The translations under genes and the position numbers were made by a program. A DNA stretch of 46,396 nt from contig JADHYK010000003.1 in the NCBI GenBank assembly GCA_016782485.1, positions 1 to 46,396 of the forward strand. Reading direction: 5' to 3'. The stretch is from Candidatus Omnitrophota bacterium. Its GTDB lineage: Bacteria > Omnitrophota > Gorgyraeia > Gygaellales > Profunditerraquicolaceae. The notes below the pieces were generated by a model. It was not told where the DNA came from. It was given only the letters and a program-made list of their open reading frames with translations, and ran no database searches. Below, one piece after another: positions 1-46,396 of the stretch; position 1 is the first letter of the stretch, and each line of letters opens with the position of its first letter.

Positions 1-56
1 CCGACGGTGTTATCGGCCCCAGGACTCAAAACGCCTTAAGCGAATACCTGAACTAG
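1..56 (+). CDS. 3' end of a peptidoglycan-binding-domain protein (partial)
   Basis: Frame from position 3 reads DGVIGPRTQNALSEYLN*; DGxxGPxT is the C-terminal motif of PG_binding_1 domains. Only 17 residues are visible. Confidence 0.55.
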   Translation, partial: DGVIGPRTQNALSEYLN

Positions 57-58
57 TT

Positions 59-964
59 ATGTCCGGCAGAAAGTTATTTTTTATTCTGTGTTGTTTGGTT
101 TTTTTTCTGGCCCTTTCTCTGAATTTTCTTTTCGTATATCCCCGGCTAAAGCAGCAAAGGGTCCTGCTTGAGGAAAAAAAGGCCCGCTGGGTGCTTTTAA
201 GGCAGGATTTATTAAGCCAGGCCCGTGATTATAAAGGTAAAAGCGCTATTTTGGTTAAGGATCTGAAGATGAACTGGGAGATATCTTTGAATAAAGACAG
301 GCTTTTCCCTTCGGCCAGCCTGGTGAAAATTCCGATTATGGCGGCGGTTTTTAAAGCGGGACAAAGCGGCAAGATAAATCTGGAGAGCAAGCTAAAGCTA
401 AAGGCCTCTGACAAAGTCCCCGGCTCCGGTGAGTTAAAAAACATGGCGCCGGGCAGCGAATTCACAATAGAAGAGCTGGTAGAGCGCATGATTATCTCCA
501 GCGACAATACAGCTACCAATATGCTTATTGAATTGCTGGGTTTTGGTTTCCTGAACAACTCTTTCAGGGAATTCGGCCTCAAAAAGACCGACCTTGTGCG
601 CAAAATGATGGAGTTCGGCGGCAGGAAAAACGGGGTGGAAAATTATACTACTGCCGAGGACTTAAGCTATATACTGGAAAAGATTTACCGCAATCAGCTT
701 TGTAATACCTTTATTTCCCGGAAGTGCCAGGAGCTTCTGAAGCGGCAAAAGACCAGGGACCGTATCCCTGCCCTGCTGCCCGGCCATATAGTTGTCGCCC
801 ATAAAACGGGGCTGGAGATGAAGGTCTGCCATGATGTCGGGATAGTATATGCCCCGCAGGGCGACTTTTTAATCTGCGCATTGACCAGGGGCGTGGCAAA
901 TAGCCGGATATCCAAAAGATTCATTTCTAATACCGCATTGAAGGTCTATAATTATTACCGTTAG
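59..964 (+). CDS. Class A beta-lactamase-like serine hydrolase (penicillin-binding fold) with N-terminal membrane anchor
   Basis: SxxK (SASLVK), SDN (SSDNTATN) and KTG (HKTGL) motifs in the right order; hydrophobic N-terminus. Confidence 0.88.
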   Translation: MSGRKLFFILCCLVFFLALSLNFLFVYPRLKQQRVLLEEKKARWVLLRQDLLSQARDYKGKSAILVKDLKMNWEISLNKDRLFPSASLVKIPIMAAVFKAGQSGKINLESKLKLKASDKVPGSGELKNMAPGSEFTIEELVERMIISSDNTATNMLIELLGFGFLNNSFREFGLKKTDLVRKMMEFGGRKNGVENYTTAEDLSYILEKIYRNQLCNTFISRKCQELLKRQKTRDRIPALLPGHIVVAHKTGLEMKVCHDVGIVYAPQGDFLICALTRGVANSRISKRFISNTALKVYNYYR

Positions 965-984
965 CAAGGAACAGGAGGAGGCCT

Positions 985-1293
985 ATGTTTATCTTCGCCA
1001 ATCTCATAAACACCGCAGCGTATATTCTGGATATTGCACTGATGATTTTATGGTGGCTGATATTAGTCCGCGCTATAATAAGCTGGGTTAACCCCGATCC
1101 CCGCAATCCCCTGGTGCAGTTTCTATACAAGACTACCGAACCCATACTTTATCCGATCAGGAAGATGCTGCCGGGGAGCTTAAAGTTTGGCATCGATATC
1201 TCGCCGATAATTGCCTTCCTGATAATCATGTTCCTGAAATCGTTTTTAATCAGGACCCTGGTTGATATAAGTTTGAAGTTAAGGGGCCTTTAG
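985..1293 (+). CDS. yggT: YggT family membrane protein
   Basis: RAIISWVNPDPRNPLVQFLYKTTEPILYPIR...IDISPII is the typical YggT signature; GGAGG RBS upstream. Confidence 0.9.
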   Translation: MFIFANLINTAAYILDIALMILWWLILVRAIISWVNPDPRNPLVQFLYKTTEPILYPIRKMLPGSLKFGIDISPIIAFLIIMFLKSFLIRTLVDISLKLRGL

Positions 1294-1333
1294 CCGAAAA
1301 AGGGAATCTGGATATTTAGTGACAAAAATAGGC

Positions 1334-1363
1334 TTGACACGGGTATAAAAGCGTGTATTATAT
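1334..1363 (+). promoter_or_regulatory. Sigma70-type promoter
   Basis: TTGACA at 1334-1339 and TATTAT at 1356-1361, in an AT-rich gap before the 1444 ORF. Confidence 0.5.
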
Positions 1364-1443
1364 GCTTATATATTAATTTCTCTTCCGCAACTCCTTTATT
1401 TAACCAAGACAATTAAAAAAATCAGGAAAACAGGCCAAACGAT

Positions 1444-2694
1444 ATGAAAAAAATTCCACTCTTAATAAAAACTTTTTTAATCTTTTTCATTTTTAACGTA
1501 ATTCCTCTGCCTATAAATGCCCAGAATAGCCACCAGAATGCCTGGCCTATGGCAACCTTTCTTTACGATTATGCAAAAGTGCTTTACGAACGGGGCGATT
1601 TCCTAAACGCCAGGCATGAGTTCAACACGCTATTGATTATCGACCCCAATAATGCCCTGGCAAAGCATTACCTGAAGAAAATGAGCCCGGTTAAAGAATT
1701 GCCACAGGTCAGCGAAAGAAGAAGGCCTGAGGCAGAACCAGGAATCAGGCCTGAGGCAGGACTCAGGGAAGAAAACAGATGGTTGCGGGCTGCCGTAAGC
1801 CAATTCAGGGAGGAGATTGTAGATAAGAGTATGAGGATTGCCAGCCTTAAGAAAGAGAGAGAGGAGGGCGCAGAAGGCGATGCAGCGTCGAGAGAAAAAC
1901 AGATTGACCAGGCATTGTCGGATGCAGAACGCTATGTTTGCCGGATTAATGAATATGCGCAGGAGATTCGCGGCAGGCAGCAGGCGTTCAGGGCTGCTCT
2001 CCAGGAGAAAGAGATCGAGGCCGCCGAGAAGGACCGGCAGCTCGATTCACTCAGAGAGCACCTAAGGCGCCTTGAGGATGAAAACCTGGATAAAAACAGG
2101 CAGATCGCACAGCTGCAGGCATTCAAGGACCTGGAAATAGCAGATTTTAAAGCAAGGGCGGCTGAGGTGAGGGATCTTTTACAGGCGCAGGAGATGGAGA
2201 TTGCCGCATTAAACAGGGAATTAGAACTGCAGCAGCAGGGCATGGATAAGCGGCTGTTGGAGAGGGAGCTGGAACTGGCCGCAAAATATACAGAAATAGA
2301 GAAGCTGAATATCCGCCTGGACGAAACTAATTTGCAGTTAGCTCAGGCAGAAAAGGACAAGCTCGATAACCAACTCTGGATTGAGCAATTACACAATACA
2401 GTTAAACAGCTAGAGGGGGCATCCAGCGATCAATTAGCTAAATACCTGAAAAAATTAAATTCGCTCGAAGATTCCCTGAAGGCAAAGGAAACTGAATTAG
2501 CCCGGTCAAGCAGGGATTTTGATTCGCGCAGCCAGGAATTACAGGGGCAGCTGTCTGCCAAATCTTCCGAGGCAGAAAAACTCAACAGTAAAATTAACGG
2601 CTGCCAGAAGAAGCTGGTCATCCTGGAAAATTCCCTTAAGGTCAAAGCCCGCGAATTAGCCGAATTAAAAAAGAAATTTGATTTGCGCAGATAA
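1444..2694 (+). CDS. Exported protein with one TPR-like motif and a long coiled coil
   Basis: Signal-peptide-like N-terminus; YAKVLYERGDFLNARHEFNTLLIIDPNNALAKHYL is TPR-like; the rest is E/K/Q/L-rich heptad sequence. Confidence 0.7.
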   Translation: MKKIPLLIKTFLIFFIFNVIPLPINAQNSHQNAWPMATFLYDYAKVLYERGDFLNARHEFNTLLIIDPNNALAKHYLKKMSPVKELPQVSERRRPEAEPGIRPEAGLREENRWLRAAVSQFREEIVDKSMRIASLKKEREEGAEGDAASREKQIDQALSDAERYVCRINEYAQEIRGRQQAFRAALQEKEIEAAEKDRQLDSLREHLRRLEDENLDKNRQIAQLQAFKDLEIADFKARAAEVRDLLQAQEMEIAALNRELELQQQGMDKRLLERELELAAKYTEIEKLNIRLDETNLQLAQAEKDKLDNQLWIEQLHNTVKQLEGASSDQLAKYLKKLNSLEDSLKAKETELARSSRDFDSRSQELQGQLSAKSSEAEKLNSKINGCQKKLVILENSLKVKARELAELKKKFDLRR

Positions 2695-2723
2695 GAGTTA
2701 ACCTAACTCCCCCCGGCGCAATC

Positions 2724-2763
2724 AATAGGCCTCAAGAATATTTCTTGAGGCCTATTTGTTTTT
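2724..2763 (+). terminator. Intrinsic terminator
   Basis: Perfect 15-bp inverted repeat AATAGGCCTCAAGAA-tat-TTCTTGAGGCCTATT followed by TGTTTTT; overlaps a possible TTGAGG-17-TATAAT promoter (2745-2773) for the next gene. Confidence 0.7.
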
Positions 2764-2800
2764 AAGGTATAATCTTGCTTGAGTTAAAAAGGGGGTAAAA

Positions 2801-3274
2801 ATGTTAAAAAAGAATGTTTTTTTATTATTTATTTTTTTATCCGTTCTTATCGCCTGCAGGCCCGCCGGTGCAGAGTTGCTTGAGAAAGGACAGAGTTCAG
2901 AGCAGGTGCTTACCTATGACCGGGATGCAGAAGGGGGCAATGTTGCTCAAGAGACCCCTCAGCCATATATGGGCGGCATAGAAGAGTACCCCTATACTAC
3001 CATGCCGGATACCACTCTCAGGGAAGACGCAACCGACGACACCGGGATTCAGGAATACCCTGCGCCTGATGTTACCCTCAGGGAGGACGTATTCGATGAC
3101 AGCGATGTTCAGGAGTCAGCCGGACCTGACACTACCCTCAGAGAGGTTCCGATGACAGAATCAGCCGGCCCGGATACGACCCTCAGGGAAAAGGCGACCG
3201 ACGACAGCGGGGTTCAGGAATCGGCAGAGCCTCCGACCCCGGACATCTTTGCCCCTAAAAAAAAGAGCTATTGA
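2801..3274 (+). CDS. Secreted acidic protein with four PD(T/V)TLRE repeats
   Basis: Signal peptide (MLKK...AGA), GGGGG RBS; repeats start at 3005, 3065, 3125 and 3170 and vary at synonymous positions. Confidence 0.75.
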   Translation: MLKKNVFLLFIFLSVLIACRPAGAELLEKGQSSEQVLTYDRDAEGGNVAQETPQPYMGGIEEYPYTTMPDTTLREDATDDTGIQEYPAPDVTLREDVFDDSDVQESAGPDTTLREVPMTESAGPDTTLREKATDDSGVQESAEPPTPDIFAPKKKSY

Positions 3275-3289
3275 CGGCAAAAGCAATAA

Positions 3290-4030
3290 ATGCTGAATAA
3301 GAAAAGATTTATCGTCCTGCTGGCTGTTCTGATCATCATCTATGCCGCGGGATATTTATTTTTAACTATCGCGCCGCTTCCTGCCTGGCTGGCGGCGATC
3401 TGGCAGAGACCGCTGCCCGATAAGGTTTTTAAAGGGGCGGCCTGGTTCAGGTTTGCAAAGGATGAAGAGCTGCGGGGATGGGAAGAAAAGATTTTTAAAG
3501 GCAGGGTTTTATATACTGTCGTTGGGGATCAAGAAGACGGCTATCTAAGTGCTTACAGCAATAATTCTGCTTCGGGACTCCTCTATTGGTTGAGTTTTGA
3601 CCCCAAGACACATCCAATGGTCAACTGGAGATGGAAGGTGATCAAATTCCCCGATAAGAAAGGGGGTGTAAACCAAGAGGGGGAGTGGGTAGAGAAAGAT
3701 GATTATGCGGCCAGGTTTTACGTTATTTTTCCCAGGTTTCCTTTTACCAGGGTCCAGTGCCTGGAGTACGTCTGGGATAAAGAAATCCCTGAGGGGACGG
3801 TTATCGAAAATGCGCTTTTTTCAAACTTAAAAATAATTGTCGCCGAATCGGGAGAGAAGAACCTGGGGAGATGGGTTCAGGAAGAAAGGAATGTCTACGA
3901 TGATTTCAGGAGAACCTTTGGAAGCAGGCCCGGCAAGGCCGGGGCAATTGCGATTATGACCGATTCGGATAACACGACAAGTACTGCCGAGGCGCAGTAC
4001 GACGACATAAAGGTGGGCTATGAAAAATAA
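3290..4030 (+). CDS. DUF3047-family protein
   Basis: Motifs WRWKV, DDYAARFYVIF, YVWD and IAIMTDSDNT are characteristic of DUF3047; N-terminal anchor. Confidence 0.75.
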   Translation: MLNKKRFIVLLAVLIIIYAAGYLFLTIAPLPAWLAAIWQRPLPDKVFKGAAWFRFAKDEELRGWEEKIFKGRVLYTVVGDQEDGYLSAYSNNSASGLLYWLSFDPKTHPMVNWRWKVIKFPDKKGGVNQEGEWVEKDDYAARFYVIFPRFPFTRVQCLEYVWDKEIPEGTVIENALFSNLKIIVAESGEKNLGRWVQEERNVYDDFRRTFGSRPGKAGAIAIMTDSDNTTSTAEAQYDDIKVGYEK

Positions 4031-4433
4031 TAAAAGAAAAAAGAAATACCTGGGGACTACTCTGCAGAACAAGTTGCTGATTTTAATCTTTGGCTCGGCG
4101 GTTATACCGGCGGCAATTATAGGCATCTGCATGTATTATCTGATTTTTACCCTGATGGCCTTGCAGATGGTAATTCCGGAGTTGATCGTCTATAATTTAG
4201 TGCCGGTATTGCATAAGATCAACGTGATTATCGCCATCGCGGTGCCGGTCATCCTGTTATTGGTATGGTTTATTGCGCTGGAGTTATCGCACCGTATCGT
4301 CGGTCCGGTTTACCGGATGGAGAGGGAGCTCGATGAGAGGATCAGCGGCGCAAAAAGCGGGCCGATTAACCTGCGTAAAAACGACGAATTTAAGGCTTTT
4401 GCGGAGAAGTTAAACCAACTGATTTGCAAGTAA
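4020..4433 (+). CDS. Two-TM membrane protein with HAMP-like C-terminus
   Basis: Two hydrophobic segments followed by SHRIVGPVYRMERELDE...LRKNDEFKAFAEKLN. Confidence 0.65.
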   Translation: MKNNKRKKKYLGTTLQNKLLILIFGSAVIPAAIIGICMYYLIFTLMALQMVIPELIVYNLVPVLHKINVIIAIAVPVILLLVWFIALELSHRIVGPVYRMERELDERISGAKSGPINLRKNDEFKAFAEKLNQLICK

Positions 4434-4801
4434 AAATTTATTACCACCATACAGACGCCGGTGGCGTAGTCTATTACGCCAGATACCTGGAGTTTCTGGA
4501 AGAGGCGCGCACGCTCTTGCTGGCAGAGCGGGGGGTTTCGGTCCGGGAGCTTGCTGAAGGCGGCACTCTTTTTGTGGTTGCCCGCCAGGAGATAGATTAT
4601 AAGTCTCCGGCTTTTTACGCCGATACCCTGCGGATATTAACGCGGCTAAGCAAGTTAGGCACGGCAAGCATGGAGTTTGAATGCGAGATAATAAACCAGC
4701 ATGAGCGGCTTATATCTTTAGCAAAGACAACCCTGGTTTGTGTCGGAAAAGACCTCAAGCCAAGGGCAATCCCCGCCGAGGTGCATAAAAAATTATCGTG
4801 A
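4424..4801 (+). CDS. YbgC/FadM-family acyl-CoA thioesterase
   Basis: IYYHHTDAGGVVYYARYLEFLEEAR hot-dog-fold motif; TTG start overlaps the previous gene. Confidence 0.85.
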   Translation: MQVKIYYHHTDAGGVVYYARYLEFLEEARTLLLAERGVSVRELAEGGTLFVVARQEIDYKSPAFYADTLRILTRLSKLGTASMEFECEIINQHERLISLAKTTLVCVGKDLKPRAIPAEVHKKLS

Positions 4802-5301
4802 TGGATTTAATCAAGGTTATTAAAGCCAGAAGAAGCATACGCGAATATAAAGACCGTCCTATCCCGAAAGAAATCCTCGCCGATTTAATAGATGCGGCCA
4901 GGTTTGCGCCCACTGCCAGAGGGGTCCAGCCGTGGGAGTTTATCGTCATTACCGAAGAGGCTACCCTGAAAAAAATCGCGGGATTGGCCGAAAACGGCCG
5001 CTTTATCGCTTCTGCCAGGGCCTGTATTGCGGTATTTTGCCGCGATACTAAATACTATCTGGAAGACGGCTGTGCCGCTACCCAGAATTTATTGCTTGCG
5101 GCAACCGGATACGGAATAGGCTCCTGTTGGGTGGCCGGGGATAAGAAACCCTATTGCGCCGAGGTCGCCGGGTTATTAAACGTTGCGGATTCATTAAAAC
5201 TGGTCAGCCTGGTTGCCCTGGGTTATCCTGCCGCAGAGGGCAGCTTTAAAGAGGCAGCTAAGAAAGGCCTCGATAAAATAATGCATTGGGAGAAATTCTA
5301 A
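4798..5301 (+). CDS. Nitroreductase family protein
   Basis: RRSIREY, AARFAPTARGVQPWEF and QNLLLAATGYGIGSCWV motifs; the start may be the ATG at 4801. Confidence 0.9.
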   Translation: MMDLIKVIKARRSIREYKDRPIPKEILADLIDAARFAPTARGVQPWEFIVITEEATLKKIAGLAENGRFIASARACIAVFCRDTKYYLEDGCAATQNLLLAATGYGIGSCWVAGDKKPYCAEVAGLLNVADSLKLVSLVALGYPAAEGSFKEAAKKGLDKIMHWEKF

Positions 5302-5304
5302 GAG

Positions 5305-5556
5305 ATGCCCGGGCCTGTCTATAAGAAGAGCTCATTTGTTTTTTTCGGCCAATCCGGATGCCTGCTGGCGCTGGCAATAGCGTTCAATTTAATCTTTGGC
5401 TGGCTGCTCTTGCCGCCGCTTGCCTGGTTATCGCTGGAGGGAATTTTAATCCTCCTCTTCGTTATAAATGCTAAGATATTGATGAGAAAGATCTCCTCTT
5501 TATCTTGCCCGCCCGGGCGGCGTGATGAGGTCATAGACGTAGAGTCAGAGCCCTGA
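5305..5556 (+). CDS. Small hypothetical membrane protein
   Basis: Two hydrophobic segments and a C-terminal VIDVE motif; starts 3 nt after the previous stop. Confidence 0.55.
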   Translation: MPGPVYKKSSFVFFGQSGCLLALAIAFNLIFGWLLLPPLAWLSLEGILILLFVINAKILMRKISSLSCPPGRRDEVIDVESEP

Positions 5557-5616
5557 AAATACGTTTATGGAAAAGGAAAACCGTGTATTTAAAATTTTTA
5601 AGAAAGGATAGCTAAG

Positions 5617-7716
5617 ATGGGTTTTGATTTATTGATACTGGCTCCGGTGGGTTCAATAACCGCGCTTTTATTTGCTGCTTACCTTGCGTTTTTTATTCTT
5701 AGAAAGGATGAGGGCAACGATACGATGAAAGAGATTGCCCGGGCGGTAAGGATAGGGTCAAGGGCGTACCTTAAAAGGCAGTATTTAGGCGTATCTTTAT
5801 TCTTTTTAGTGGTATTTTTTATCCTTCTGGGCCTGGCATTCAGGAATTACCTGGTTATCTTCGTACCCTTTGCCTTCCTTACCGGAGGGTTCTTTTCCGG
5901 CTTATCCGGGTTTATCGGGATGAGTATCGCCACCCAATCCTCCAACCGCACGGCTGCCGCAGCGATAAAAAGCCTGAACTCCGGCCTGCGCGTTGCTTTT
6001 TCAAGCGGAGCGGTGATGGGGATGGTGGTGGTGGGACTGGGGCTGTTGGATTTAAGTATCTGGTATTATTTCCTCGACTGGTATTATTCTTCACACCCTA
6101 TCCCCATAGGGACGGATAAAATTACCGCGATCACCTCTACCATGCTTTGTTTCGGGATGGGCGCCAGTTCGCAGGCCTTATTTGCCAGGGTAGGCGGCGG
6201 TATCTTTACCAAGGCCGCTGATGTGGGCGCGGACCTGGTCGGTAAAATAGAGGCGGGTATCCCGGAGGATGACCCGCGTAACCCCGCGGTAATCGCCGAT
6301 AACGTAGGCGATAACGTGGGAGATGTCGCGGGCATGGGGGCTGACCTTTACGAATCTTATGTAGGTTCTATCGTTGCTACTTCGGCTTTGGGTGTCGCTG
6401 CTGGCTTAGGCGTGTTGGGTGTAACCGTGCCTATGGTTATGGCAGCGGTAGGGGTGGTAGCGTCGATATTGGGGACATTTTTCGTCAGGAGCAGCGAAGA
6501 GGCAAAACAGAATGTTCTCTTAGCCGCTTTAAGAAAGGGTATTTTTATCAGCGCAATGTTAATAGCGGTGGGTGCTTATTTTCTGATTAAATTTACGCTG
6601 GGCCAGCAGCATATCGGGATTTACTGGTCGGTGGTTACCGGATTAATTGCCGGGGTTTTAATCGGGCTGTCTACGGAATATTATACATCAAGCAATTTTA
6701 AGCCTACGCGTTCTATCGCCGATGCCACCCTCACCGGGCCGGCAACCGTAATTATCAGCGGGATGGCAGTAGGGATGATGTCAACGGCCGTGCCGGTGCT
6801 GGTCGTAGGCAGTGCGATATTGTTGAGTTTCTTTTTTGCCGGGGGGACTGCGAATTTTGCGGCCGGCCTTTACGGTATAGGCATCTCTGCGGTAGGCATG
6901 CTTTCTACCTTAGGGATTACCCTGGCAACCGATGCTTATGGCCCGGTTGCCGATAACGCAGGCGGCAATGCCCAGATGGCGCATTTAGCTCCCGAGGTGA
7001 GAAGAAGGACCGATGCCCTGGACTCTTTAGGCAATACTACGGCGGCAACCGGTAAAGGTTTTGCCATCGGTTCGGCGGCGTTAACTGCCCTGGCATTGAT
7101 TGCCGCATACCGTGACCAGGTAGGGCTGCACGGAGGCAATTTAACCTGCAGCTTTATGAATCCGGCGGCCCTGGTAGGTTTATTTATCGGCGGGATGCTG
7201 CCTTTTCTCTTCTGCTCTCTGACCATGCGCGCGGTAGGCAGGGCAGCGGGTAAGATTGTAGTTGAGGTACGCAGGCAGTTTAAGGAGATCAGCGGCTTGA
7301 TGGAAGGAAAGGCAAAGCCGGATTATGCGGCCTGTGTTACTATTGCTACGGTCGCAGCGCAAAAAGAGATGGTTTTGCCTTCACTCCTGGCAATTATATC
7401 GCCTATCGCCATTGGTTTACTTATCGGGGTAGAGGCGGTTGTAGGCCTGTTAATCGGCGCGACAGTCTGCGGTTTTGTCCTGGCGGTGATGATGGCGAAC
7501 TCCGGCGGCGCCTGGGATAATGCCAAGAAATATATAGAAGAAGGCCATTACGGAGGCAAGGGGTCCCTGTCGCACAAGGCAGGTGTGGTGGGTGATACGG
7601 TAGGAGACCCGTTTAAAGACACCTCCGGCCCCAGCCTGAATATCCTGATTAAGCTGATGTCGATGGTCTCTATCGTTTTTGCCGCCTTCATCGTCTCCAA
7701 CTCCCTGCTCAAATAA
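5617..7716 (+). CDS. hppA: Membrane-bound ion-translocating pyrophosphatase, K+-dependent (probably Na+-pumping)
   Basis: [29 protein letters not shown] and [10 protein letters not shown] motifs; GNTTAA (Ala, not Lys) marks K+-dependence; DLYESY is compatible with Na+-PPases. Confidence 0.95.
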
Positions 7717-7717
7717 A

Positions 7718-7839
7718 GGTTAGGTAGTTAGGTTAAGGTTAGGAAGCCGGTATGGTAGTTTGGTTAGGGTTAGGGTTTTTACATAACCTTAACCCAATTT
7801 TCAATACCGGCGTCTTAACCCTAACCCAATGACCTAACC
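7718..7839. repeat. Long imperfect inverted repeat built from GGTTAG/GGGTTA hexamers
   Basis: GGTTAGGT(7718-25)/ACCTAACC(7832-39), GCCGGTAT(7746-53)/ATACCGGC(7804-11), and inner GGTTAGGGTTA / TAACCTTAACC arms. Confidence 0.85.
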
Positions 7840-7888
7840 CTTTAGTTATAAAGGCATCTTTTTTAAATATAGATTTTTGCTCTTTTGA

Positions 7889-7897
7889 TGTTATAAT
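7889..7897 (+). promoter_or_regulatory. Extended -10 promoter, probably giving a leaderless sigma-factor mRNA
   Basis: TGtTATAAT ends 6 nt before the ATG at 7904; no Shine-Dalgarno sequence. Confidence 0.55.
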
Positions 7898-7903
7898 AAG
7901 ACT

Positions 7904-8509
7904 ATGGACGATTTAGCATTTGTCCAGAGCTGTATCAGGCAGGATCCATTTGCCTGGGATGAATTCGTTGAGAAATATTCACGCCTTATCTACAGTTACA
8001 TCCACAGAGTCTTACATAGCAAGGGTATTGCCGCCTCAGAAAGTTACGCCGGCGATATCTGCCAGGAACTCTTTCATTCCTTAATCAAGGACAATTTTAA
8101 AAAGCTAAAGACCTACCGCGCTAAAAACGGCTGCTCTCTGGCCAGCTGGCTGAGGCAGGTTAGCGTTAATTTTACCATAGATTATACCCGCAGGATAAAG
8201 CCGGCGGTTTCTATGGACCAGGACGAAGAGGGCAGGGGCCCCTTAAAAAATATTCTTGCCGGCGGCGCAGTTTCGGCGCTGGATGCGCTTATCGGCAAAG
8301 AAAAAATTAGCGGCCTGCACGAATGTATCGACAGGCTGGATAACGAAGATAAATATTTTCTGGAATTATACCTGAACCGCGGGATCAAGCCGGAAAAGTT
8401 AAAGAAACATTTTAAAGTCTCGCGCAGCGCCATAGACATGCGCAAGCTCCGGCTGATAGCGCGCCTGCGGGAGTGTTTCAAGAGCAAAGGTTTTGTGTTA
8501 GATTCTTAA
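7904..8509 (+). CDS. ECF-type sigma-70 RNA polymerase sigma factor
   Basis: Region 2 (AWDEFVEKYSRLIY, DICQELF, LASWLRQVSVNFTID) and region 4 (CIDRLDNEDKYFLEL...SAIDMRKLRLIARLRECF). Confidence 0.88.
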   Translation: MDDLAFVQSCIRQDPFAWDEFVEKYSRLIYSYIHRVLHSKGIAASESYAGDICQELFHSLIKDNFKKLKTYRAKNGCSLASWLRQVSVNFTIDYTRRIKPAVSMDQDEEGRGPLKNILAGGAVSALDALIGKEKISGLHECIDRLDNEDKYFLELYLNRGIKPEKLKKHFKVSRSAIDMRKLRLIARLRECFKSKGFVLDS

Positions 8510-8547
8510 TTTTCTTGCGTCTATTATAGTAGGAGAGGAATACGGCG

Positions 8548-9261
8548 ATGACCAATAAATTAGAGGCTTTGATCAAGTCGGTTTATAACAGCTGGCAGGC
8601 CGCTCAAAAACAACAACAGCAGCAGCAGGGCGCGCACCCCGATGAAGAGGCCTTGGCCTGTTTTCTTGAAGGCCGCCTGAGCGAGCAGGAGGGCGAGGCG
8701 ATAAAGGCGCATTTAGTAAGTTGCCGGGATTGCTCTGAGGCCTTCAGCCTGAGCCTGGAGATGGAGAATCTTGAGGAAAGCCAGCTGCCGCAAGGTGCGC
8801 TTACCTATATAAAGGAGCTGCTGGCAGGCGCAGATACGGGTTCTCTATTGGAGATAGTCCTGCAATTTAAAGAGAGGGCGATAGAGATTTTAAGGACCAG
8901 CGGCGATGTGCTTTTCGGCCAGGAGGTGCTGGCGGCTTCGCTTTTACGTGCGCGCAAGATAAAGGATTTCCGGGACGAGGTTATCATCCTGAAAGATTTC
9001 AAAGAGTTAAGGGTCCAGATCAGGGTGGAGAATAAGTCAGGCAGGAGCTTTGACCTGAATATCTCGGTAAAAGATAAAGAAACGCAGAAGGTGATTAAGG
9101 ATTTAAGGGTTACGCTTATCAGGGAGGACCTGGAGCTGGAGTCTTACCTTACCGGCTCAGGAGCGGTAACTTTTGAGCATGTATTATTAGGCAAGTATAA
9201 ACTGGAGATCTCCGGTATCGACGATAAGCTTGCTACGGTATTATTGGATATAAAGAGCTGA
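8548..9261 (+). CDS. Soluble zinc-finger (zf-HC2/ZAS) anti-sigma factor with C-terminal beta-rich domain
   Basis: HPDEEALACFLEGRL...H55-x3-C59-x2-C62; no TM segment; beta-strand-like C-terminus (LRVTLIRE...GAVTFEHVLLGKYKLEI). Confidence 0.82.
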   Translation: MTNKLEALIKSVYNSWQAAQKQQQQQQGAHPDEEALACFLEGRLSEQEGEAIKAHLVSCRDCSEAFSLSLEMENLEESQLPQGALTYIKELLAGADTGSLLEIVLQFKERAIEILRTSGDVLFGQEVLAASLLRARKIKDFRDEVIILKDFKELRVQIRVENKSGRSFDLNISVKDKETQKVIKDLRVTLIREDLELESYLTGSGAVTFEHVLLGKYKLEISGIDDKLATVLLDIKS

Positions 9262-9263
9262 CC

Positions 9264-11471
9264 ATGCAGGAAGAGAGCCCTCTGGTTTTGGATATATTAA
9301 AGCAGGACAGTAACCTGAAGATGAGCCTCTTCGAGCAAAAAGAGGTTGCCTCGACGTTAAGGCATTACAACCTCTGCCGGGTCTCGTTTACGGAAATCGA
9401 CAGCTTATGCCAGGAGGCAGTATCTCTTCTGAATAAGGCTAATCAGCGGGGGGCCCTGGAGCTTGAGCTGATTAAGGGCCTGACTAAGACCGGACAGCTA
9501 CTCTGGGACCATTTACTTAGTGCCCCGGTAAAAAACAGGCTCAAAAACACCCGTATCCCGGATTTAATCCTCTCCATAGACGAAGAATTAATCAATATTC
9601 CCTGGGAGCTGCTTTATGACGGAAGTAATTTCCTCTGCCTGAACTTTAATCTGGGCCGGGTGGTTAGGACTAAAGAGGAGCCGGCCGCAGTGCATTACCG
9701 CAGTCAGGCCGCAGTCCCGAATATGCTGATTATGGCTAATCCCACCGACGATTTGCATTCCGCATACCTGGAAGGGCTGAACATAAAAAACCAATTCGAC
9801 CGCAGGAGAAATAAAATCTACATTGATTTTAAGTCTACCCGGATCGATAAGCTGTACGTCAAGAAAAACCTTTGCGATTACGATATCGTGCATTTTGCCG
9901 GCCACTGTGAATACCAGCCCGATAATCCTTCTGAGAGCGGCTGGGTGTTAAGCGACGGCAGGTTCACCGCCGAAGATATAATGGCGATGGGTTCGACATT
10001 CTCTCTGCCGACGCTTATTTTTTCCAATGCCTGCCATTCCGCAGAATCCGCTGCGGGCCTCTTAAGCCAGGATTACCAGAAAGAGAATTACGGCCTTTCC
10101 TCGGCATTTTTATTTTCCGGGGTGCGCCATTATATCGGCTCGGTGCGCAGGATAGAAGATGACTTGAGCCTTTTATTTGCAAAGGAGTTCTATGCCCAGT
10201 TAATCTCCGGCAGGCCCGTAGGGGGCTGTATGCGCATGGCCCGGCTTGCCCTGATCAGGCAATGCGGGATCAACAATATCGCCTGGGCAAGCTACCTTCT
10301 TTACGGAGACCCTAATTTCGCCATTTTTAGAGAAAAGATAAAAGAGGCAAAACCGAAAAAAAGAAAAGGGCTTTTATATTATAAAAAACAGTTAGCCCTG
10401 GTTTCTCTGGCAGCAGCCGCTGTCTCTCTGGGGATATTGCTCTATGCCTGGCTGCCTTCTTTGAATCCCAGTGTTTATTTTCTTTTGTCAAAGTCGCGTA
10501 AATTATATCTTAACGGGAAAAACCAGGAGGTTATTTCCTTATGCGGGCGCATTATCGAAAAGGAACCGGAGTTTCTGGCAGCATACCCTTTGCTTGCCGA
10601 TGCCTACAAAAGGACAGGGGATGAAGAAAACGCCTTAAAACATTATTTTGAATACGCGCGATTCAGCGAACGCCGGGCCGATAAAAAAAACTTAGCCTCG
10701 GCATACCTCTCGATAGGCTGGTTTTATCATCTTGAGGGCGAGCATACCAAGGCCATTGATTTCTATAACAAGGCACTGGCGGTGAGTACGGATAATAAAG
10801 ACAAGTTAAACCAAGCCGATGCCTTAGGAAAAATGGCGGTCTGGTATATGGATAAGGAAGATAACGATAAGGCGCTGGAGCTGTTAACCAGGAGCGCTGA
10901 GATTAACCGCCAGAGAATAAATCATTATAAACACAGGTATAACCTGGCCTGCGATTATTTTAACCTCGGCCTGTTATTCACCAATAAAGATGACCTGGCG
11001 ACGGCAAAGGAGTTTTACCAGAAAAGCTACTTGCTCTTTGAAAAACTGAAACTCAAACACGAGCTGAGCGATTATTATTTCAATATCGGCGAAATCCACC
11101 TTTTTGAAAAGGAGTACCAGAAGGCGCTGGATTCTTATATGAAGGGCCTGGAGATTGACCTGGCACAGGGGAACAGGCAAAGCATCGCCAGCGATTACAG
11201 TATGATCGCAGAGCTGTATATGGCAATGGATGATTTAGGGGAGGCAGAGGAGTATTTTCGCAGTTCCATCGCCCTGGCCAAAGAGATAAATGCCCGCCCG
11301 GAGCTGGCAGAGGCTTATTACCGGCTGGGGGTGCTTTATAAGAAGAAGCCGGGTAAAAGACACCGGGCCAGGGAGTGCCTGCGCCAGGCGCAGGAGATTT
11401 ACCGTTCAATCAACGCAGAAGCGGGGTTCCAGGAGGCTAGAAATGAACTTTTGACCCTGACCAGCAGGTAA
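9264..11471 (+). CDS. CHAT (caspase-like) protease - TM helix - TPR array protein
   Basis: IPWELL, IVHFAGH (His214), IFSNAC (Cys257) and WASYLLYGDP; basic KPKKRK patch, then a TM segment (~aa 377-398), then multiple TPRs. Confidence 0.9.
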   Translation: MQEESPLVLDILKQDSNLKMSLFEQKEVASTLRHYNLCRVSFTEIDSLCQEAVSLLNKANQRGALELELIKGLTKTGQLLWDHLLSAPVKNRLKNTRIPDLILSIDEELINIPWELLYDGSNFLCLNFNLGRVVRTKEEPAAVHYRSQAAVPNMLIMANPTDDLHSAYLEGLNIKNQFDRRRNKIYIDFKSTRIDKLYVKKNLCDYDIVHFAGHCEYQPDNPSESGWVLSDGRFTAEDIMAMGSTFSLPTLIFSNACHSAESAAGLLSQDYQKENYGLSSAFLFSGVRHYIGSVRRIEDDLSLLFAKEFYAQLISGRPVGGCMRMARLALIRQCGINNIAWASYLLYGDPNFAIFREKIKEAKPKKRKGLLYYKKQLALVSLAAAAVSLGILLYAWLPSLNPSVYFLLSKSRKLYLNGKNQEVISLCGRIIEKEPEFLAAYPLLADAYKRTGDEENALKHYFEYARFSERRADKKNLASAYLSIGWFYHLEGEHTKAIDFYNKALAVSTDNKDKLNQADALGKMAVWYMDKEDNDKALELLTRSAEINRQRINHYKHRYNLACDYFNLGLLFTNKDDLATAKEFYQKSYLLFEKLKLKHELSDYYFNIGEIHLFEKEYQKALDSYMKGLEIDLAQGNRQSIASDYSMIAELYMAMDDLGEAEEYFRSSIALAKEINARPELAEAYYRLGVLYKKKPGKRHRARECLRQAQEIYRSINAEAGFQEARNELLTLTSR

Positions 11472-11476
11472 TATGG

Positions 11477-11598
11477 AGATCCTTCGCCCTTCACTTCGTC
11501 CTTCGCCATGCTCAGGACTCGATGGACGATTCTGAACAAAGTGAAGAATCTCGCACATTGACTTACGCTCCTTTGTAGTCGCATAAGTCAACCGCTCA
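11477..11598 (+). repeat. Composite palindromic element (family copy 1)
   Basis: AGATCCTTCG; GTCCTTCG-ccatg-CTCAGGAC; GATTCTGAACAAAGTGAAGAATC; TCGCACA-TTGACTTA...TAAGTCAA-CCGCTCA. Confidence 0.8.
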
Positions 11599-11608
11599 TA
11601 AAATTTAT

Positions 11609-11636
11609 TTGACTTAATAAAAAAATATGGTATACT
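11609..11636 (+). promoter_or_regulatory. rplM-rpsI promoter
   Basis: TTGACT-16-TATACT with an extended TG; the ATG follows 9 nt later with no SD. Confidence 0.65.
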
Positions 11637-11645
11637 TTTAACTCT

Positions 11646-12077
11646 ATGAATAAGACCTTCGAACCTAAAAAAACAGACGTAAAGCTGCAGTGGTATCTGG
11701 TAGATGCCAGGGATAAGATATTGGGCAGGCTTGCTGCCCGGGTGGCTACGATATTAAGGGGCAAACACAAGGCTATTTTTAGCCCGCACCTGGATACCGG
11801 TGATGGCGTGATTGTGATAAACGCATCAAGAATTAAGGTTACCGGAAGAAAACTTAAAAATAAGGTATACCGGCGTTATTCCGGTTACCCCGGAGGCCTG
11901 CGAGAAGTAACCCTGGAAAACATGCTTAAAAATAAACCCGCTACGGTTATCCAGTTAGCTGTGGAGCGCATGTTGCCCAAAGGGCATTTAAGCAGAAAGA
12001 TGCTTAAGAAATTAAAGGTTTACGTTGACGAAAAGCATCCCCATCAAGATCAAAAACCGGTTATTCTGGAGGTATAG
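11646..12077 (+). CDS. rplM: 50S ribosomal protein L13
   Basis: WYLVDARDKILGRLA, LRGKHK, PHLDTGD and SGYPGGL motifs. Confidence 0.98.
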   Translation: MNKTFEPKKTDVKLQWYLVDARDKILGRLAARVATILRGKHKAIFSPHLDTGDGVIVINASRIKVTGRKLKNKVYRRYSGYPGGLREVTLENMLKNKPATVIQLAVERMLPKGHLSRKMLKKLKVYVDEKHPHQDQKPVILEV

Positions 12078-12089
12078 TGAATTTAAGCT

Positions 12090-12182
12090 AGATCCTTCGT
12101 CCGCCATAAATCTTGGCGGACTCAGGATTAATTCGCGCATTAACTTACTCGCACTATCGTGTTCGTAAGTTAAGCGCTCATT
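12090..12182 (+). repeat. Composite palindromic element (copy 2) between rplM and rpsI
   Basis: Module A: AGATCCTTCG-TCCGCCA taaatct TGGCGGA-CTCAGGAT. Module B: TTCGCGCA-TTAACTTAC...GTAAGTTAA-GCGCTCA. Confidence 0.85.
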
Positions 12183-12187
12183 AAGTT

Positions 12188-12583
12188 ATGGACGAAACGA
12201 AAAAATATACGGCAGTGGGAAGGCGTAAGGAATCGGTGGCCAGTGTGCGGCTTTTCCCCGGTAAAGGCGATATTACGGTAAACCGGAGGCCTTATGAAAA
12301 GTATTTTCTGCGCGAGACCGACAGGATTATCATCAAGCAGCCTTTGGTTATAACCAATAATACGGATAAATTCGATATTATTGCCAATATTAAAGGCGGG
12401 GGGCTTACCGGACAGGCGGGCGCTTTGAGGCTGGGTATTGCCCGTATCCTGATGTCAATAGAGCCGCAGCTGAAGGATGTTTTGCGTAAACAGGGGTTCT
12501 TAACGCGCGACCCGCGCATGAAGGAGCGCAAGAAATACGGCTTAAAGGGCGCGCGCAGGCGCTTCCAGTGGACTAAGAGATAG
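12188..12583 (+). CDS. rpsI: 30S ribosomal protein S9
   Basis: GRRKESVA, GGGLTGQAGA and LTRDPRMKERKKYGLKGARRRFQWTKR. Confidence 0.98.
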   Translation: MDETKKYTAVGRRKESVASVRLFPGKGDITVNRRPYEKYFLRETDRIIIKQPLVITNNTDKFDIIANIKGGGLTGQAGALRLGIARILMSIEPQLKDVLRKQGFLTRDPRMKERKKYGLKGARRRFQWTKR

Positions 12584-12622
12584 GAGGACGTTGAGAGGAA
12601 ATTAAAAATCCGATTTTTCTTT

Positions 12623-12650
12623 AAATCCCGCTGGAAGAGCGGGATTTTTT
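12623..12650 (+). terminator. Intrinsic terminator after rpsI
   Basis: AAATCCCGCT-ggaag-AGCGGGATTT followed by a T run. Confidence 0.8.
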
Positions 12651-12755
12651 ATTTGCCCTGTTCCGGGGTATTACTCGCGGAATGGGAACTACCCCTGTCA
12701 CTCTTCTCGTCCTGATATCTCCTGCTGCGGCTTTGTTCACGCGCTAAAATTTTCG

Positions 12756-12922
12756 CAAAGGGAACTGCCCCCTGTTACTCTTCTCGCTCAAGTCGCTTTT
12801 GCCTTTCGTTTTGCTCAAGGCCGGCAAAGGTCTCTCGTCCGCCACAGTACTTTGGCGGACTCAAGCATGCTTTGCCTAAAAGCTCCATTCGCTGCGAAGA
12901 GTGCCAGGTGCATTTCCCTTTG
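12756..12922. repeat. Large branched palindromic element
   Basis: CAAAGGGAActgccccctgttACTCTTC pairs with GAAGAGTgccaggtgcatTTCCCTTTG; contains TCGTCCGCCA...TGGCGGACTCA (12835-63), as in copy 2. Confidence 0.75.
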
Positions 12923-12929
12923 TTGACGA

Positions 12930-13104
12930 AACCTCAAGCCCCGGCTCTGAACGAACATAAGGCGCGCAGGAGCATGTATATGAGGCGAGACTTTTTAGGG
13001 CTTCTCTTCTATGAAACCCCCTGTGGGGGATGGGGGGACCCACCCAAAAAGTCGAGACGAATGCGACGAGCACCGCAGTGAGAGAAGAGCCGGGGGTTGA
13101 GGTT
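12930..13104. repeat. Second large branched palindromic element
   Basis: AACCTCAAGCCCCGGCTCT / AGAGCCGGGGGTTGAGGTT terminal inverted repeat (18/19); inner GACTTTTT/AAAAAGTC stem. Confidence 0.75.
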
Positions 13105-13179
13105 GAGATAGTGGAAGAGTAATTATTGTTTAACCTTAACGAGATGTTGCAATTATCAATGTATCGACGAGAAAAATAC

Positions 13180-13208
13180 TTGACGTCGACGGTTTTTTGG
13201 CTTAATAT
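13180..13208 (+). promoter_or_regulatory. Promoter of the arg/lys cluster
   Basis: TTGACG-17-TAATAT, then an AAAGGAG RBS before the ATG at 13234. Confidence 0.55.
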
Positions 13209-13233
13209 GAACCTGATATCTAAAGGAGTGGAA

Positions 13234-14256
13234 ATGATTAACGTAGCTATAATGGGCGCAACCGGTTACGCAGGAGAGGAATTAATCGGCATTCTTCTTA
13301 GGCATCCCGGGGTGCGCATTAAAAATATTTCGGCAAAAATTGAGGCACCCGCCAGAATATCCCGGATTTACCCGAAGTTTCAAAATAGAATAGACCTGGT
13401 CTGTGCCGAACCGGACCTCAAAGAAATTATTGCCTCTTGCGACTTAGTCTTTCTGGCTCTGCCGCATACGGTCTCAATGGAGTTCGTCCCCAAATTAATC
13501 AAAGCGGGTAAAAGGGTTATTGACCTGAGCGCCGACTACAGGTTTAAAGATGCGGCAGTTTACGAAAAACACTATAACCACAGGCATAAAGATAAAACAC
13601 TATTGCCGGCTGCCGTTTTTGGCCTGCCGGAAATTTACCGGGCCAGGATTAAAACAGCTAGACTTATCGCTAACCCCGGCTGTTACCCGACGGCAAGCAT
13701 ATTGGGGCTGGGGCCGCTGGCGGCTTTTGGTTTAGTTGAGCCGGGCTCCATAATCATTGACGCAAAATCAGGGGTAACCGGCGCAGGAAGAAAAATGAGC
13801 GAGAGTTTTCTTTTCCCGCAGATTAATGAGGATTTTAAGGCCTACAAAGTGGATGTTCATCAGCATGCCCCGGAGATTGACCAGGAGTTGTCGAAATTAG
13901 CCGGTAAAAAATTGAAAGTGACCTTTGTGCCGCATTTATTGCCGTTAAACAGAGGAATTTTAGCAACCATCTATGCCAGGAAAACGCCGGCTAAACAGCG
14001 GGCGAAAGAGAAATTGGCCAGCCTGTACAGGAAATTTTATAAAAAAGAACCCTTTGTAAGAATAAGAGATGAAGGGGAATTCCCCGCGTTAAAGGATGTT
14101 GCCGGGACCAATTTCTGCGATATCGGGATTAAGGAAAGCGCTGAATGCATAATCGTCATCGCTGCCATCGATAATTTATTGAAAGGCGCATCCGGCCAGG
14201 CAGTGCAGAACATGAATATCATGTATGGCTTTGCGGAGGATACGGCCCTGTTATGA
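13234..14256 (+). CDS. argC: N-acetyl-gamma-glutamyl-phosphate reductase
   Basis: GATGYAG, ALPH, IANPGCYPT and DNLLKGASGQAVQNMN; start moved to ATG 13234 (RBS) rather than the ORF-track 13126. Confidence 0.96.
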   Translation: MINVAIMGATGYAGEELIGILLRHPGVRIKNISAKIEAPARISRIYPKFQNRIDLVCAEPDLKEIIASCDLVFLALPHTVSMEFVPKLIKAGKRVIDLSADYRFKDAAVYEKHYNHRHKDKTLLPAAVFGLPEIYRARIKTARLIANPGCYPTASILGLGPLAAFGLVEPGSIIIDAKSGVTGAGRKMSESFLFPQINEDFKAYKVDVHQHAPEIDQELSKLAGKKLKVTFVPHLLPLNRGILATIYARKTPAKQRAKEKLASLYRKFYKKEPFVRIRDEGEFPALKDVAGTNFCDIGIKESAECIIVIAAIDNLLKGASGQAVQNMNIMYGFAEDTALL

Positions 14257-15389
14257 TCATCTCTAAAAAGGCGATTCTGCCTTTAGGTTTTAAGGCCGGT
14301 GCTGTCTCCTGCGGTTTAAAGAAGTCGGGTAAACCGGATTTAGCGCTTTTTTATTCGCAAGTCCCCGCAAAGGCCGCCTGTTTATTTACCGCCAATAAAA
14401 TTCAGGCTGCTCCTATTAAGGTAAGCAAGAGGCACCTTGCGGCCCATAAGGAATTCCGGGCGATTATAGTCAATAGCGGCAATGCCAATGCCTTCACGGG
14501 AAACAAAGGGATTATTGACGCTAATACCACAGCCGAAAGTTTAGCCGCAGTCCTGGGAATAGAGAAGAAAAGTATCCTTGTAGGCTCGACGGGCATTATC
14601 GGCAGGAGGCTGGAGGTTTCCAAGATAAAAAGCCGCCTGCCGGAGCTGGTCAGCGGCTTGTCAGAACAGGGCATAAATAATGCCAAAAGGGCGATAATGA
14701 CAACCGATACTTTTACGAAAGAGATTACCGTCCGCTTCGCTATCGGAAAGCAGAAAGTTACCCTCTGCGGTATTGCCAAGGGTGCAGGTATGATCGCTCC
14801 TGAGCTGGCGACGATGCTGGTATTTATTTTTAGTGACGCCAATATCAGCGCCGGGGCGTTAGAGAGGGCATTGCAGGAAGCGGCAGAGAGTTCTTTCAAC
14901 TGTATCAGCGTAGACGGATGCATGAGCACCAACGACAGCGTGTTCTTGCTGGCAAACGGCGCTTCAGGGTGCGCCTTAATAGATAATCAGAAGAATTTTA
15001 ATCTTTTTTCCAATGCCCTGAATAAGGTTTGCCTGGAGCTGGCAAAATTGATTATCCGGGATGCCGAGGGGGCAACTAAATTTATTAAGATCCAAGTCGG
15101 CAGGGCAAAGAATTATGCCCAGGCAAAAAAAGCGGCGTTAGCCATCGCCAACTCCGTGCTATTTAAGACCGCTATCTACGGGGAAAATCCCAATTTCGGC
15201 AGGATTGTCGCCGCAATCGGCTCAAGCGGGATAGAGGTAAGAGAAAAAGACTTAAATATTAGATTAAGCTCTTTAAATAAAAGAGAAATAAATGTATATG
15301 TGTCTCTTCAGAGAGGAAAAGCAAGCGCGACGGTTTATACATCGGATTTGACACCGGAGTATGTGAAGATAAACGCGGAATATAACTAA
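14253..15389 (+). CDS. argJ: Glutamate N-acetyltransferase / ornithine acetyltransferase
   Basis: NSGNANAFTG, STGIIG, KGAGMIAPELATML (autocleavage Thr) and DLTPEYVKINAEY. Confidence 0.95.
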   Translation: MIISKKAILPLGFKAGAVSCGLKKSGKPDLALFYSQVPAKAACLFTANKIQAAPIKVSKRHLAAHKEFRAIIVNSGNANAFTGNKGIIDANTTAESLAAVLGIEKKSILVGSTGIIGRRLEVSKIKSRLPELVSGLSEQGINNAKRAIMTTDTFTKEITVRFAIGKQKVTLCGIAKGAGMIAPELATMLVFIFSDANISAGALERALQEAAESSFNCISVDGCMSTNDSVFLLANGASGCALIDNQKNFNLFSNALNKVCLELAKLIIRDAEGATKFIKIQVGRAKNYAQAKKAALAIANSVLFKTAIYGENPNFGRIVAAIGSSGIEVREKDLNIRLSSLNKREINVYVSLQRGKASATVYTSDLTPEYVKINAEYN

Positions 15390-15480
15390 GTGAGGGCACA
15401 ACTTATGGAACGACAGTGAACATAAGTTGTCTAGCCGAACTTATCCTGAGTCCTTAAGCGAAGCCAAGGACGAAGGATCT
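15390..15480 (-). repeat. Composite palindromic element (copy 3, inverted)
   Basis: GTGAGGGC-ACAACTTATG...CATAAGTTGT-..GCCGAAC followed by ATCCTGAG-TCCTT aaGCGAAGCc AAGGA-CGAAGGATCT. Confidence 0.85.
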
Positions 15481-15493
15481 TAAGTGAGGACTG

Positions 15494-16348
15494 ATGGAAG
15501 AGGCGATTAAAAAGGCGGAGGTCCTGATCGAGGCGCTGCCTTATATCAAGAAGTTCCATAAGAAGGTAATCGTAGTCAAATACGGCGGCAGCATCCTGGG
15601 CGATACAAAAATCCGCAAAGGCGTATTAGAGGATATAGTTTTTTTGAGTTTCGTCGGATTAAGGGTGGTCCTGGTGCACGGCGGGGGCCCGAATATCAGC
15701 GACCGCATGCGCGCAACCAAGAAAAAGACGGATTTTGTGGACGGGATGCGGGTTACCGACGAGGAGACCCTGAAAGTCGTAGAGGAGGAACTGGAGCATT
15801 TAAACAGCACCATCGTTAAGGAGATATCAAAGCTGGGCGCAAAGGCCCGCGGCCTAAACGGCAAAGACAACAATATAATTCAGGTGGAGAAGAAAAAGGC
15901 AAATATAGATCTGGGGCTGGTAGGGCACATTGTCTCGGTAGATAAAGGGCCGATATTGGAAGAGTTGTACCAGCACGGAATAGTAGTTATTCTCCCCATG
16001 GGGATCGGTAAGGACAAGAGGGTTTATAACGTCAATGCCGATGAGGCGGCAGCGGCTGTCGCAGCTTTTTGCGAGGCGGAGAAATTAGTCCTGCTGACCA
16101 ATGTCAAGGGGATTATGCGTAACCCCGATGATGCGCATTCTTTTATGTCTACCCTTACCGCCAAAGAGGCAAAAGAGCTGGTTAAAAACAAGATCATCCA
16201 GCAGGGGATGATCCCCAAGGTCGATGCCTGTATCGAGGCTCTGGCTAAAGGGGTGAGCAAGACCCATATCATTGATGCGCGTATTCCTCACGGACTGCTT
16301 TTGGAGATATTTACCGACCAGGGCATAGGGACGGAGATCGTAAAATAA
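15494..16348 (+). CDS. argB: Acetylglutamate kinase
   Basis: EALPYI, VVKYGGS, VHGGGP, NVNAD and GMIPKV. Confidence 0.97.
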   Translation: MEEAIKKAEVLIEALPYIKKFHKKVIVVKYGGSILGDTKIRKGVLEDIVFLSFVGLRVVLVHGGGPNISDRMRATKKKTDFVDGMRVTDEETLKVVEEELEHLNSTIVKEISKLGAKARGLNGKDNNIIQVEKKKANIDLGLVGHIVSVDKGPILEELYQHGIVVILPMGIGKDKRVYNVNADEAAAAVAAFCEAEKLVLLTNVKGIMRNPDDAHSFMSTLTAKEAKELVKNKIIQQGMIPKVDACIEALAKGVSKTHIIDARIPHGLLLEIFTDQGIGTEIVK

Positions 16349-17526
16349 TGAAACTTGAAGAAGTATTTTCCAGTTATAAAGATTACATCATGCCTACTTA
16401 CACAAAGACGCCGGTTGTCTTTGTGAAGGGCAAGGGGAGCAGGCTCTGGGATATCCATAACAGGGCATATCTGGATTTCTTCCCGGGTTGGGGCGTAGGC
16501 AACCTCGGGCATTGCCATCCTAAAGTCATGCAGGCGGTGCGGGACCAGGTTTCAAAGTTAATATTTATCCCGAATAATTATTACCACCTGCCACAGGCCA
16601 AGCTTGCCAGGGAGATAGTGTACAGGGCGTTCCCTGCGAAAGTCTTCTTTTGCAATTCCGGGGCCGAGGCAAACGAGGCGGCGATAAAATTCAGCCGCAA
16701 GTTCGGAAAAGGGGCAAGGCATGAAATAATCAGCTTTGAAAATTCTTTTCACGGCAGGACCCTGGCGGCACTGGCGGCAACCGGCCAGAAGAAATACCAG
16801 GAGGGATTCCAGCCTTTGCCCGAGGGGTTCAAGACGGTTAAATTTAACGATATCGAGGCGGTAAAGAAGGCATTAACCGATAAAAGCATAGCTATTATGC
16901 TGGAATTAATTCAGGGCGAAGGCGGGATTAACGTAGCGGACAAAGAGTTCGTTACTGCTTTAAGAAGGCTTTGCGATGAAAAAGGGTTGCTTCTTATCGT
17001 CGATGAAGTGCAGACCGGAGTAGCCAGGACCGGAAAATATTTCGCTTACCAGCACTACGGGATAACCCCGGATATAATCACTCTGGCTAAGGCAATAGGA
17101 GGGGGACTGCCTATCGGCGTAATGGTGGCGAGAAAGGAGATCGCCGATACTTTAGGGCCGGGGATGCATGCCTCTACCTTTGGCGGCGGACCGGTTATCT
17201 GCAGGGCAGCGCTGGCAGTGCTCAAAGCGATACAGAAGGAGAAAATTCCTGCCAACGTCGAAAAGATGAGCGGTTATATTTTCTTAAAATTGAATGCACT
17301 GAAAAATAAATTACCGGTTATAAAAGAGGTAAGGGGCTTAGGCCTGATGATCGGCGTGGAATTAAGCATTGCCGGCAGCCCGATTGTAGAGAAATGCCTC
17401 CAGAGGGGCCTCTTGATTAATTGTACCCATGATAATGTCCTGCGGCTTATGCCGGCATTGAATATAACCAAGAAAGAAATAGATAAGGCAGTAGATATAC
17501 TAGCAGATGTATTAGAGAGTAGTTAG
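16348..17526 (+). CDS. argD: Acetylornithine aminotransferase (class III PLP)
   Basis: NSGAEANEAA, SFHGRT, DEVQTG and LAKAIGGG; operon context. Confidence 0.93.
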   Translation: MKLEEVFSSYKDYIMPTYTKTPVVFVKGKGSRLWDIHNRAYLDFFPGWGVGNLGHCHPKVMQAVRDQVSKLIFIPNNYYHLPQAKLAREIVYRAFPAKVFFCNSGAEANEAAIKFSRKFGKGARHEIISFENSFHGRTLAALAATGQKKYQEGFQPLPEGFKTVKFNDIEAVKKALTDKSIAIMLELIQGEGGINVADKEFVTALRRLCDEKGLLLIVDEVQTGVARTGKYFAYQHYGITPDIITLAKAIGGGLPIGVMVARKEIADTLGPGMHASTFGGGPVICRAALAVLKAIQKEKIPANVEKMSGYIFLKLNALKNKLPVIKEVRGLGLMIGVELSIAGSPIVEKCLQRGLLINCTHDNVLRLMPALNITKKEIDKAVDILADVLESS

Positions 17527-17547
17527 TAGATAGTAGTTAGTAGTTAG
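17520..17547 (+). repeat. TAG(T/A)TAG heptamer x4
   Basis: tagttag tagatag tagttag tagttag, containing the argD stop and followed by the argF RBS. Confidence 0.85.
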
Positions 17548-17555
17548 GGAGAGAG

Positions 17556-18479
17556 ATGAAAAAAGATTTAATTTCAATAAAGGACTTAACTCCGAAAGAA
17601 ATAGAGGAGTTATTTAACCTGACCGACAGGCTAAAAGAAGATAAAAATAAATTCAGCAGGGTTCTGGCCGGCAAAACCCTGGCGCTTATTTTTCAGAAGC
17701 CCTCTAACAGGACCAGGGTTTCCTTTGAGGTGGGGATGTATCAGCTGGGGGGCAATTCGATATACTTAAGTCCGGCGGAGATAAATTTAGGGGTGAGAGA
17801 GTCTGTCCGGGATGTGGCCAAGACTCTTTCCAGGTACGTCGATGCGATAGTGATCAGGACTTTCGAGCATAAAAATGTCCTGCAGCTGGCCGAACATTCC
17901 GATAAACCGGTGATTAACGGCCTGTCGGATTTTTCGCATCCCTGCCAGGGGCTGGCCGATGTTTATACCGTCAGGGGAAAGTTAAGGAATATCAAGAGCA
18001 AGACACTGGCCTTTATCGGAGACGGAAATAACGTCTGCAATTCCCTGATTTTTGCCTGCGCCAAGACCGGCCTGAATATGAATATTGCAGCGCCCACAGG
18101 ATACGAGCCGGATAAGGCGGTCCTGGAAGAGGCCAGGGTAATTGCCCAAGAGCAAAACAGCTCTATCAAATTTTTCCATAATCCTGCCGAGGCGGTTAAG
18201 GGCGTTGACGTAGTTTATACCGATGTCTGGGCCAGTATGGGGCAGGAGGAAGAGGCGCAGCAGAGAAAGAAGATATTCAGGGAGTTCCAGGTGAACAGTG
18301 CTCTGATGAGCGGGGCAAAGAGGGGCGCACTTATTATGCATTGTCTGCCTGCACACAGAGGGGATGAAATAACCGACGAGGTCATCGATAGCCCGCATTC
18401 GGTTGTTTTTGACCAGGCGGAGAACAGGATGCACGTGCAGAAGGCAATTTTGATAACGTTACTCGGGAGACACAAATGA
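17556..18479 (+). CDS. argF: Ornithine carbamoyltransferase
   Basis: FQKPSNRTRVSFE, HPCQ and HCLPAHRG. Confidence 0.96.
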   Translation: MKKDLISIKDLTPKEIEELFNLTDRLKEDKNKFSRVLAGKTLALIFQKPSNRTRVSFEVGMYQLGGNSIYLSPAEINLGVRESVRDVAKTLSRYVDAIVIRTFEHKNVLQLAEHSDKPVINGLSDFSHPCQGLADVYTVRGKLRNIKSKTLAFIGDGNNVCNSLIFACAKTGLNMNIAAPTGYEPDKAVLEEARVIAQEQNSSIKFFHNPAEAVKGVDVVYTDVWASMGQEEEAQQRKKIFREFQVNSALMSGAKRGALIMHCLPAHRGDEITDEVIDSPHSVVFDQAENRMHVQKAILITLLGRHK

Positions 18480-19657
18480 AGAAGGTTGTGCTTGCTTATT
18501 CCGGCGGCCTGGATACGTCCTGCATCGTAAGATGGTTAAAGGAGCAGGGGTATCAGGTAATCTGTTTTGTTGCCGACCTGGGACAGGGCCTGGGAAGAGG
18601 CGAGGATCTCGCTGCCATAGAAGAAAGGGCGCTTGCTGCCGGGGCGGCAAAGGTCTATATAAAAGACCTGCAGGAGGAATTTATAAAGGACTTTATCCTT
18701 CCGGCCTTAAAGGCAAATGCTATTTACGAAGGCAAATACTTATTAGCCACTGCCTTAGGCAGGCCTTTAATAGCCAAGCACCTTGTTCAGATTGCCCATA
18801 AAGAAAAAGCCGATTTAATCGCCCACGGCTGCACCGGAAAGGGCAACGACCAGGTGAGGTTTGAAGTAACCGCTGCTATACTGGATCCGAAATTAGAGGT
18901 TTTAGCCCCGGTAAGGGAATGGGAGTTTAAATCCAGGGAAGAGGAGATCGAATACGCCAGGATGTTCAATATCCCGGTTGATGTAACGAAGAAAAAACCC
19001 TACAGCATCGACAGGAACATCTGGGGGGTCAGTATAGAGGCGGGCATCCTGGAAGACCTGGAGCAGGAGCCTCCGGAGGACGCATACTTAATCACTAAAA
19101 GCCCGACTTATTTATCCGGCTATCCGAAATACATAGAGGTTTATTTTGAAAAAGGAGTGCCCAGGAGATTAGACGGTAAGGCCCATAAGTTGAAAAACTT
19201 AATCAGCGAACTCAATGAAATCGGCGGCCTGCACGGAGTAGGAAGGAGCGACCTGGTTGAAAACAGGCTGGTAGGCATAAAGTCCAGGGAGATTTACGAG
19301 GCCCCGGGGGCAACCATACTTTATACGGCGCATAAAGAGCTGGAGAGCCTGGTCCTGGACAGGGAGTGTGCGCATTTCAAGGAGCTGGTAGCGCTTAAAT
19401 ATTCGGAGCTCGTATATAACGGACTCTGGTATTCTCCGCTTAAAAAAGCGCTGGATGCATTCGTAAATTCAACGCAGGGCCATGTCAGCGGTTCTGTCCG
19501 GATGAAGTTATTCAAAGGCAATTGTATCGCCGTAGGCAGAAAGTCAAAGCATTCGCTGTATAAAAAGGAATTGAGCACTTACGGTAAAGAAGACAAGTTT
19601 GACCAGAAGCTGGCCGAGGGTTTTATCAAAATCTGGGCCATGCCGTATAAAAAATAG
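18476..19657 (+). CDS. argG: Argininosuccinate synthase
   Basis: LAYSGGLDTS, HGCTGKGNDQVRF and KSREIYEAP. Confidence 0.98.
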   Translation: MKKVVLAYSGGLDTSCIVRWLKEQGYQVICFVADLGQGLGRGEDLAAIEERALAAGAAKVYIKDLQEEFIKDFILPALKANAIYEGKYLLATALGRPLIAKHLVQIAHKEKADLIAHGCTGKGNDQVRFEVTAAILDPKLEVLAPVREWEFKSREEEIEYARMFNIPVDVTKKKPYSIDRNIWGVSIEAGILEDLEQEPPEDAYLITKSPTYLSGYPKYIEVYFEKGVPRRLDGKAHKLKNLISELNEIGGLHGVGRSDLVENRLVGIKSREIYEAPGATILYTAHKELESLVLDRECAHFKELVALKYSELVYNGLWYSPLKKALDAFVNSTQGHVSGSVRMKLFKGNCIAVGRKSKHSLYKKELSTYGKEDKFDQKLAEGFIKIWAMPYKK

Positions 19658-19688
19658 TCAATAGTCGATGGTCTATAGTCGATGGTAA
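19654..19688 (+). repeat. AT(A/G)GTCN heptamer x5
   Basis: atagtca atagtcg atggtct atagtcg atggtaa, spanning the argG stop. Confidence 0.75.
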
Positions 19689-19699
19689 AGAGGGGAAAA

Positions 19700-21085
19700 A
19701 TGAGTAAAAAACTTTGGGGTGGGAGGTTTAGTAAAAAGACAAACCCGTTGGTGGAAGATTTTACTAAGTCGATAGATGTAGATTATCTATTAGCAAGACA
19801 CGATATTATGGCTTCGCTAATACATACAAAAATATTGGCTAAGGCTAAGCTTATTTCTGAGCCGGAGTTTAAAATTCTGTATAAAGGCCTATCGGATATT
19901 CAGAATGAACTGGGCAAAGGCAAATTTAAATTTGATAAGAATTCAGAAGATATACATACAGATATACAGAATAAATTAGAAAGGAAAGTGGGTCCCGTGG
20001 CACTCAAATTGCATACTGCTAGATCAAGAAATGAGCAGGTAGTTTTTGATACCAAGAGATACTGTGTTTTTGAAGTATGTAATATTATAAATAAATCAAT
20101 CGGTGATTTTATAAAACAGATTGAAAAATTCGCTAATACTCATAAAAATATTATAATGCCTGGTTATACGCATATGCAGCATGCGCAACCTGTCAAATTC
20201 AAAGATTATATTCTTGCTTATGCATATATGTTAAAGCGGGATTCAAAGAGATTAGAGGACTCTTTGCATAGATTGACATACCCCTTGGGTTCGGGAGCGT
20301 TAGCAGGAACATCTATGGAAGCGAAATTATATAATGAGGCTGCGAAGGAAATTGCTGAAAAAATGGACCATCCGTTTTTTAAAGTAGTGGAAAACACTAT
20401 AGATAATATTAGCGATAGAGATTTTATTATAGAAATTTTGAGTGCTCTGGCAATCCTTGGTATGCACCTTTCGAGGATGGCAGAAGATTTTATTATTTGG
20501 TCAACGCAGGAATTCGGATTTATCGAAATAGACGATGCCTTTTGTACCGGTAGTTCTTTAATGCCACAGAAAAAGAATCCCGATACTTTAGAATTAATTA
20601 GGGGCCATACCGGAGAATTATACGGCAATTTAGTTTCGGTCCTTGTAATGATGAAGGGCTTGCCTTTAACTTATAACAGGGATATGCAATTAGATAAAAA
20701 ACCATTATTCAGCTCAATAAAGATTATCAAAGATGAACTGGAAATCTTAACCAGATTGATAGCCGGCATAAAGATCAATAAAGTAAATATTAAGAGACAG
20801 CTGGAAGAAGAATCTTTATATGCTACAGATTTAGCCTTTTATTTAGCCAAAAATAAAGTTCCCTTCAGGAAGGCGCATGAGATTATAGGTAAATTGATAA
20901 AGGATTCGCTAGATTTAAATAGAAGAATAAAAGACATGAAAGATGAAGAGCTGAAGAAATACTCTCCGTTTATTAACGGGAAAGTCATAAAAAATATATT
21001 TAATCCGATAACATCGGTTAATTCAAAAAAATCCTTTTCAAAAAAAAATCTATCCTGTAGAGTAACGGTTGTTGAGCCCCGATAA
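19700..21085 (+). CDS. argH: Argininosuccinate lyase
   Basis: LWGGRF, HTARSRNEQ, PGYTHMQHAQP and GSSLMPQKKNPD; start at ATG 19700 after a GAGGGG RBS. Confidence 0.96.
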   Translation: MSKKLWGGRFSKKTNPLVEDFTKSIDVDYLLARHDIMASLIHTKILAKAKLISEPEFKILYKGLSDIQNELGKGKFKFDKNSEDIHTDIQNKLERKVGPVALKLHTARSRNEQVVFDTKRYCVFEVCNIINKSIGDFIKQIEKFANTHKNIIMPGYTHMQHAQPVKFKDYILAYAYMLKRDSKRLEDSLHRLTYPLGSGALAGTSMEAKLYNEAAKEIAEKMDHPFFKVVENTIDNISDRDFIIEILSALAILGMHLSRMAEDFIIWSTQEFGFIEIDDAFCTGSSLMPQKKNPDTLELIRGHTGELYGNLVSVLVMMKGLPLTYNRDMQLDKKPLFSSIKIIKDELEILTRLIAGIKINKVNIKRQLEEESLYATDLAFYLAKNKVPFRKAHEIIGKLIKDSLDLNRRIKDMKDEELKKYSPFINGKVIKNIFNPITSVNSKKSFSKKNLSCRVTVVEPR

Positions 21086-21089
21086 TTAA

Positions 21090-21626
21090 ATGAGATACCG
21101 TAGTATTTTTCATCTCGCCTGCGAGGTATTTAAGAGGGAAGGTATTCGCGCTGTTTTGATTGGCGGCTTTGCGGTGAATTACTATAAGGTAACGCGCCAG
21201 AGCGCGGATGTTGATTTTTTAATTACCGAAGAGGATTTTAAGAAGATACTGCCTTTGTTTGAAGAGCAAGGATATAAGATAGATTATGCGCAGGAGGTAT
21301 TCGCCAGGCTCAAGAGCGACAATTTTTACCTGATGGATCTTGATTTCATGTTTGTGGATAGAGACACTCTGGATAAAATTGTTAAGGCAGCTAAAGTAGT
21401 CGCAATAGCCGAGCAGAAATTTATCGTTCCTTCTTTAGAGCATTTAATCGCGCTTAAGTTACATTCGTTGAAATATAATCCGGCATTGCGCGAGAATAAA
21501 GACCTCTCTGACATCGTTGAGTTGATTAGAATAAATAAAATGCAGGTAAAAACCAAGGAATTCAAGGAATTATGTCTTAAATTTGGCACAAAAGAACTCT
21601 ACGATAAAATTTTGCAAAAGATATAA
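21090..21626 (+). CDS. Minimal nucleotidyltransferase-fold protein (putative toxin-antitoxin component)
   Basis: LIGGFAVNYY..RQSADVDFL (GG...R..DxD), LIALKL and KDLSDI. Confidence 0.8.
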   Translation: MRYRSIFHLACEVFKREGIRAVLIGGFAVNYYKVTRQSADVDFLITEEDFKKILPLFEEQGYKIDYAQEVFARLKSDNFYLMDLDFMFVDRDTLDKIVKAAKVVAIAEQKFIVPSLEHLIALKLHSLKYNPALRENKDLSDIVELIRINKMQVKTKEFKELCLKFGTKELYDKILQKI

Positions 21627-21800
21627 ATGGAAGATTTAAAATTACCCATTATTAAAAAACCTTTACCTGCCGCCAAATGGCTGTCTATGGATGATTACGT
21701 AAGGTTCGTGACAATGAATATAAGATATACTTTGGATAAAAGAAATTACCGTAAATGGAAAAAATTAGCGGCTGTTAAAGAGAAATTCTCATTAGAATAA
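21627..21800 (+). CDS. 57-aa basic protein, partner of the nucleotidyltransferase (not in ORF track)
   Basis: MEDLKLPIIKKPLPAAKWLSMDDYVRFVTMNIRYTLDKRNYRKWKKLAAVKEKFSLE*; abuts the upstream stop (TAAATG) and ends 1 nt before lysA. Confidence 0.7.
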   Translation: MEDLKLPIIKKPLPAAKWLSMDDYVRFVTMNIRYTLDKRNYRKWKKLAAVKEKFSLE

Positions 21801-21801
21801 T

Positions 21802-23073
21802 ATGCACGAATTTAGATACATAAATAACCGGTTATATTGTGAGAAGGTCAAAGTTGAGGAGCTGGCGAGAAAGTTCGGTACCCCGCTTTATGTTTACAGC
21901 TACCACACCATGCTGGACCATTTTCATAAATTGCAGGCCGCCTTCAGGAGCGTGAAACCGCTCGTCTGTTATTCGGTCAAGGCAAACTCAAATTTAGCAA
22001 TCCTGAAGGCATTGGTGGATAAGGGTGCCGGCCTGGATATTGTTTCAGGCGGAGAGTTATACCGGGCGCTTAAAGCCGGGTGTCCTGCGCAAAAAATCGT
22101 CTATGCCTCGGTAGGCAAGACCGATAAAGAGATAGAAGAGGCGGTAAAGAAAGGGATACTTTTTTTTAACGTTGAATCCCTCCCGGAGCTGGAGAATATC
22201 AACCGTATCGCCGGGCGTTTTAAAAGACCCGTCAATGTGGCATTGCGCATAAACCCGGATGTGGAACCTAAAACGCATAAATTCATCACTACCGGAAAGA
22301 TTACTAATAAATTCGGCATTGATTTTGCAGTGGCTCGCAGGATTCTTTTATTGCGCCGGAGTTTGTGCAATATAAAAATCTGCGGCCTGCATATCCATAT
22401 CGGTTCCCAGATTACCGAGAGCGCGCCTTTTGTCGCCGCGATAAAAAAAGTCATCGCTTTCCTGGCAAGAATGAAGAATGAAGGCGTGACCCTGGAATAT
22501 TTAAACCTCGGCGGCGGCCTGGGGATAGTCTATGATAACGAGAAGCCGCAGACGGCAGTTAAATTTGCCGCTCAAGTTTTGCCGCTGTTGAAGAGAACCG
22601 GCCTCAAAGTTATTATGGAGCCGGGAAGGTTTATTATCGGTAACGCCGGAATTCTGGTGGCCAGGGTGTTGTATTGTAAATCTACGCCCAGAAAGAGATT
22701 CGTCATCGTTGATGCCGGAATGAATGATTTAATCCGGCCCTCTTTTTACAATGCCTACCACCAGATCCTGCCTATCCGCTATCCGCTATCCGCTATCCGC
22801 TATACGGAAAAAGTGGATATCGTCGGGCCGATCTGCGAAAGCGGGGATTTTTTTGCCAAAGACAGGCGCCTCCCCCGATTAAAAGAGGGGGATTTTATCG
22901 CGGTGATGAGCGCAGGGGCCTATGGTTTCAGTATGTCCTCCAACTATAATTCCCGGCGCAGGGCTAAAGAGGTTATGGTGGTCAAAGATAAGGCCTTCGT
23001 GATCAGAAAAAGGGAGAGTTTCCAGGATTTATTGCGTAACGAAATAATCCCCGCGTTTTTAATGGGGTTATAA
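21802..23073 (+). CDS. lysA: Diaminopimelate decarboxylase
   Basis: YSVKANSN, HIHIGSQ, LGGGLG, EPGRF and GPICESGD. Confidence 0.97.
   Translation: MHEFRYINNRLYCEKVKVEELARKFGTPLYVYSYHTMLDHFHKLQAAFRSVKPLVCYSVKANSNLAILKALVDKGAGLDIVSGGELYRALKAGCPAQKIVYASVGKTDKEIEEAVKKGILFFNVESLPELENINRIAGRFKRPVNVALRINPDVEPKTHKFITTGKITNKFGIDFAVARRILLLRRSLCNIKICGLHIHIGSQITESAPFVAAIKKVIAFLARMKNEGVTLEYLNLGGGLGIVYDNEKPQTAVKFAAQVLPLLKRTGLKVIMEPGRFIIGNAGILVARVLYCKSTPRKRFVIVDAGMNDLIRPSFYNAYHQILPIRYPLSAIRYTEKVDIVGPICESGDFFAKDRRLPRLKEGDFIAVMSAGAYGFSMSSNYNSRRRAKEVMVVKDKAFVIRKRESFQDLLRNEIIPAFLMGL
22772..22806 (+). repeat. CTATCCG x4 + CTATACG heptamer tract inside lysA
   Basis: Read directly; encodes PIRYPLSAIRYT. Confidence 0.9.
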
Positions 23074-23074
23074 G

Positions 23075-24106
23075 ATGGGAAAAATCAATCCTTCGAAAGC
23101 CCGGGCTAAAGCCCACGATTTACTCAGGATTGATACTGAGAGCGGCGTATTCTTTCCACGTCCTAAAGGGCGGGGTTCCAACGCCGCCGAATGTATCAAT
23201 CCTTCGAAAGCCCGGGCTAAAGCCCACGATTTACTCAGGATTGATACTGAGAGCGGCGTATTCTTTCCACGTCCTAAAGGGCGGGGTTCCAACGCCGCCG
23301 AATGTATCAATTTTACCAAAATGGTTGCCTCAGGTAATGACTTTATTGTGGTTGAGCGCCTGGCCAATCTGCCGGCCTCCCGGTTTAAAAAGACAGTGAG
23401 AGAGATTTGTGATAGAAAATACGCCGTAGGGGCAGACGGGGTGCTTTTGCTGGAGAAGTCTAAAAATGCGGATATCAGAATGCGCATCTTTAATGCCGAC
23501 GGCTCCGAGGCAGAAATGTGCGGCAACGGGGCGCGCTGTATTGCGTTATACATAAGCCGCAGGGGGAGTGCGCAGAAAAAAATAGAGACGATGGCCGGGA
23601 TAATCCAAGCGCAGGTAAACGGCGATAACGTAAAGATAAAGCTCACCGACCCCAAAGATATAAAACTGGATATTTCCCTTAAAGTCAACAACCGCGAGCT
23701 GGCAGTCAATTTTATCAATACCGGTGTCCCGCATACGGTGATCTTCGTAGAGGGCCTGCAGAATATAGACGTATTTGATTTAGGCAGGCAGATCCGTTAT
23801 CATAAAAAGTTTGCCCCGGCAGGGACGAACGTAGATTTTGTAGAAGTCTTCAATAATGATTCTATAGGGGTGAGGACCTACGAGAGGGGCGTCGAGGGGG
23901 AGACCCTTGCCTGCGGCACGGGAGTAGTTGCTGCGGCGTTAATTGCCGATTATAAGTTAAGAGCCGCAGATTTTAGAAAGATAAACGTGAAGACAAGAAG
24001 CGGGGAGGTATTGAGGGTATATTTTGAGAGGGTAGGCAGCGGTTTTGAAAATGTCTGGCTTGAGGGCAGGGTAAAAATAGCCTATACGGGGGCAATAAAG
24101 ATTTAG
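23075..24106 (+). CDS. dapF: Diaminopimelate epimerase with a 74-aa N-terminal insertion
   Basis: FTKMVASGNDF, AEMCGNGARC, GVPH, GTNVDF, TYERG and TLACGTG. Confidence 0.93.
   Translation: MGKINPSKARAKAHDLLRIDTESGVFFPRPKGRGSNAAECINPSKARAKAHDLLRIDTESGVFFPRPKGRGSNAAECINFTKMVASGNDFIVVERLANLPASRFKKTVREICDRKYAVGADGVLLLEKSKNADIRMRIFNADGSEAEMCGNGARCIALYISRRGSAQKKIETMAGIIQAQVNGDNVKIKLTDPKDIKLDISLKVNNRELAVNFINTGVPHTVIFVEGLQNIDVFDLGRQIRYHKKFAPAGTNVDFVEVFNNDSIGVRTYERGVEGETLACGTGVVAAALIADYKLRAADFRKINVKTRSGEVLRVYFERVGSGFENVWLEGRVKIAYTGAIKI
23084..23305 (+). repeat. Two identical tandem 111-bp palindromic elements in frame in dapF
   Basis: 23084-23194 equals 23195-23305; followed by ATCAAT, identical to the first 6 nt of the unit. 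Confidence 0.95.
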
Positions 24107-24116
24107 GAGGCAAATT

Positions 24117-24992
24117 ATGTTTAGCGGCTCAATTGTTGCCATAGTAACACCGTTTAAAAACGGGAAACTTGATGAGAATAAATTAAAGGAATTGGTTGAA
24201 TTTCAGCTAAAGAATGGCAGCAGCGGCATTGTGCCTTGCGGGACCACGGGGGAATCGGCGACCTTAAACTTCCAGGAGCACGAACGGGTTATCGAAGTTA
24301 CGATAAAGCAGGTCAACAAGAGAGTTCCGGTTATCGCAGGGACGGGCTCCAATTCCACGGAGGAGGCGATAATGTTGACCAGGGCTGCGGCCGTTGCAGG
24401 GGCAGACGCTTCGCTGCAGGTCTCGCCGTATTATAACCGTCCGACGCAAGCCGGACTTTATGAACACTTTAAAAAGATAGCCGATAGCGTGGGCATACCG
24501 ATTGTTCTTTATAATATAGCTTCGCGCACCGGCGTCAATATCGAGCCGGAGACGATCGCAAGATTGGCTGCGGATTGTAAAAATATTGTAGGCGTAAAAG
24601 AGGCTTCAGGGAGCCTGGACCAGATGTCGCGCATAAGATTATTGTGCGGGGAAAAATTCGATCTGATTTCCGGGGATGACAGCCTGACCCTGCCGATATT
24701 AAGCATAGGCGGCCGGGGTGTTATTTCGGTTATAGCCAACATTGTGCCTGAGGATGTGGCAGGTCTGGTCAGATCTTACCAGAAAGGCGACTTTACCAAA
24801 GCAGTACAGTTGCATTATAAGTTGCTGCCTTTGACTAAAGCCTTGTTTATAGAGACAAACCCCATACCGGTAAAGACGGCGATGGGGCTATTGCGGTTGT
24901 GCGAACCGGATTTAAGGCTTCCTATGTGCACGATGTTGCCGGAGAATCTGGAAAAACTTAAGAAAGCGTTAAAAGACTATGGATTGTTGTAA
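24117..24992 (+). CDS. dapA: 4-hydroxy-tetrahydrodipicolinate synthase
   Basis: GTTGES, PYYNRP, GVKEASG and ETNPIPVK. Confidence 0.97.
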   Translation: MFSGSIVAIVTPFKNGKLDENKLKELVEFQLKNGSSGIVPCGTTGESATLNFQEHERVIEVTIKQVNKRVPVIAGTGSNSTEEAIMLTRAAAVAGADASLQVSPYYNRPTQAGLYEHFKKIADSVGIPIVLYNIASRTGVNIEPETIARLAADCKNIVGVKEASGSLDQMSRIRLLCGEKFDLISGDDSLTLPILSIGGRGVISVIANIVPEDVAGLVRSYQKGDFTKAVQLHYKLLPLTKALFIETNPIPVKTAMGLLRLCEPDLRLPMCTMLPENLEKLKKALKDYGLL

Positions 24993-24997
24993 TTTTT

Positions 24998-25063
24998 TAG
25001 CGTTTAGCGGATAGCGTTTAGCGTATAGAAAAACTATCCGCTATACGCTCTACGCTATACGCC
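24998..25063. repeat. Inverted heptamer array (TAGCGNN / CTATNCG) hairpin
   Basis: tagcgtt tagcgga tagcgtt tagcgta tag -aaaaa- cta tccgcta tacgctc tacgcta tacgcc. Confidence 0.88.
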
Positions 25064-25077
25064 AACAGGAGAACAGC

Positions 25078-25791
25078 ATGATTAAGCTCGGAATCGCGGG
25101 TGTTTGCGGTAAAATGGGCAGGCGGATCTTGGAATTAGCGCAGAAAGATAGGGATTTTGAAGTTACCCTGGCCCTGGAAAGAAAAGGTACGCCGATGATC
25201 GGCAGGGAGATAGGTAAGCTCAAAATTTCATCCAGTCTCGATGGTTTGTTCCTGGCGGATGTATTCGTGGATTTTACTGCGCCCGAGGCGGCCGACGTCC
25301 ATCTGGATTATGTGGCAAAATACAAAAAAGCGCTTGTTTTAGGCACTACGGCCTTAAGCCAGGCACAATTAAAGAAGGTGGAGGAGGTTTCTAAAACAGT
25401 GCCGGTGGTATATTCCGTGAATATGTCCGTGGGGGTGAATGTTTTATTTTCCCTCTTGCCGCAGATAGCCCAGAGGTTAGGGCCCGATTACCGGATAGAA
25501 ATAGTAGAGGCGCACCACAAGGACAAAAAGGATGCGCCTTCAGGCACGGCAAAAAAAATGGCTCAGCTTTTAAGCGACGCCACAAAAAGAGAAGTCGCGG
25601 TCCACGCCGTAAGGCTGGGCGATATCGTGGGCGACCATACGGTTATTTTTTGCGGGAACTCCGAACGCATTGAAATAAAGCATCAGGCGCATTCGCGTGA
25701 TTTATTTGCACTGGGCGCGCTTAAGGCCGCCAAATGGATTAAAGGCAGGCCCGCAGGCCTTTATTCCATGCAGGACGTGTTGAAGCAGTAG
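25078..25791 (+). CDS. dapB: 4-hydroxy-tetrahydrodipicolinate reductase
   Basis: GVCGKMG, DFT, GTT and EAHHKDKKDAPSGTA. Confidence 0.96.
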   Translation: MIKLGIAGVCGKMGRRILELAQKDRDFEVTLALERKGTPMIGREIGKLKISSSLDGLFLADVFVDFTAPEAADVHLDYVAKYKKALVLGTTALSQAQLKKVEEVSKTVPVVYSVNMSVGVNVLFSLLPQIAQRLGPDYRIEIVEAHHKDKKDAPSGTAKKMAQLLSDATKREVAVHAVRLGDIVGDHTVIFCGNSERIEIKHQAHSRDLFALGALKAAKWIKGRPAGLYSMQDVLKQ

Positions 25792-25816
25792 TTAGTAGTT
25801 AGTAGTTAGTAGTTAG
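25789..25816 (+). repeat. TAGTTAG x4 (perfect)
   Basis: Begins at the dapB stop and is followed by the GGGGAGG RBS of dapL. Confidence 0.9.
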
Positions 25817-25824
25817 GGGGAGGG

Positions 25825-27009
25825 ATGTTTAAGGTTTCTAAAAGATTGAATTCACTTCCGCCGTATCTCTTTTTAGAGATTGATAAGGCAAAGAGAATTG
25901 CCCGGGCAGCAGGCAGGGATATTATCGATTTAGGTATAGGCGACCCTGACTGGCCCACGCCGAAATATATTATCGAAGCGCTGTATCAAGCGGCACATGA
26001 TCCGGCAACTCACCGTTATGCCCTTGACCAGGGGATGCCGGCGCTGCGGCGCTCTATTCAAGGCTGGTATCAGCGCAGATTTGCCGTTGAACTTAATCCC
26101 GACAGCGAAATCCTTCCTTTAATCGGTTCAAAAGAAGGCATCGCACATTTCCCCCTGGCCTTTATAAATGAAGGTGATTATTCGTTAGTGCCCGATCCCT
26201 GCTATCCTCCTTATAAAGGGGGAACAATTTTTGCCGGCGGCAGGCCGTATCTATTGCCGCTACTAGAGTCAAACGGCTTTTTACCGGATTTAGCAAAAAT
26301 CCCGCTTCATATCCGTAAGAAAGCCAGGTTAATCTACCTTAATTATCCCAATAACCCTACCGGTGCTACGGCAGAAAAAGACTTTTACCGGGAGGTTATC
26401 GCTTTTGCAAAAAAGAACAAAATTATTGTTATCTCAGACCTTGCCTATTCAGAGTTGAGCTACGAAGGCTATCAGCCCGCAAGCCTCCTGGAGGTCGAGG
26501 GCGCAAAGGATGTGGCAATAGAATTTCATTCGCTTTCTAAAACCTATAATATGACCGGCTGGCGCATCGGCTGGGCCTGCGGCAACCATAATCTGGTATC
26601 CGCGTTAGGTAAAGTCAAGTCCAACATTGATTCCGGTATATTCTCGGCGATTCAATTAGCAGGCATTGCTGCCCTGGAGGGGCCGGATGAGGATATCAGC
26701 AAAATGCGCAGCCTTTATCAACAGAGGCGCGATACCCTGATTGCAGGCTTAAGGTCTCTGGGCTGGCAGGTAACACCGCCCAGGGCGACCTTTTACGTGT
26801 GGATAAAAATTCCTAAAAAAACAGATTCCGTCAGATTCAGCTCCTTATTATTGGAAAAGGCGGATATCATTGTTACGCCCGGAGTGGGGTTCGGTAAATA
26901 CGGCGAGGGCTACATCAGGATAGCGCTTACCGTTGGGGAAGAGAGGATTAAAGAAGCGGTAAGGCGGTTAGAAAAAGTAATTGAGGCCAAAACTTATGGA
27001 ACAAAGTGA
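25825..27009 (+). CDS. dapL: LL-diaminopimelate aminotransferase
   Basis: PPYLFLEID, LGIGDPD, GSKEGIAH, NYPNNPTGA and SLSKTYNMTGWRIG; lies in the dap cluster, which lacks dapD/dapE. Confidence 0.88.
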   Translation: MFKVSKRLNSLPPYLFLEIDKAKRIARAAGRDIIDLGIGDPDWPTPKYIIEALYQAAHDPATHRYALDQGMPALRRSIQGWYQRRFAVELNPDSEILPLIGSKEGIAHFPLAFINEGDYSLVPDPCYPPYKGGTIFAGGRPYLLPLLESNGFLPDLAKIPLHIRKKARLIYLNYPNNPTGATAEKDFYREVIAFAKKNKIIVISDLAYSELSYEGYQPASLLEVEGAKDVAIEFHSLSKTYNMTGWRIGWACGNHNLVSALGKVKSNIDSGIFSAIQLAGIAALEGPDEDISKMRSLYQQRRDTLIAGLRSLGWQVTPPRATFYVWIKIPKKTDSVRFSSLLLEKADIIVTPGVGFGKYGEGYIRIALTVGEERIKEAVRRLEKVIEAKTYGTK

Positions 27010-27071
27010 ACATAAGTTTTATGGCCGAACTTATCCTGAGGCCGCCAGGGTTTATGGCGGACGAAGGATCT
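26982..27071 (-). repeat. Composite palindromic element (copy 4, inverted) overlapping the dapL 3' end
   Basis: TGAGGCC-AAAACTTATG gaacaaagtgaa CATAAGTTTT-atGGCCGAAC followed by ATCCTGAG-gCCGCCA...TGGCGGa-CGAAGGATCT. Confidence 0.88.
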
Positions 27072-27081
27072 CAACATTGAA

Positions 27082-27483
27082 ATGATTGTCTGTTATATAG
27101 GCACCGGTTCCAACCTTGGCAACAGGCTTGAAAACTTAAGGGTTGCAGTTAAAAAAGTCAATTCCTTAAAAAATACAAAAGTGCTTAAGAGTTCCAGAAT
27201 AATCCAGACCAAGCCGCTGGGCGGCCCGCGCAGGCAGCCGGAATTTTTGAATGCTGTTTTAAAAATCCGCACAAAACTTTCTGCTCTGCTGCTTCTGAAA
27301 AGCCTTAAAGCAATAGAAAAAGAGTTGGGCAGAAAAAAGAGCGTGCGTTTCGGCCCCCGGGTAATAGACCTGGATATATTATTATACGGGGATAAGATTA
27401 TAGAAACAAAAGACCTCGTTGTCCCGCACCCGAGAATCTTTGAGAGGGATTTTGTGCTGAGGCCTTTACTGGAGATAATATGA
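27082..27483 (+). CDS. folK: 2-amino-4-hydroxy-6-hydroxymethyldihydropteridine diphosphokinase
   Basis: GSNLGNR, FLNAV, RFGPRVIDLDIL and VPHPR. Confidence 0.95.
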   Translation: MIVCYIGTGSNLGNRLENLRVAVKKVNSLKNTKVLKSSRIIQTKPLGGPRRQPEFLNAVLKIRTKLSALLLLKSLKAIEKELGRKKSVRFGPRVIDLDILLYGDKIIETKDLVVPHPRIFERDFVLRPLLEII

Positions 27484-28334
27484 AGGCAGTCCGCGGCATA
27501 AAACAGATGGTGGCAGCGGCCAAAATAATCAAAGCCAAAGGCAAAACAGTCGGCTTTGTGCCGACGATGGGCGCGTTGCATGAGGCCCATCTTGGTTTAA
27601 TCCGCCGGGCGCAGAGAGATAATGATTTTACGGTAGTAAGCATATTTGTAAATCCGGCGCAATTCGCCCCCGCCGAAGATTTTAAGAAATACCCCAGAGA
27701 CATAAAAGGCGATGCCCGGCTTTGTAAAAAAGAGGGGGTGGATATCCTGTTTTGCCCCACGGTAAAAGAGATGTATCCGGAAGATTTCAGCAGTTTTGTT
27801 GAGGTAAAGGGTTTAAGCGGCGTTCTTTGCGGGAAATCGCGCCCAGGGCATTTCAGGGGAGTTGCCACCATCGTCACCAAGCTTTTTAATATCGTCAGCC
27901 CTGACGTCGCTTATTTCGGGCAGAAGGATGCCCAGCAGGCGCTAATCATAAAAAGATTAGTCCGGGATTTAAATCTACCGGTTAAAATAAAGGTTCTGCC
28001 GATTATCCGCGACAAGGACGGGTTGGCCCTGAGTTCGAGGAATAGGTATCTAAGCGGTGCAGAGAGAAAGGACGCATCAGTTCTCTTTTCGGCGCTAAAG
28101 CTGGCCAGAGGTTTAGTTAATAAAGGGATCAGGGATCCGCGCGAAATAGTCAGGAGAGTTTCCGGGCTGATTAAGACAAAAAAGAAAGCCAGGATTGATT
28201 ACGTATCCGTTGTGGACTTAGGGAATTTTGGGCCGGTTAAAAAGATAAAGGATAATTGCCTGATTGCTTTGGCGGTCTGGCTGGGGGAGACAAGGTTGAT
28301 TGATAATATAATAATATCGGGTAAGAGAAATTAA
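27480..28334 (+). CDS. panC: Pantoate-beta-alanine ligase
   Basis: FVPTMGALHEAH, SIFVNPAQF, FGQKDAQQ, GLALSSRN and RLIDN. Confidence 0.97.
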   Translation: MKAVRGIKQMVAAAKIIKAKGKTVGFVPTMGALHEAHLGLIRRAQRDNDFTVVSIFVNPAQFAPAEDFKKYPRDIKGDARLCKKEGVDILFCPTVKEMYPEDFSSFVEVKGLSGVLCGKSRPGHFRGVATIVTKLFNIVSPDVAYFGQKDAQQALIIKRLVRDLNLPVKIKVLPIIRDKDGLALSSRNRYLSGAERKDASVLFSALKLARGLVNKGIRDPREIVRRVSGLIKTKKKARIDYVSVVDLGNFGPVKKIKDNCLIALAVWLGETRLIDNIIISGKRN

Positions 28335-28338
28335 GGGT

Positions 28339-29169
28339 ATGGGTAAGAGCAAGAGGTTAAAAATAGGCATTGTCGGTTGCGGCGCTATCGGCAGTTCCAT
28401 GGCAAAGTTCATCGTCAAGAAGCTTTTCTCCCAGGCGCAGCTATCCGCACTTTATGACCTGGATGCCTCAAAGATTAAGAAGCTTGCAAAGTCAGTTTCT
28501 AAAAAAAGGGATTTAGCGGCGGGGAGCCTCGGGGATTTGATTGCCGAATCTCAATTGGTAGTCGAGGCGGCTTCTGCACTAAGCTCGCGGGAGATTGCCC
28601 GGCGCGCCTTGTCTATGGGCCGCGATGTTATGATTATGAGCACAGGGGGCGTTGCCGGCAGCCTTAAGGAATTAAGCCTGCTGGCAAAGAAGAATAACGC
28701 CAGGGTTTACATCCCAAGCGGGGCTATCTGTGGGGTGGATGCCCTGAAGGCCGCCAAGTTAGGCAGGATTAAAAGCGTTACTTTGACCACGCGCAAAAAC
28801 CCGCGCTCTTTTAAAGGGGTCAAATATGTAGAGGAGCGCAGGATAAAACTTGCCGGGATAAAGAAAGAGACGGTATTATTTTCCGGTTCGGCCAGAGAGG
28901 CGGTAAGGCATTTTCCTCAGAACATCAACGTTGCCGCCGTATTAAGCCTTGCAGGTATCGGCCAGGACAGGACGCTGGTTAGATTGATTGCTTCACCCGG
29001 GACAAAAAGAAACATTCACGAAATTAAAATAGAGTCCGCCTCCGGAGATATCAGCACGCGCACGCAAAACCTATTGCATCCGGACAACCCCAAGACTAGC
29101 TTTTTAGCGGTATTGTCGGCGATGGCTGCCCTGAGGCAGATTCTGGAGCCGGTGAGGATAGGGACTTAA
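28339..29169 (+). CDS. nadX: L-aspartate dehydrogenase (NAD biosynthesis)
   Basis: GCGAIG, PSGAICGVDA, FPQNINVAA and NPKTS. Confidence 0.88.
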   Translation: MGKSKRLKIGIVGCGAIGSSMAKFIVKKLFSQAQLSALYDLDASKIKKLAKSVSKKRDLAAGSLGDLIAESQLVVEAASALSSREIARRALSMGRDVMIMSTGGVAGSLKELSLLAKKNNARVYIPSGAICGVDALKAAKLGRIKSVTLTTRKNPRSFKGVKYVEERRIKLAGIKKETVLFSGSAREAVRHFPQNINVAAVLSLAGIGQDRTLVRLIASPGTKRNIHEIKIESASGDISTRTQNLLHPDNPKTSFLAVLSAMAALRQILEPVRIGT

Positions 29170-29294
29170 GTGAGGCCATAAGTTATGGAGCGTAAGCGAA
29201 CATAACTTATCTGGCCGAACTTATCCGCCGTAGGCGGATTTAATTCACACAATAACTTACTCACACTGACGTGTTCGTAAGTTATGTGTTCATT
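29170..29294. repeat. Back-to-back module-B elements flanking ATCCGCCGTAGGCGGAT (copy 5)
   Basis: GTGAGGCC-ATAAGTTATG..CATAACTTAT-ctGGCCGAAC (29170-220); palindrome at 29223-39; TTCACACA-ATAACTTAC..GTAAGTTAT-GTGTTCA (29244-292). Confidence 0.88.
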
Positions 29295-29317
29295 AAAGAG
29301 AGGGGGTGAATCAGAAT

Positions 29318-29560
29318 ATGGCAGAGAAATTAGTAAAGCTGGGAATCAAAAGGCAGAAAGGTTACCTTTACTTCATCGATAAGCAGGGTGATGTCTCTTG
29401 CGCCAAGATGGCCAGAGGCAAACGTAAAGGCGGCGGCCGCAAAAAGGTAGCAAAGTGCGGCATCAAGAGAAAAGAGGGATACCTTTATTTTCTTGATAAG
29501 AAAGGCGATGTCTCCTGCGCCAAGATGAAAAGAGGCGGAAAGAAGAGAAAGAAAAGATAA
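29318..29560 (+). CDS. Small, highly basic protein with two GIKRxxGYLYF(I/L)DKxGDVSCAKM repeats
   Basis: Internal duplication is visible in both protein and DNA; GGGGGTGA RBS before ATG 29318. Confidence 0.85.
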   Translation: MAEKLVKLGIKRQKGYLYFIDKQGDVSCAKMARGKRKGGGRKKVAKCGIKRKEGYLYFLDKKGDVSCAKMKRGGKKRKKR

Positions 29561-29570
29561 GCGCAGTGTC

Positions 29571-29626
29571 AAAAGAGTAGCCCCTGTAATAGTTTTTTGA
29601 TCCGTGGTTTACAGGGGCTTACTTTT
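29571..29626 (+). terminator. Possible terminator/attenuator hairpin before uvrA
   Basis: GCCCCTGTAA ... TTACAGGGGC flanked by AAAAG / CTTTT; the loop is large. Confidence 0.45.
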
Positions 29627-29632
29627 CATAAA

Positions 29633-32503
29633 ATGCAGAACGAGTCCATCATTATTCATGGTGCAAAAGAGCACAACCTAAAAGATATAAACCTTAGGCT
29701 TCCCCGCAATAAACTTATTGTGGTGACCGGCCTCTCGGGTTCGGGAAAGTCCTCTCTGGCATTTGATACGATATATGCCGAAGGCCAGCGCCGTTTTATC
29801 GAGAGCCTTTCCAGTTATGCCCGGCAGTTCCTGGAGCAGTTACAGAAGCCGGATGTGGAATATATCGAGGGGCTCTCGCCTGCTATCGCTATCGAGCAGA
29901 GAAAGGCAGGGGGGAGCCCGCGCTCTACGGTTGCCACCCAGACCGAAATATACGATTACCTGAGGTTGCTCTTTGCCCGTATCGGGAGGGTGCATTGTTA
30001 TCAATGCAACCAGCCTATAGAGCGGCAGAGCTCCCAGGAGATAATAGAGAGGGTAATGCAGCTGCCCGTCGGGTCCGAAATTCAGGTTTTGGCTCCGCTG
30101 GTGCGCGGCAGAAAGGGCGAATACAGGGATATTTTTACCCAGGTCCAGAAATCGGGTTTTGTGCGGGTGCGGGTTGACGCCAGGATTTATGAATTGTCCT
30201 CCTTCGCCAAGGCTTCGGAGGACTATCCGTCGAAGCTGAGCGCAAAAGCAGCTCAGCGAAGGCGGATGCCGCAGAAACTTAAGCTCGCCAAATATAAGAC
30301 TCACAATATTGAAATAGTAGTTGATAGGTTGACGGTGAAGCCCGAAATAAGAAAGCGGCTGACTGATTCCATAGAGACCGCCCTTAAAGTCGGCAAGGGT
30401 ATTGTTATAATTTCCGACCAGAAAAAAGCCATCGACCAAGTTTATAGCGAACAATACGCCTGCACAAAATGCGGCATAAGTTATACGGAGGTGGAGCCGC
30501 GCAATTTCTCCTTTAATTCTCCTTATGGTGCCTGCCCGGAATGCAACGGCCTGGGGACAAAATTGGAATTTGACCCTGATTTAGTTATCCCGGACAGGAA
30601 TAAATCCATAAATGCAGGGGCGATTGCCCCCTGGAAAAGAGGGGGCAGGGGTTATATCCTCTATTACCGTTGGCTGATCAGGGAGCTATCGCGCCGGATA
30701 AGGTTTGACCTGGACCTGCCGTTTAAGAAATTGAGCAGGGAGATTCAGAGGGCGATTATTTACGGCAGTACTGAATTCGTAGGCAGCAAGCCTTTTGAGG
30801 GCGTTATCCCGCATCTTGAGAGGCTCTTTCGTCAGACAGAGAGCGATTACCGCAAGGAAGAGATCTCCCGGTTTATGTCGAGCCTCCCCTGTCCCTTATG
30901 TAACGGTGCCAGACTAAAAAAAGAGAGCCTGGCGGTCAGAATCAATGGCAAGAATATCCGGGAGGTCACAGGTTTTTCTGTAAAAGAAGCCCACCGTTTT
31001 TTTAGCGAATTAAAGTTAGGGCAGAGACAAAAAACTATTGCCCAGCAGGCGCTCAAAGAGATAGCCTCAAGGTTGAAATTCTGTATCAATGTTGGCCTGG
31101 ATTACCTGACTTTAGACAGGAAGAGTTCGACCCTTTCGGGAGGCGAGGCACAGAGGATACGTTTGGCAACGCAGGTAGGTTCGGGCTTAGTAGGAGTCCT
31201 CTATATCCTTGATGAACCCAGTATCGGTTTGCATCAGCGGGATAACGATAAATTACTGGCTACCCTGAAGGCATTGAGGGATTTAGGCAACACCCTGATC
31301 GTCGTAGAGCACGACGAGTCCACCATCTGTGCCTCCGATTACATAGTAGACTTAGGCCCGGGAGCAGGCAGGCATGGCGGAGAGGTGATTTTCTGCGGGA
31401 CAAAACAGGAGTTATTAAAAGACCGGCATTCGCTCACCGCAAAATACCTAAGGAGAGAGCTCAAGATTGAGCCGCCTCTTAAAACCAGGCCCTGGCGCAA
31501 CAGGAAATTTCTGGAGATAAAAGGGGCAAGGGAGCACAATCTTAAAAATATAGATTTAAAATTCCCTCTGGGTACTTTTATTTGCGTTACCGGCGTATCA
31601 GGTTCAGGCAAATCTACCCTTATCGACGAGATATTATACCGCGGCCTGGCGCAGAAACTATATAACTCCAAAGAAAAACCCGGACTGTGCGCAAAAATTA
31701 CGGGCATAGAACATATCGATAAGGTCATCGAGGTTGACCAGTCGCCGATAGGCCGGACCCCGCGCTCAAATCCCTCAACGTATACCGGGGTATTTGCTCA
31801 CATCAGGGAGATATTCAGCAGGCTCCCCGAGGCGCGGGCAAGAGGTTACCGGCCGGGCAGGTTTTCCTTCAACGTCAGGGGCGGCCGTTGCGAGGCATGT
31901 ACAGGCGACGGGATAAAAAAGATTGAAATGCATTTTCTGTCCGATGTCTACGTAAAATGTGATGTCTGTAAAGGCTTAAGGTTTAACCAGGCAACGCTGG
32001 AGGTTAAATATAAAGGCAGGTCCATTGCTGATGTCCTGGAGATGACCGTAGAGGAGGCGCTGGAGGCATTTACGAATATCCCCAGGATAAAGAATACCCT
32101 CGGTTATTTATATGATGTAGGTTTAGGTTATATTCAACTCGGGCAATCCGCCACTACCCTCTCCGGAGGAGAAGCCCAAAGGGTTAAACTCTCTTCGGAA
32201 CTGAGCAGGCGCGCAACGGGCAGGACCCTTTATATTTTAGACGAACCTACGACAGGACTACATTTTGCCGATGTCGCAAAGTTGATCGGCGTGCTTCAGA
32301 GGCTGGTGACCAGTGGCAATACCGTTTTAGTCATAGAGCATAATCTAGAGGTAATAAAATGCGCCGATTATGTCATTGACTTGGGGCCGGAAGGAGGAGA
32401 TAGAGGAGGGGAGGTCGTGATTGCCGGCAGCCCCCAGGAGATAGCTAAATGTGCCAACTCCTATACGGCACAGTTTTTGAGAAAGATATTGAAGGGCGTA
32501 TAA
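29633..32503 (+). CDS. uvrA: Excinuclease ABC subunit A
   Basis: GAKEHNLK, two GxSGSGKS Walker A motifs, two LSGGEAQR signatures and zinc fingers; start at ATG 29633. Confidence 0.98.
30197..30268. repeat. 72-bp double-hairpin insertion in frame in uvrA
   Basis: TCCTCC-TTCGccaaggCTTC-GGAGGA plus ATCCG..GCTGAGC..GCTCAGC..CGGAT; encodes [24 protein letters not shown]. Confidence 0.82.
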
Positions 32504-32530
32504 AGAGGTGATATAGTTATTATAAGAGTT

Positions 32531-32662
32531 AATGACAAATGACAAAGTCCAAAATTCAAAATAAATCCCAAATCCCAAATTCAAAACAGATTTTTTTAAT
32601 TTTATGCCCGGTTTTTATTTTGGCGTTTATGTTTTGTCATTTGAATTTTGGCATTTGGAATT
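32531..32662. repeat. Inverted degenerate heptamer arrays (AAATGAC/AAATCCC/AAATTC type) at the 5' end of the TPR gene
   Basis: aatgaca aatgaca aagtcca aaattca..tcccaaa tcccaaa versus ttttgtcatttgaattttggcatttggaatt. Confidence 0.7.
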
Positions 32663-35097
32663 CTTCCTTGCTGGCGCAAGACAGCAAGGAAGAGGAGGCC
32701 CTTTTTGTCGCTGAGAAGGCTTTCGGGGACGGCTTTTACGAAGTGAGCCTGGAGTTGCTGGAACGTTTTTCAAAAAATTATCCTAATTCCTCCCATCAGC
32801 CGCAGGTGGAGTTACTAATCGGACAGTGTTATTTCTATCAGAACCGCTTTCTTGACGCCCTCAATAAATTTGAAGAGTTGAAAAACAAGCCTGCCGCTAA
32901 AAAAATCAAAGACGCCTCTATCTACTGGATTGCCGAGGTGCATTTTAAAGGGAACAGTTTCAGCAGGGCGGCAAGCTATTATAAAGAGATTATTGATAAT
33001 TTTACGGATTCACCGTATCTGCCTGCCGCCTACTATTCTTTAGGCTGGTGTATGTTTGAGGAAGGAGATTTCCGGGAGGCCCTGGAGTATTTCAGGGCGG
33101 TAGAGAGTAAATTCCCGAAGGAGGCGCGTAAGACCGATGCCGCCTTCAAGGCAATCGAATGCCTTTACAATTTAAAAGATTATACCGGTTTAAAAAAAGA
33201 GATCGGCCCCTATCTTAAACTATATTCCAAGGACCCGAACCGCCTGAGCTATCTTTATTTTTATCTGGCGGAGGCGGATTATTACCTAAAAGATTTCCAT
33301 AAGGCAATCCAGGAGTATTCCCGCGCCCTGGCAGACAGGCCCGGCCGTCCGCAAGGCCAGGAGGATGATAATTTAGAGGCATTAGTCGGTTTGGGCATAG
33401 GCTGGTCATATCTGAAATTAAAGCAATACGTTAAAGCGGAAGAAAGTTTCGCAGGAATCAACCCGGAAAAATTAGAAAAGAGCAGCCGCGATGTTTTATT
33501 ATTGGGCAGGGCGGTATTAATGATAGAGACCGGCAGGGCTAATCAGGCAGAGAAGATTTATTCAGAGTTGATACTTGGCGCTTCAGCGCCTCTGGTTTTA
33601 GTCCAGGGGTATCTGGGTAAGGCCGAGCTTTTATACAGCCAAGGCCTTTACAAAGAGGCGATAAGCCTGTATAGGGAGGCGTTAAGTGAATTTGAGTCCG
33701 CGGATATTCCGGCGGAATTGCTGGATAAGCTGCATTATAACCTGGCCTGGGCTTACCTGAAGGACGGAGAATTCAAGGAAGCCATAAAAACATTTCAGAG
33801 CGTAGCCAAGGAAAGTAATGACAAGATTATCAAGGTAAGCGCCCTCTGTCAGGTAGGGGATGCCTACCAGGATTCGGGCGATTATAGAAGGGCGCAGGCG
33901 ACTTATGATTCCCTGCTCAAGGATTATCCCGACAGTTTTTATAGCGACTACGTCCAGTATCAACTCGGCATTACGATGCTTAAAAGTTCCAATTACGACG
34001 GGGCGGCGATGAGCTTCCTGGCGCTTAAGCGAAACTACCCCCAGTCAAAAATCATGGACGACGCCGCTTATGCCCTGGGCCTGGCTTATTTCCAGAAGCA
34101 GGACTATAACTCAAGCAGGGAGGTCTTTGAAAAATTCGAAGATGAATTTAAAGACAGCAATCTAAAGCCCCAGGCGCTATATTTGCTGGGGACCAGTTTA
34201 TATAATCTGGCTGAATTTGAGGGCTCAATAGAGGCCTTTAAGAAAATAGTCAAGCTTTACACCCGGGACAGAGAGTTGGTCCAGAAGGCAGAATATGAAA
34301 TTGCCGATTGTTTCTACCGGATGGGCGATGAAAAAGAGGCGATGAAAAGATTCAAAGCCTTAGGCGCAAGATATCCCGATTCCAGCCTGGGCCAGGAAAC
34401 GATGTGGTGGCTGGGAGACTATTATTACCGGCATAATGATTTGCCGCAGGCGCGCCGCTATTTTTCGAACCTGATACAGGATTTCCCGCAAAGCAATTTA
34501 CGCATGGATGCCTATTATGCTTTAGGTTCCATTTATGCGCAGGAGTCCCGCAATGATAAGGCGATAGAAAGTTTTAAGCAGGCCATAGAATTGGGTAAGT
34601 CAGACCTTGCTGCCCAGGCGGGCATTGCTATGGCGGATATATACTTAAAAGAGGATAAGGCCGATTTAGCCCTCGATATTTATCAGGGAATCATTACGGA
34701 ATATCCGAACCTTTGCGGTTTAATTTATCCCAAGATGGCGGATTTCTTTGCTAAAGAGACGGATTTTGACCAGGCCTTGGAGTATTACCGCCGCAGCCTG
34801 GATGTGGTGCCGGTAAGGAGTATGCCGGCTATCCAGCTTAAAATTGCCGAAACCATGCAGGCTCAAGGAAAAACCGAAGAGGCGATAGAGGCGTATTTGA
34901 AGACCGCTTACTTATATTCTTCTTCAGAGGACCAGGCCTTTGCGGTAAGGTCGCTTTTACGCGTAGCTGAAATTTACGAAGGCAAAGAAAACTTTCAAGA
35001 GGCGCTTAATGTCTACGCAAAGGTTATTTCTATGAATACGGACGAGGCAAAATACGCCCAGGAGAGGATGGAGTGGATAAAGAAGCATGTTAAATAA
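32539..35097 (+). CDS. Large exported multi-TPR protein (CpoB/YbgF/BamD-like repeats)
   Basis: Signal-peptide-like N-terminus; many TPRs ending in xYPxS; upstream of exbB/exbD. Confidence 0.85.
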   Translation: MTKSKIQNKSQIPNSKQIFLILCPVFILAFMFCHLNFGIWNSSLLAQDSKEEEALFVAEKAFGDGFYEVSLELLERFSKNYPNSSHQPQVELLIGQCYFYQNRFLDALNKFEELKNKPAAKKIKDASIYWIAEVHFKGNSFSRAASYYKEIIDNFTDSPYLPAAYYSLGWCMFEEGDFREALEYFRAVESKFPKEARKTDAAFKAIECLYNLKDYTGLKKEIGPYLKLYSKDPNRLSYLYFYLAEADYYLKDFHKAIQEYSRALADRPGRPQGQEDDNLEALVGLGIGWSYLKLKQYVKAEESFAGINPEKLEKSSRDVLLLGRAVLMIETGRANQAEKIYSELILGASAPLVLVQGYLGKAELLYSQGLYKEAISLYREALSEFESADIPAELLDKLHYNLAWAYLKDGEFKEAIKTFQSVAKESNDKIIKVSALCQVGDAYQDSGDYRRAQATYDSLLKDYPDSFYSDYVQYQLGITMLKSSNYDGAAMSFLALKRNYPQSKIMDDAAYALGLAYFQKQDYNSSREVFEKFEDEFKDSNLKPQALYLLGTSLYNLAEFEGSIEAFKKIVKLYTRDRELVQKAEYEIADCFYRMGDEKEAMKRFKALGARYPDSSLGQETMWWLGDYYYRHNDLPQARRYFSNLIQDFPQSNLRMDAYYALGSIYAQESRNDKAIESFKQAIELGKSDLAAQAGIAMADIYLKEDKADLALDIYQGIITEYPNLCGLIYPKMADFFAKETDFDQALEYYRRSLDVVPVRSMPAIQLKIAETMQAQGKTEEAIEAYLKTAYLYSSSEDQAFAVRSLLRVAEIYEGKENFQEALNVYAKVISMNTDEAKYAQERMEWIKKHVK

Positions 35098-35141
35098 CAG
35101 TTGCTAATATAACCTATATGAACAACGAGGAGGGATAAGCG

Positions 35142-35774
35142 ATGGATCTATACAAGATGAACCTCTGGCAGGTATTTTTATCCGGCGGACCGGTAATGTG
35201 GCCGATTCTACTGTGTTCCATATTTGCTTTGGCTATAGCGCTGGAGAAATTCTGGCATTTGCACAGGATAGGCATAGATACCCAGGAATTTTTGAAGAAT
35301 ATTCTCGATAAAATGAAACGCCATGATACCAAAGAGGCGCTTCAGGTTTGCGATACCACTAAAAGCCCCATTGCCAATATTTTAAAATCCGGCATTTTAA
35401 AGTATGACCGGCCCCGCCCCCAGATAATAGAAGCAATAGAAGACAGCTCACTTTATGAGATACCGCGGATAGAAAAAAACCTTTCCGTGCTTGCGACCAT
35501 AGCTCACGTGGCGCCGCTTTTGGGACTCCTGGGGACGGTTACGGGCATGGTCAGGTGCTTCCAGACTATACAGGCAAAGGCGACCAGCCTGCATCCGGTT
35601 TCACCCGGGGATTTAGCCGGAGGCATCTGGGAGGCGTTATTGACTACGGTTGCCGGATTAATCGTAGCCATACCCACTTTCGTAGCCTACAACTACCTGG
35701 TAAACCGCATAAATAATTTTATCCTGGAGATGGAGAAGGCTTCTACGGAACTGGTTAATTTTTTGACGGAATAA
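35142..35774 (+). CDS. exbB: MotA/TolQ/ExbB proton-channel protein
   Basis: GGPVMWPILLCS, APLLGLLGTVTGM and GIWEALLTTVAGLIVAIP. Confidence 0.9.
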   Translation: MDLYKMNLWQVFLSGGPVMWPILLCSIFALAIALEKFWHLHRIGIDTQEFLKNILDKMKRHDTKEALQVCDTTKSPIANILKSGILKYDRPRPQIIEAIEDSSLYEIPRIEKNLSVLATIAHVAPLLGLLGTVTGMVRCFQTIQAKATSLHPVSPGDLAGGIWEALLTTVAGLIVAIPTFVAYNYLVNRINNFILEMEKASTELVNFLTE

Positions 35775-35797
35775 TCTACGGCTGCAGGAGGTGATAG

Positions 35798-36199
35798 ATG
35801 AGGTTTAAAGGCAGGATGGAGTTAGAGCACGGGTTAAAACAGATAGATATTGCTCCGCTTATAGATATTGTTTTTCAATTGCTCATATTTTTTATGCTTA
35901 CTTCCAGTTTTGTGATGCAGCCCGGGATAAAGGTAAAATTACCCAAGGCGGTTACCAGCGAGGTTATAAAAACGGAGAATATTGAAATACTGGTTACCGG
36001 GGAGAATGTAACTTATCTGAACGGCCAGGTAGTTAATGCGCGGGAATTAAAAAATTTTCTTAAAGCCGCGGCCGCAAGGCAACAGACAATTTTAATCAAG
36101 GCGGACAAGCGCGCCTCTTTAGGCCGGGTGGTTGAAATCTGGGATACTGCCCGGGAGTTAGGCATAACCCAGATAAATATCGCCACCAACCAGGAATGA
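35798..36199 (+). CDS. exbD: ExbD/TolR biopolymer transport protein
   Basis: IAPLIDIVFQLLIFFML, VKLPKA and IKADK. Confidence 0.9.
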   Translation: MRFKGRMELEHGLKQIDIAPLIDIVFQLLIFFMLTSSFVMQPGIKVKLPKAVTSEVIKTENIEILVTGENVTYLNGQVVNARELKNFLKAAAARQQTILIKADKRASLGRVVEIWDTARELGITQINIATNQE

Positions 36200-36822
36200 G
36201 GAATAAGTCCTTAAGAAAAAGCCTATACTTATCTTTATTGGGCCACCTGACTATTTTTAGTATTGTCAGTTTGTCATTTGGCAGCAGAATCCCAAAAGCG
36301 GATTTTACCAGCATATCTTTCTGGGGGACGGTTTTAAGCGGGGCGCAGGTTTGCGCGCCTATTCAGCCAGGGCACAAAGTAGCTTTCAGGCACCAGCCGC
36401 TGGGAACAAAGGCTTCGTATAAATCCAGCTTAAACAAAGTCCCCTTATCGGGATATTACTTGAAACCCCATTCCCGCCCCCTATTAAAGACAGAGAAAAA
36501 AGCTCTGCACAGGATTCTGTTTTCCCTGTCGGCGCCCGCCGGAAGGAAAGAACCGATGATTTTATTCCACCCTTTGCTTCCTTACGGTTTCAGCCTTTAT
36601 TTTAAAGACAGGCAGGTAGCTCATGTTGAACTTATGTTTAATATAGGATCCAGGGCTCTGCGCAATTCTATAGCCGTTAAGAGAAAGATCTCATCCGGCA
36701 ATCTGGAAGTTGATCTTTTATGTATGCGTTATATCGGGCGCTACCTTTTTATAGAACAGGCAAGGTTTGCCCCGGATAAATGGCAGACGGTCAAGATTGA
36801 CCTTTCAAGAAAAGATGATTAG
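36196..36822 (+). CDS. TonB/TolA-like energy transducer candidate
   Basis: N-terminal SLLGH TM motif (SxxxH) and C-terminal ISSGNLEVD resembling the TonB-C SSGxxxLD motif; follows exbBD. Confidence 0.6.
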   Translation: MRNKSLRKSLYLSLLGHLTIFSIVSLSFGSRIPKADFTSISFWGTVLSGAQVCAPIQPGHKVAFRHQPLGTKASYKSSLNKVPLSGYYLKPHSRPLLKTEKKALHRILFSLSAPAGRKEPMILFHPLLPYGFSLYFKDRQVAHVELMFNIGSRALRNSIAVKRKISSGNLEVDLLCMRYIGRYLFIEQARFAPDKWQTVKIDLSRKDD

Positions 36823-37039
36823 CATCGATTTTTCTCAGGCAATAGCGCTCTATATATTTATCTTTATAGATGCGATTTTAATATTCTGGATATTCAGCAG
36901 GAAACAGAAAGACAAGGATTTGACCCTGGATGCAAAATTTATCTGGTTTTGTTCGGTTTGTACTTATACCTATATTAATACCAGGGAAGAGGCCATATCG
37001 ACCTGCCCGCGGTGCGGCAACTATAATAAAAAGAATTGA
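36815..37039 (+). CDS. Small TM + zinc-ribbon protein
   Basis: Hydrophobic N-terminus, then CSVC-x13-CPRC; ATG 36815 overlaps the previous gene. Confidence 0.7.
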   Translation: MISIDFSQAIALYIFIFIDAILIFWIFSRKQKDKDLTLDAKFIWFCSVCTYTYINTREEAISTCPRCGNYNKKN

Positions 37040-37063
37040 CATAACTTTTTTTGAGAATAAAAT
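37036..37063 (+). promoter_or_regulatory. Sigma70-type promoter
   Basis: TTGACA-16-TAAAAT upstream of a GGAGG RBS. Confidence 0.55.
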
Positions 37064-37103
37064 GATAAAGGAGCGAGCATGAGCGAGCGACGCGGAGGTA
37101 AAA

Positions 37104-37310
37104 ATGATTACAGAGATAGGGATAGCTGCCGGTGAAATCTGGCATTTCCTTGATCAGCATGGCGAAACAAGCCTTTCAGTACTTGTAAAAAGTATTGATA
37201 AACATGAGGATATCGTATTAATGAGCCTGGGTTGGCTTGCCCGCGAAGGCCACGTTATCTTACGCCAGACAGATAGCGATTATAAAATAAGCTTGAGAAA
37301 AAATACCTAA
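37104..37310 (+). CDS. Winged-helix protein (DUF2582-like)
   Basis: IGIAAGEIWHFL...MSLGWLAREG signature. Confidence 0.85.
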   Translation: MITEIGIAAGEIWHFLDQHGETSLSVLVKSIDKHEDIVLMSLGWLAREGHVILRQTDSDYKISLRKNT

Positions 37311-37311
37311 C

Positions 37312-37716
37312 TTGAAGGCCGGGTTTCCTAAAAACAAGAAAGCAGTGGCGTTATTGTTGGTTTTGGTTACCATCGTAGTTGTGGTGATATTGGCAAGCGT
37401 CGCTTTACGGCTGATCTTAAACCAATTCAGGCTTACCCATCATCAGGTAAGCCGCATACGCGCTTATTATGCCAGCTTTGCGGGGATGAATTTAGCGTTG
37501 GAAAAAATACGCCTTGGTGACTGGAGCCCTGCGTCTACGGGAGGGGCAATCAGGTACGGCTGCATAAACAGTTGTATAGACGCCAGCGCAACCTATCCCT
37601 TAATAAGAGACAGTGATATCCCATATAATGTTCAGATTGCAATTTATCCAGCAGGAAGCGGAATCAGCGGCACTAGCAAGTTAGAAATTAAATCGGATTA
37701 TACTTACCATAGATAA
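37312..37716 (+). CDS. PilX/GspK-like minor pilin
   Basis: KKAVALLLVLVTIVVVVILA class III-like N-terminus and RAYYASFAGMNLAL PilX-N-like motif. Confidence 0.65.
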   Translation: MKAGFPKNKKAVALLLVLVTIVVVVILASVALRLILNQFRLTHHQVSRIRAYYASFAGMNLALEKIRLGDWSPASTGGAIRYGCINSCIDASATYPLIRDSDIPYNVQIAIYPAGSGISGTSKLEIKSDYTYHR

Positions 37717-37782
37717 GCCCGCCCCTCATTCACAACGCAATTACCTTTTTCAAGATTACCCAATTTTCTAAATTCGCATACC

Positions 37783-37876
37783 GTCATTGCGAGGAGCCCG
37801 AGCATAGCGAGGGCGACGAAGCAATCCAACTAATGGGATTGCTTCGCCCCTCACTTTGTTCGGGGCTCGCAATGAC
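37783..37876. repeat. 94-bp REP/MITE-like palindrome
   Basis: GTCATTGCGAG/CTCGCAATGAC termini; inner CGAAGCAATCC/GGATTGCTTCG; side hairpins including TCACTTTGTTC. Confidence 0.9.
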
Positions 37877-37974
37877 AGCAGAATTATACGCCCATCAGCT
37901 ACTCGTATCTCATTATTTAGCAATAGGTAATATATCGTAAGAGTAAATCTAAGTAAGAATATTATAAAATATAC

Positions 37975-38003
37975 TTGACAAAGATGATCTATTATGTTTT
38001 AAT
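37975..38003 (+). promoter_or_regulatory. Promoter for the HTH-pil operon
   Basis: TTGACA-17-TTTAAT with an extended TG, in an AT-rich gap. Confidence 0.5.
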
Positions 38004-38064
38004 TGACTTTAAGTGCATTTAAGGATATTTATTATAATGAACGAGAAAAGATAGTGAAGGTTAT

Positions 38065-38244
38065 ATGACACAACTAATCGATATTGATGAATTAGCCGGG
38101 TATCTGAAACTAAAGCGCCAGACTATTTATAACTGGCTGCACGAAGGCAAGATTTCCGGTATGAAAGTAGGCGGGGTGTGGCGTTTTGACCGTAAGGAAA
38201 TAGATAACTGGCTTAAAAGCAGAAGGCGCCTGTCTAAAAGCTAA
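38065..38244 (+). CDS. 59-aa excisionase-like HTH_17 DNA-binding protein (not in ORF track)
   Basis: MTQLIDIDELAGYLKLKRQTIYNWLHEGKISGMKVGGVWRFDRKEIDNWL is a typical excisionase-family HTH. Confidence 0.88.
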   Translation: MTQLIDIDELAGYLKLKRQTIYNWLHEGKISGMKVGGVWRFDRKEIDNWLKSRRRLSKS

Positions 38245-38268
38245 TAATGCGCGAAAGAGGCTGGTAAA

Positions 38269-39828
38269 ATGAATTCATTGGGAATATATTTTGGGCCAAA
38301 ACTGATAATCCTTGCTGAAATTAAGGGCCGGAAATTAATAAAGAGCATTCAGATACCTCAGCCAGTAATAGCCAATGATCTGGAGGCAGGGGCCCCTCCT
38401 GAAGTAACGTTAATACAGTTAGTTGCCCTGATTAAGGATGAATTAAGAAAGAAAGAGATTGAGGCCAAAAGAATAAGCCTTTGCCTTTCGGGAAAAGACT
38501 TAATCATCAGGACCTTTGAAATCCCCTTATTACCGCGCAGCGAATTGAAAAGCGCGGTCAACTTTGAAGCCAGAAAATATATCCCCTTCAAGGGCGAAGA
38601 TATAATCTCTGATTTTCAGATAGAATTTGATAGCGTTAATAAGATTAATCGGGTTCTTTTTATAGCCATAAAGAAAGAGTCTCTGGAAAGGTATATTTCT
38701 CTTTTAGAACAGCTGGGCATTGAAATCAGCGGAATTGAATATTCGGCCTTCAGCCTGCTGAAATTATTAAAACTGGCGGGCCCCAGAGACAGTAACGTTA
38801 CCGCAGTAATCAGCGCGGATCTGCAGGGAGAAGACGAAGCCAATTTCTTAGTCCTTAAAAAAGGCTTCCCATTGTTCAGCCGTGATTTTACCATGTTCAG
38901 CGAGGCAGATTCTGTTACTAAAATTGAGGGGGCGCCGGATTCGGGTATGGCCCTGGAAAAATTCAAGACTGAAATTCGCGTTTCCCTGGATTATTTCCAT
39001 CGTAAATTCTCCGATAAAAACATCCAGAAGGTTATCCTTATTGCCAACCCCGATTATCATAACGAATTGGAAGCATTTATGAAGGAACTCAATTTGCCTG
39101 CCCAATTCCTTGATTCCAACAGGCTTAATAAAATATTAGGGGAAGTTTTTTCTTTCAAGCTGGATTTACTTAAAAGTTATTCCTCGGCATTACTGAACAT
39201 AAAGACTAAATTAAAACTGCACCTTCTGAGCGTAAGGGCAAAGACAGAAGGCGTGGAAAAGGCGCTCACTATTGATGAGCGCCTTAGAGAACTGCTTACG
39301 AACTTAAAAGTTGACCTGAGGGTAGTTTTAGCGGCAATATTAGTTTGCCTGATGACTTTCGGGGTTGGTATTTTACGCATCCTTCCTTTTAAAAAAGAAG
39401 CCAAGGATATAAAAACCATGCGCCTGAAGGCAGGCCCGATAGATTCCGCTTCCAGTTATGAAGAATTAGTTAACGTTCAGAAACAGTACCAGGATAAATT
39501 AGACGACCTGGATAAAGTTATAAAAGAACGGCTGTATCTGACAGAGGCTTTGGACACTATACCGCGCGTTACGCCTGAAGGGCTTTGGCTGGCAGAATTG
39601 CAGTATAAATGCGAGGACAACAACCAGAGAGAACTCCTGTTACAGGGTAGCTGTTATTTAGGCGAGCGCGGTAAAGAATTGGAAGTAATTGATAAATTCC
39701 TGTCCGAGCTCAGGAATAGCCCTAATTTTAAAAAGTTATTTCAGGAGGTAAAAATTATTTCTGTTGAGCGCAAGGAAACCGAGGGCAGGCAGGCATCCGA
39801 TTTTATCATTTCTGCTAAAGGTGCTTAA
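38269..39828 (+). CDS. pilM: Type IV pilus assembly PilM-PilN fusion
   Basis: FEARKYIPF PilM motif, central TM segment, PilN-like PEGLWLAEL...FLSELRNSPNF. Confidence 0.75.
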   Translation: MNSLGIYFGPKLIILAEIKGRKLIKSIQIPQPVIANDLEAGAPPEVTLIQLVALIKDELRKKEIEAKRISLCLSGKDLIIRTFEIPLLPRSELKSAVNFEARKYIPFKGEDIISDFQIEFDSVNKINRVLFIAIKKESLERYISLLEQLGIEISGIEYSAFSLLKLLKLAGPRDSNVTAVISADLQGEDEANFLVLKKGFPLFSRDFTMFSEADSVTKIEGAPDSGMALEKFKTEIRVSLDYFHRKFSDKNIQKVILIANPDYHNELEAFMKELNLPAQFLDSNRLNKILGEVFSFKLDLLKSYSSALLNIKTKLKLHLLSVRAKTEGVEKALTIDERLRELLTNLKVDLRVVLAAILVCLMTFGVGILRILPFKKEAKDIKTMRLKAGPIDSASSYEELVNVQKQYQDKLDDLDKVIKERLYLTEALDTIPRVTPEGLWLAELQYKCEDNNQRELLLQGSCYLGERGKELEVIDKFLSELRNSPNFKKLFQEVKIISVERKETEGRQASDFIISAKGA

Positions 39829-40368
39829 ATGAACGAAAAAATAGAGATTTCAGAATTAATCCATAAATATAAAAAGCCGATTCTAAACATATCTGTGATT
39901 TTAGCCGCGTTATTGATTGCCTTCAGGATCTATAGCGGCCAGGAAAAAGATATAGCCGCCTTAAAAAAACAACAAGAAGGCGAAACGGAAAAGAACCTGA
40001 TAGCGGGCAATATTGTAGGGCTGAGGGAAAAGCTAAATTCTTATAAGCAGTTTCTCAATAAAAAAGACGTATTAGAGTGTGTAAGAAAGTTAAACAATAT
40101 CGCAGCAAGATCATCGGCTAATATTATTTCTATCGTACCGCAAGGCGCAAAAGAGAATTCTTATTATACCTCCTATCCCTTTAATTTAACCATCTTGGCG
40201 AAAAATTACCATATTCTTGCTAAATTTATAAATGAATTGGAAAAAGATAGCGATATATACCTGATAAACCTGCTTACGATTATAGCGCGGGATTCCGGCG
40301 ATTTAAGCGGAGGCTACTCGGAATTAGAAGCGGAAATACAAATATCGACTATTTTATATAAAGACTGA
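39829..40368 (+). CDS. pilO: PilO-like protein
   Basis: TM segment, coiled coil and YHILAKFINELE motif; operon position. Confidence 0.7.
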   Translation: MNEKIEISELIHKYKKPILNISVILAALLIAFRIYSGQEKDIAALKKQQEGETEKNLIAGNIVGLREKLNSYKQFLNKKDVLECVRKLNNIAARSSANIISIVPQGAKENSYYTSYPFNLTILAKNYHILAKFINELEKDSDIYLINLLTIIARDSGDLSGGYSELEAEIQISTILYKD

Positions 40369-40370
40369 TT

Positions 40371-40868
40371 ATGAATAATAAATTCCGGCGCACAATATTT
40401 ATATCTCTTATAGTTTTGGCCTGTTTTTTAAATGTCGAATCGGCGTTTGCAGCTCGGCGGGCCGAAAGCTACGAGGAGTTGGTGAACATGGGGGAAGCCG
40501 GCGGTGCCAGTGTTGCGCAGGCCCCGGATTCGGCTCAAGCCTCGGATATCATAAAGCCGGCGATTGAGTATCAGGCGGATAATTTTCGCGATCCCTTTCA
40601 AAAATACGCCATAGAACCAAAAGTAAAAGTTAACCAAGGCCAGGCGGATAAAGATTTAGATAAAACTGATTCGGAATTTATAAATAGTTTAAATGTCCAG
40701 GGGATAATTTTAGGAGGCAGGTTTCCCCAGGCAATTGTTAACGATACTGTCGTAAAGGTTGGCGATACGGTCGGGGGAGCCCGCATTATCGGCATAACTA
40801 AAAAAGGAATTTCATTATTAATGCATAACCGTGTCTATACTGCAAATACACAAGGAGGCGAGAGATGA
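40371..40868 (+). CDS. PilP/GspC-like protein
   Basis: RDPF motif and VQGIILGGRFPQAIVNDTVVKVGD. Confidence 0.65.
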   Translation: MNNKFRRTIFISLIVLACFLNVESAFAARRAESYEELVNMGEAGGASVAQAPDSAQASDIIKPAIEYQADNFRDPFQKYAIEPKVKVNQGQADKDLDKTDSEFINSLNVQGIILGGRFPQAIVNDTVVKVGDTVGGARIIGITKKGISLLMHNRVYTANTQGGER

Positions 40869-42493
40869 ACAATATGGCAAAGTTTTTCGTAACTATCTCT
40901 GTTTTTATAATTTTGTTTTCCCTCTTCTTGCCGCGGCTGAATGCTTATACGCAGGATATAGAAACAATCCTCTATGACCCCCAAGTAACCATCTCTATGG
41001 ACCTTAAAGACGCCAGCTTAAAGGATATATTGAAGATATTTTCAATACAGTCCGGATTGAATTTTATCGCTTCCGAAGCGGTCCAGGATAGGAGCATAAC
41101 TTTATACCTGGACAGAGTCCCGCTTGAAGAGGCGATGAGCAAGATATTCAAGGCAAACAACCTCTCCTATGAACTGGGCGGGGATTCCAATATCCTTATC
41201 GTAAAGGACTGGGGCAAGGTGGCGATAGAAACTGTAACCCAGGTTTTTTATCTTAAATATGCCACGGTCTCAACATCGCCGTTAGAGGGCGACATAAATA
41301 ATTATATGGCCCCCTCCACGGACGAGACCGGGGCCTTTGGTCCGTTATCTTCATCTTCCACCGGCTCTTCGGCCACTACTGAGGGAGACAGCGAAGATAA
41401 GGAAAAGGACAAGGGCATCACCAAGGCGATAAGGACGCTTCTTTCCAAGGCCGGTAATATAATTGAAGACCCGCGCACAAACAGCCTGATTATTACAGAT
41501 ACCCCTAACCGTATGGAAGTTATTGCCAAGGTCATTGCTTCGCTGGATATCCCCCAACCACAGGTAATGCTTGAGGTCGAAATGCTGGATGTAAATAAAA
41601 ACGCGGTTGATAAGTTAGGGTTAAATTGGGCAGCTGCAGGTTCTTTTGCGATGACGGTTATCAGCGCAGCGAGAATGACCGGGTTTCCTCTGGGCCCGGC
41701 AGGCCATATGGGGGCCGGCCTTGCTAAAGTCACTAATGATTCCATAGTCGGTGATAGTGCCGCAAAATATAATGCCGGTGAAATAAATTTTCCCACCAAT
41801 TTTAAATGGGTCTTTGATTTCTTAAGGACACAGACCGATACCAAGATATTAGCCAGGCCCCGCCTGATGACTTTATCTAACAGAACTGCGGAAATCCAGA
41901 TTGTTACTAATGAATCTATCGGAACGGTACAGGCAGTATCCGGCGGGGGAACAGCTGCCGTTACGACTTCTACAACAGAGGCAGAAAGGTCACTAACCGG
42001 TGTTTCATTAAGGGTAACTCCACAGGTTAATGCAGAATCGGGCGAGATCACGATGTTTATTTATCCCAGCGTAAGAAATGCCACTACCAGTGTCACCTTT
42101 GCCGGCGGCACCTCTTCCGGCGGGACAGCGCTGCCGACATATAAAGACCCCGCGGAACGCACCACTAAACAGGTTGTACGTATCAAGGACGGAGAGACGG
42201 TTATTTTGGGCGGTTTGATCCGCAGGGAGATATCCGAAACCATAACAAAACTCCCCTTTCTGGGGGATATTCCTTTACTGGGCAACTTCTTCAGGCACAA
42301 ATATAAAGACAAAGACGAGGAACGGGAATTATTGGTTTTTATTACCCCCCATATTGTCAAGGATACGGACCTGAAACTTGCACAGGCACGAAACGCTACT
42401 GCGCTACCGGAAAGAGAGCAGGCTGTGGCCTTAGGCACCAATCGCGAATCCTTGATAAATTCTAATCTGAAGCGTTTTGAAAAGAAAAGATAA
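40865..42493 (+). CDS. pilQ: Secretin (PilQ/GspD family)
   Basis: ISMDLKDASL, DPRTNSLII, QVMLEVE, LRVTPQV, GETVILGGLI and LPFLGDIPLLGNFF. Confidence 0.9.
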   Translation: MNNMAKFFVTISVFIILFSLFLPRLNAYTQDIETILYDPQVTISMDLKDASLKDILKIFSIQSGLNFIASEAVQDRSITLYLDRVPLEEAMSKIFKANNLSYELGGDSNILIVKDWGKVAIETVTQVFYLKYATVSTSPLEGDINNYMAPSTDETGAFGPLSSSSTGSSATTEGDSEDKEKDKGITKAIRTLLSKAGNIIEDPRTNSLIITDTPNRMEVIAKVIASLDIPQPQVMLEVEMLDVNKNAVDKLGLNWAAAGSFAMTVISAARMTGFPLGPAGHMGAGLAKVTNDSIVGDSAAKYNAGEINFPTNFKWVFDFLRTQTDTKILARPRLMTLSNRTAEIQIVTNESIGTVQAVSGGGTAAVTTSTTEAERSLTGVSLRVTPQVNAESGEITMFIYPSVRNATTSVTFAGGTSSGGTALPTYKDPAERTTKQVVRIKDGETVILGGLIRREISETITKLPFLGDIPLLGNFFRHKYKDKDEERELLVFITPHIVKDTDLKLAQARNATALPEREQAVALGTNRESLINSNLKRFEKKR

Positions 42494-44220
42494 TGCCCGA
42501 TAACAGAGAGGGATATTTAAAATTAGGTGAAATCCTGCTTAAGGAAGGCCTGATTACTGCCAGGCAACTGGAAGAGGCGATCAGCGTTCAAAGGCAGAAA
42601 GGGGGCCGTTTAGGCGAGATCATGGTAAAATTGGGGATGATTAAGGAGGAGCAGATAGTAGGCGCTCTTGATAAGCAATTAAGCATCCCTTATTTTTCTT
42701 CAGGGACGGCAAGTTTAAAACCCGCTCCTGATCAGGGGCTGGAGCGCCTTGTCCCTCAGGAATTCGCATTCAAGAATGCAGTTATCCCCCTTTCGCGCAC
42801 TTTAAGGTCGCTGACGGTAGCCATGGCTGATCCTCTGGACCTTATCCTCATCGATAATTTAAGAAAAATAACCGGCTGCGAGATTAATCCTGTTATTGCC
42901 ACCAAATCCGATATCACCAAGGCCATCGTAGAGTTTTACGGAAAGTCGGCGATGTTTAATGAAGCGGTAGAAGCCAGTTATGCCCTTAAGCCCGTTGATA
43001 CTGCCGTCGAAGGGGAGGTATCAGTCGACCAGGAATTAAGTTTAGATAAGTTAATCGCCCGCGCCGAAGAGGCGCCGGTAGTAAAATTAGTTGACCTGAT
43101 AATACGCCAGGCAATCGATGAGCACGCCTCCGATATCCATATCGAACCTTTCAAGGATAAGATTTCTCTGCGCTACCGTATTGACGGCAAGCTTTACGAA
43201 ATCCCCCCTCCTGCAAGGCATTTGCATGTTTCGATAATCTCGCGTATAAAAATATTATCGCGTATGGATATTGCCGAGAAGCGCCTGCCTCAGGACGGTG
43301 CGTTTCTGGTAAAGATAGACGAGCGGCCCATAGACATTAGAGTTTCCACCATACCCACTATCTACGGCGAAAAGATAGTGATGAGGCTGCTGGACAGAAG
43401 CCAGGTGGTCTTAGACCTTAATTTGCTGGGTTTTGATCCCAGTCAGCTTGAATATATACGCAAAGGCATAAGCGCTCCCTATGGCCTGGTATTTTTAACC
43501 GGCCCCACCGGCAGCGGAAAAACTACAACTTTATATGCGATATTAAACGAGATAAAAGGGGCCGCCAAGAACATCATAACTATTGAGGATCCGGTGGAAT
43601 ATAAATTAGAGGGGATTAATCAGGTTCAGGTTAAGCCGGAGATCGGGCTTACCTTTGCGACGGCATTACGCAGTTTTTTAAGGCAGGACCCCGATATAAT
43701 GCTGGTAGGCGAAGTACGAGACCTTGAGACCGCACAAATCTGTATCCGCTCCGCTTTAACCGGGCACTTGGTTTTAAGCACCCTGCATACCAATGACGCC
43801 CCTTCGGCAGTAACCCGGCTTATGGATATCGGTATTGAGTCTTATATGCTTGGGCCTTCATTATTGGCCATCGTGGCACAACGCCTGGTAAGGAAGCTTT
43901 GTCCGGATTGTAAAGAAGCATATGAACCGAACCAGGAGCAGATAAAAAGCGTAAATCTTAAGGCAGAGCTGATATACCGGGCCAGGGGCTGCAGTAAGTG
44001 CAACAAGGTAGGCTATAGGGGCAGGATTTGCGTTGCCGAGGTCATGGTTATTAACGAAGAGATCCGTGATTTGATTAATCAGAAGGCTTCCTTCCAGAGA
44101 ATAAGGGAAGTAGCCAAGGCTAACGGCATGAGTACACTCTATGACTCAGCGATCAAAAAAGTAGAAAAGGGAATAACCTCGCTGGAAGAGGCTTTATCCG
44201 TCACGCTGGGAGAGGAATAA
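42493..44220 (+). CDS. pilB: PilB/GspE assembly ATPase
   Basis: MshEN-like N-terminus (KLGEILL, RLGEIMV), ASDIHIEP, GPTGSGKTTT, RQDPDIMLVGEVRD and a zinc motif. Confidence 0.93.
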   Translation: MPDNREGYLKLGEILLKEGLITARQLEEAISVQRQKGGRLGEIMVKLGMIKEEQIVGALDKQLSIPYFSSGTASLKPAPDQGLERLVPQEFAFKNAVIPLSRTLRSLTVAMADPLDLILIDNLRKITGCEINPVIATKSDITKAIVEFYGKSAMFNEAVEASYALKPVDTAVEGEVSVDQELSLDKLIARAEEAPVVKLVDLIIRQAIDEHASDIHIEPFKDKISLRYRIDGKLYEIPPPARHLHVSIISRIKILSRMDIAEKRLPQDGAFLVKIDERPIDIRVSTIPTIYGEKIVMRLLDRSQVVLDLNLLGFDPSQLEYIRKGISAPYGLVFLTGPTGSGKTTTLYAILNEIKGAAKNIITIEDPVEYKLEGINQVQVKPEIGLTFATALRSFLRQDPDIMLVGEVRDLETAQICIRSALTGHLVLSTLHTNDAPSAVTRLMDIGIESYMLGPSLLAIVAQRLVRKLCPDCKEAYEPNQEQIKSVNLKAELIYRARGCSKCNKVGYRGRICVAEVMVINEEIRDLINQKASFQRIREVAKANGMSTLYDSAIKKVEKGITSLEEALSVTLGEE

Positions 44221-44222
44221 AA

Positions 44223-45461
44223 ATGGCGAAGTTCTTTTATATAGCAAGGGATAAAGCGGGCAGGAAGGAAACCGGCGTTATAGAGGCCCCGAACCAGGAC
44301 GATGTGATCAGCCGGTTGCATGCGAAAGCATTGATTGTGATCAGCATCTTTGCTGAACACGAGCAGGCCATAACCGCCGTAGCTGCCGATGCCATAGGTA
44401 AAAAAAAACACAGGTGGAAACGTTACCGCATTACCAATGATGACCTGGTTATTTTATGCCGGCAGTTAGCCACGCTTTTGGGCGCCGGAGTCACCATACT
44501 GAAAAGCCTGGATATTATCGCACAGCAGGTAACCAGCCGCAGGCTTTATAATATAATAAAGGACCTTGAAAAAAACATGGAGGCCGGCCTTAGTTTCCAT
44601 GCTGCAGTTACAAGGCATCCGGATATATTTTCCGAGCTATGGACTAACCTTATAGAGAGCGGGGAGGCTTCAGGAAGTCTGGCGATGGTATTGAGCCGCC
44701 TGGCCGCTTATCTTGAGCGCAATGCGGCTTTTAAAAGAAAGGTTGTCTCCGCGCTCATCTATCCTGTAATACTTCTATTGGCCGGTACAGGGGCATTATT
44801 TTTTCTCACCTTTAAAATAATTCCTACCTTTGCGGAGTTATTCAAGGGGTTTGGCATTACCCTGCCGTTTTTGACGCGCCTGTTGATTGCAGGCAGCAAC
44901 TTCCTTAAAAGCAACGTACTCATAATCATCGGCCTGGTTATTTCTATTTTCTGGATTATACGTAAATACCTGAAGACAAAAATAGGACGGAGAAAGTTTG
45001 AGGAATTTGCCTTTACCTTACCGGTATTTGGGGATTTTTTCAGGGCTTTGGTTGTGGAAAGATTTTCTTCAGGAATGTCCACGCTGATTGAAAGCGGCGT
45101 ACCCATAATCTATTCTTTGCAGATAACCGAACACACCGTAGCCAATCTGGTGTTATCCGATATTGTCCGGGGGATCAAAGAGGCGGTGCGTGACGGAAAG
45201 TCGTTGAGCCAACAGCTGGAAAAAAGCGACTTCTTTGAACCGATGGTGGTGCAGATGGTAAGGATCGGCGAGGAAATCGGAGAACTGCCGGATATGTTTA
45301 AGAGAATCAATGCCTTTTATCAGGAGTACGTGGAGACCTTCCTGACCAGGGTTACCTCTATGTTTGAACCCCTGATGCTTTTATTTATGGGGGTAGTGAT
45401 CGGCATAATGATTATCGGGATGTTCTTGCCGATATTCCAGATTGCGCAGATCGGGGGATAA
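44223..45461 (+). CDS. pilC: PilC/GspF inner-membrane platform protein
   Basis: RQLATLLGAGV, GEASGSL, ALIYP and GEEIGEL. Confidence 0.92.
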   Translation: MAKFFYIARDKAGRKETGVIEAPNQDDVISRLHAKALIVISIFAEHEQAITAVAADAIGKKKHRWKRYRITNDDLVILCRQLATLLGAGVTILKSLDIIAQQVTSRRLYNIIKDLEKNMEAGLSFHAAVTRHPDIFSELWTNLIESGEASGSLAMVLSRLAAYLERNAAFKRKVVSALIYPVILLLAGTGALFFLTFKIIPTFAELFKGFGITLPFLTRLLIAGSNFLKSNVLIIIGLVISIFWIIRKYLKTKIGRRKFEEFAFTLPVFGDFFRALVVERFSSGMSTLIESGVPIIYSLQITEHTVANLVLSDIVRGIKEAVRDGKSLSQQLEKSDFFEPMVVQMVRIGEEIGELPDMFKRINAFYQEYVETFLTRVTSMFEPLMLLFMGVVIGIMIIGMFLPIFQIAQIGG

Positions 45462-45538
45462 TTTTATTTTATTGACAAATGAGTGTGCGTATGTTATTTA
45501 TAAAAGTAGTTTCATTCCGATAGATAAGAGGCGACCTA

Positions 45539-45640
45539 TATCCCTCGCATAAGCGCTTGTAGATTTCTGGCGAAATCTACTGCGCACGCTTCGGGATAAA
45601 TTCGCACATTGATCCGCCGTAGGCGGATTAAGCGCTCATT
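45539..45640 (+). repeat. Composite palindromic element (copy 6) in the pilin leader
   Basis: TATCCCTCG..GTAGATTTC tggc GAAATCTAC..TTCGGGATA plus TTCGCACATTG-ATCCGCCGTAGGCGGAT-TAAGCGCTCATT. Confidence 0.82.
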
Positions 45641-45654
45641 TAAAGGAGGAGAAA

Positions 45655-46029
45655 ATGAGAAAGGGTTTCACGTTGTTGGAGTTGTTAATTGTAATAATCA
45701 TCATAGGCTTGCTGGCATCAATAGGTATAGTGCAGTATGGAAGGGCTGTGGCAAATGCCAAGAATGCAGAGGCAAAAATGACTTTGGGGGAGATGAGGAA
45801 GGCAGCCATGGGGTATTATAGTCTAAATGCAAGTTATCCTACAGTCCTTCCCATCAGCGTTGATTTAGACAACGATGGCACTGCTGATATAGTCTTTACC
45901 GCGCCCACCGGAGGGAGCTTCACTTATAGCACTACAGCCACCTATGGACAAGCTGCAAAGGTAGGTACTCCTGCTGGTGTAAGCAACTGGAGGATAACTT
46001 ATTCTTCCGGAGCGGTCTACTCTTATTAA
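45655..46029 (+). CDS. Type IV pilin (probable major pilin)
   Basis: MRKG|FTLLELLIVIII prepilin site; strong AAAGGAGG RBS. Confidence 0.92.
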   Translation: MRKGFTLLELLIVIIIIGLLASIGIVQYGRAVANAKNAEAKMTLGEMRKAAMGYYSLNASYPTVLPISVDLDNDGTADIVFTAPTGGSFTYSTTATYGQAAKVGTPAGVSNWRITYSSGAVYSY

Positions 46030-46055
46030 CTGATTAAGTAGTGATAAATAACGGA

Positions 46056-46396
46056 ATGCAGAGAGCTTTTACGCTTGTAGAATTATTGATAGTAGTGATT
46101 ATAATCGGTATCCTTGCTTCTATAGGCATTGTGCAGTACGGGACTGTTATAGAAAAATCCCGTAGTGCCGAAGCCTATTCGGTATTGGCTAATATTGTGG
46201 CTGCTGAGAAGGCGTATTTTGTGGAGAACGATGTTTATACCGCTACTTTTAGTAACTTGCATAGTTTTACCGCCGCGCCCCAGAGCGACAACTTCACTTA
46301 TAGTATTCCTTCGACTGACAGTAGCGCAGGATATGCCCAGGCAGCTAAGAAGGCAGGGACAGCCAGCTATGGAATGTGTTTAGCCAGCGGTAAAAG
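46056..46396 (+). CDS. Second type IV pilin (partial, runs off the window; not in ORF track)
   Basis: MQRA|FTLVELLIVVIIIGILASIGIVQYGTVIEKSRSAEA...; open to the end of the window. Confidence 0.9.
   Translation, partial: MQRAFTLVELLIVVIIIGILASIGIVQYGTVIEKSRSAEAYSVLANIVAAEKAYFVENDVYTATFSNLHSFTAAPQSDNFTYSIPSTDSSAGYAQAAKKAGTASYGMCLASGK

What the first reader, a model, noticed from the sequence alone, without database searches (positions are those of the whole stretch)
7904..11471. CRISPR-independent caspase switch: ECF sigma + soluble ZAS anti-sigma + membrane-anchored CHAT protease with external TPR sensor
Seen: three tightly linked genes. They encode an ECF sigma, an anti-sigma with HxxxCxxC and no TM helix, and a 735-aa protein with an N-terminal CHAT domain (intact His214/Cys257 dyad), a basic patch, one TM helix and a TPR array. 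Known: CHAT proteases control sigma factors in type III-E CRISPR (Csx29 cleaves Csx30, releasing CASP-sigma). Myxococcus DdvA fuses a ZAS domain to a periplasmic TPR-CHAT. Here no cas genes are in the window and the predicted topology is the reverse of DdvA: protease inside, TPR outside (positive-inside rule). Inference: an extracytoplasmic ligand (peptide, phage or host/prey protein) binds the TPRs, activates the cytoplasmic protease, and the anti-sigma is cleaved to release the sigma. This would be a receptor-caspase one-step signalling system.
Basis: partly seen in the sequence, partly recalled or inferred. Interest (0 to 1): 0.85.

Follow-up and report, generated by a model that had tools for sequence, protein, structure and literature searches.

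The report
Membrane caspase-like protease sigma-factor switch
A three-gene unit kept almost unchanged across a family of very small Omnitrophota bacteria appears to let a membrane-anchored caspase-like protease control the cell's only ECF sigma factor, which in turn seems to switch on DNA-uptake genes, all without any CRISPR system.

Summary
The three genes are real and very tightly conserved. The order sigma, anti-sigma, CHAT is found in all 74 related loci with enough upstream DNA and in 14 of 14 more distant loci that I picked. Of 401 phylum genomes, 70 carry both the anti-sigma and the CHAT core, including 58 of 60 in the window's family. In that family cas genes are rare: RAMP 2/61, Cas1 3/61.

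Hydropathy and charge bias (78/78) place CHAT inside the cell. So do swaps of the domain after the membrane helix: TPR arrays, discoidin domains, or none.

A controlled complex prediction docks the anti-sigma's C-terminal beta-sandwich on the CHAT domain (ipSAE 0.82, best control 0.00). The His/Cys dyad and one Arg (R134) in the anti-sigma's conserved flexible linker stay invariant even where the zinc motif is lost.

New here: an ECF-type promoter (GTTAGA-N15-CGTC) lies in the sigma gene's 3' end, ahead of the anti-sigma gene. It also precedes comEA-comEC, comM, a secreted beta-propeller gene and five other genes.

Cleavage, the signal and the assignment of the promoter to this sigma are inferred, not shown.

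The parts
7767..7795 (+). terminator-like hairpin after the H+-pyrophosphatase gene; upstream boundary of the unit
   Evidence: 11-pair stem followed by a T-rich tail. The PPase gene is identified (H_PPase 2.7e-265).
7889..7897 (+). extended -10 promoter (TGnTATAAT) ending 6 nt before the sigma ATG; implies a leaderless sigma mRNA made by the housekeeping sigma
   Evidence: Read. 70 of 74 sigma genes have a -10 hexamer 5-12 nt before the start codon, 60 of those with TG. An SD-like motif occurs in only 2 of 74.
7904..8509 (+). ECF sigma factor (201 aa); the only ECF-type sigma found in the genome
   Evidence: The genome has 3 Sigma70_r2 matches in all. The other two are a 531-aa-frame RpoD-like gene and a group-2-like gene.
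8497..8525 (+). ECF-type promoter GTTAGA-N15-CGTCTATT; its -35 element lies in the last codons of the sigma gene and it drives anti-sigma plus CHAT
   Evidence: PWM hit of 35.6 bits. The PWM was trained only on sites upstream of another gene. Hits at or above 18 bits lie upstream of 60 of 75 anti-sigma genes, with CGTC ending 18-29 nt before the start codon.
8548..9261 (+). anti-sigma factor (237 aa): N-terminal zinc-type anti-sigma domain, conserved flexible linker, C-terminal beta-sandwich
8635..8733 (+). zinc-ligand set H30, H55, C59, C62 (H-x24-H-x3-C-x2-C)
   Evidence: Invariant in 67 sequences. The best solved relative of this stretch is the DdvA N-terminal domain, E 0.0048. The ligands are lost in 4 of 14 distant homologues.
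8902..8979 (+). linker, residues 119-144, with invariant R134 (8947-8949); candidate cleavage site
   Evidence: Most conserved segment of the protein (0.81, against 0.58 for the anti-sigma domain), yet pLDDT is below 50 over 115-141. R134 is invariant in 27 of 27 sequences, including 14 distant ones.
8977..9252 (+). Ig-like beta-sandwich, residues 144-235; predicted docking domain (strand 195-201, LELESYL)
   Evidence: High pLDDT. Only generic Ig/FN3-like fold matches. Interface residues. The interface is more conserved than the rest of the domain (0.79 against 0.63; 85 of 10000 random sets reach it).
9264..11471 (+). CHAT-TM-TPR protein (735 aa)
9486..10310 (+). CHAT caspase-like protease domain; H214 (9903-9905) and C257 (10032-10034)
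   Evidence: Pfam CHAT 5.3e-36. The dyad is invariant, and in 13 of 13 full-length distant homologues.
9765..9866 (+). residues 168-201 of the CHAT domain; predicted docking surface for the anti-sigma
   Evidence: contacts at 168, 172, 175, 179-180, 182, 186-192, 197-198, 201
10329..10454 (+). basic patch (residues 356-376) and the single transmembrane helix L377-L397
   Evidence: one hydrophobic peak in 78 of 78 homologues, with more K+R on the N-side than the C-side in 78 of 78 (median 7 against 3)
10488..11453 (+). TPR array (residues 409-730), inferred to be periplasmic
   Evidence: In distant homologues this part is replaced by discoidin domains, longer TPR arrays, unknown domains or nothing.
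11609..11636 (+). sigma-70-type promoter of rplM; downstream boundary of the unit
   Evidence: TTGACT-16-TATACT with TG

Best explanation
This is a three-protein switch that carries a signal from outside the cytoplasm to transcription.

Anatomy. The 735-aa protein sits in the inner membrane. Its CHAT (caspase-like) protease domain is in the cytoplasm and its TPR array is in the periplasm. The anti-sigma holds the ECF sigma with its N-terminal zinc-type domain. With its C-terminal beta-sandwich it is docked on the CHAT domain, so the sigma is parked at the membrane next to a resting protease.

Mechanism (inferred). A cue received by the outside domain activates the protease. The protease cuts the docked anti-sigma in its conserved flexible linker, most likely at the invariant Arg134. 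The sigma-binding fragment is lost and the sigma is freed.

Output. The sigma then reads GTTAGA-N15-CGTC promoters. In this genome these precede comEA-comEC, comM, a secreted BNR/sortilin-like beta-propeller gene, SpoVG (with dprA two genes downstream), two ORF6N genes, a Gp49/HigB-like gene and an AbiU2-like gene. They also precede the anti-sigma and CHAT genes themselves, which would reset the switch. The sigma gene itself is made constitutively from a leaderless housekeeping promoter.

Status of each step. Shown by computation: gene anatomy, co-conservation, conserved residues, promoter motif and its positions. Supported by a controlled model: docking. Inferred: topology, cleavage and its site, outside-in activation, and that this sigma reads the motif.
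For: Co-conservation. Sigma, anti-sigma and CHAT lie in the same order in 74 of 80 loci. The 6 others are cut by contig ends. The median gaps are about 39 and 5 nt. The order also holds in 14 of 14 distant loci that I picked from the weaker matches. At genome level, 70 genomes have both anti-sigma and CHAT core, 3 have only the anti-sigma and 1 only CHAT, among 401.

Docking. ipSAE was 0.82/0.82/0.83 against a best control of 0.00. Runs share at least 93% of their contacts and partner pLDDT is at least 71. That mark was reached by 58 of 80 solved complexes and by 2 of 110 mismatched pairs (my own alignments were used, so these counts hold only roughly). No solved look-alike exists that could explain this by memory: the CHAT domain has 0 PDB matches at E<=10, and the anti-sigma matches only zinc-type anti-sigma domains.

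Catalysis kept. H214 and C257 are invariant.

Candidate substrate site. The linker 119-144 is the most conserved part of the anti-sigma (0.81) yet is modelled as flexible. R134 is invariant in 27 of 27 sequences, while the zinc ligands are lost in 4 of 14 distant members.

Topology and sensor. There is one hydrophobic segment and a positive-inside bias in 78 of 78, with no N-terminal signal. The region after the helix is swapped for two F5/8 type C domains, longer TPR arrays, unknown domains or nothing.

Precedent. Csx30 binds CASP-sigma through its N-domain, docks constitutively on the Csx29 CHAT domain through its C-domain, and is cut in a flexible loop (passages of PMC10028731).

Regulon. 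There are 9 PWM hits at or above 23 bits in the genome; the next hit scores 12. By my arithmetic about 0.25 hits are expected at 23 bits. All 9 point at a gene start 12-118 nt downstream, and the genes are named by Pfam. The motif is also found upstream of comM in 17 of 28 family loci, upstream of comEA-comEC in 18 of 21, and upstream of anti-sigma genes in 60 of 75. The pattern read backwards gives 0 hits in 5 genomes.

Sole ECF sigma.
Against: Nothing here shows cleavage.

The complex model places no confident contact between the linker or R134 and the dyad. It reports only CHAT 168-201 against anti-sigma 185-224.

The CHAT-side interface residues are not clearly more conserved than the rest of the domain (0.786 against 0.722; 1816 of 10000 random sets reach that).

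The zinc motif is invariant within the family, so a redox or zinc trigger remains possible there.

The topology rests on hydropathy, charge bias and domain logic only. No dedicated predictor and no experiment were available.

How one helix would pass a signal to the protease is unknown.

The TPR part is strongly conserved, so no variable external ligand is indicated, and no ligand is known.

The motif is assigned to this sigma by exclusion and position, not by a binding or transcription test. It is missing at the chosen thresholds from 15 of 75 anti-sigma upstream regions, 11 of 28 comM regions and 3 of 21 comEA regions, and from most distant loci.

No fused anti-sigma-CHAT form was found.
Confidence: 0.5

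Rival explanations
1. Tether only. The CHAT-TM-TPR protein anchors the sigma/anti-sigma pair at the membrane. Release comes from the zinc-type domain (oxidation or zinc loss) or from a conformational change passed through the docked domain. The protease has another substrate, or acts only to remove spent anti-sigma.
For: The zinc ligands are invariant in 67 family sequences. Docking is predicted away from any confident contact with the dyad. Zinc-type anti-sigmas that respond to oxidants are established (RsrA, ChrR; recalled).
Against: The zinc ligands are lost in 4 of 14 distant members that keep the dyad, R134 and the docking residues. An invariant dyad and an invariant Arg in a flexible linker are hard to explain without proteolysis.
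Confidence: 0.2
2. Self-cleavage, as proposed for DdvA. On a signal the CHAT domain cuts its own chain, or that of a neighbour in a dimer, for example in the basic juxtamembrane patch. This releases the CHAT/anti-sigma/sigma complex from the membrane for further degradation.
For: Autoproteolysis in trans at a linker near the membrane helix is the published proposal for DdvA (passages of PMC11506125). A K/R-rich patch lies between the CHAT domain and the helix in 78 of 78 homologues.
Against: Release from the membrane alone does not free a sigma from its anti-sigma. The patch is poorly conserved in sequence (0.416), whereas the anti-sigma linker is the best conserved segment. The DdvA proposal itself is not demonstrated.
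Confidence: 0.1
3. A phage-defence or stress switch rather than a DNA-uptake switch. The module senses envelope damage or infection and turns on abortive-infection-type genes. The competence genes would be side members of the regulon.
For: Motif-preceded genes include an AbiU2-like HEPN protein (7.4e-7), a Gp49/HigB-like protein and two ORF6N proteins. All known CHAT-sigma links are in defence systems.
Against: The regulon members tested and found conserved across genera are comEA-comEC (18 of 21), comM (17 of 28), the propeller and the anti-sigma operon. The defence-like genes were seen in this genome only and were not tested elsewhere. PADLOC gives no specific match. The unit sits among housekeeping genes, with the PPase gene upstream in 37 of 52 loci.
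Confidence: 0.1
4. Inside-out or assembly role. The sigma/anti-sigma pair is controlled in the cytoplasm by something else. The CHAT-TM-TPR protein is mainly an output, for example a periplasmic TPR scaffold for the DNA-uptake or pilus machinery whose protease processes machinery parts.
For: The CHAT gene is itself under the ECF-type promoter. The TPR part is highly conserved, as for a structural partner. Pilus genes lie in the same window.
Against: Predicted docking of the anti-sigma on the CHAT domain and strict three-gene linkage over deep divergence with changing outside domains fit a sensor better than a fixed scaffold.
Confidence: 0.07

Closest known systems
Type III-E CRISPR 'Craspase': Csx29 (TPR-CHAT) / Csx30 / CASP-sigma
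   Same: A CHAT protease gates an ECF-like sigma by acting on its inhibitor. That inhibitor has an N-terminal sigma-binding part, a flexible cut site and a C-terminal part that docks constitutively on the CHAT domain. The same three-part layout is seen or predicted here.
   Different: No Cas7-11 or crRNA: RAMP and Cas1 were not found in this genome and are rare in the family. The input is a membrane helix plus an outside domain instead of target RNA. The domain order is CHAT then TPR, not TPR then CHAT. The inhibitor is a zinc-type anti-sigma with an Ig-like domain, unrelated to Csx30. NCBIfam's III-E sigma model scores only 21 bits against a cut-off of 100.
Myxococcus DdvA/DdvS
   Same: An ECF sigma is held by a zinc-type anti-sigma domain and linked to TPR and CHAT parts across one membrane helix. 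The DdvA N-domain is the best solved match to this anti-sigma (E 0.0048). The CHAT dyad is intact and resting, and the signal is unknown.
   Different: DdvA is one chain, with TPR-CHAT in the periplasm and the anti-sigma domain inside. Here there are two chains, with CHAT inside and TPR outside. DdvA is proposed to cut itself and then to need RseP. Here the anti-sigma has no membrane helix. The DdvS regulon is CBASS plus CRISPR. Here it is DNA-uptake genes.
CalpL/CalpT/CalpS (SAVED-Lon protease, anti-sigma, ECF-like sigma) and SAVED-CHAT/PCaspase
   Same: A soluble protease cuts an anti-sigma, or a cascade reaches a sigma (and listing).
   Different: Those are activated by cyclic oligoadenylates from type III CRISPR. 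They use a different protease family (Lon) or a two-protease cascade, and have no membrane receptor.
Regulated intramembrane proteolysis of anti-sigmas (RseA/DegS/RseP, RsiW)
   Same: An outside cue leads to proteolysis of an anti-sigma and release of an ECF sigma, and the anti-sigma gene is under the sigma's own promoter.
   Different: There the anti-sigma spans the membrane and is cut outside, then within the membrane, then by cytoplasmic proteases. Here the anti-sigma has no helix, and a single cytoplasmic cut by a membrane-anchored caspase-like protease is proposed.
ECF54 context noted in the ECF classification
   Same: A review states that proteins with carboxypeptidase, subtilase and CHAT domains are conserved next to ECF54 sigmas, and that proteolytic control was proposed (one passage of PMC8999054).
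   Different: That group is described as lacking an anti-sigma. Whether this sigma belongs to any numbered group could not be tested: the classification's models are not available here and the paper's supplements are closed. The main text of PMC7826278 holds neither 'CHAT' nor 'Omnitrophica'.
Competence sigma factors (ComX/SigX of streptococci; recalled)
   Same: An alternative sigma dedicated to late competence genes (comEA, comEC, comM/dprA-type).
   Different: Unrelated control (peptide pheromone systems and MecA/Clp) and no CHAT protease. The likeness is in the output only.

Membership tests
ECF (group 4) sigma-70 family | sigma-2 and sigma-4 regions only, about 200 aa | tested here: met
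   TIGR02937 9.8e-16 covers residues 17-191 over model positions 2-164 of 165. Sigma70_r2 scores 28.9 bits against a cut-off of 24.
ECF (group 4) sigma-70 family | reads -35/-10 promoters of the ECF type, often before its own operon | tested here: inconclusive
   A GTTAGA-N15-CGTC motif lies before the anti-sigma gene in 60 of 75 loci, and 9 sites occur in the genome. It is assigned to this sigma by exclusion. There is no binding or transcription test.
Zinc-binding (ZAS) class I anti-sigma | H-x3-C-x2-C plus an upstream His/Cys ligand in a helical anti-sigma domain | tested here: met
   H30, H55, C59 and C62 are invariant in 67 sequences. zf-HC2 scores 23 bits against a cut-off of 22.2. Helices 33-40, 46-58 and 60-73.
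Zinc-binding (ZAS) class I anti-sigma | binds zinc and its cognate sigma | not testable with these tools
Sigma binding is assumed from the family.
CHAT (clan CD, caspase-like) protease | CHAT fold with a His-Cys catalytic dyad | tested here: met
   Pfam CHAT 125 bits against a cut-off of 24. H214 and C257 are invariant.
CHAT (clan CD, caspase-like) protease | proteolytic activity | not testable with these tools
Type III-E Craspase module | genetic and physical association with Cas7-11/gRAMP and a CRISPR array | tested here: not met
   No RAMP or Cas1 match in the genome. In the family RAMP is found in 2 of 61 genomes and Cas1 in 3 of 61, on other contigs than the triad.
Type III-E Craspase module | Csx30/Csx31 partners and a CASP-sigma | tested here: not met
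   NF041236 scores 21.1 bits against a cut-off of 100. The inhibitor here is a zf-HC2 protein.
DdvA-like anti-sigma | a single chain: cytoplasmic zinc-type domain, one membrane helix, periplasmic TPR-CHAT | tested here: not met
   Two separate genes. The anti-sigma has no hydrophobic segment. CHAT lies N-terminal to the helix with positive-inside bias in 78 of 78. No longer fused forms were found.
Anti-sigma under regulated intramembrane proteolysis | membrane-spanning anti-sigma cut by site-1 and site-2 proteases | tested here: not met
   The anti-sigma's maximum KD19 is 1.61 and the median is 1.07 across homologues, so no helix is indicated.

The most novel reading that the evidence does not exclude
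This would be a bacterial 'receptor-caspase'. It is a single-pass membrane receptor whose outside domain is swappable between lineages (TPR array, discoidin domains). Across the membrane it activates its own cytoplasmic CHAT protease. The protease cuts a pre-docked anti-sigma at one invariant arginine, and this one step turns on natural competence (comEA-comEC, comM, probably dprA) in ultra-small Omnitrophota. It would be the free-standing, CRISPR-independent form of the CHAT-sigma logic so far known only from type III CRISPR systems. It would also be the first described regulator of DNA uptake in this phylum.
Probability: 0.35. Interest if true: 0.9.

Novelty: new variant of a known kind. Interest (0 to 1): 0.8.

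Why it matters
Control of a sigma factor by a CHAT protease has so far been found only inside CRISPR-linked defence systems. The one membrane-linked case (DdvA) has the opposite topology and an unproven mechanism.

This unit would show that the same logic exists as an ordinary, chromosomal, family-wide signalling device. It has a clear modular build: a variable outside domain, one helix, a conserved protease, a docked substrate and a sigma.

It makes several things directly testable with three small genes and one promoter in E. coli: how a caspase-like protease is switched on across a membrane, what its cut site is, and what it controls.

It also gives a first handle on the regulation of DNA uptake in Omnitrophota. 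These are uncultured, very small cells with reduced genomes, for which acquired DNA may be both a nutrient and a gene source.

The defined promoter motif allows regulon prediction in hundreds of genomes.

Tried and rejected
Fold of the anti-sigma C-domain. Foldseek against the PDB gave only generic Ig/FN3-like matches, none at E<=0.001, so no function could be taken from the fold.

PDB by sequence. The CHAT domain alone gave 0 matches at E<=10. The whole-protein profile gave only TPR proteins among the 60 listed. The sigma gave only SigW and one unrelated chain.

Fused forms. No longer proteins related to the anti-sigma were found (the tool calls this weak evidence). The best 150 of 569 clusters at E<=1e-10 are all 286 aa or shorter.

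Natural knock-out test. Two family genomes without a detected triad (G259, G344) still carry 1 and 5 strict motif matches. A triad-bearing genome (G061) has only 1. With 92-93% completeness this says nothing either way.

Defence-system library. PADLOC gave only generic TPR matches and a weak BovA match.

ESM Atlas. The nearest clusters are Omnitrophota zf-HC2 proteins. One Armatimonadota cluster scored 0.95 and is a lead only.

RNA evidence. No RNA holder was listed.

Downstream synteny. rplM/rpsI follow the CHAT gene in 0 of 62 loci, so the window's downstream neighbours are not part of the unit.

ECF group number. It could not be assigned. The main text of the classification paper has no 'CHAT' or 'Omnitrophica', and its supplements, which may list such a group, are closed.

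Outside the phylum. Not searched systematically. A few records are labelled Planctomycetales or Margulisiibacteriota.

Not in print, as far as searched. Searches found no description of this triad or of competence control in Omnitrophota. Subscription journals are mostly not covered.

Rejected idea: that the 277-aa-frame second sigma reads the motif. Its region 2 is of the RpoD/RpoS type (this judgement is from recall of the family).

Full report
OBSERVATION. The window holds three + strand ORFs at exactly the stated coordinates: 7904-8509 (201 aa), 8548-9261 (237 aa) and 9264-11471 (735 aa). The gaps between them are 38 and 2 nt.

The first ORF is an ECF sigma (TIGR02937 9.8e-16; Sigma70_r2 above its cut-off). 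The second carries a zf-HC2 zinc-type anti-sigma motif and has no hydrophobic segment. The third has an N-terminal CHAT domain (5.3e-36, residues 75-349) and TPR repeats over residues 409-730. Between them lie a K/R-rich patch and one hydrophobic stretch, L377-L397.

The unit is bounded upstream by a terminator-like hairpin after an H+-pyrophosphatase gene. Downstream it is bounded by a sigma-70-type promoter for rplM.

ORGANISM AND SPREAD. Named homologues are all Omnitrophota. The window is contig C46 of a 1.04-Mb genome in 62 contigs, 89.8% complete.

The CHAT protein has more than 1000 full-length relatives. The best 120 are 58-85% identical and about 730 aa long. A scan of one genome per species found 199 relatives, of which 80 loci were kept.

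In 74 of these 80 loci, sigma, anti-sigma and CHAT lie in the same order and on the same strand. The other six loci are cut by a contig end just before the CHAT gene. The median gaps are about 39 nt (sigma to anti-sigma) and 5 nt (anti-sigma to CHAT).

In a sample of 401 genomes of the phylum, the anti-sigma query matched 91. Of these, 73 matched at about E<=1e-7; the rest are short zinc-motif matches. The CHAT core (residues 1-400) matched 71 genomes. Seventy genomes have both, three have only the anti-sigma and one has only CHAT. In the window's own family the figures are 58 of 60 and 57 of 60.

I fetched 14 of the weaker matches from other families and classes. All 14 keep the three genes in order.

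CRISPR INDEPENDENCE. No Cas1 or RAMP match was found in the genome. In 61 family genomes RAMP is found in 2 and Cas1 in 3. In the three of those genomes whose triad position was listed (G231, G297, G312), the cas matches lie on other contigs than the triad.

TOPOLOGY. All 78 full-length homologues have a single strong hydrophobic peak (median Kyte-Doolittle 2.33 over 19 residues) at the same place. None has an N-terminal signal-like segment. All have more Lys+Arg in the 20 residues before the peak than after it (median 7 against 3). This puts the CHAT domain in the cytoplasm.

Independent support comes from the distant loci. The profile match always covers the CHAT domain and the helix, but what follows differs. 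It may be two F5/8 type C (discoidin) domains (L086, L091; L087, cut by its contig end, shows one), TPR arrays of up to at least 1830 aa (L083, L094), unrecognised sequence (L088, L090), or nothing (L082, 433 aa). Discoidin domains are, from general knowledge, extracytoplasmic binding modules. The core is thus conserved and the outside part is exchangeable, as expected of a sensor.

Within the window's family the TPR part is nearly as conserved as the protease (0.68 against 0.73 mean column conservation). The helix region is not (0.42). This argues for a conserved partner rather than a fast-evolving phage or prey ligand.

THE ANTI-SIGMA. In 67 sequences H30, H55, C59 and C62 are invariant. The spacing is H-x24-H-x3-C-x2-C. 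Its best solved relative by profile is the N-terminal domain of DdvA (E 0.0048).

An AlphaFold model (mean pLDDT 75.9) shows a helical N-terminal half and a confident beta-sandwich over 144-235. Between them is a stretch (115-141) with pLDDT below 50. That stretch is nevertheless the most conserved part of the protein (0.81, against 0.58 for the anti-sigma domain and 0.65 for the sandwich).

When the 14 distant homologues are added, R134 is invariant in 27 of 27 rows. So are R187, L190, E196, F209 and Y217 of the sandwich. In contrast, the zinc ligands are replaced in four distant members. H214 and C257 of the CHAT domain are kept in all 13 distant proteins that reach that far.

DOCKING. One controlled complex prediction was available.

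The score was 0.82, 0.82 and 0.83 in three runs, and the best of three controls scored 0.00. The runs share at least 93% of their contacts, and the partner's pLDDT is at least 71. In the tool's calibration this mark was reached by 58 of 80 solved complexes and by 2 of 110 mismatched pairs. My own alignments were used, so those counts hold only roughly.

The confident contacts join CHAT residues 168-201 (notably 186-192) to anti-sigma residues 185-224 (notably strand 195-201). The anti-sigma interface residues are more conserved than the rest of their domain (85 of 10000 random sets reach their mean). On the CHAT side the difference is not clear.

Neither partner has a solved look-alike by sequence, so recall of a known complex is unlikely. 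The model supports binding but does not show it. It places no confident contact between the linker and the active site.

A PROMOTER AND A REGULON. Nearly all sigma genes are preceded by TGnTATAAT ending 5-12 nt before the start codon (70 of 74, 60 of them with TG). Almost none has a Shine-Dalgarno-like word (2 of 74). In the window this element is 7889-7897. The sigma is therefore probably made constitutively from a leaderless mRNA.

Looking downstream of the CHAT gene, 42 of 62 loci carry a gene for a roughly 520-aa signal-peptide protein with Sortilin-Vps10/BNR propeller matches. In this genome that gene lies on another contig.

Its upstream regions share GTTAGA-N15-CGTC with invariant spacing. 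This was found in 31 of the 42 regions of 130 nt, with other regions affected by my start-codon calls.

A weight matrix built only from those 31 sites finds 9 sites at or above 23 bits in the 1.04-Mb genome. The next best site scores 12 bits. About 0.25 hits are expected at 23 bits by simple arithmetic. Every one of the 9 sites points at a gene start 12-118 nt downstream.

One of these sites is in the window at 8494-8527. Its -35 part lies in the last codons of the sigma gene, and its CGTC ends 26 nt before the anti-sigma ATG. The same matrix hits upstream of 60 of 75 anti-sigma genes.

The other eight sites precede the following genes:
- the propeller gene;
- comM (Mg_chelatase 1.3e-91);
- a ComEA-like HHH_3 gene followed by comEC (Competence 3.8e-55);
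- SpoVG, which is followed after a 183-nt gap by aroK and dprA (DNA_processg_A 1e-79);
- two ORF6N genes;
- a Gp49/HigB-like gene;
- an AbiU2-like gene.

Across other genera of the family the motif lies upstream of comM in 17 of 28 loci (2 of 30 were dropped for lack of upstream DNA). It lies just upstream of comEA-comEC in 18 of 21 loci (9 of 30 were dropped as partial or short). The strict pattern read backwards occurs 0 times in five genomes.

The genome has only three sigma-70-family genes: an RpoD-like one, a group-2-like one, and this ECF. The motif has the two-block, fixed-spacing, CGTC-type look of ECF promoters (from general knowledge) and sits in front of the anti-sigma gene. I therefore assign it to this sigma, with about 0.8 confidence. 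The conserved output is then DNA uptake and processing.

MECHANISM. The layout matches the type III-E CRISPR module in logic. Csx30 holds CASP-sigma with its N-terminal part, docks constitutively on the Csx29 CHAT domain with its C-terminal part, and is cut in a flexible loop when the protease is switched on (passages read).

Here the RNA-sensing Cas7-11 is replaced by a membrane helix and an outside domain. I therefore favour the following sequence: an outside cue, activation of the cytoplasmic protease, a cut in the docked anti-sigma at or near R134, release of the sigma, and expression of the regulon. That regulon includes fresh anti-sigma and protease, which reset the switch.

My rough odds are as follows:
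- the three proteins form one regulatory module: 0.85;
- CHAT inside and TPR outside: 0.85;
- the anti-sigma docks on CHAT: 0.7;
- the anti-sigma is the protease's substrate: 0.55;
- the cut is at R134: 0.35;
- the whole chain as stated: 0.5.

The weak profile matches of distant members' CHAT domains to gingipain (C25) and separase (C50) families are compatible with an Arg-directed enzyme, but they are not evidence for it.

The rivals are a pure tether with a zinc or redox trigger, self-cleavage as proposed for DdvA, a defence switch, and an inside-out or scaffold role. They are weighed in their own sections.

COMPARISON AND NOVELTY. The unit is not a member of the Craspase module, because there is no Cas7-11 and the inhibitor is different. 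It is not DdvA-like, because there are two chains and the topology is opposite. It is not a regulated-intramembrane-proteolysis system, because the anti-sigma has no helix. It works like the first of these.

A review notes CHAT-domain neighbours of ECF54 sigmas, a group described as lacking anti-sigmas. The classification paper's main text mentions neither CHAT nor Omnitrophica, and its supplements could not be opened. Five literature searches found no description of this triad or of competence control in Omnitrophota.

I rate it a new variant of a known kind, a protease-gated anti-sigma switch. Its input architecture and its output are both new.

LIMITS. Everything is computational. The full CHAT protein could not be modelled. 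No RNA data were listed. Phyla other than Omnitrophota were not surveyed.

Noticed in passing
window 7889-7903 and loci L003-L081: The sigma gene appears to be leaderless. An extended -10 element (TGnTATAAT) ends 5-12 nt before the start codon in 70 of 74 loci, and almost none has a ribosome-binding word (2 of 74). By contrast 69 of 75 anti-sigma genes have one.
   Followed up: yes
window 7715-7842: A long imperfect inverted repeat lies between the pyrophosphatase gene and the sigma gene. It has 49-nt arms, 78% complementary, built from GGTTAGG / CCTAACC-like units. It includes the terminator-like hairpin. Its meaning beyond termination is unknown.
   Followed up: partly
L004-L077 downstream of the CHAT gene; own genome G000:C11:1704-3263 (L104): A roughly 520-aa signal-peptide protein with Sortilin-Vps10/BNR beta-propeller matches follows the CHAT gene in 42 of 62 loci (12 of them within 335 nt). 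It carries the ECF-type promoter. In this genome it sits on another contig. It is a candidate periplasmic partner of the TPR domain, but this was not tested.
   Followed up: partly
G000:C11:3424-6216 (L104): After the propeller gene come three ORFs, including a 542-aa ORF whose start looks like a serine recombinase (judged by eye, not scanned). Then comes a second 62-residue copy of the propeller's C-terminal end (69% identical). This looks like an inserted mobile element with a duplicated gene end.
   Followed up: no
L056, L010, L024, L012 and G000:C11:1592-1703: In some genomes a roughly 90-110-nt leader lies between the ECF-type promoter and the propeller gene's start. It contains a shared GACATAA...TATG(T/C)C...GAACTTA-like stretch and hairpins. 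It may be a leader RNA element. It was not compared with Rfam.
   Followed up: no
window 38269-42493: Type IV pilus-type genes lie in the same window: a PilM/PilN-like ORF (4.6e-9 and 3.7e-7) and a secretin (6.9e-41). No ECF-type motif precedes them. They may be relevant to DNA uptake.
   Followed up: no
window 21090-21626: The only marked G+C dip in the window (0.357 over 20001-22000) overlaps a 178-aa ORF with AbiEii/NTP_transf_5 nucleotidyltransferase matches. The ORF lies just after argH and is probably acquired DNA.
   Followed up: no
L042:6001-8202: The CHAT gene of this locus has one in-frame stop codon. Its gap to the anti-sigma gene is unusually long. This may be a pseudogene or an assembly error.
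   Followed up: no
G000:C16:33193-37397 (L165): dprA lies two genes downstream of the motif-preceded SpoVG gene (SpoVG, 183-nt gap, aroK, dprA, then topA-like and xerC-like ORFs judged by eye). Whether dprA is co-transcribed, and whether this is conserved, was not tested.
   Followed up: partly
L082-L094: Distant lineages replace the first zinc ligand His by Cys (a C-H-C-C set, as reported for DdvA). Four have lost all ligands while keeping the docking residues and R134.
   Followed up: partly

Follow-up and report, generated by a model that had tools for sequence, protein, structure and literature searches.

What are the short palindromic units that lie between the genes of this Omnitrophota bacterium, and how did they come to be there? 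In the window, that is the whole stretch of 46,396 nucleotides analysed here, a sequence-only reading had described a family of nested palindromes with interchangeable parts. The modules were verified at all six places that it cited, in degenerate form at 11477–11601, and the repeats were found to occupy intergenic gaps across this genome (G000) and across its phylum. On balance, and with moderate confidence, we regard them as interspersed mosaic repeats of the REP/BIME kind that act at the DNA level.

Module plan, cassettes and pairing

All hairpin modules share one plan, in which a foot of 5 bp is followed by TGAG, a stem-loop, CGAA and the second half of the foot. The clamp is a 2x2 internal loop, with a tandem G·A step on one strand (TGAG opposite CGAA) and TC/TC on the other. 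Neither foot nor clamp varies, but the apical hairpin does, provided that pairing is kept. The frame of module A is exact, ATCCTGAG..CGAAGGAT, and module B is a 57 nt hairpin with a conserved bulge of 1–2 nt. The arms of the clamp differ in an identical manner in all copies, which favours the folded strand over the duplex as the acting form.

An unbiased tally was made of 2178 hairpins of the 1.04-Mb genome having a 2x2 internal loop, an inner stem of at least 5 and an outer stem of at least 3. The two top loop classes were TGAG/CGAA (n = 38) and its complement TTCG/CTCA (n = 17), followed by a third class with n = 11. Among 4139 hairpins of the closed genome G188, GA/GA (72) and TC/TC (63) led the dinucleotide loop classes. 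A looser scan returned 153 matches, versus 30 in the reversed genome.

Table 1. Repeat features of the window (R1, score in the search with module B model R1; z, fold relative to shuffles).
Feature	Position	Strand	Remarks
Degenerate nested A-type module	11477..11535	-	plus strand TTCG..CTCA; directly after stop of CHAT/TPR gene
Mini-hairpin	11530..11548	+	tandem G·A step (TGAA..TGAA) closing loop CAAAG
Degenerate B	11549..11601	-	ends 8 nt upstream of promoter-like TTGACT of rplM
Module A	12092..12128	-	foot ATCC and cassette TCCGCC..GGCGGA with tandem G·A clamp between; -12.4 kcal/mol folded as DNA, z -6.1; inverted repeat I21
Module B	12128..12184	-	one base in common with A; 4 nt before rpsI start codon; R1 68.1 bits; z -4.3
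Degenerate A-like hairpin	12834..12864	-	TCCGCC cassette, foot decayed
Module B	15387..15443	+	first 3 bases are the argJ TAA stop; R1 66.8 bits
Module A, nested hairpin	15443..15478	+	16 nt ahead of argB start; B+A fold z -5.2
Module A, REP-like inner hairpin	23088..23130	-	copy 1 of 111-nt tandem duplication
Clamp-closed hairpin	23134..23195	+	TAC foot, TGAG..CGAA, GCGGCGT stem, 32-nt loop; inverted repeats I8/I9
Module A	23199..23241	-	copy 2 of 111-nt tandem duplication
Clamp-closed hairpin	23245..23306	+	repeat of the 23134–23195 sequence
Module B	26978..27033	+	aminotransferase ORF enters and stops in B loop; R1 69.2 bits
Module A	27033..27069	+	GCCGCC..GGCGGA cassette; 12 nt ahead of folK start
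Module B, left composite arm	29167..29223	+	begins on aspartate dehydrogenase TAA stop; R1 75.5 bits; z -6.1
Plain middle hairpin of composite	29222..29238	.	cassette again at 45602–45620
Module B, right composite arm	29240..29296	-	followed by Shine-Dalgarno-like run and next start codon; R1 62.2 bits
CGTC-tagged inverted doublet	37782..37876	.	variant foot ATTGC/GCAAT, same tandem G·A plan; compared by eye with G068 doublets
A-type variant	45540..45597	-	long inner hairpin on an ATCCC foot; clamp of CGAG type (minus strand)
Module B foot, apex swapped for 29222-type cassette	45597..45642	-	13 nt before pilin gene start; R1 30.9 bits, E 0.002; z -2.7

Nine of ten folded stretches gave z values of -2.7 to -7.7 relative to shuffles, these being two composites and a set of intact modules, for some of which both strands were folded; the full composite at 29167–29296 folds with -32.5 kcal/mol (z -7.7). 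The degenerate module at 11477–11535 is no more stable than its shuffles (z -0.74; 42 of the 200 were equally good), and its degenerate neighbour at 11549–11601 has no match to model R1 at E <= 0.01. An intact B stands at the equivalent position in at least seven of 80 metagenome loci. Two copies of module A had been missed earlier, at 23088–23130 and 23199–23241 within the 111-nt duplication.

In composites, B and A are joined head to tail and inverted units flank a variable middle (B-A...A'-B'), as in REP doublets; the 5' end of the G·A-clamp strand always faces outward, to the adjoining gene. Elsewhere, units form a tandem array with a period of 96 nt (C60:5131–5418). Re-use of cassettes, as previously described, was confirmed for TCCGCC..GGCGGA (12100, 12838 and 27041) and for the 29222 hairpin, and the 11530–11548 cassette recurs within A frames at C39:36323 and C45:10946. 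At 37851, the GAACAAAGTGA match is instead part of the CGTC-tagged doublet, distinct from the A and B copies. Nested clamps and exchanged apical cassettes, which had been read as units inserting into one another, would arise equally from recombination at the shared 4-nt clamps.

The covariation claimed for the stems was borne out for module B, with two-sided changes in 11 of 17 pairs and 99.2% of cells paired, in counts for which helix 2 played no part in sequence selection; model R1 and alignment A3 are biased toward the modelled structure. Pairing fell to 21–37% when partners were slid as a control. A second alignment of module B had 98.1% of cells paired. The two alignments had 94 and 97 two-sided changes, as compared with one-sided (G·U) changes numbering 6 and 4. 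The helices contain hardly any G·U pairs.

Copies across the phylum and their relation to REP repeats

A search with model R1 found 61 copies of module B in the genome of the window, and the exact pattern of module A occurs 51 times, versus 0 for the reversed pattern. The family is thus genome-wide, and it is present in both orientations, as read before. Recognisable copies of module B occur in 99 of the 151 Omnitrophota genomes sampled and in none of five genomes of other phyla; among the genomes searched it is confined to Omnitrophota. The exact A frame is present in 89 of the 151 (control matches, 0 in all 151), and also outside the phylum, in one genome recorded as Syntrophus. As conservation of the feet and clamps reaches single bases, structure by itself does not define the copies: the view of a structure-defined family stands for modularity and for the keeping of pairing, but not for structure as the sole determinant.

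The inner cassettes of module A are lineage-specific, and near-identical cassettes occur in bursts, with 48 copies in G099, 75 in G113 and 134 in G068. Numbers of A range from 0 to 134 across the phylum, and differ (51 versus 11) within one genus. In G068, the tag CGTC was found on 20 of 28 copies of A, and TGTC or CCTC on five more; the tag was also present in viral contigs, at 30 of 90 sites. In G000, fusion to module B stands in place of this tag.

This tag is that of the REP superfamily described by Di Nocera, De Gregorio and Rocco (2013, PMC3733652), which takes in Neisseria dRS3 and Rickettsia RPE-4 and RPE-6, and whose members are described there as having unbroken stems of 8–9 bp, loops of 4–5 nt and a CCA tail. 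By that description, the likeness extends to short extragenic stem-loops in many copies and several phyla, with no dedicated transposase known, to an unpaired end tag CGTC varying to TGTC or CCTC as in G068, to stems opening A-T, T-A, and to frequent inverted dimers of unlike partners. In contrast, and again as compared with the text of the description, the modules have a 5-bp foot, an invariant tandem G·A step, a variable and often nested hairpin and a C(T/C)CG tail, and in G000 module B replaces the tag. An unpaired G-A at a constant position is described in the same source for all copies of the long-stemmed GTAG-24 REPs of Pseudomonas aeruginosa (PMC3733652). These REPs, however, have a GTAG tag and fall within a superfamily linked to RAYT, and theirs is a mismatch at one stem position, whereas the clamp is common to several module types. 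Judged from its sequence, module A appears to belong with the CGTC-tagged REP-type repeats of several phyla. Given this tag and the occurrence outside the phylum, module A does not by itself make up a new family.

Placement, gain and loss

With gene positions taken from crude ORF calls made without a gene finder, 29 copies in G000 lie sense and 26 antisense to genes (n = 55), and the unpaired copies of G188 divide into 15 and 10 (n = 25). Sense copies overlap the stop codon in 15 of 29 cases, and antisense copies stand 0–24 nt from the start codon in 23 of 26. The flanking genes are housekeeping genes, such as rplM, rpsI, argJ, argB and folK. Where A'-B' abuts a start codon, the distance was at most 4 nt in five of seven cases. 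At one locus (L052) B-A lies between terminator-like and promoter-like sites, and at another (L004) upstream of a promoter-like site.

These placements bear on whether the modules could be structured non-coding or cis-regulatory RNA motifs. Covariation is strong, numerous copies lie within operons, and RNA commonly contains GNRA-like loops and the tandem G·A step. Yet the two orientations relative to transcription are near-equal in number, half of the copies would show pyrimidine mismatches in the transcript, some copies lie downstream of terminators, and Rfam gave no match to the modules even at E up to 5. Taken together, both orientations, the terminator/promoter placement, the missing Rfam match and the rarity of G·U argue for action at the DNA level, and an RNA motif family is scarcely credible.

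The sole close relative, the congeneric G001, is about 80% identical; neither reads nor a metagenome scan yielded closer strains (best, 79% protein identity). Of five orthologous sites, two are cleanly empty in G001, as the sequence-only reading would have it for mobile units. At the first, rplM directly abuts rpsI, so that 111 nt were inserted or deleted relative to the window; at the second (26978), stop and start overlap as TGATG. The argJ-argB site has an unrelated 45-nt spacer, and the 29167–29296 site a different palindrome. At the fifth, G001 has an intact A with another cassette in place of 11477–11535, and retains only the final 15 nt of the B at 11549–11601. At this level of identity, no target-site duplication or exact junction was definable.

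Inverted copies bound the composites and are alike read outside-in, and composite ends frequently lie on TAA or TTAA. Both would be expected of MITEs of a DDE transposon, with inverted B (or A) as terminal inverted repeats and TA-rich targets. However, a clear target duplication was not found, one of the two empty sites in G001 lacks TAA/TTAA, and a strand-asymmetric mismatch conserved in all arms has no role in duplex inverted repeats. No DDE_Tnp_1 or rve match was obtained in G000, G188 or G053. In G188 no gene-bearing element is flanked by B; a single pair is spaced by 1.6 kb, and it has secE-nusG between its members. Such an origin is very unlikely.

Could the hairpins serve the host, being selected for binding of a conserved host protein or for transcript stabilisation, processing or cistron spacing, and spread rarely by recombination or duplication? 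Gyrase, IHF and Pol I bind the BIMEs of E. coli. The feet are conserved at the base level phylum-wide, and the same intergenic places are filled in many genomes: 80 rplM loci gave 29 matches, grouped directly upstream of rplM and directly after rpsI. Copies lie flush with stop and start codons and with a tRNA 3' end, and the tested transposase families are lacking from element-rich genomes. Where A'-B' abuts a start, the B hairpin would bring the AGGA of the A' end to Shine-Dalgarno distance. Against this, elements are dispensable at the two empty sites and decay in place at 11477–11601, truncated in G001; their numbers vary widely among relatives, the bursts of identical cassettes resemble amplification, and some copies lie in probably untranscribed DNA between terminator and promoter. 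A purely host-serving role is thus a real, if rather unlikely, possibility.

Search for a mobilising enzyme

Imperfect palindromes in alternating orientation, defined linkers, tandem arrays, a position between co-directional genes and the doublet as the apparent unit are all shared with REP/BIME of E. coli and REPINs of Pseudomonas, and the likeness to REP/BIME drawn earlier is apt. Unlike these, the modules have no GTAG tag and no RAYT beside them or in G000, and their feet are conserved phylum-wide, not species- or genus-wide.

A classical REP/REPIN system, in which a Y1 (RAYT-type) HUH transposase mobilises the modules via the folded strand, would fit the inverted doublets, the folded-strand logic and the frequency of Y1 genes in the phylum (122 of 151 genomes, at most 11 matches per genome). 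But G000 (89.8% complete) has no Y1 match, and 15 further B-positive genomes also lack Y1, G180, G160 and G082 among them with 9 to 19 copies and 93–96% completeness. Y1 does not track B (2x2 table 83/16/39/13, odds ratio 1.7, p 0.2, uncorrected for kinship). Thirty Y1 loci from four element-rich genomes, 88,169 bases in all, contained no B match and no clamp hairpin, and one had its own canonical GTAG palindromes. This missing adjacency is not decisive, since Y1 subclasses without gene-adjacent REP are among those reported in PMC6006769. Mobilisation in trans by an HUH/RAYT enzyme, one of the candidates named before, is not supported by these results, and we hold the classical system to be quite improbable. 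TnpB, for its part, was not matched in G000 or G188.

In integron attC sites, which measure 57 nt and more and lie right after stop codons, the feet pair, a central step is left unpaired, some bases are extra-helical and the apex varies. The modules resemble them in their folded strand with bulges, in their location directly after stops and in conserving structure over diverse sequence. They could thus be sites of a tyrosine recombinase acting on folded single strands, as for attC or Xer/CTX phage, with the bulge of B as extra-helical bases. Xer-like recombinases occur in 151 of 151 genomes, so their co-occurrence is uninformative. However, integron integrase exceeded the cut-off in only seven of 151 genomes, two of them without B, copies are dispersed, with no cassette arrays beside an integrase, flanks are housekeeping genes rather than cassettes, and the feet do not appear to fit the attC core consensus. 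We consider recombinase sites extremely unlikely.

No association was found with Y1/RAYT transposases, integron integrase or the tested DDE and TnpB families. Under the reading that we favour, of REP/BIME-like mosaic repeats, composites, or halves left by deletion, would take up what little dispensable sequence there is from a stop codon, terminator or tRNA end to the promoter, ribosome binding site or start codon that comes next. Units would be gained and lost between near relatives and amplified in lineage-specific bursts. A trans-acting enzyme, encoded elsewhere than beside the units, would copy or move them, and what it recognises may be the single strand in its folded form, with the G·A step sheared. 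Feet that are base-perfect phylum-wide are unusual for selfish DNA and may point to a host function; the same may be said of the recurrence at the same intergenic sites, before rplM and after rpsI.

A hairpin frame closed by a tandem G·A step

All copies from which the sequence-only reading had started follow one plan, namely a foot of about 5 bp, TGAG, a stem-loop, CGAA and the other half of the foot. With TGAG facing CGAA, the opposed bases read U-A, G·A, A·G and G-C, which gives a 2x2 internal loop, hereafter the clamp, in which purines are opposed on one strand and pyrimidines on its complement. Steps of the Y-G-A-R type form stable sheared tandem pairs in DNA. Two modules use this frame. 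In module A the foot is ATCC/GGAT, and the apex is variable and GC-rich. Module B, 57 nt long, consists of the foot T(A/T)A(A/G)T, the clamp, 3-4 GC pairs, a bulge of 1-2 nt and an upper stem of the form ATAA(C/G)TTAYG, with a second G·A step below the loop in most copies.

To count the clamp without regard to motif, every hairpin of the genome under study (G000; 1.04 Mb in 62 contigs, 89.8% complete) having a 2x2 internal loop and minimum stem lengths of 5 (inner) and 3 (outer) was tallied. Among the 2178 hairpins, TGAG/CGAA (38) and its complement (17) were the two largest classes, the next one numbering 11. In the closed genome G188, which belongs to another family of the class, 4139 hairpins were found, and the top two dinucleotide loop classes were GA/GA (72) and TC/TC (63). 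The exact A pattern matched G000 51 times, versus none for the reversed pattern. Copies throughout the genome had been predicted from the window, and a covariance model of module B (R1, made from 30 copies) indeed retrieved 61 at E <= 0.01. In 24 of these 61, a module A lies directly 3' on the same strand, with one base in common.

Compensatory change was examined in an alignment of B copies (A1), where 11 of 17 pairs showed two-sided changes and 99.2% of 506 cells paired. The observed values were reached by no shuffle on four of five measures, and pairing fell to 21-37% when partners were slid. The scan had in part selected for the outer helix, but not for the inner one, whose 8 pairs (99.6% paired) include five with two-sided changes. 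For 29 further copies, taken independently from 80 metagenome loci and aligned by fitting to the model, pairing was 98.1% and two-sided changes numbered 97. One-sided (G·U) changes were rare in both sets (6/506 and 4/482 cells, respectively). The proposal of a family defined by its structure therefore holds as to structure and covariation, but not as to structure alone, since the feet are conserved in sequence too.

Ten stretches were folded as DNA: intact modules on one or both strands, two composites, and one further copy of the window. Nine of them beat all 200 shuffles (z from -2.7 to -7.7), the further copy being the exception.

Composites and turnover between genes

In G182 and G188, many B matches are convergent pairs 100-350 nt apart, which read B, middle hairpin, inverted B, and occupy the whole interval between an upstream gene's stop codon and the ribosome-binding site of the gene that follows. 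The window contains one full composite and several halves; elsewhere in G000, halves flank rpmI, lie after the tRNA-Thr 3' end and rpmG, and occur in a 96-nt tandem array. The genes adjoining the repeats of the window are ordinary (those for a CHAT/TPR protein, rplM, rpsI, argJ, argB, an aminotransferase, folK, aspartate dehydrogenase, a type II secretion F protein and a pilin). The window, contig C46 of G000, has all its large ORFs on the plus strand, and the closest relatives of rplM are all titled Candidatus Omnitrophota.

Between co-directional genes of G000, 55 B copies were found, 29 sense and 26 antisense. The sense copies overlapped the upstream stop codon in 15 of 29 cases, and the antisense copies were 0-24 nt from the downstream start in 23 of 26. 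Therefore, each B has the 5' end of its G·A strand on the outside of the composite, the arrangement found in inverted-repeat elements. Unpaired B copies matched this rule in G188 (15 sense, 10 antisense). In this closed genome, the orientation of unpaired copies followed no replichore rule; only one unpaired copy lies between genes opposing the leading strand, and the frames of replication and transcription are not fully separable there. In G188, most genes change strand near 0.80 Mb and the cumulative GC skew peaks near 0.94 Mb, so that genes over about 140 kb run against the inferred leading strand.

Five G000 sites were compared with G001, a syntenic relative from the same genus, about 80% identical (see the table). 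Empty sites in a relative, expected of a mobile family, were found at rplM-rpsI and at a second place, where stop and start codons overlap. Copies of A numbered 51 in G000 versus 11 in G001. In a metagenome scan for closer relatives, protein identity did not exceed 79%. The contigs from four DNA runs, compared with the repeats, offered no usable strain-level junctions; short contigs ended at the repeats, and the summed depth rose there.

Positions of modules and neighbouring features
Sequence	Position	Feature	Same place in G001
Window	7715-7842	Long intergenic hairpin, arms of 6-7-nt units; T-run follows	
Window	11477-11535	Copy whose fold fails to beat 200 shuffles	
Window	upstream of rplM	Compared site	A with different cassette, truncated B
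Window	rplM-rpsI	111-nt spacer	Genes abut directly
Window	12584-13125	About 540 nt without ORF of 80 aa, after rpsI terminator; two similar ~40-nt direct repeats, decayed A-like hairpin	
Window	argJ-argB	Compared site	Unrelated 45-nt spacer
Window	19900-22000	G+C 0.34-0.38 (about 0.47 elsewhere)	Poorly conserved
Window	23075-24106	ORF call apparently altered by modules	
Window	23085-23306	111-nt unit (A module and another clamp-closed hairpin) duplicated in tandem	
Window	23088	A module, inner hairpin similar to palindromes of L124	
Window	24999-25065	Long intergenic hairpin, arms of 6-7-nt units	
Window	25825-27009	ORF call apparently altered by modules	
Window	26978-27081	Compared site	TGATG stop/start overlap, empty
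Window	29167-29296	Full composite	Different palindrome
Window	37782-37876	Inverted doublet, CGTC-tagged, foot ATTGC/GCAAT	
G000, C11	1258-1412	Long clamp-closed hairpin	
G000, C22	22877-23033	Long clamp-closed hairpin	
G000, C39	30100-30900 (minus strand)	Last 20 nt of tRNA-Thr duplicated with B-A unit 207 nt downstream; rpmG and tRNA-Trp next, clamp modules before each	
G001, C46	40830-40899	Long intergenic hairpin, arms of 6-7-nt units	
G001, C63	14791-14920	Long intergenic hairpin, arms of 6-7-nt units	
G188, C1	800000-940000	From gene strand change to skew peak	
L017	439-580	Long clamp-closed hairpin	
L038	2449-2581	Long clamp-closed hairpin, variant foot	
L124 (G077)	1887-1945	Two canonical GTAG-tagged palindromes adjoining Y1 gene	

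A MITE is defined by terminal inverted repeats and a target-site duplication. Inverted B arms bound the composites here, and the flanks often share TAA or TTAA, but no duplication could be delimited against the empty-site relative, which is only about 80% identical. The nesting of units by insertion into one another is a conjecture of the initial reading.

Two other kinds of hairpin were noticed. Those with arms made of runs of 6-7-nt units have counterparts of like style and different unit sequence at orthologous places in G001, where one stands in place of the B composite of the window. Long hairpins of 133-157 nt, conserved between genomes, are closed by TTTG-TGAG-CGC..GCG-CGAA-CAAA in three of four copies; no Rfam family matches them, and they may represent a larger module or an RNA not yet recognised. 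In the whole G000 genome, 8-mers of the types GCCGCAGG/CCTGCGGC and CCGGCAGG are about 9-10 times over-represented relative to base composition.

Modules make up much of the intergenic DNA in Omnitrophota genomes, and ORF calls are extended or cut by them, as appears to be the case for two calls of the window. The real start of one, ORF 23075-24106, is probably near 23322, because the tandem duplication lies within its first 230 nt. Contigs from short reads of other samples also terminate at modules.

Spread of the modules and relation to known repeats

Module B was present in 99 of 151 evenly sampled Omnitrophota genomes, its copy counts per genome being minimum values, and in none of five genomes of other phyla. 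The exact A frame was found in 89 of the 151, with no control match in any, at 0 to 134 copies per genome and with lineage-specific cassettes (G099, for instance, has 48 near-identical copies). Outside the phylum, a genome titled Syntrophus sp. (G190, the genome of locus L055) has 18 exact A-frame copies with a nested cassette of its own, and no module B.

Viral contigs were also searched. The B pattern matched two, neither of which matches R1, and the one inspected (L338) has its match inside an ORF; phage carriage of B was rejected, with B found in no viral contig. For the A frame, at least 119 matching stretches were obtained. This number is uninformative, because, by a rough estimate, 16 bases searched with 31 gap lengths in so large a collection would give hundreds of matches by chance alone. 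The informative subset consists of the tagged sites: among the 80 viral loci listed, 30 of 90 A-frame sites carried CGTC, TGTC or CCTC.

This tag, with its variants TGTC and CCTC, defines the CGTC REP superfamily in the text of Di Nocera et al. 2013 (PMC3733652), where the stem is given as 8-9 bp starting A-T, T-A, the loop as 4-5 nt and the tail as a short CCA. In genome G068, the tag CGTC precedes 20 of 28 module A copies, and TGTC or CCTC five more. Module A shares the A-T/T-A stem start, but has a 5-bp stem, the 2x2 G·A step and a variable hairpin of 8-38 nt, and the tail in G068 is C-(T/C)-C-G rather than CCA. Inverted dimers, predominant in that superfamily and often of unlike partners, are also found here: the A copies of G068 are inverted doublets, in convergent pairs about 10-100 nt apart with differing cassettes, and the B pairs of G182 and G188 are inverted as well. 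Module A probably belongs with this already described superfamily. The window also has a CGTC-tagged doublet whose G·A architecture is unchanged although its foot differs, a hint that A-type modules exist side by side with several different feet. In the 51 copies of module A in G000, the upstream bases are those of the B foot and the tag is absent from the eight commonest 5-mers; module B has no CGTC-type tag.

The GTAG (GTRG) at the 5' end of the palindrome that marks GTAG REPs and REPINs is absent, the feet reading ATCC-TGAG or T(A/T)A(A/G)-TGAG. The sole true GTAG doublet seen adjoins a gene for a Y1 (RAYT, HUH) transposase at locus L124, so that an ordinary REP-RAYT system is present in the phylum as well. 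An inner hairpin similar to these palindromes occurs in some of the A modules of G000.

Rfam gave no match at gathering score; none was obtained for the modules at E up to 5, nor at E up to 1 for two related loci and four further regions of G000. The literature searched, from which most subscription journals are missing, contained no account of these repeats. The frame may be listed in the figures or supplements of PMC3733652 and PMC6006769. The best-supported reading is the one initially proposed, a REP/BIME-like non-autonomous family, and the observation behind it was confirmed and extended. Module A is not in itself a new family; as far as our searches reach, what is new is the tandem G·A clamp common to the modules, module B as an Omnitrophota-specific unit, the B-A mosaic, and the occurrence of both frames across the phylum.

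Level of action and candidate mobilisers

The near-equal orientations, the near-absence of G·U, the lack of an Rfam family and the placement of two units speak for a DNA-level element: at L052, a B-A unit is flanked by a terminator-like site on one side and promoter-like sites on the other, and at L004, one is found upstream of a promoter-like site and, as judged by eye, directly after a terminator. Pyrimidine mismatches, expected in the transcript for half of the copies, also count toward this reading. Because the clamp is asymmetric in a fixed, strand-specific manner, a folded single strand is a likelier form than duplex DNA. An uptake signal was considered, ATCCTGAG occurring 99 times versus about 31 expected, and rejected: the modules explain the excess, and there is no genome-wide over-representation.

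Mobilisation by an HUH enzyme, one of the candidates named at the outset, found no support. Y1 had no match in G000, although it is present in 122 of the 151 phylum genomes. It was not associated with module B (83 genomes with both, 16 with B alone, 39 with Y1 alone, 13 with neither; odds ratio 1.7, p 0.2, kinship ignored), 16 of the 99 B-positive genomes being without Y1, and 30 Y1 loci contained neither B nor clamp hairpins. Some Y1 subclasses are not REP-flanked, according to the text of PMC6006769.

IS200/IS605-derived elements have end hairpins on the same strand and TnpA or TnpB partners, whereas the module arms are inverted. DDE_Tnp_1 (PF01609), rve (PF00665) and TnpB (PF07282) were absent from G000, G188 and G053, and the TnpB zinc-ribbon had no match in G000. 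Integron attC sites come with an integrase and promoterless cassette arrays, whereas the flanking genes here are housekeeping; the integron integrase (TIGR02249) scored above cut-off in seven of 151 genomes, five with B and two without. As for an autonomous element sharing the ends, as MITEs have, no gene-bearing unit bracketed by B was found in closed G188, and no repeated ORF around the A copies of G068 in 40 of 178 cross-locus BLASTP pairs, overlapping loci aside. Xer-like recombinases are universal in the sampled phylum genomes, therefore co-occurrence is no test of their role.

A speculative and rather improbable reading is that the clamp is the mark of a mechanism, so far unrecognised, by which DNA hairpins are copied. 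A conserved enzyme, neither RAYT nor integron integrase, would read the sheared G·A step in a folded strand; its action at the clamp would let any hairpin be swapped or nested between TGAG and CGAA, and module B would be an Omnitrophota-specific partner setting the ends of composites. If true, this would explain the base-level conservation of the feet across the phylum and beyond, the lineage-specific bursts of cassettes and the nested clamps, and the long-noted absence of a transposase for CGTC-type REPs.

Ever since REP-type repeats without RAYT were catalogued, their origin and mode of spread have been an unsolved problem, on which the text of PMC3733652 closes. The present family gives an unusually clean handle on it: the frame of 16 bases is invariant, the G·A step is fixed and strand-specific, the cassettes are freely exchangeable, and related small genomes contain from 0 to 134 copies, a range that would permit phylogenetic profiling for the acting protein and binding tests with short oligonucleotides.

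Follow-up and report, generated by a model that had tools for sequence, protein, structure and literature searches.

The window analysed here, a 46,396-nt stretch of DNA from a Candidatus Omnitrophota bacterium, carries on its forward strand lysA (21802-23073, 423 aa), dapF (23075-24106, 343 aa), dapA (24117-24992, 291 aa) and dapB (25078-25791, 237 aa). dapF is an essential gene serving cell-wall and lysine synthesis; dapA, downstream of dapF, belongs to the same pathway, and both dapA and dapB are intact. The stop codon of lysA (TAA, 23071-23073) is located one base 5' of the dapF ATG, in agreement with an earlier, sequence-only reading of this DNA in which the start of dapF was described as coupled to that stop (TAAgATG). 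A weak Shine-Dalgarno-like stretch, GGGG (23064-23067), is positioned 8-11 nt 5' of this native start.

The dapF ORF encodes MGK, 74 repeat-encoded residues and a 266-aa DapF. Directly 3' of the native first three codons (ATG GGA AAA, 23075-23083), which were recognised from the sequence and from relatives, there is a 222-bp insert (23084-23305). It is an exact head-to-tail tandem of 2 x 111 bp, in frame and stop-free, and the ORF reads as MGK, 2 x 37 codons and INFTKMVASGNDF. In a repeat search of the window, unit 1 (23084-23194) and unit 2 (23195-23305) were 100% identical; Tandem Repeats Finder delimited the array to 23084-23311 (period 111, 2.1 copies, 100% matches, no indels, score 456). 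Of 100 dinucleotide-preserving shuffles, none contained a 51-nt segment of the unit that occurs twice in the window. The repeat-encoded tail contains the peptides INPSKARAK and RIDTESGVFFPRPK, and IDTESGVFFPRPK is a tryptic peptide derived from it. The hexamer ATCAAT marks both edges of the insert and the joint between its units. The right-hand one (23306-23311) provides codons 4-5 (Ile-Asn) of the uninterrupted dapF and, because the same hexamer opens each unit, represents either the target or a duplicated hexamer.

Each unit folds into two hairpins. Hairpin 1 (23084-23134 in unit 1, 23195-23245 in unit 2) has the form ATCAATCC-TTCG-inner hairpin-CTCA-GGATTGAT, with GGGC-TAAA-GCCC as the inner hairpin. 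Hairpin 2 (23130-23199 and 23241-23310, respectively) has the form TTGATAC-TGAG-inner hairpin-CGAA-T-GTATCAA, in which a GCGGCG stem encloses CCACGTCC-TAAA-GGGCGGGG. The two hairpins have TTGAT in common and are in this way interlocked. The 117-nt RNA of the dapF unit folded at -41.5 kcal/mol (z = -3.5), a stability reached by none of 200 shuffles. The sequence-only reading had reported the two identical in-frame inserts after codon 3, the interlocked hairpins and the ATCAAT at the right boundary; all of these were reproduced, the hairpins both in the sequence and in the computed fold. Rfam gave no match at the gathering score over the whole window. At E values up to 10, the sole matches around the insert, STnc420 (E = 2) and CRISPR-DR31 (E = 2.4), were at chance level and were rejected.

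The native start was further compared with those of relatives. In a genome of the same genus (G001), the lysA-dapF junction reads ...LLGI* TAGGATG MRKIEFTKMVASGNDF, and dapF starts with MRKIEFTKM. An ATG is present no more than 5 codons upstream of the conserved (I/L/V)xF.KM in 28 of 30 relatives; L031 and L037 lack a nearby ATG, and their dapF starts are therefore unclear. In the alignment of DapF orthologues, which had been proposed as a check, none of the 38 aligned relatives showed residues at the position of the insert. Together with a metagenome contig that skips exactly 222 bp (see below), the G001 start and the 28 relatives bear out the claim that removal of the 222 bp restores the DapF start.

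Filled and empty dapF sites in metagenome contigs

The number of units at the site (0, 1 or 2) was checked in Logan contigs of four runs, that is, in assembled contigs rather than raw reads. In three metagenome studies, there were contigs with either the two flank junctions or the word specific to the tandem joint. In run X2, depth was 268 for the contig across the left junction (22822-23113) and 254 for that across the right one (23282-23700), and contigs internal to the unit showed depths of 500 and 506, about twice those of the flanks. A contig of run X1 consists of the 54-nt word set 23171-23224, which is obtainable only from the joint between units, and a contig of run X5 covers the joint over 23171-23263. 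One of the contig-bearing runs may be the sample that the genome came from.

In run X8, an empty site was found. A contig of 380 nt, differing at 3 of 358 positions (99% identity), joins 23086 to 23309, skipping 222 bp; it encodes MGKINFT and keeps one ATCAAT. This joint is represented by a single contig, with 22 nt on its short side and a depth of 5.5. The copy-number check called for in the sequence-only reading thus gave two copies in three studies and zero in a close strain. No joint skipping 111 bp was seen among the joints listed for the four runs; a single-copy allele would yield no specific word in this contig test, and may be mixed with the two-copy allele. Among 594 relatives in JGI metagenome contigs there was no further close dapF allele, the best being 66% identical.

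Exact tandems that exceed the k-mer length are difficult to assemble from short reads, and the read-level support comes wholly from contigs, both of which would suit a chimeric contig or a repeat that was collapsed or expanded during assembly. Against such an artefact, however, stand the flank junctions, the joint-specific 54-nt words and the doubled unit depth, obtained in independently assembled runs from three studies, and we regard it as extremely improbable. The tandem is real DNA. Near-identical strains with a filled and an empty site are rarely available for elements of this kind; here they define where the insertion occurred, how large it is (2 x 111 bp) and which hexamer was the target.

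A two-hairpin repeat family within and between genes

The two-hairpin 111-bp repeat is present in 9 copies at 8 loci of this 1.04-Mb genome, and the stem-TTCG-hairpin-CTCA-stem module, which had been noted as a shared pattern, was matched 87 times in the genome. Most of the other copies are intergenic; translation of the dapF copy would therefore be an exception for the family. Using the central 18-mer with at most 1 mismatch, we detected the repeat in 25 of the order's 151 genomes, each of the 25 having 1-8 core matches, and the reversed control gave 0 matches. The family is patchily spread through the host's Omnitrophota order. A second interlocked tandem pair was found in genome G153. Among the papers listed in a literature search, none reported such elements in Omnitrophota/Omnitrophica.

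Compensatory changes were found in the outer stems of both hairpins: ATCAATCC/GGATTGAT versus ATCAACCC/GGGTTGAT in hairpin 1 and TTGATAC/GTATCAA versus TTGACAC/GTGTCAA in hairpin 2. The stem parse kept 22 of 36 distinct elements (at least 7/8 and at least 6/7 pairs), which biases the percentage of paired positions, and only the kinds of change were used. Two contexts were recorded separately. Directly 3' of copy C37 is the ATG of the next gene, which has no Shine-Dalgarno sequence. Copy C39 lies at the 5' end of a 7TM-HD gene and may or may not be translated, since the true start of that gene is uncertain.

The 111-bp unit is stop-free in 3 of 6 frames. Relatives of the repeat were found in frame in at least 11 other genes, in the same three open frames and in both orientations. 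Copies in frame +0 lie in genes for HisI, a radical SAM protein, a Wzy_C protein, a T2SSB-like protein and AspRS; a copy in frame +1 lies in the RimO/MiaB gene; and copies in frame -1 lie in genes for IscU, a DUF3108 protein, a histidine kinase, a CcsA-like protein and an MFS permease. PolI of a relative was also counted as carrying an in-frame insertion. In HisI and IscU, the element is located within the first 8 codons. These genes agree with the earlier comparison with RPEs, which insert in frame into housekeeping genes: the family is in frame in many unrelated genes. The RPE phenomenon, selfish hairpin DNA in frame in essential genes, is thereby extended to a free-living, uncultured, small-genome phylum, and long N-termini or odd loops in Omnitrophota proteins may be repeat-derived, which calls for caution in annotation.

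With the 38-aa unit peptide as the query, representative proteins gave 24 matches. Eight of these were inspected, and the element was present in P0025 only. The other seven were rejected: they are repetitive ORFs in which 4-9 stretches matched (FPRPSGRGSIAA or YPRPKGRGSIAA arrays), and they seem to be the translation of arrays of some other GC-rich hairpin repeat, perhaps of CRISPR arrays.

Proposed expression of dapF with the insert

We consider it likely that an RPE-like selfish element inserted at a pre-existing ATCAAT and was later doubled, and that translation of DapF begins at the native start, giving the enzyme a disordered extension at its N-terminus. According to this proposal, a 111-bp non-coding two-hairpin mobile repeat would have entered dapF at the ATCAAT of codons 4-5; the doubling could have resulted from a second insertion into the ATCAAT recreated at the copy ends, or from slippage. 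Translation from the native ATG would then produce a 343-aa protein whose first 77 residues (MGK + 74) form a disordered tail, the epimerase being otherwise normal. Because the unit amounts to 37 codons and is free of stops in this frame, the dapF frame survived; its openness through the insert reflects survivorship rather than design.

Pfam DAP_epimerase (PF01678) matched the 343-aa ORF with E = 1.3e-48 in 2 stretches, the first from residue 80. The catalytic cysteine motifs of DapF, C149 (MCGNG) and C280 (ACGTG), are invariant with 38 relatives, and all invariant columns of the 39-sequence alignment are retained. AlphaFold gave a confident DapF fold for residues 77-342 and pLDDT below 50 for residues 1-72, the latter due in part to the alignment having no homologues of the repeat-encoded tail. 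The insert leaves the native start and its coupling to the lysA stop as they were, so that the 343-aa protein is the most likely form in which DapF is made. As a counterpoint, hairpin 1 starts 10 nt 3' of the native ATG, and structure of this stability (-41.5 kcal/mol per unit) could hinder initiation. Among the runs listed as carrying this stretch, none was an RNA run.

Such a strong hairpin so close to the upstream ATG would also suit a different start. The internal ATG (23321-23323, the M of FTKM) is the first in-frame ATG 3' of the insert and the only alternative start. Were it used, the repeats would be an untranslated spacer, DapF would be made without MGKINFTK, and the frame would be open by chance, which is not a small chance with 3 of 6 frames open. 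The family is mostly intergenic, and copy C37 likewise directly precedes an ATG without a Shine-Dalgarno sequence. However, SD-like pairing is lacking before 23321: the duplex with a generic anti-SD sequence was +0.1 kcal/mol at the internal ATG versus -5.4 kcal/mol at the native one. An internal start would drop the conserved I-N-F-T-K, including F80 and K82 (invariant in 39 sequences), and the first beta-strand, whereas the native ATG, the GGGG and the coupling to the lysA stop are all intact. Initiation at 23321 is therefore unlikely.

Alternatively, the insertion may have crippled dapF, leaving a young pseudogene or a strongly down-regulated gene that persists only because the event is recent. 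Identity between the units is 100% and a 99% identical strain lacks them, which indeed makes the event recent; structure near the start codon could lower expression. Nevertheless, the frame is open with every invariant residue retained, this is the only dapF copy found in the genome (G000), and lysA, dapA and dapB are intact; in addition, it is the two-copy allele that three metagenome studies show, with high depth in X2. Loss of function is accordingly quite improbable.

Ribosomes could also hop over the insert, as in T4 gene 60 or mitochondrial byp elements, from AUC-AAU to AUC-AAU 222 nt further on, or the insert could be excised from DNA or RNA in part of the population. Identical ATCAAT codons at the possible take-off and landing sites, a hairpin behind the take-off site and the insert-free allele of a close strain, which points to gain or loss at the DNA level, are compatible with this, and bypass of a gap borne by a mobile element has been described for T4 gene 60 (10.1101/2022.08.31.505936, 10.1101/2024.12.09.627546). 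We rejected a bypass of the gene 60 type, for although the ATC AAT codons match, no stop follows the take-off codon and the 222-nt gap is itself an open frame; the gap described in those two accounts is 50 nt. The in-gene copies found are all in an open frame, which hopping would not need, in a search directed at open-frame copies. No features of an intein or a self-splicing intron were found in the insert (Pfam, DAP_epimerase only; Rfam, chance level, E above 2). We give hopping or excision hardly any credence. Of the three outcomes that the sequence-only reading had left side by side, tolerance of an N-terminal extension is the best supported, and skipping or excision gained no support. With translation through the insert as the favoured reading, dapF offers a test case for N-terminal ballast tolerated by an essential enzyme.

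Mobilisation of the repeat and comparison with known systems

In the single pair of empty and filled dapF sites, the empty site has one ATCAAT and the filled site has one at each edge of each unit, a pattern that fits either fixed-target insertion or a 6-bp duplication. Y1_Tnp (PF01797), TnpB zinc-ribbon, rve and DDE_Tnp_1 gave 0 matches in this genome, which is 89.8% complete, so that the absence of a transposase is not proven. Y1 genes occur in 126 of 151 genomes of the order, including G001. They were present in 22 of 25 element-bearing genomes versus 104 of 126 others, and Y1 presence is therefore no discriminator. Around the 30 best Y1 loci of relatives, scanned with the core at up to 3 mismatches and with blastn-short, no element was found within 1.5 kb of a Y1 gene, only 12-nt chance matches. 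In G001, an inverted repeat of 59 nt, different from the element, flanks the Y1 gene. No autonomous copy with the ends of the element was found. An HTH-only protein is encoded beside copy C57 and an integrase beside copy C8; neither is tied to the element.

Tentatively, the repeat could be transposase-less, target-selecting mobile DNA, although we would not call this probable. ATTGAT would pair with both ends as a guide to ATCAAT (TTGAT), recreate the target and allow interlocked tandems; the element would be moved in trans, as single-stranded DNA, by the RAYT-like Y1 proteins present almost throughout the order, and be filtered to a 37-codon length with three open frames that colonises essential genes. 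The 111-nt unit with its ATCAAT target provides a defined substrate for finding the mobilising enzyme.

IS200/IS605 elements and their gene-less derivatives (PATEs) have two subterminal hairpins and no classical terminal inverted repeats, and IS200/IS605 elements insert on the 3' side of a defined tetra- or pentanucleotide and do not duplicate their target. The repeat is similar in having two subterminal hairpins and no classical terminal inverted repeats, and the bottom-strand element follows TTGAT, already present in the empty dapF site. The central segment of the repeat can pair with both ends and changes together with them; in L139, all three read TTAAT/ATTAA. Both ends, however, carry the same pentamer, so that the result looks like a target duplication. 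The left end also departs from the canonical guide-then-hairpin geometry, and no TnpA was found in the genome (89.8% complete). The earlier proposal that the inner hairpins resemble those at IS200/IS605 ends was not substantiated: this 89.8% complete genome showed no Y1, and the element was at 0 of 30 Y1 loci of relatives.

A classical MITE was rejected, since the ends are direct (ATCAAT...ATCAAT) rather than inverted repeats, and rve, DDE_Tnp_1 and TnpB were not found in this genome. ERIC/RU elements (PMC2759123) and Coxiella MITEs (PMC5896051) are described there as non-autonomous, with open frames sometimes fused in frame to host genes. Those elements, as far as the two accounts go, are proteobacterial and TIR-bearing, whereas the Omnitrophota repeat has direct ATCAAT ends.

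REPs are defined in PMC3733652 by an unpaired GTAG or CGTC tag at one end of a 20-40-bp palindrome. As in the REPs, BIMEs and REPINs outlined in that source, the repeat consists of short GC-rich hairpins, often in opposite-orientation pairs, mostly intergenic and sometimes in genes, and Y1 (RAYT-like) genes are common in the host's order (126/151 genomes). In contrast to REPs and REPINs, it has no GTAG/CGTC tag but conserved tetranucleotides (TTCG/CTCA, TGAG/CGAA) inside its stems, and its unit is 111 bp versus 20-40 bp, with 1-8 core matches per genome versus hundreds. Unlike REPIN-RAYT systems, it has no Y1 found in its genome, and none of the 30 Y1 loci was flanked by the element.

RPEs (Ogata et al. 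2000), according to the summary in PMC10969869, are palindromic, about 100-150 bp long, scattered in a small genome and in frame in unrelated housekeeping genes, and have no transposase of their own. On the terms of that summary, the Omnitrophota repeat resembles them in the size range of the palindrome, the in-frame addition of peptide without loss of protein, the tolerant sites (here the N-terminus) and the lack of its own transposase. It comes from an unrelated phylum and is likened to RPEs by description. It differs from RPEs in its two interlocked hairpins (shared TTGAT), fixed TTCG/CTCA and TGAG/CGAA internal loops, ATCAAT ends and exact dimers, and in conserving nucleic-acid stems with compensatory changes rather than a peptide.

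Tandem units in dapF and their support in metagenomes

On the forward strand, the lysA stop (TAA, 23071-23073) lies one base upstream of the dapF ATG, and ATG GGA AAA (MGK) leads into a 111-bp repeat unit (23084-23194) and an exact second copy of it (23195-23305). Directly 3' of unit 2, the sequence continues ATCAAT TTT ACC AAA ATG GTT GCC TCA GGT AAT GAC TTT. The dapF ORF (23075-24106) crosses both units without a stop and encodes 343 amino acids, MGK followed by 2 x INPSKARAKAHDLLRIDTESGVFFPRPKGRGSNAAEC and INFTKMVASGNDF, with DAP_epimerase (Pfam) beginning at residue 80. Tandem Repeats Finder gave a period of 111, 2.1 copies and 100% matches (score 456); a separate repeat search found the two copies at 100% identity, and a 51-nt piece of the unit occurred twice in the window versus 0 times in 100 shuffles. 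The sequence-only reading, which had described two identical in-frame units after codon 3, was borne out by these searches and by the ORF. Each unit comprises two hairpins, with a central TTGAT common to both outer stems; this fold, also proposed earlier, was upheld by RNA folding of 117 nt at the unit (-41.5 kcal/mol, z = -3.5). The observation was confirmed in all details, and its interpretation is supported once the likeness to IS200/IS605 hairpins is set aside.

Using a protein search, we found DapF in 39 of 41 genomes. An ATG lies no more than 5 codons upstream of the conserved (I/L/V)xF.KMVASGNDF in 28 of the 30 dapF loci fetched; L031 and L037 have no ATG near this motif. In G001, a genome of the same genus, lysA ends ...LLGI* and the sequence reads TAGGATG CGC AAG ATA GAG TTT..., giving MRKIEFTKM. 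In a 39-sequence DapF alignment, the comparison of orthologues suggested earlier, the 74 insert columns are filled only in G000, the genome holding the window.

Other in-frame extras occur elsewhere in DapF. The protein of L047 (G001:C46) is free of the N-terminal insert and carries a different one of 26 aa (NVSLRAPKGRSNPGFEIASSGFALLAMTD) at codons about 80-106, encoded by a long palindrome (GTCATTGCGAG...CTCGCAATGAC) and situated in a surface loop. L055, L034 and L019, from other Omnitrophota and metagenome contigs, have loop extras of 10-19 aa (e.g. GSTGSPSLEPSRAKSRDWQ, VVPALPARLAAEPRAGRH), the DNA of which looks repeat- or hairpin-derived.

Read-level evidence for the tandem came from assembled contigs of public metagenome runs. 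Run X2 has a 292-nt contig of depth 268 on 22822-23113, which runs from the lysA end through MGK to nucleotide 30 of the unit, and an 800-nt contig on 23282-23700 at depth 254; the unit-internal contigs 23084-23152 and 23127-23200 are mismatch-free, with depths of 500 and 506, about twice those of the flanks. This depth agrees with exactly two units. The 31-letter words that require a unit-to-unit joint span only 23171-23224; X1 contains exactly this joint-specific 54-nt contig (depth 28.5), and a contig of X5 on 23171-23263 covers the same words. On the basis of these flank, depth and joint contigs, at least two copies in dapF are backed by three studies, and the genome may itself derive from one of their runs; an assembly artefact is very improbable. 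In X8, 358 nt of a 380-nt contig lie on 23309-23666 (3 differences) and the other 22 nt on 23065-23086. The joint omits exactly 222 bp and yields the empty site ATG GGA AAA ATC AAT TTT ACC, which is represented by a single contig of depth 5.5 with a short side of 22 nt. The copy-number check proposed in the sequence-only reading, performed on contigs, thus gave two copies in three studies and none in the X8 contig.

Probable translation of the interrupted gene

The native dapF ATG, one base from the lysA stop, retains GGGG (duplex with a generic anti-SD, -5.4 kcal/mol), and there is no in-frame ATG, GTG or TTG inside the insert. AlphaFold, supplied with the 39-sequence alignment, modelled residues 77-342 with confidence as a two-domain DapF and gave pLDDT <50 for residues 1-72 (mean pLDDT 80.1, pTM 0.77); low values would be expected anyway for a tail without homologues. 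Because the start signals are kept, the insert lacks a start codon and the enzyme is predicted to fold, dapF is probably translated from its native start through the dimer. The product would be a DapF enzyme with a disordered 77-residue N-terminal tail.

Initiation at an internal start is unlikely. The next in-frame ATG (23321) shows no SD-like pairing (+0.1 with the generic anti-SD, against -5.4 at the native ATG), and starting there would drop I-N-F-T-K, including invariant F80 and K82. All invariant DapF residues are kept in G000, including both catalytic-cysteine motifs; this single dapF copy is accompanied by intact lysA, dapA and dapB, and a crippled young allele is less probable still. 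Skipping or excision of the insert, across which the frame stays open, is hardly to be expected.

The element family and its copies within genes

G000 (1.04 Mb, 62 contigs, 89.8% complete) carries 9 copies of the two-hairpin element at 8 loci, mostly at gene junctions. A full copy (G000:C27:12093-12209, L003) is 91% identical to the dapF unit; that at G000:C37:2980-3068 (L005) encodes the last 16 residues and stop of PanB, with the ATG of the next gene directly after. The frame ATCAATCC-TTCG-[variable hairpin]-CTCA-GGATTGAYAC-TGAG-[variable hairpin]-CGAA-N-GTRTCAA is conserved; its halves are one module in opposite orientations, and tandem G.A pairs could form between the tetranucleotides on one strand (5'-UGAG/3'-AAGC). 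The generic stem-TTCG-hairpin-CTCA-stem module, with other stems, has 87 matches in G000. Of 151 genomes sampled across the order, 25 contain the central 18-mer (at most 1 mismatch), each with 1-8 matches; the reversed 18-mer gave 0 matches in the same genomes. We parsed 36 distinct elements, of which 22 passed a pairing filter. Among these 22, several positions of the stems show compensatory changes, and in L139 the three ATCAA/TTGAT segments have all become ATTAA/TTAAT together. Such changes indicate that the fold is preserved, or that the centre keeps pairing with both ends, with the inner hairpins and the encoded peptide varying. G153 has a further interlocked tandem pair, composed of diverged units.

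The unit is free of stops in frames +0 (that used in dapF), +1 and -1, and the other three frames are closed. In relatives, frames that stay open across the element and extend far to either side of it were found in genes for AspRS (G075), a RimO/MiaB-type enzyme (G082, frame +1), and DNA polymerase I plus one more gene (G063). We searched the peptides against a 5.8-billion-protein collection, considering only proteins >130 aa. The +0 peptide gave 4 hosts among 121 candidates (a radical SAM protein, a Wzy_C protein, HisI with the element after residue 6, and a T2SSB-like protein), and the -1 peptide gave 5 among 414 (IscU with the element after residue 7, a DUF3108 protein, a histidine kinase, a CcsA-like protein and an MFS permease). 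Since +0, -1 and +1 hosts were found, the frames of in-gene copies, which have either orientation, coincide exactly with the open ones, as a filter imposed by selection on host genes would predict. In a separate search of representative proteins, P0005-P0011 and P0018, predicted proteins of many FPRPSGRGSIAA, YPRPKGRGSIAA or IHGRKAVAPLR units, matched the unit peptide only via the GC-rich inner hairpin; they look like translated GC-rich hairpin-repeat arrays, possibly CRISPR arrays.

Other repeats were noted alongside. Generic module members with GATCC/GGATC and GGATAAG/CTTA stems occupy intergenic spacers in the window, at 12087-12184, 17169, 19323, 30914-30990 and 45592. The L003 copy is directly followed by GCGGGCGTAGTTCATCGGTAGAAC..., resembling the 5' half of a tRNA and not called by ARAGORN, whose nearest call (tRNA-Gly) is 143 nt away. 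Inside lysA (22772-22803), an in-frame (CTATCCG) x 4.6 array codes for PIRYPLSAIRY; the dapA-dapB spacer (24995-25028) contains its reverse complement (TAGCGGATAGCG...), an arm of 34 nt with 82% complementarity, and the equivalent lysA position of G001 is occupied by a diverged stretch of heptamers. With word depths of 2000-9000, this heptamer is very abundant in the metagenomes examined. At two gene starts, (AGTAGTT) x 4 arrays (17513-17547 and 25787-25816) immediately precede a strong ribosome-binding site (GGGAGAGAGATG / GGGGGAGGGATG).

Arrival of the element and known systems

ATCAAT is present in the empty site and, in the filled site, at the left edge, the joint and the right edge; each 111-bp unit can therefore be divided into 105 bp and a single ATCAAT. 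Two modes of entry are compatible with this arrangement: an insertion that duplicated 6 bp of a preferred target, or one beside a fixed pentamer (TTGAT, bottom strand) by an element whose end bears the same pentamer. Each copy would recreate the target at both ends, so that a second insertion or slippage would yield exactly the interlocked dimer.

Domain searches of the 89.8% complete G000 detected no Y1 (IS200/RAYT-like transposase, PF01797), TnpB, rve or DDE_Tnp_1. Of the 151 genomes of the order, 126 have Y1 genes, often in 2-12 copies; these genes do not discriminate element-bearing genomes (22/25) from others (104/126). Within 1.5 kb of the 30 best Y1 loci of relatives, we found neither the element nor similarity to it. 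In G001, the Y1 gene (L174, G001:C7) encodes 167 aa with visible HUH and Tyr motifs, and the 59-nt inverted repeat on its two sides is of another kind, composed of GGGACGTC-type units.

Among the papers listed by the literature searches, none deals with repeats of this type in Omnitrophota. The element was rejected as a TIR-bearing MITE, as an intein and as a known RNA family; absence of the GTAG or CGTC tag, by which REPs are recognized, ruled out a tagged REP. According to PMC10969869, Rickettsia palindromic elements (RPEs) are about 150 bp long, with many in-frame insertions in unrelated metabolic genes. The Omnitrophota element behaves likewise, and its behavior also agrees with that of intragenic REPs (PMC3733652) and enterobacterial RU/ERIC elements (PMC2759123). 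It belongs to the already known in-frame selfish palindromic elements; this case is set apart by its pair of filled and empty alleles and by an exact dimer placed right at the beginning of an essential gene.
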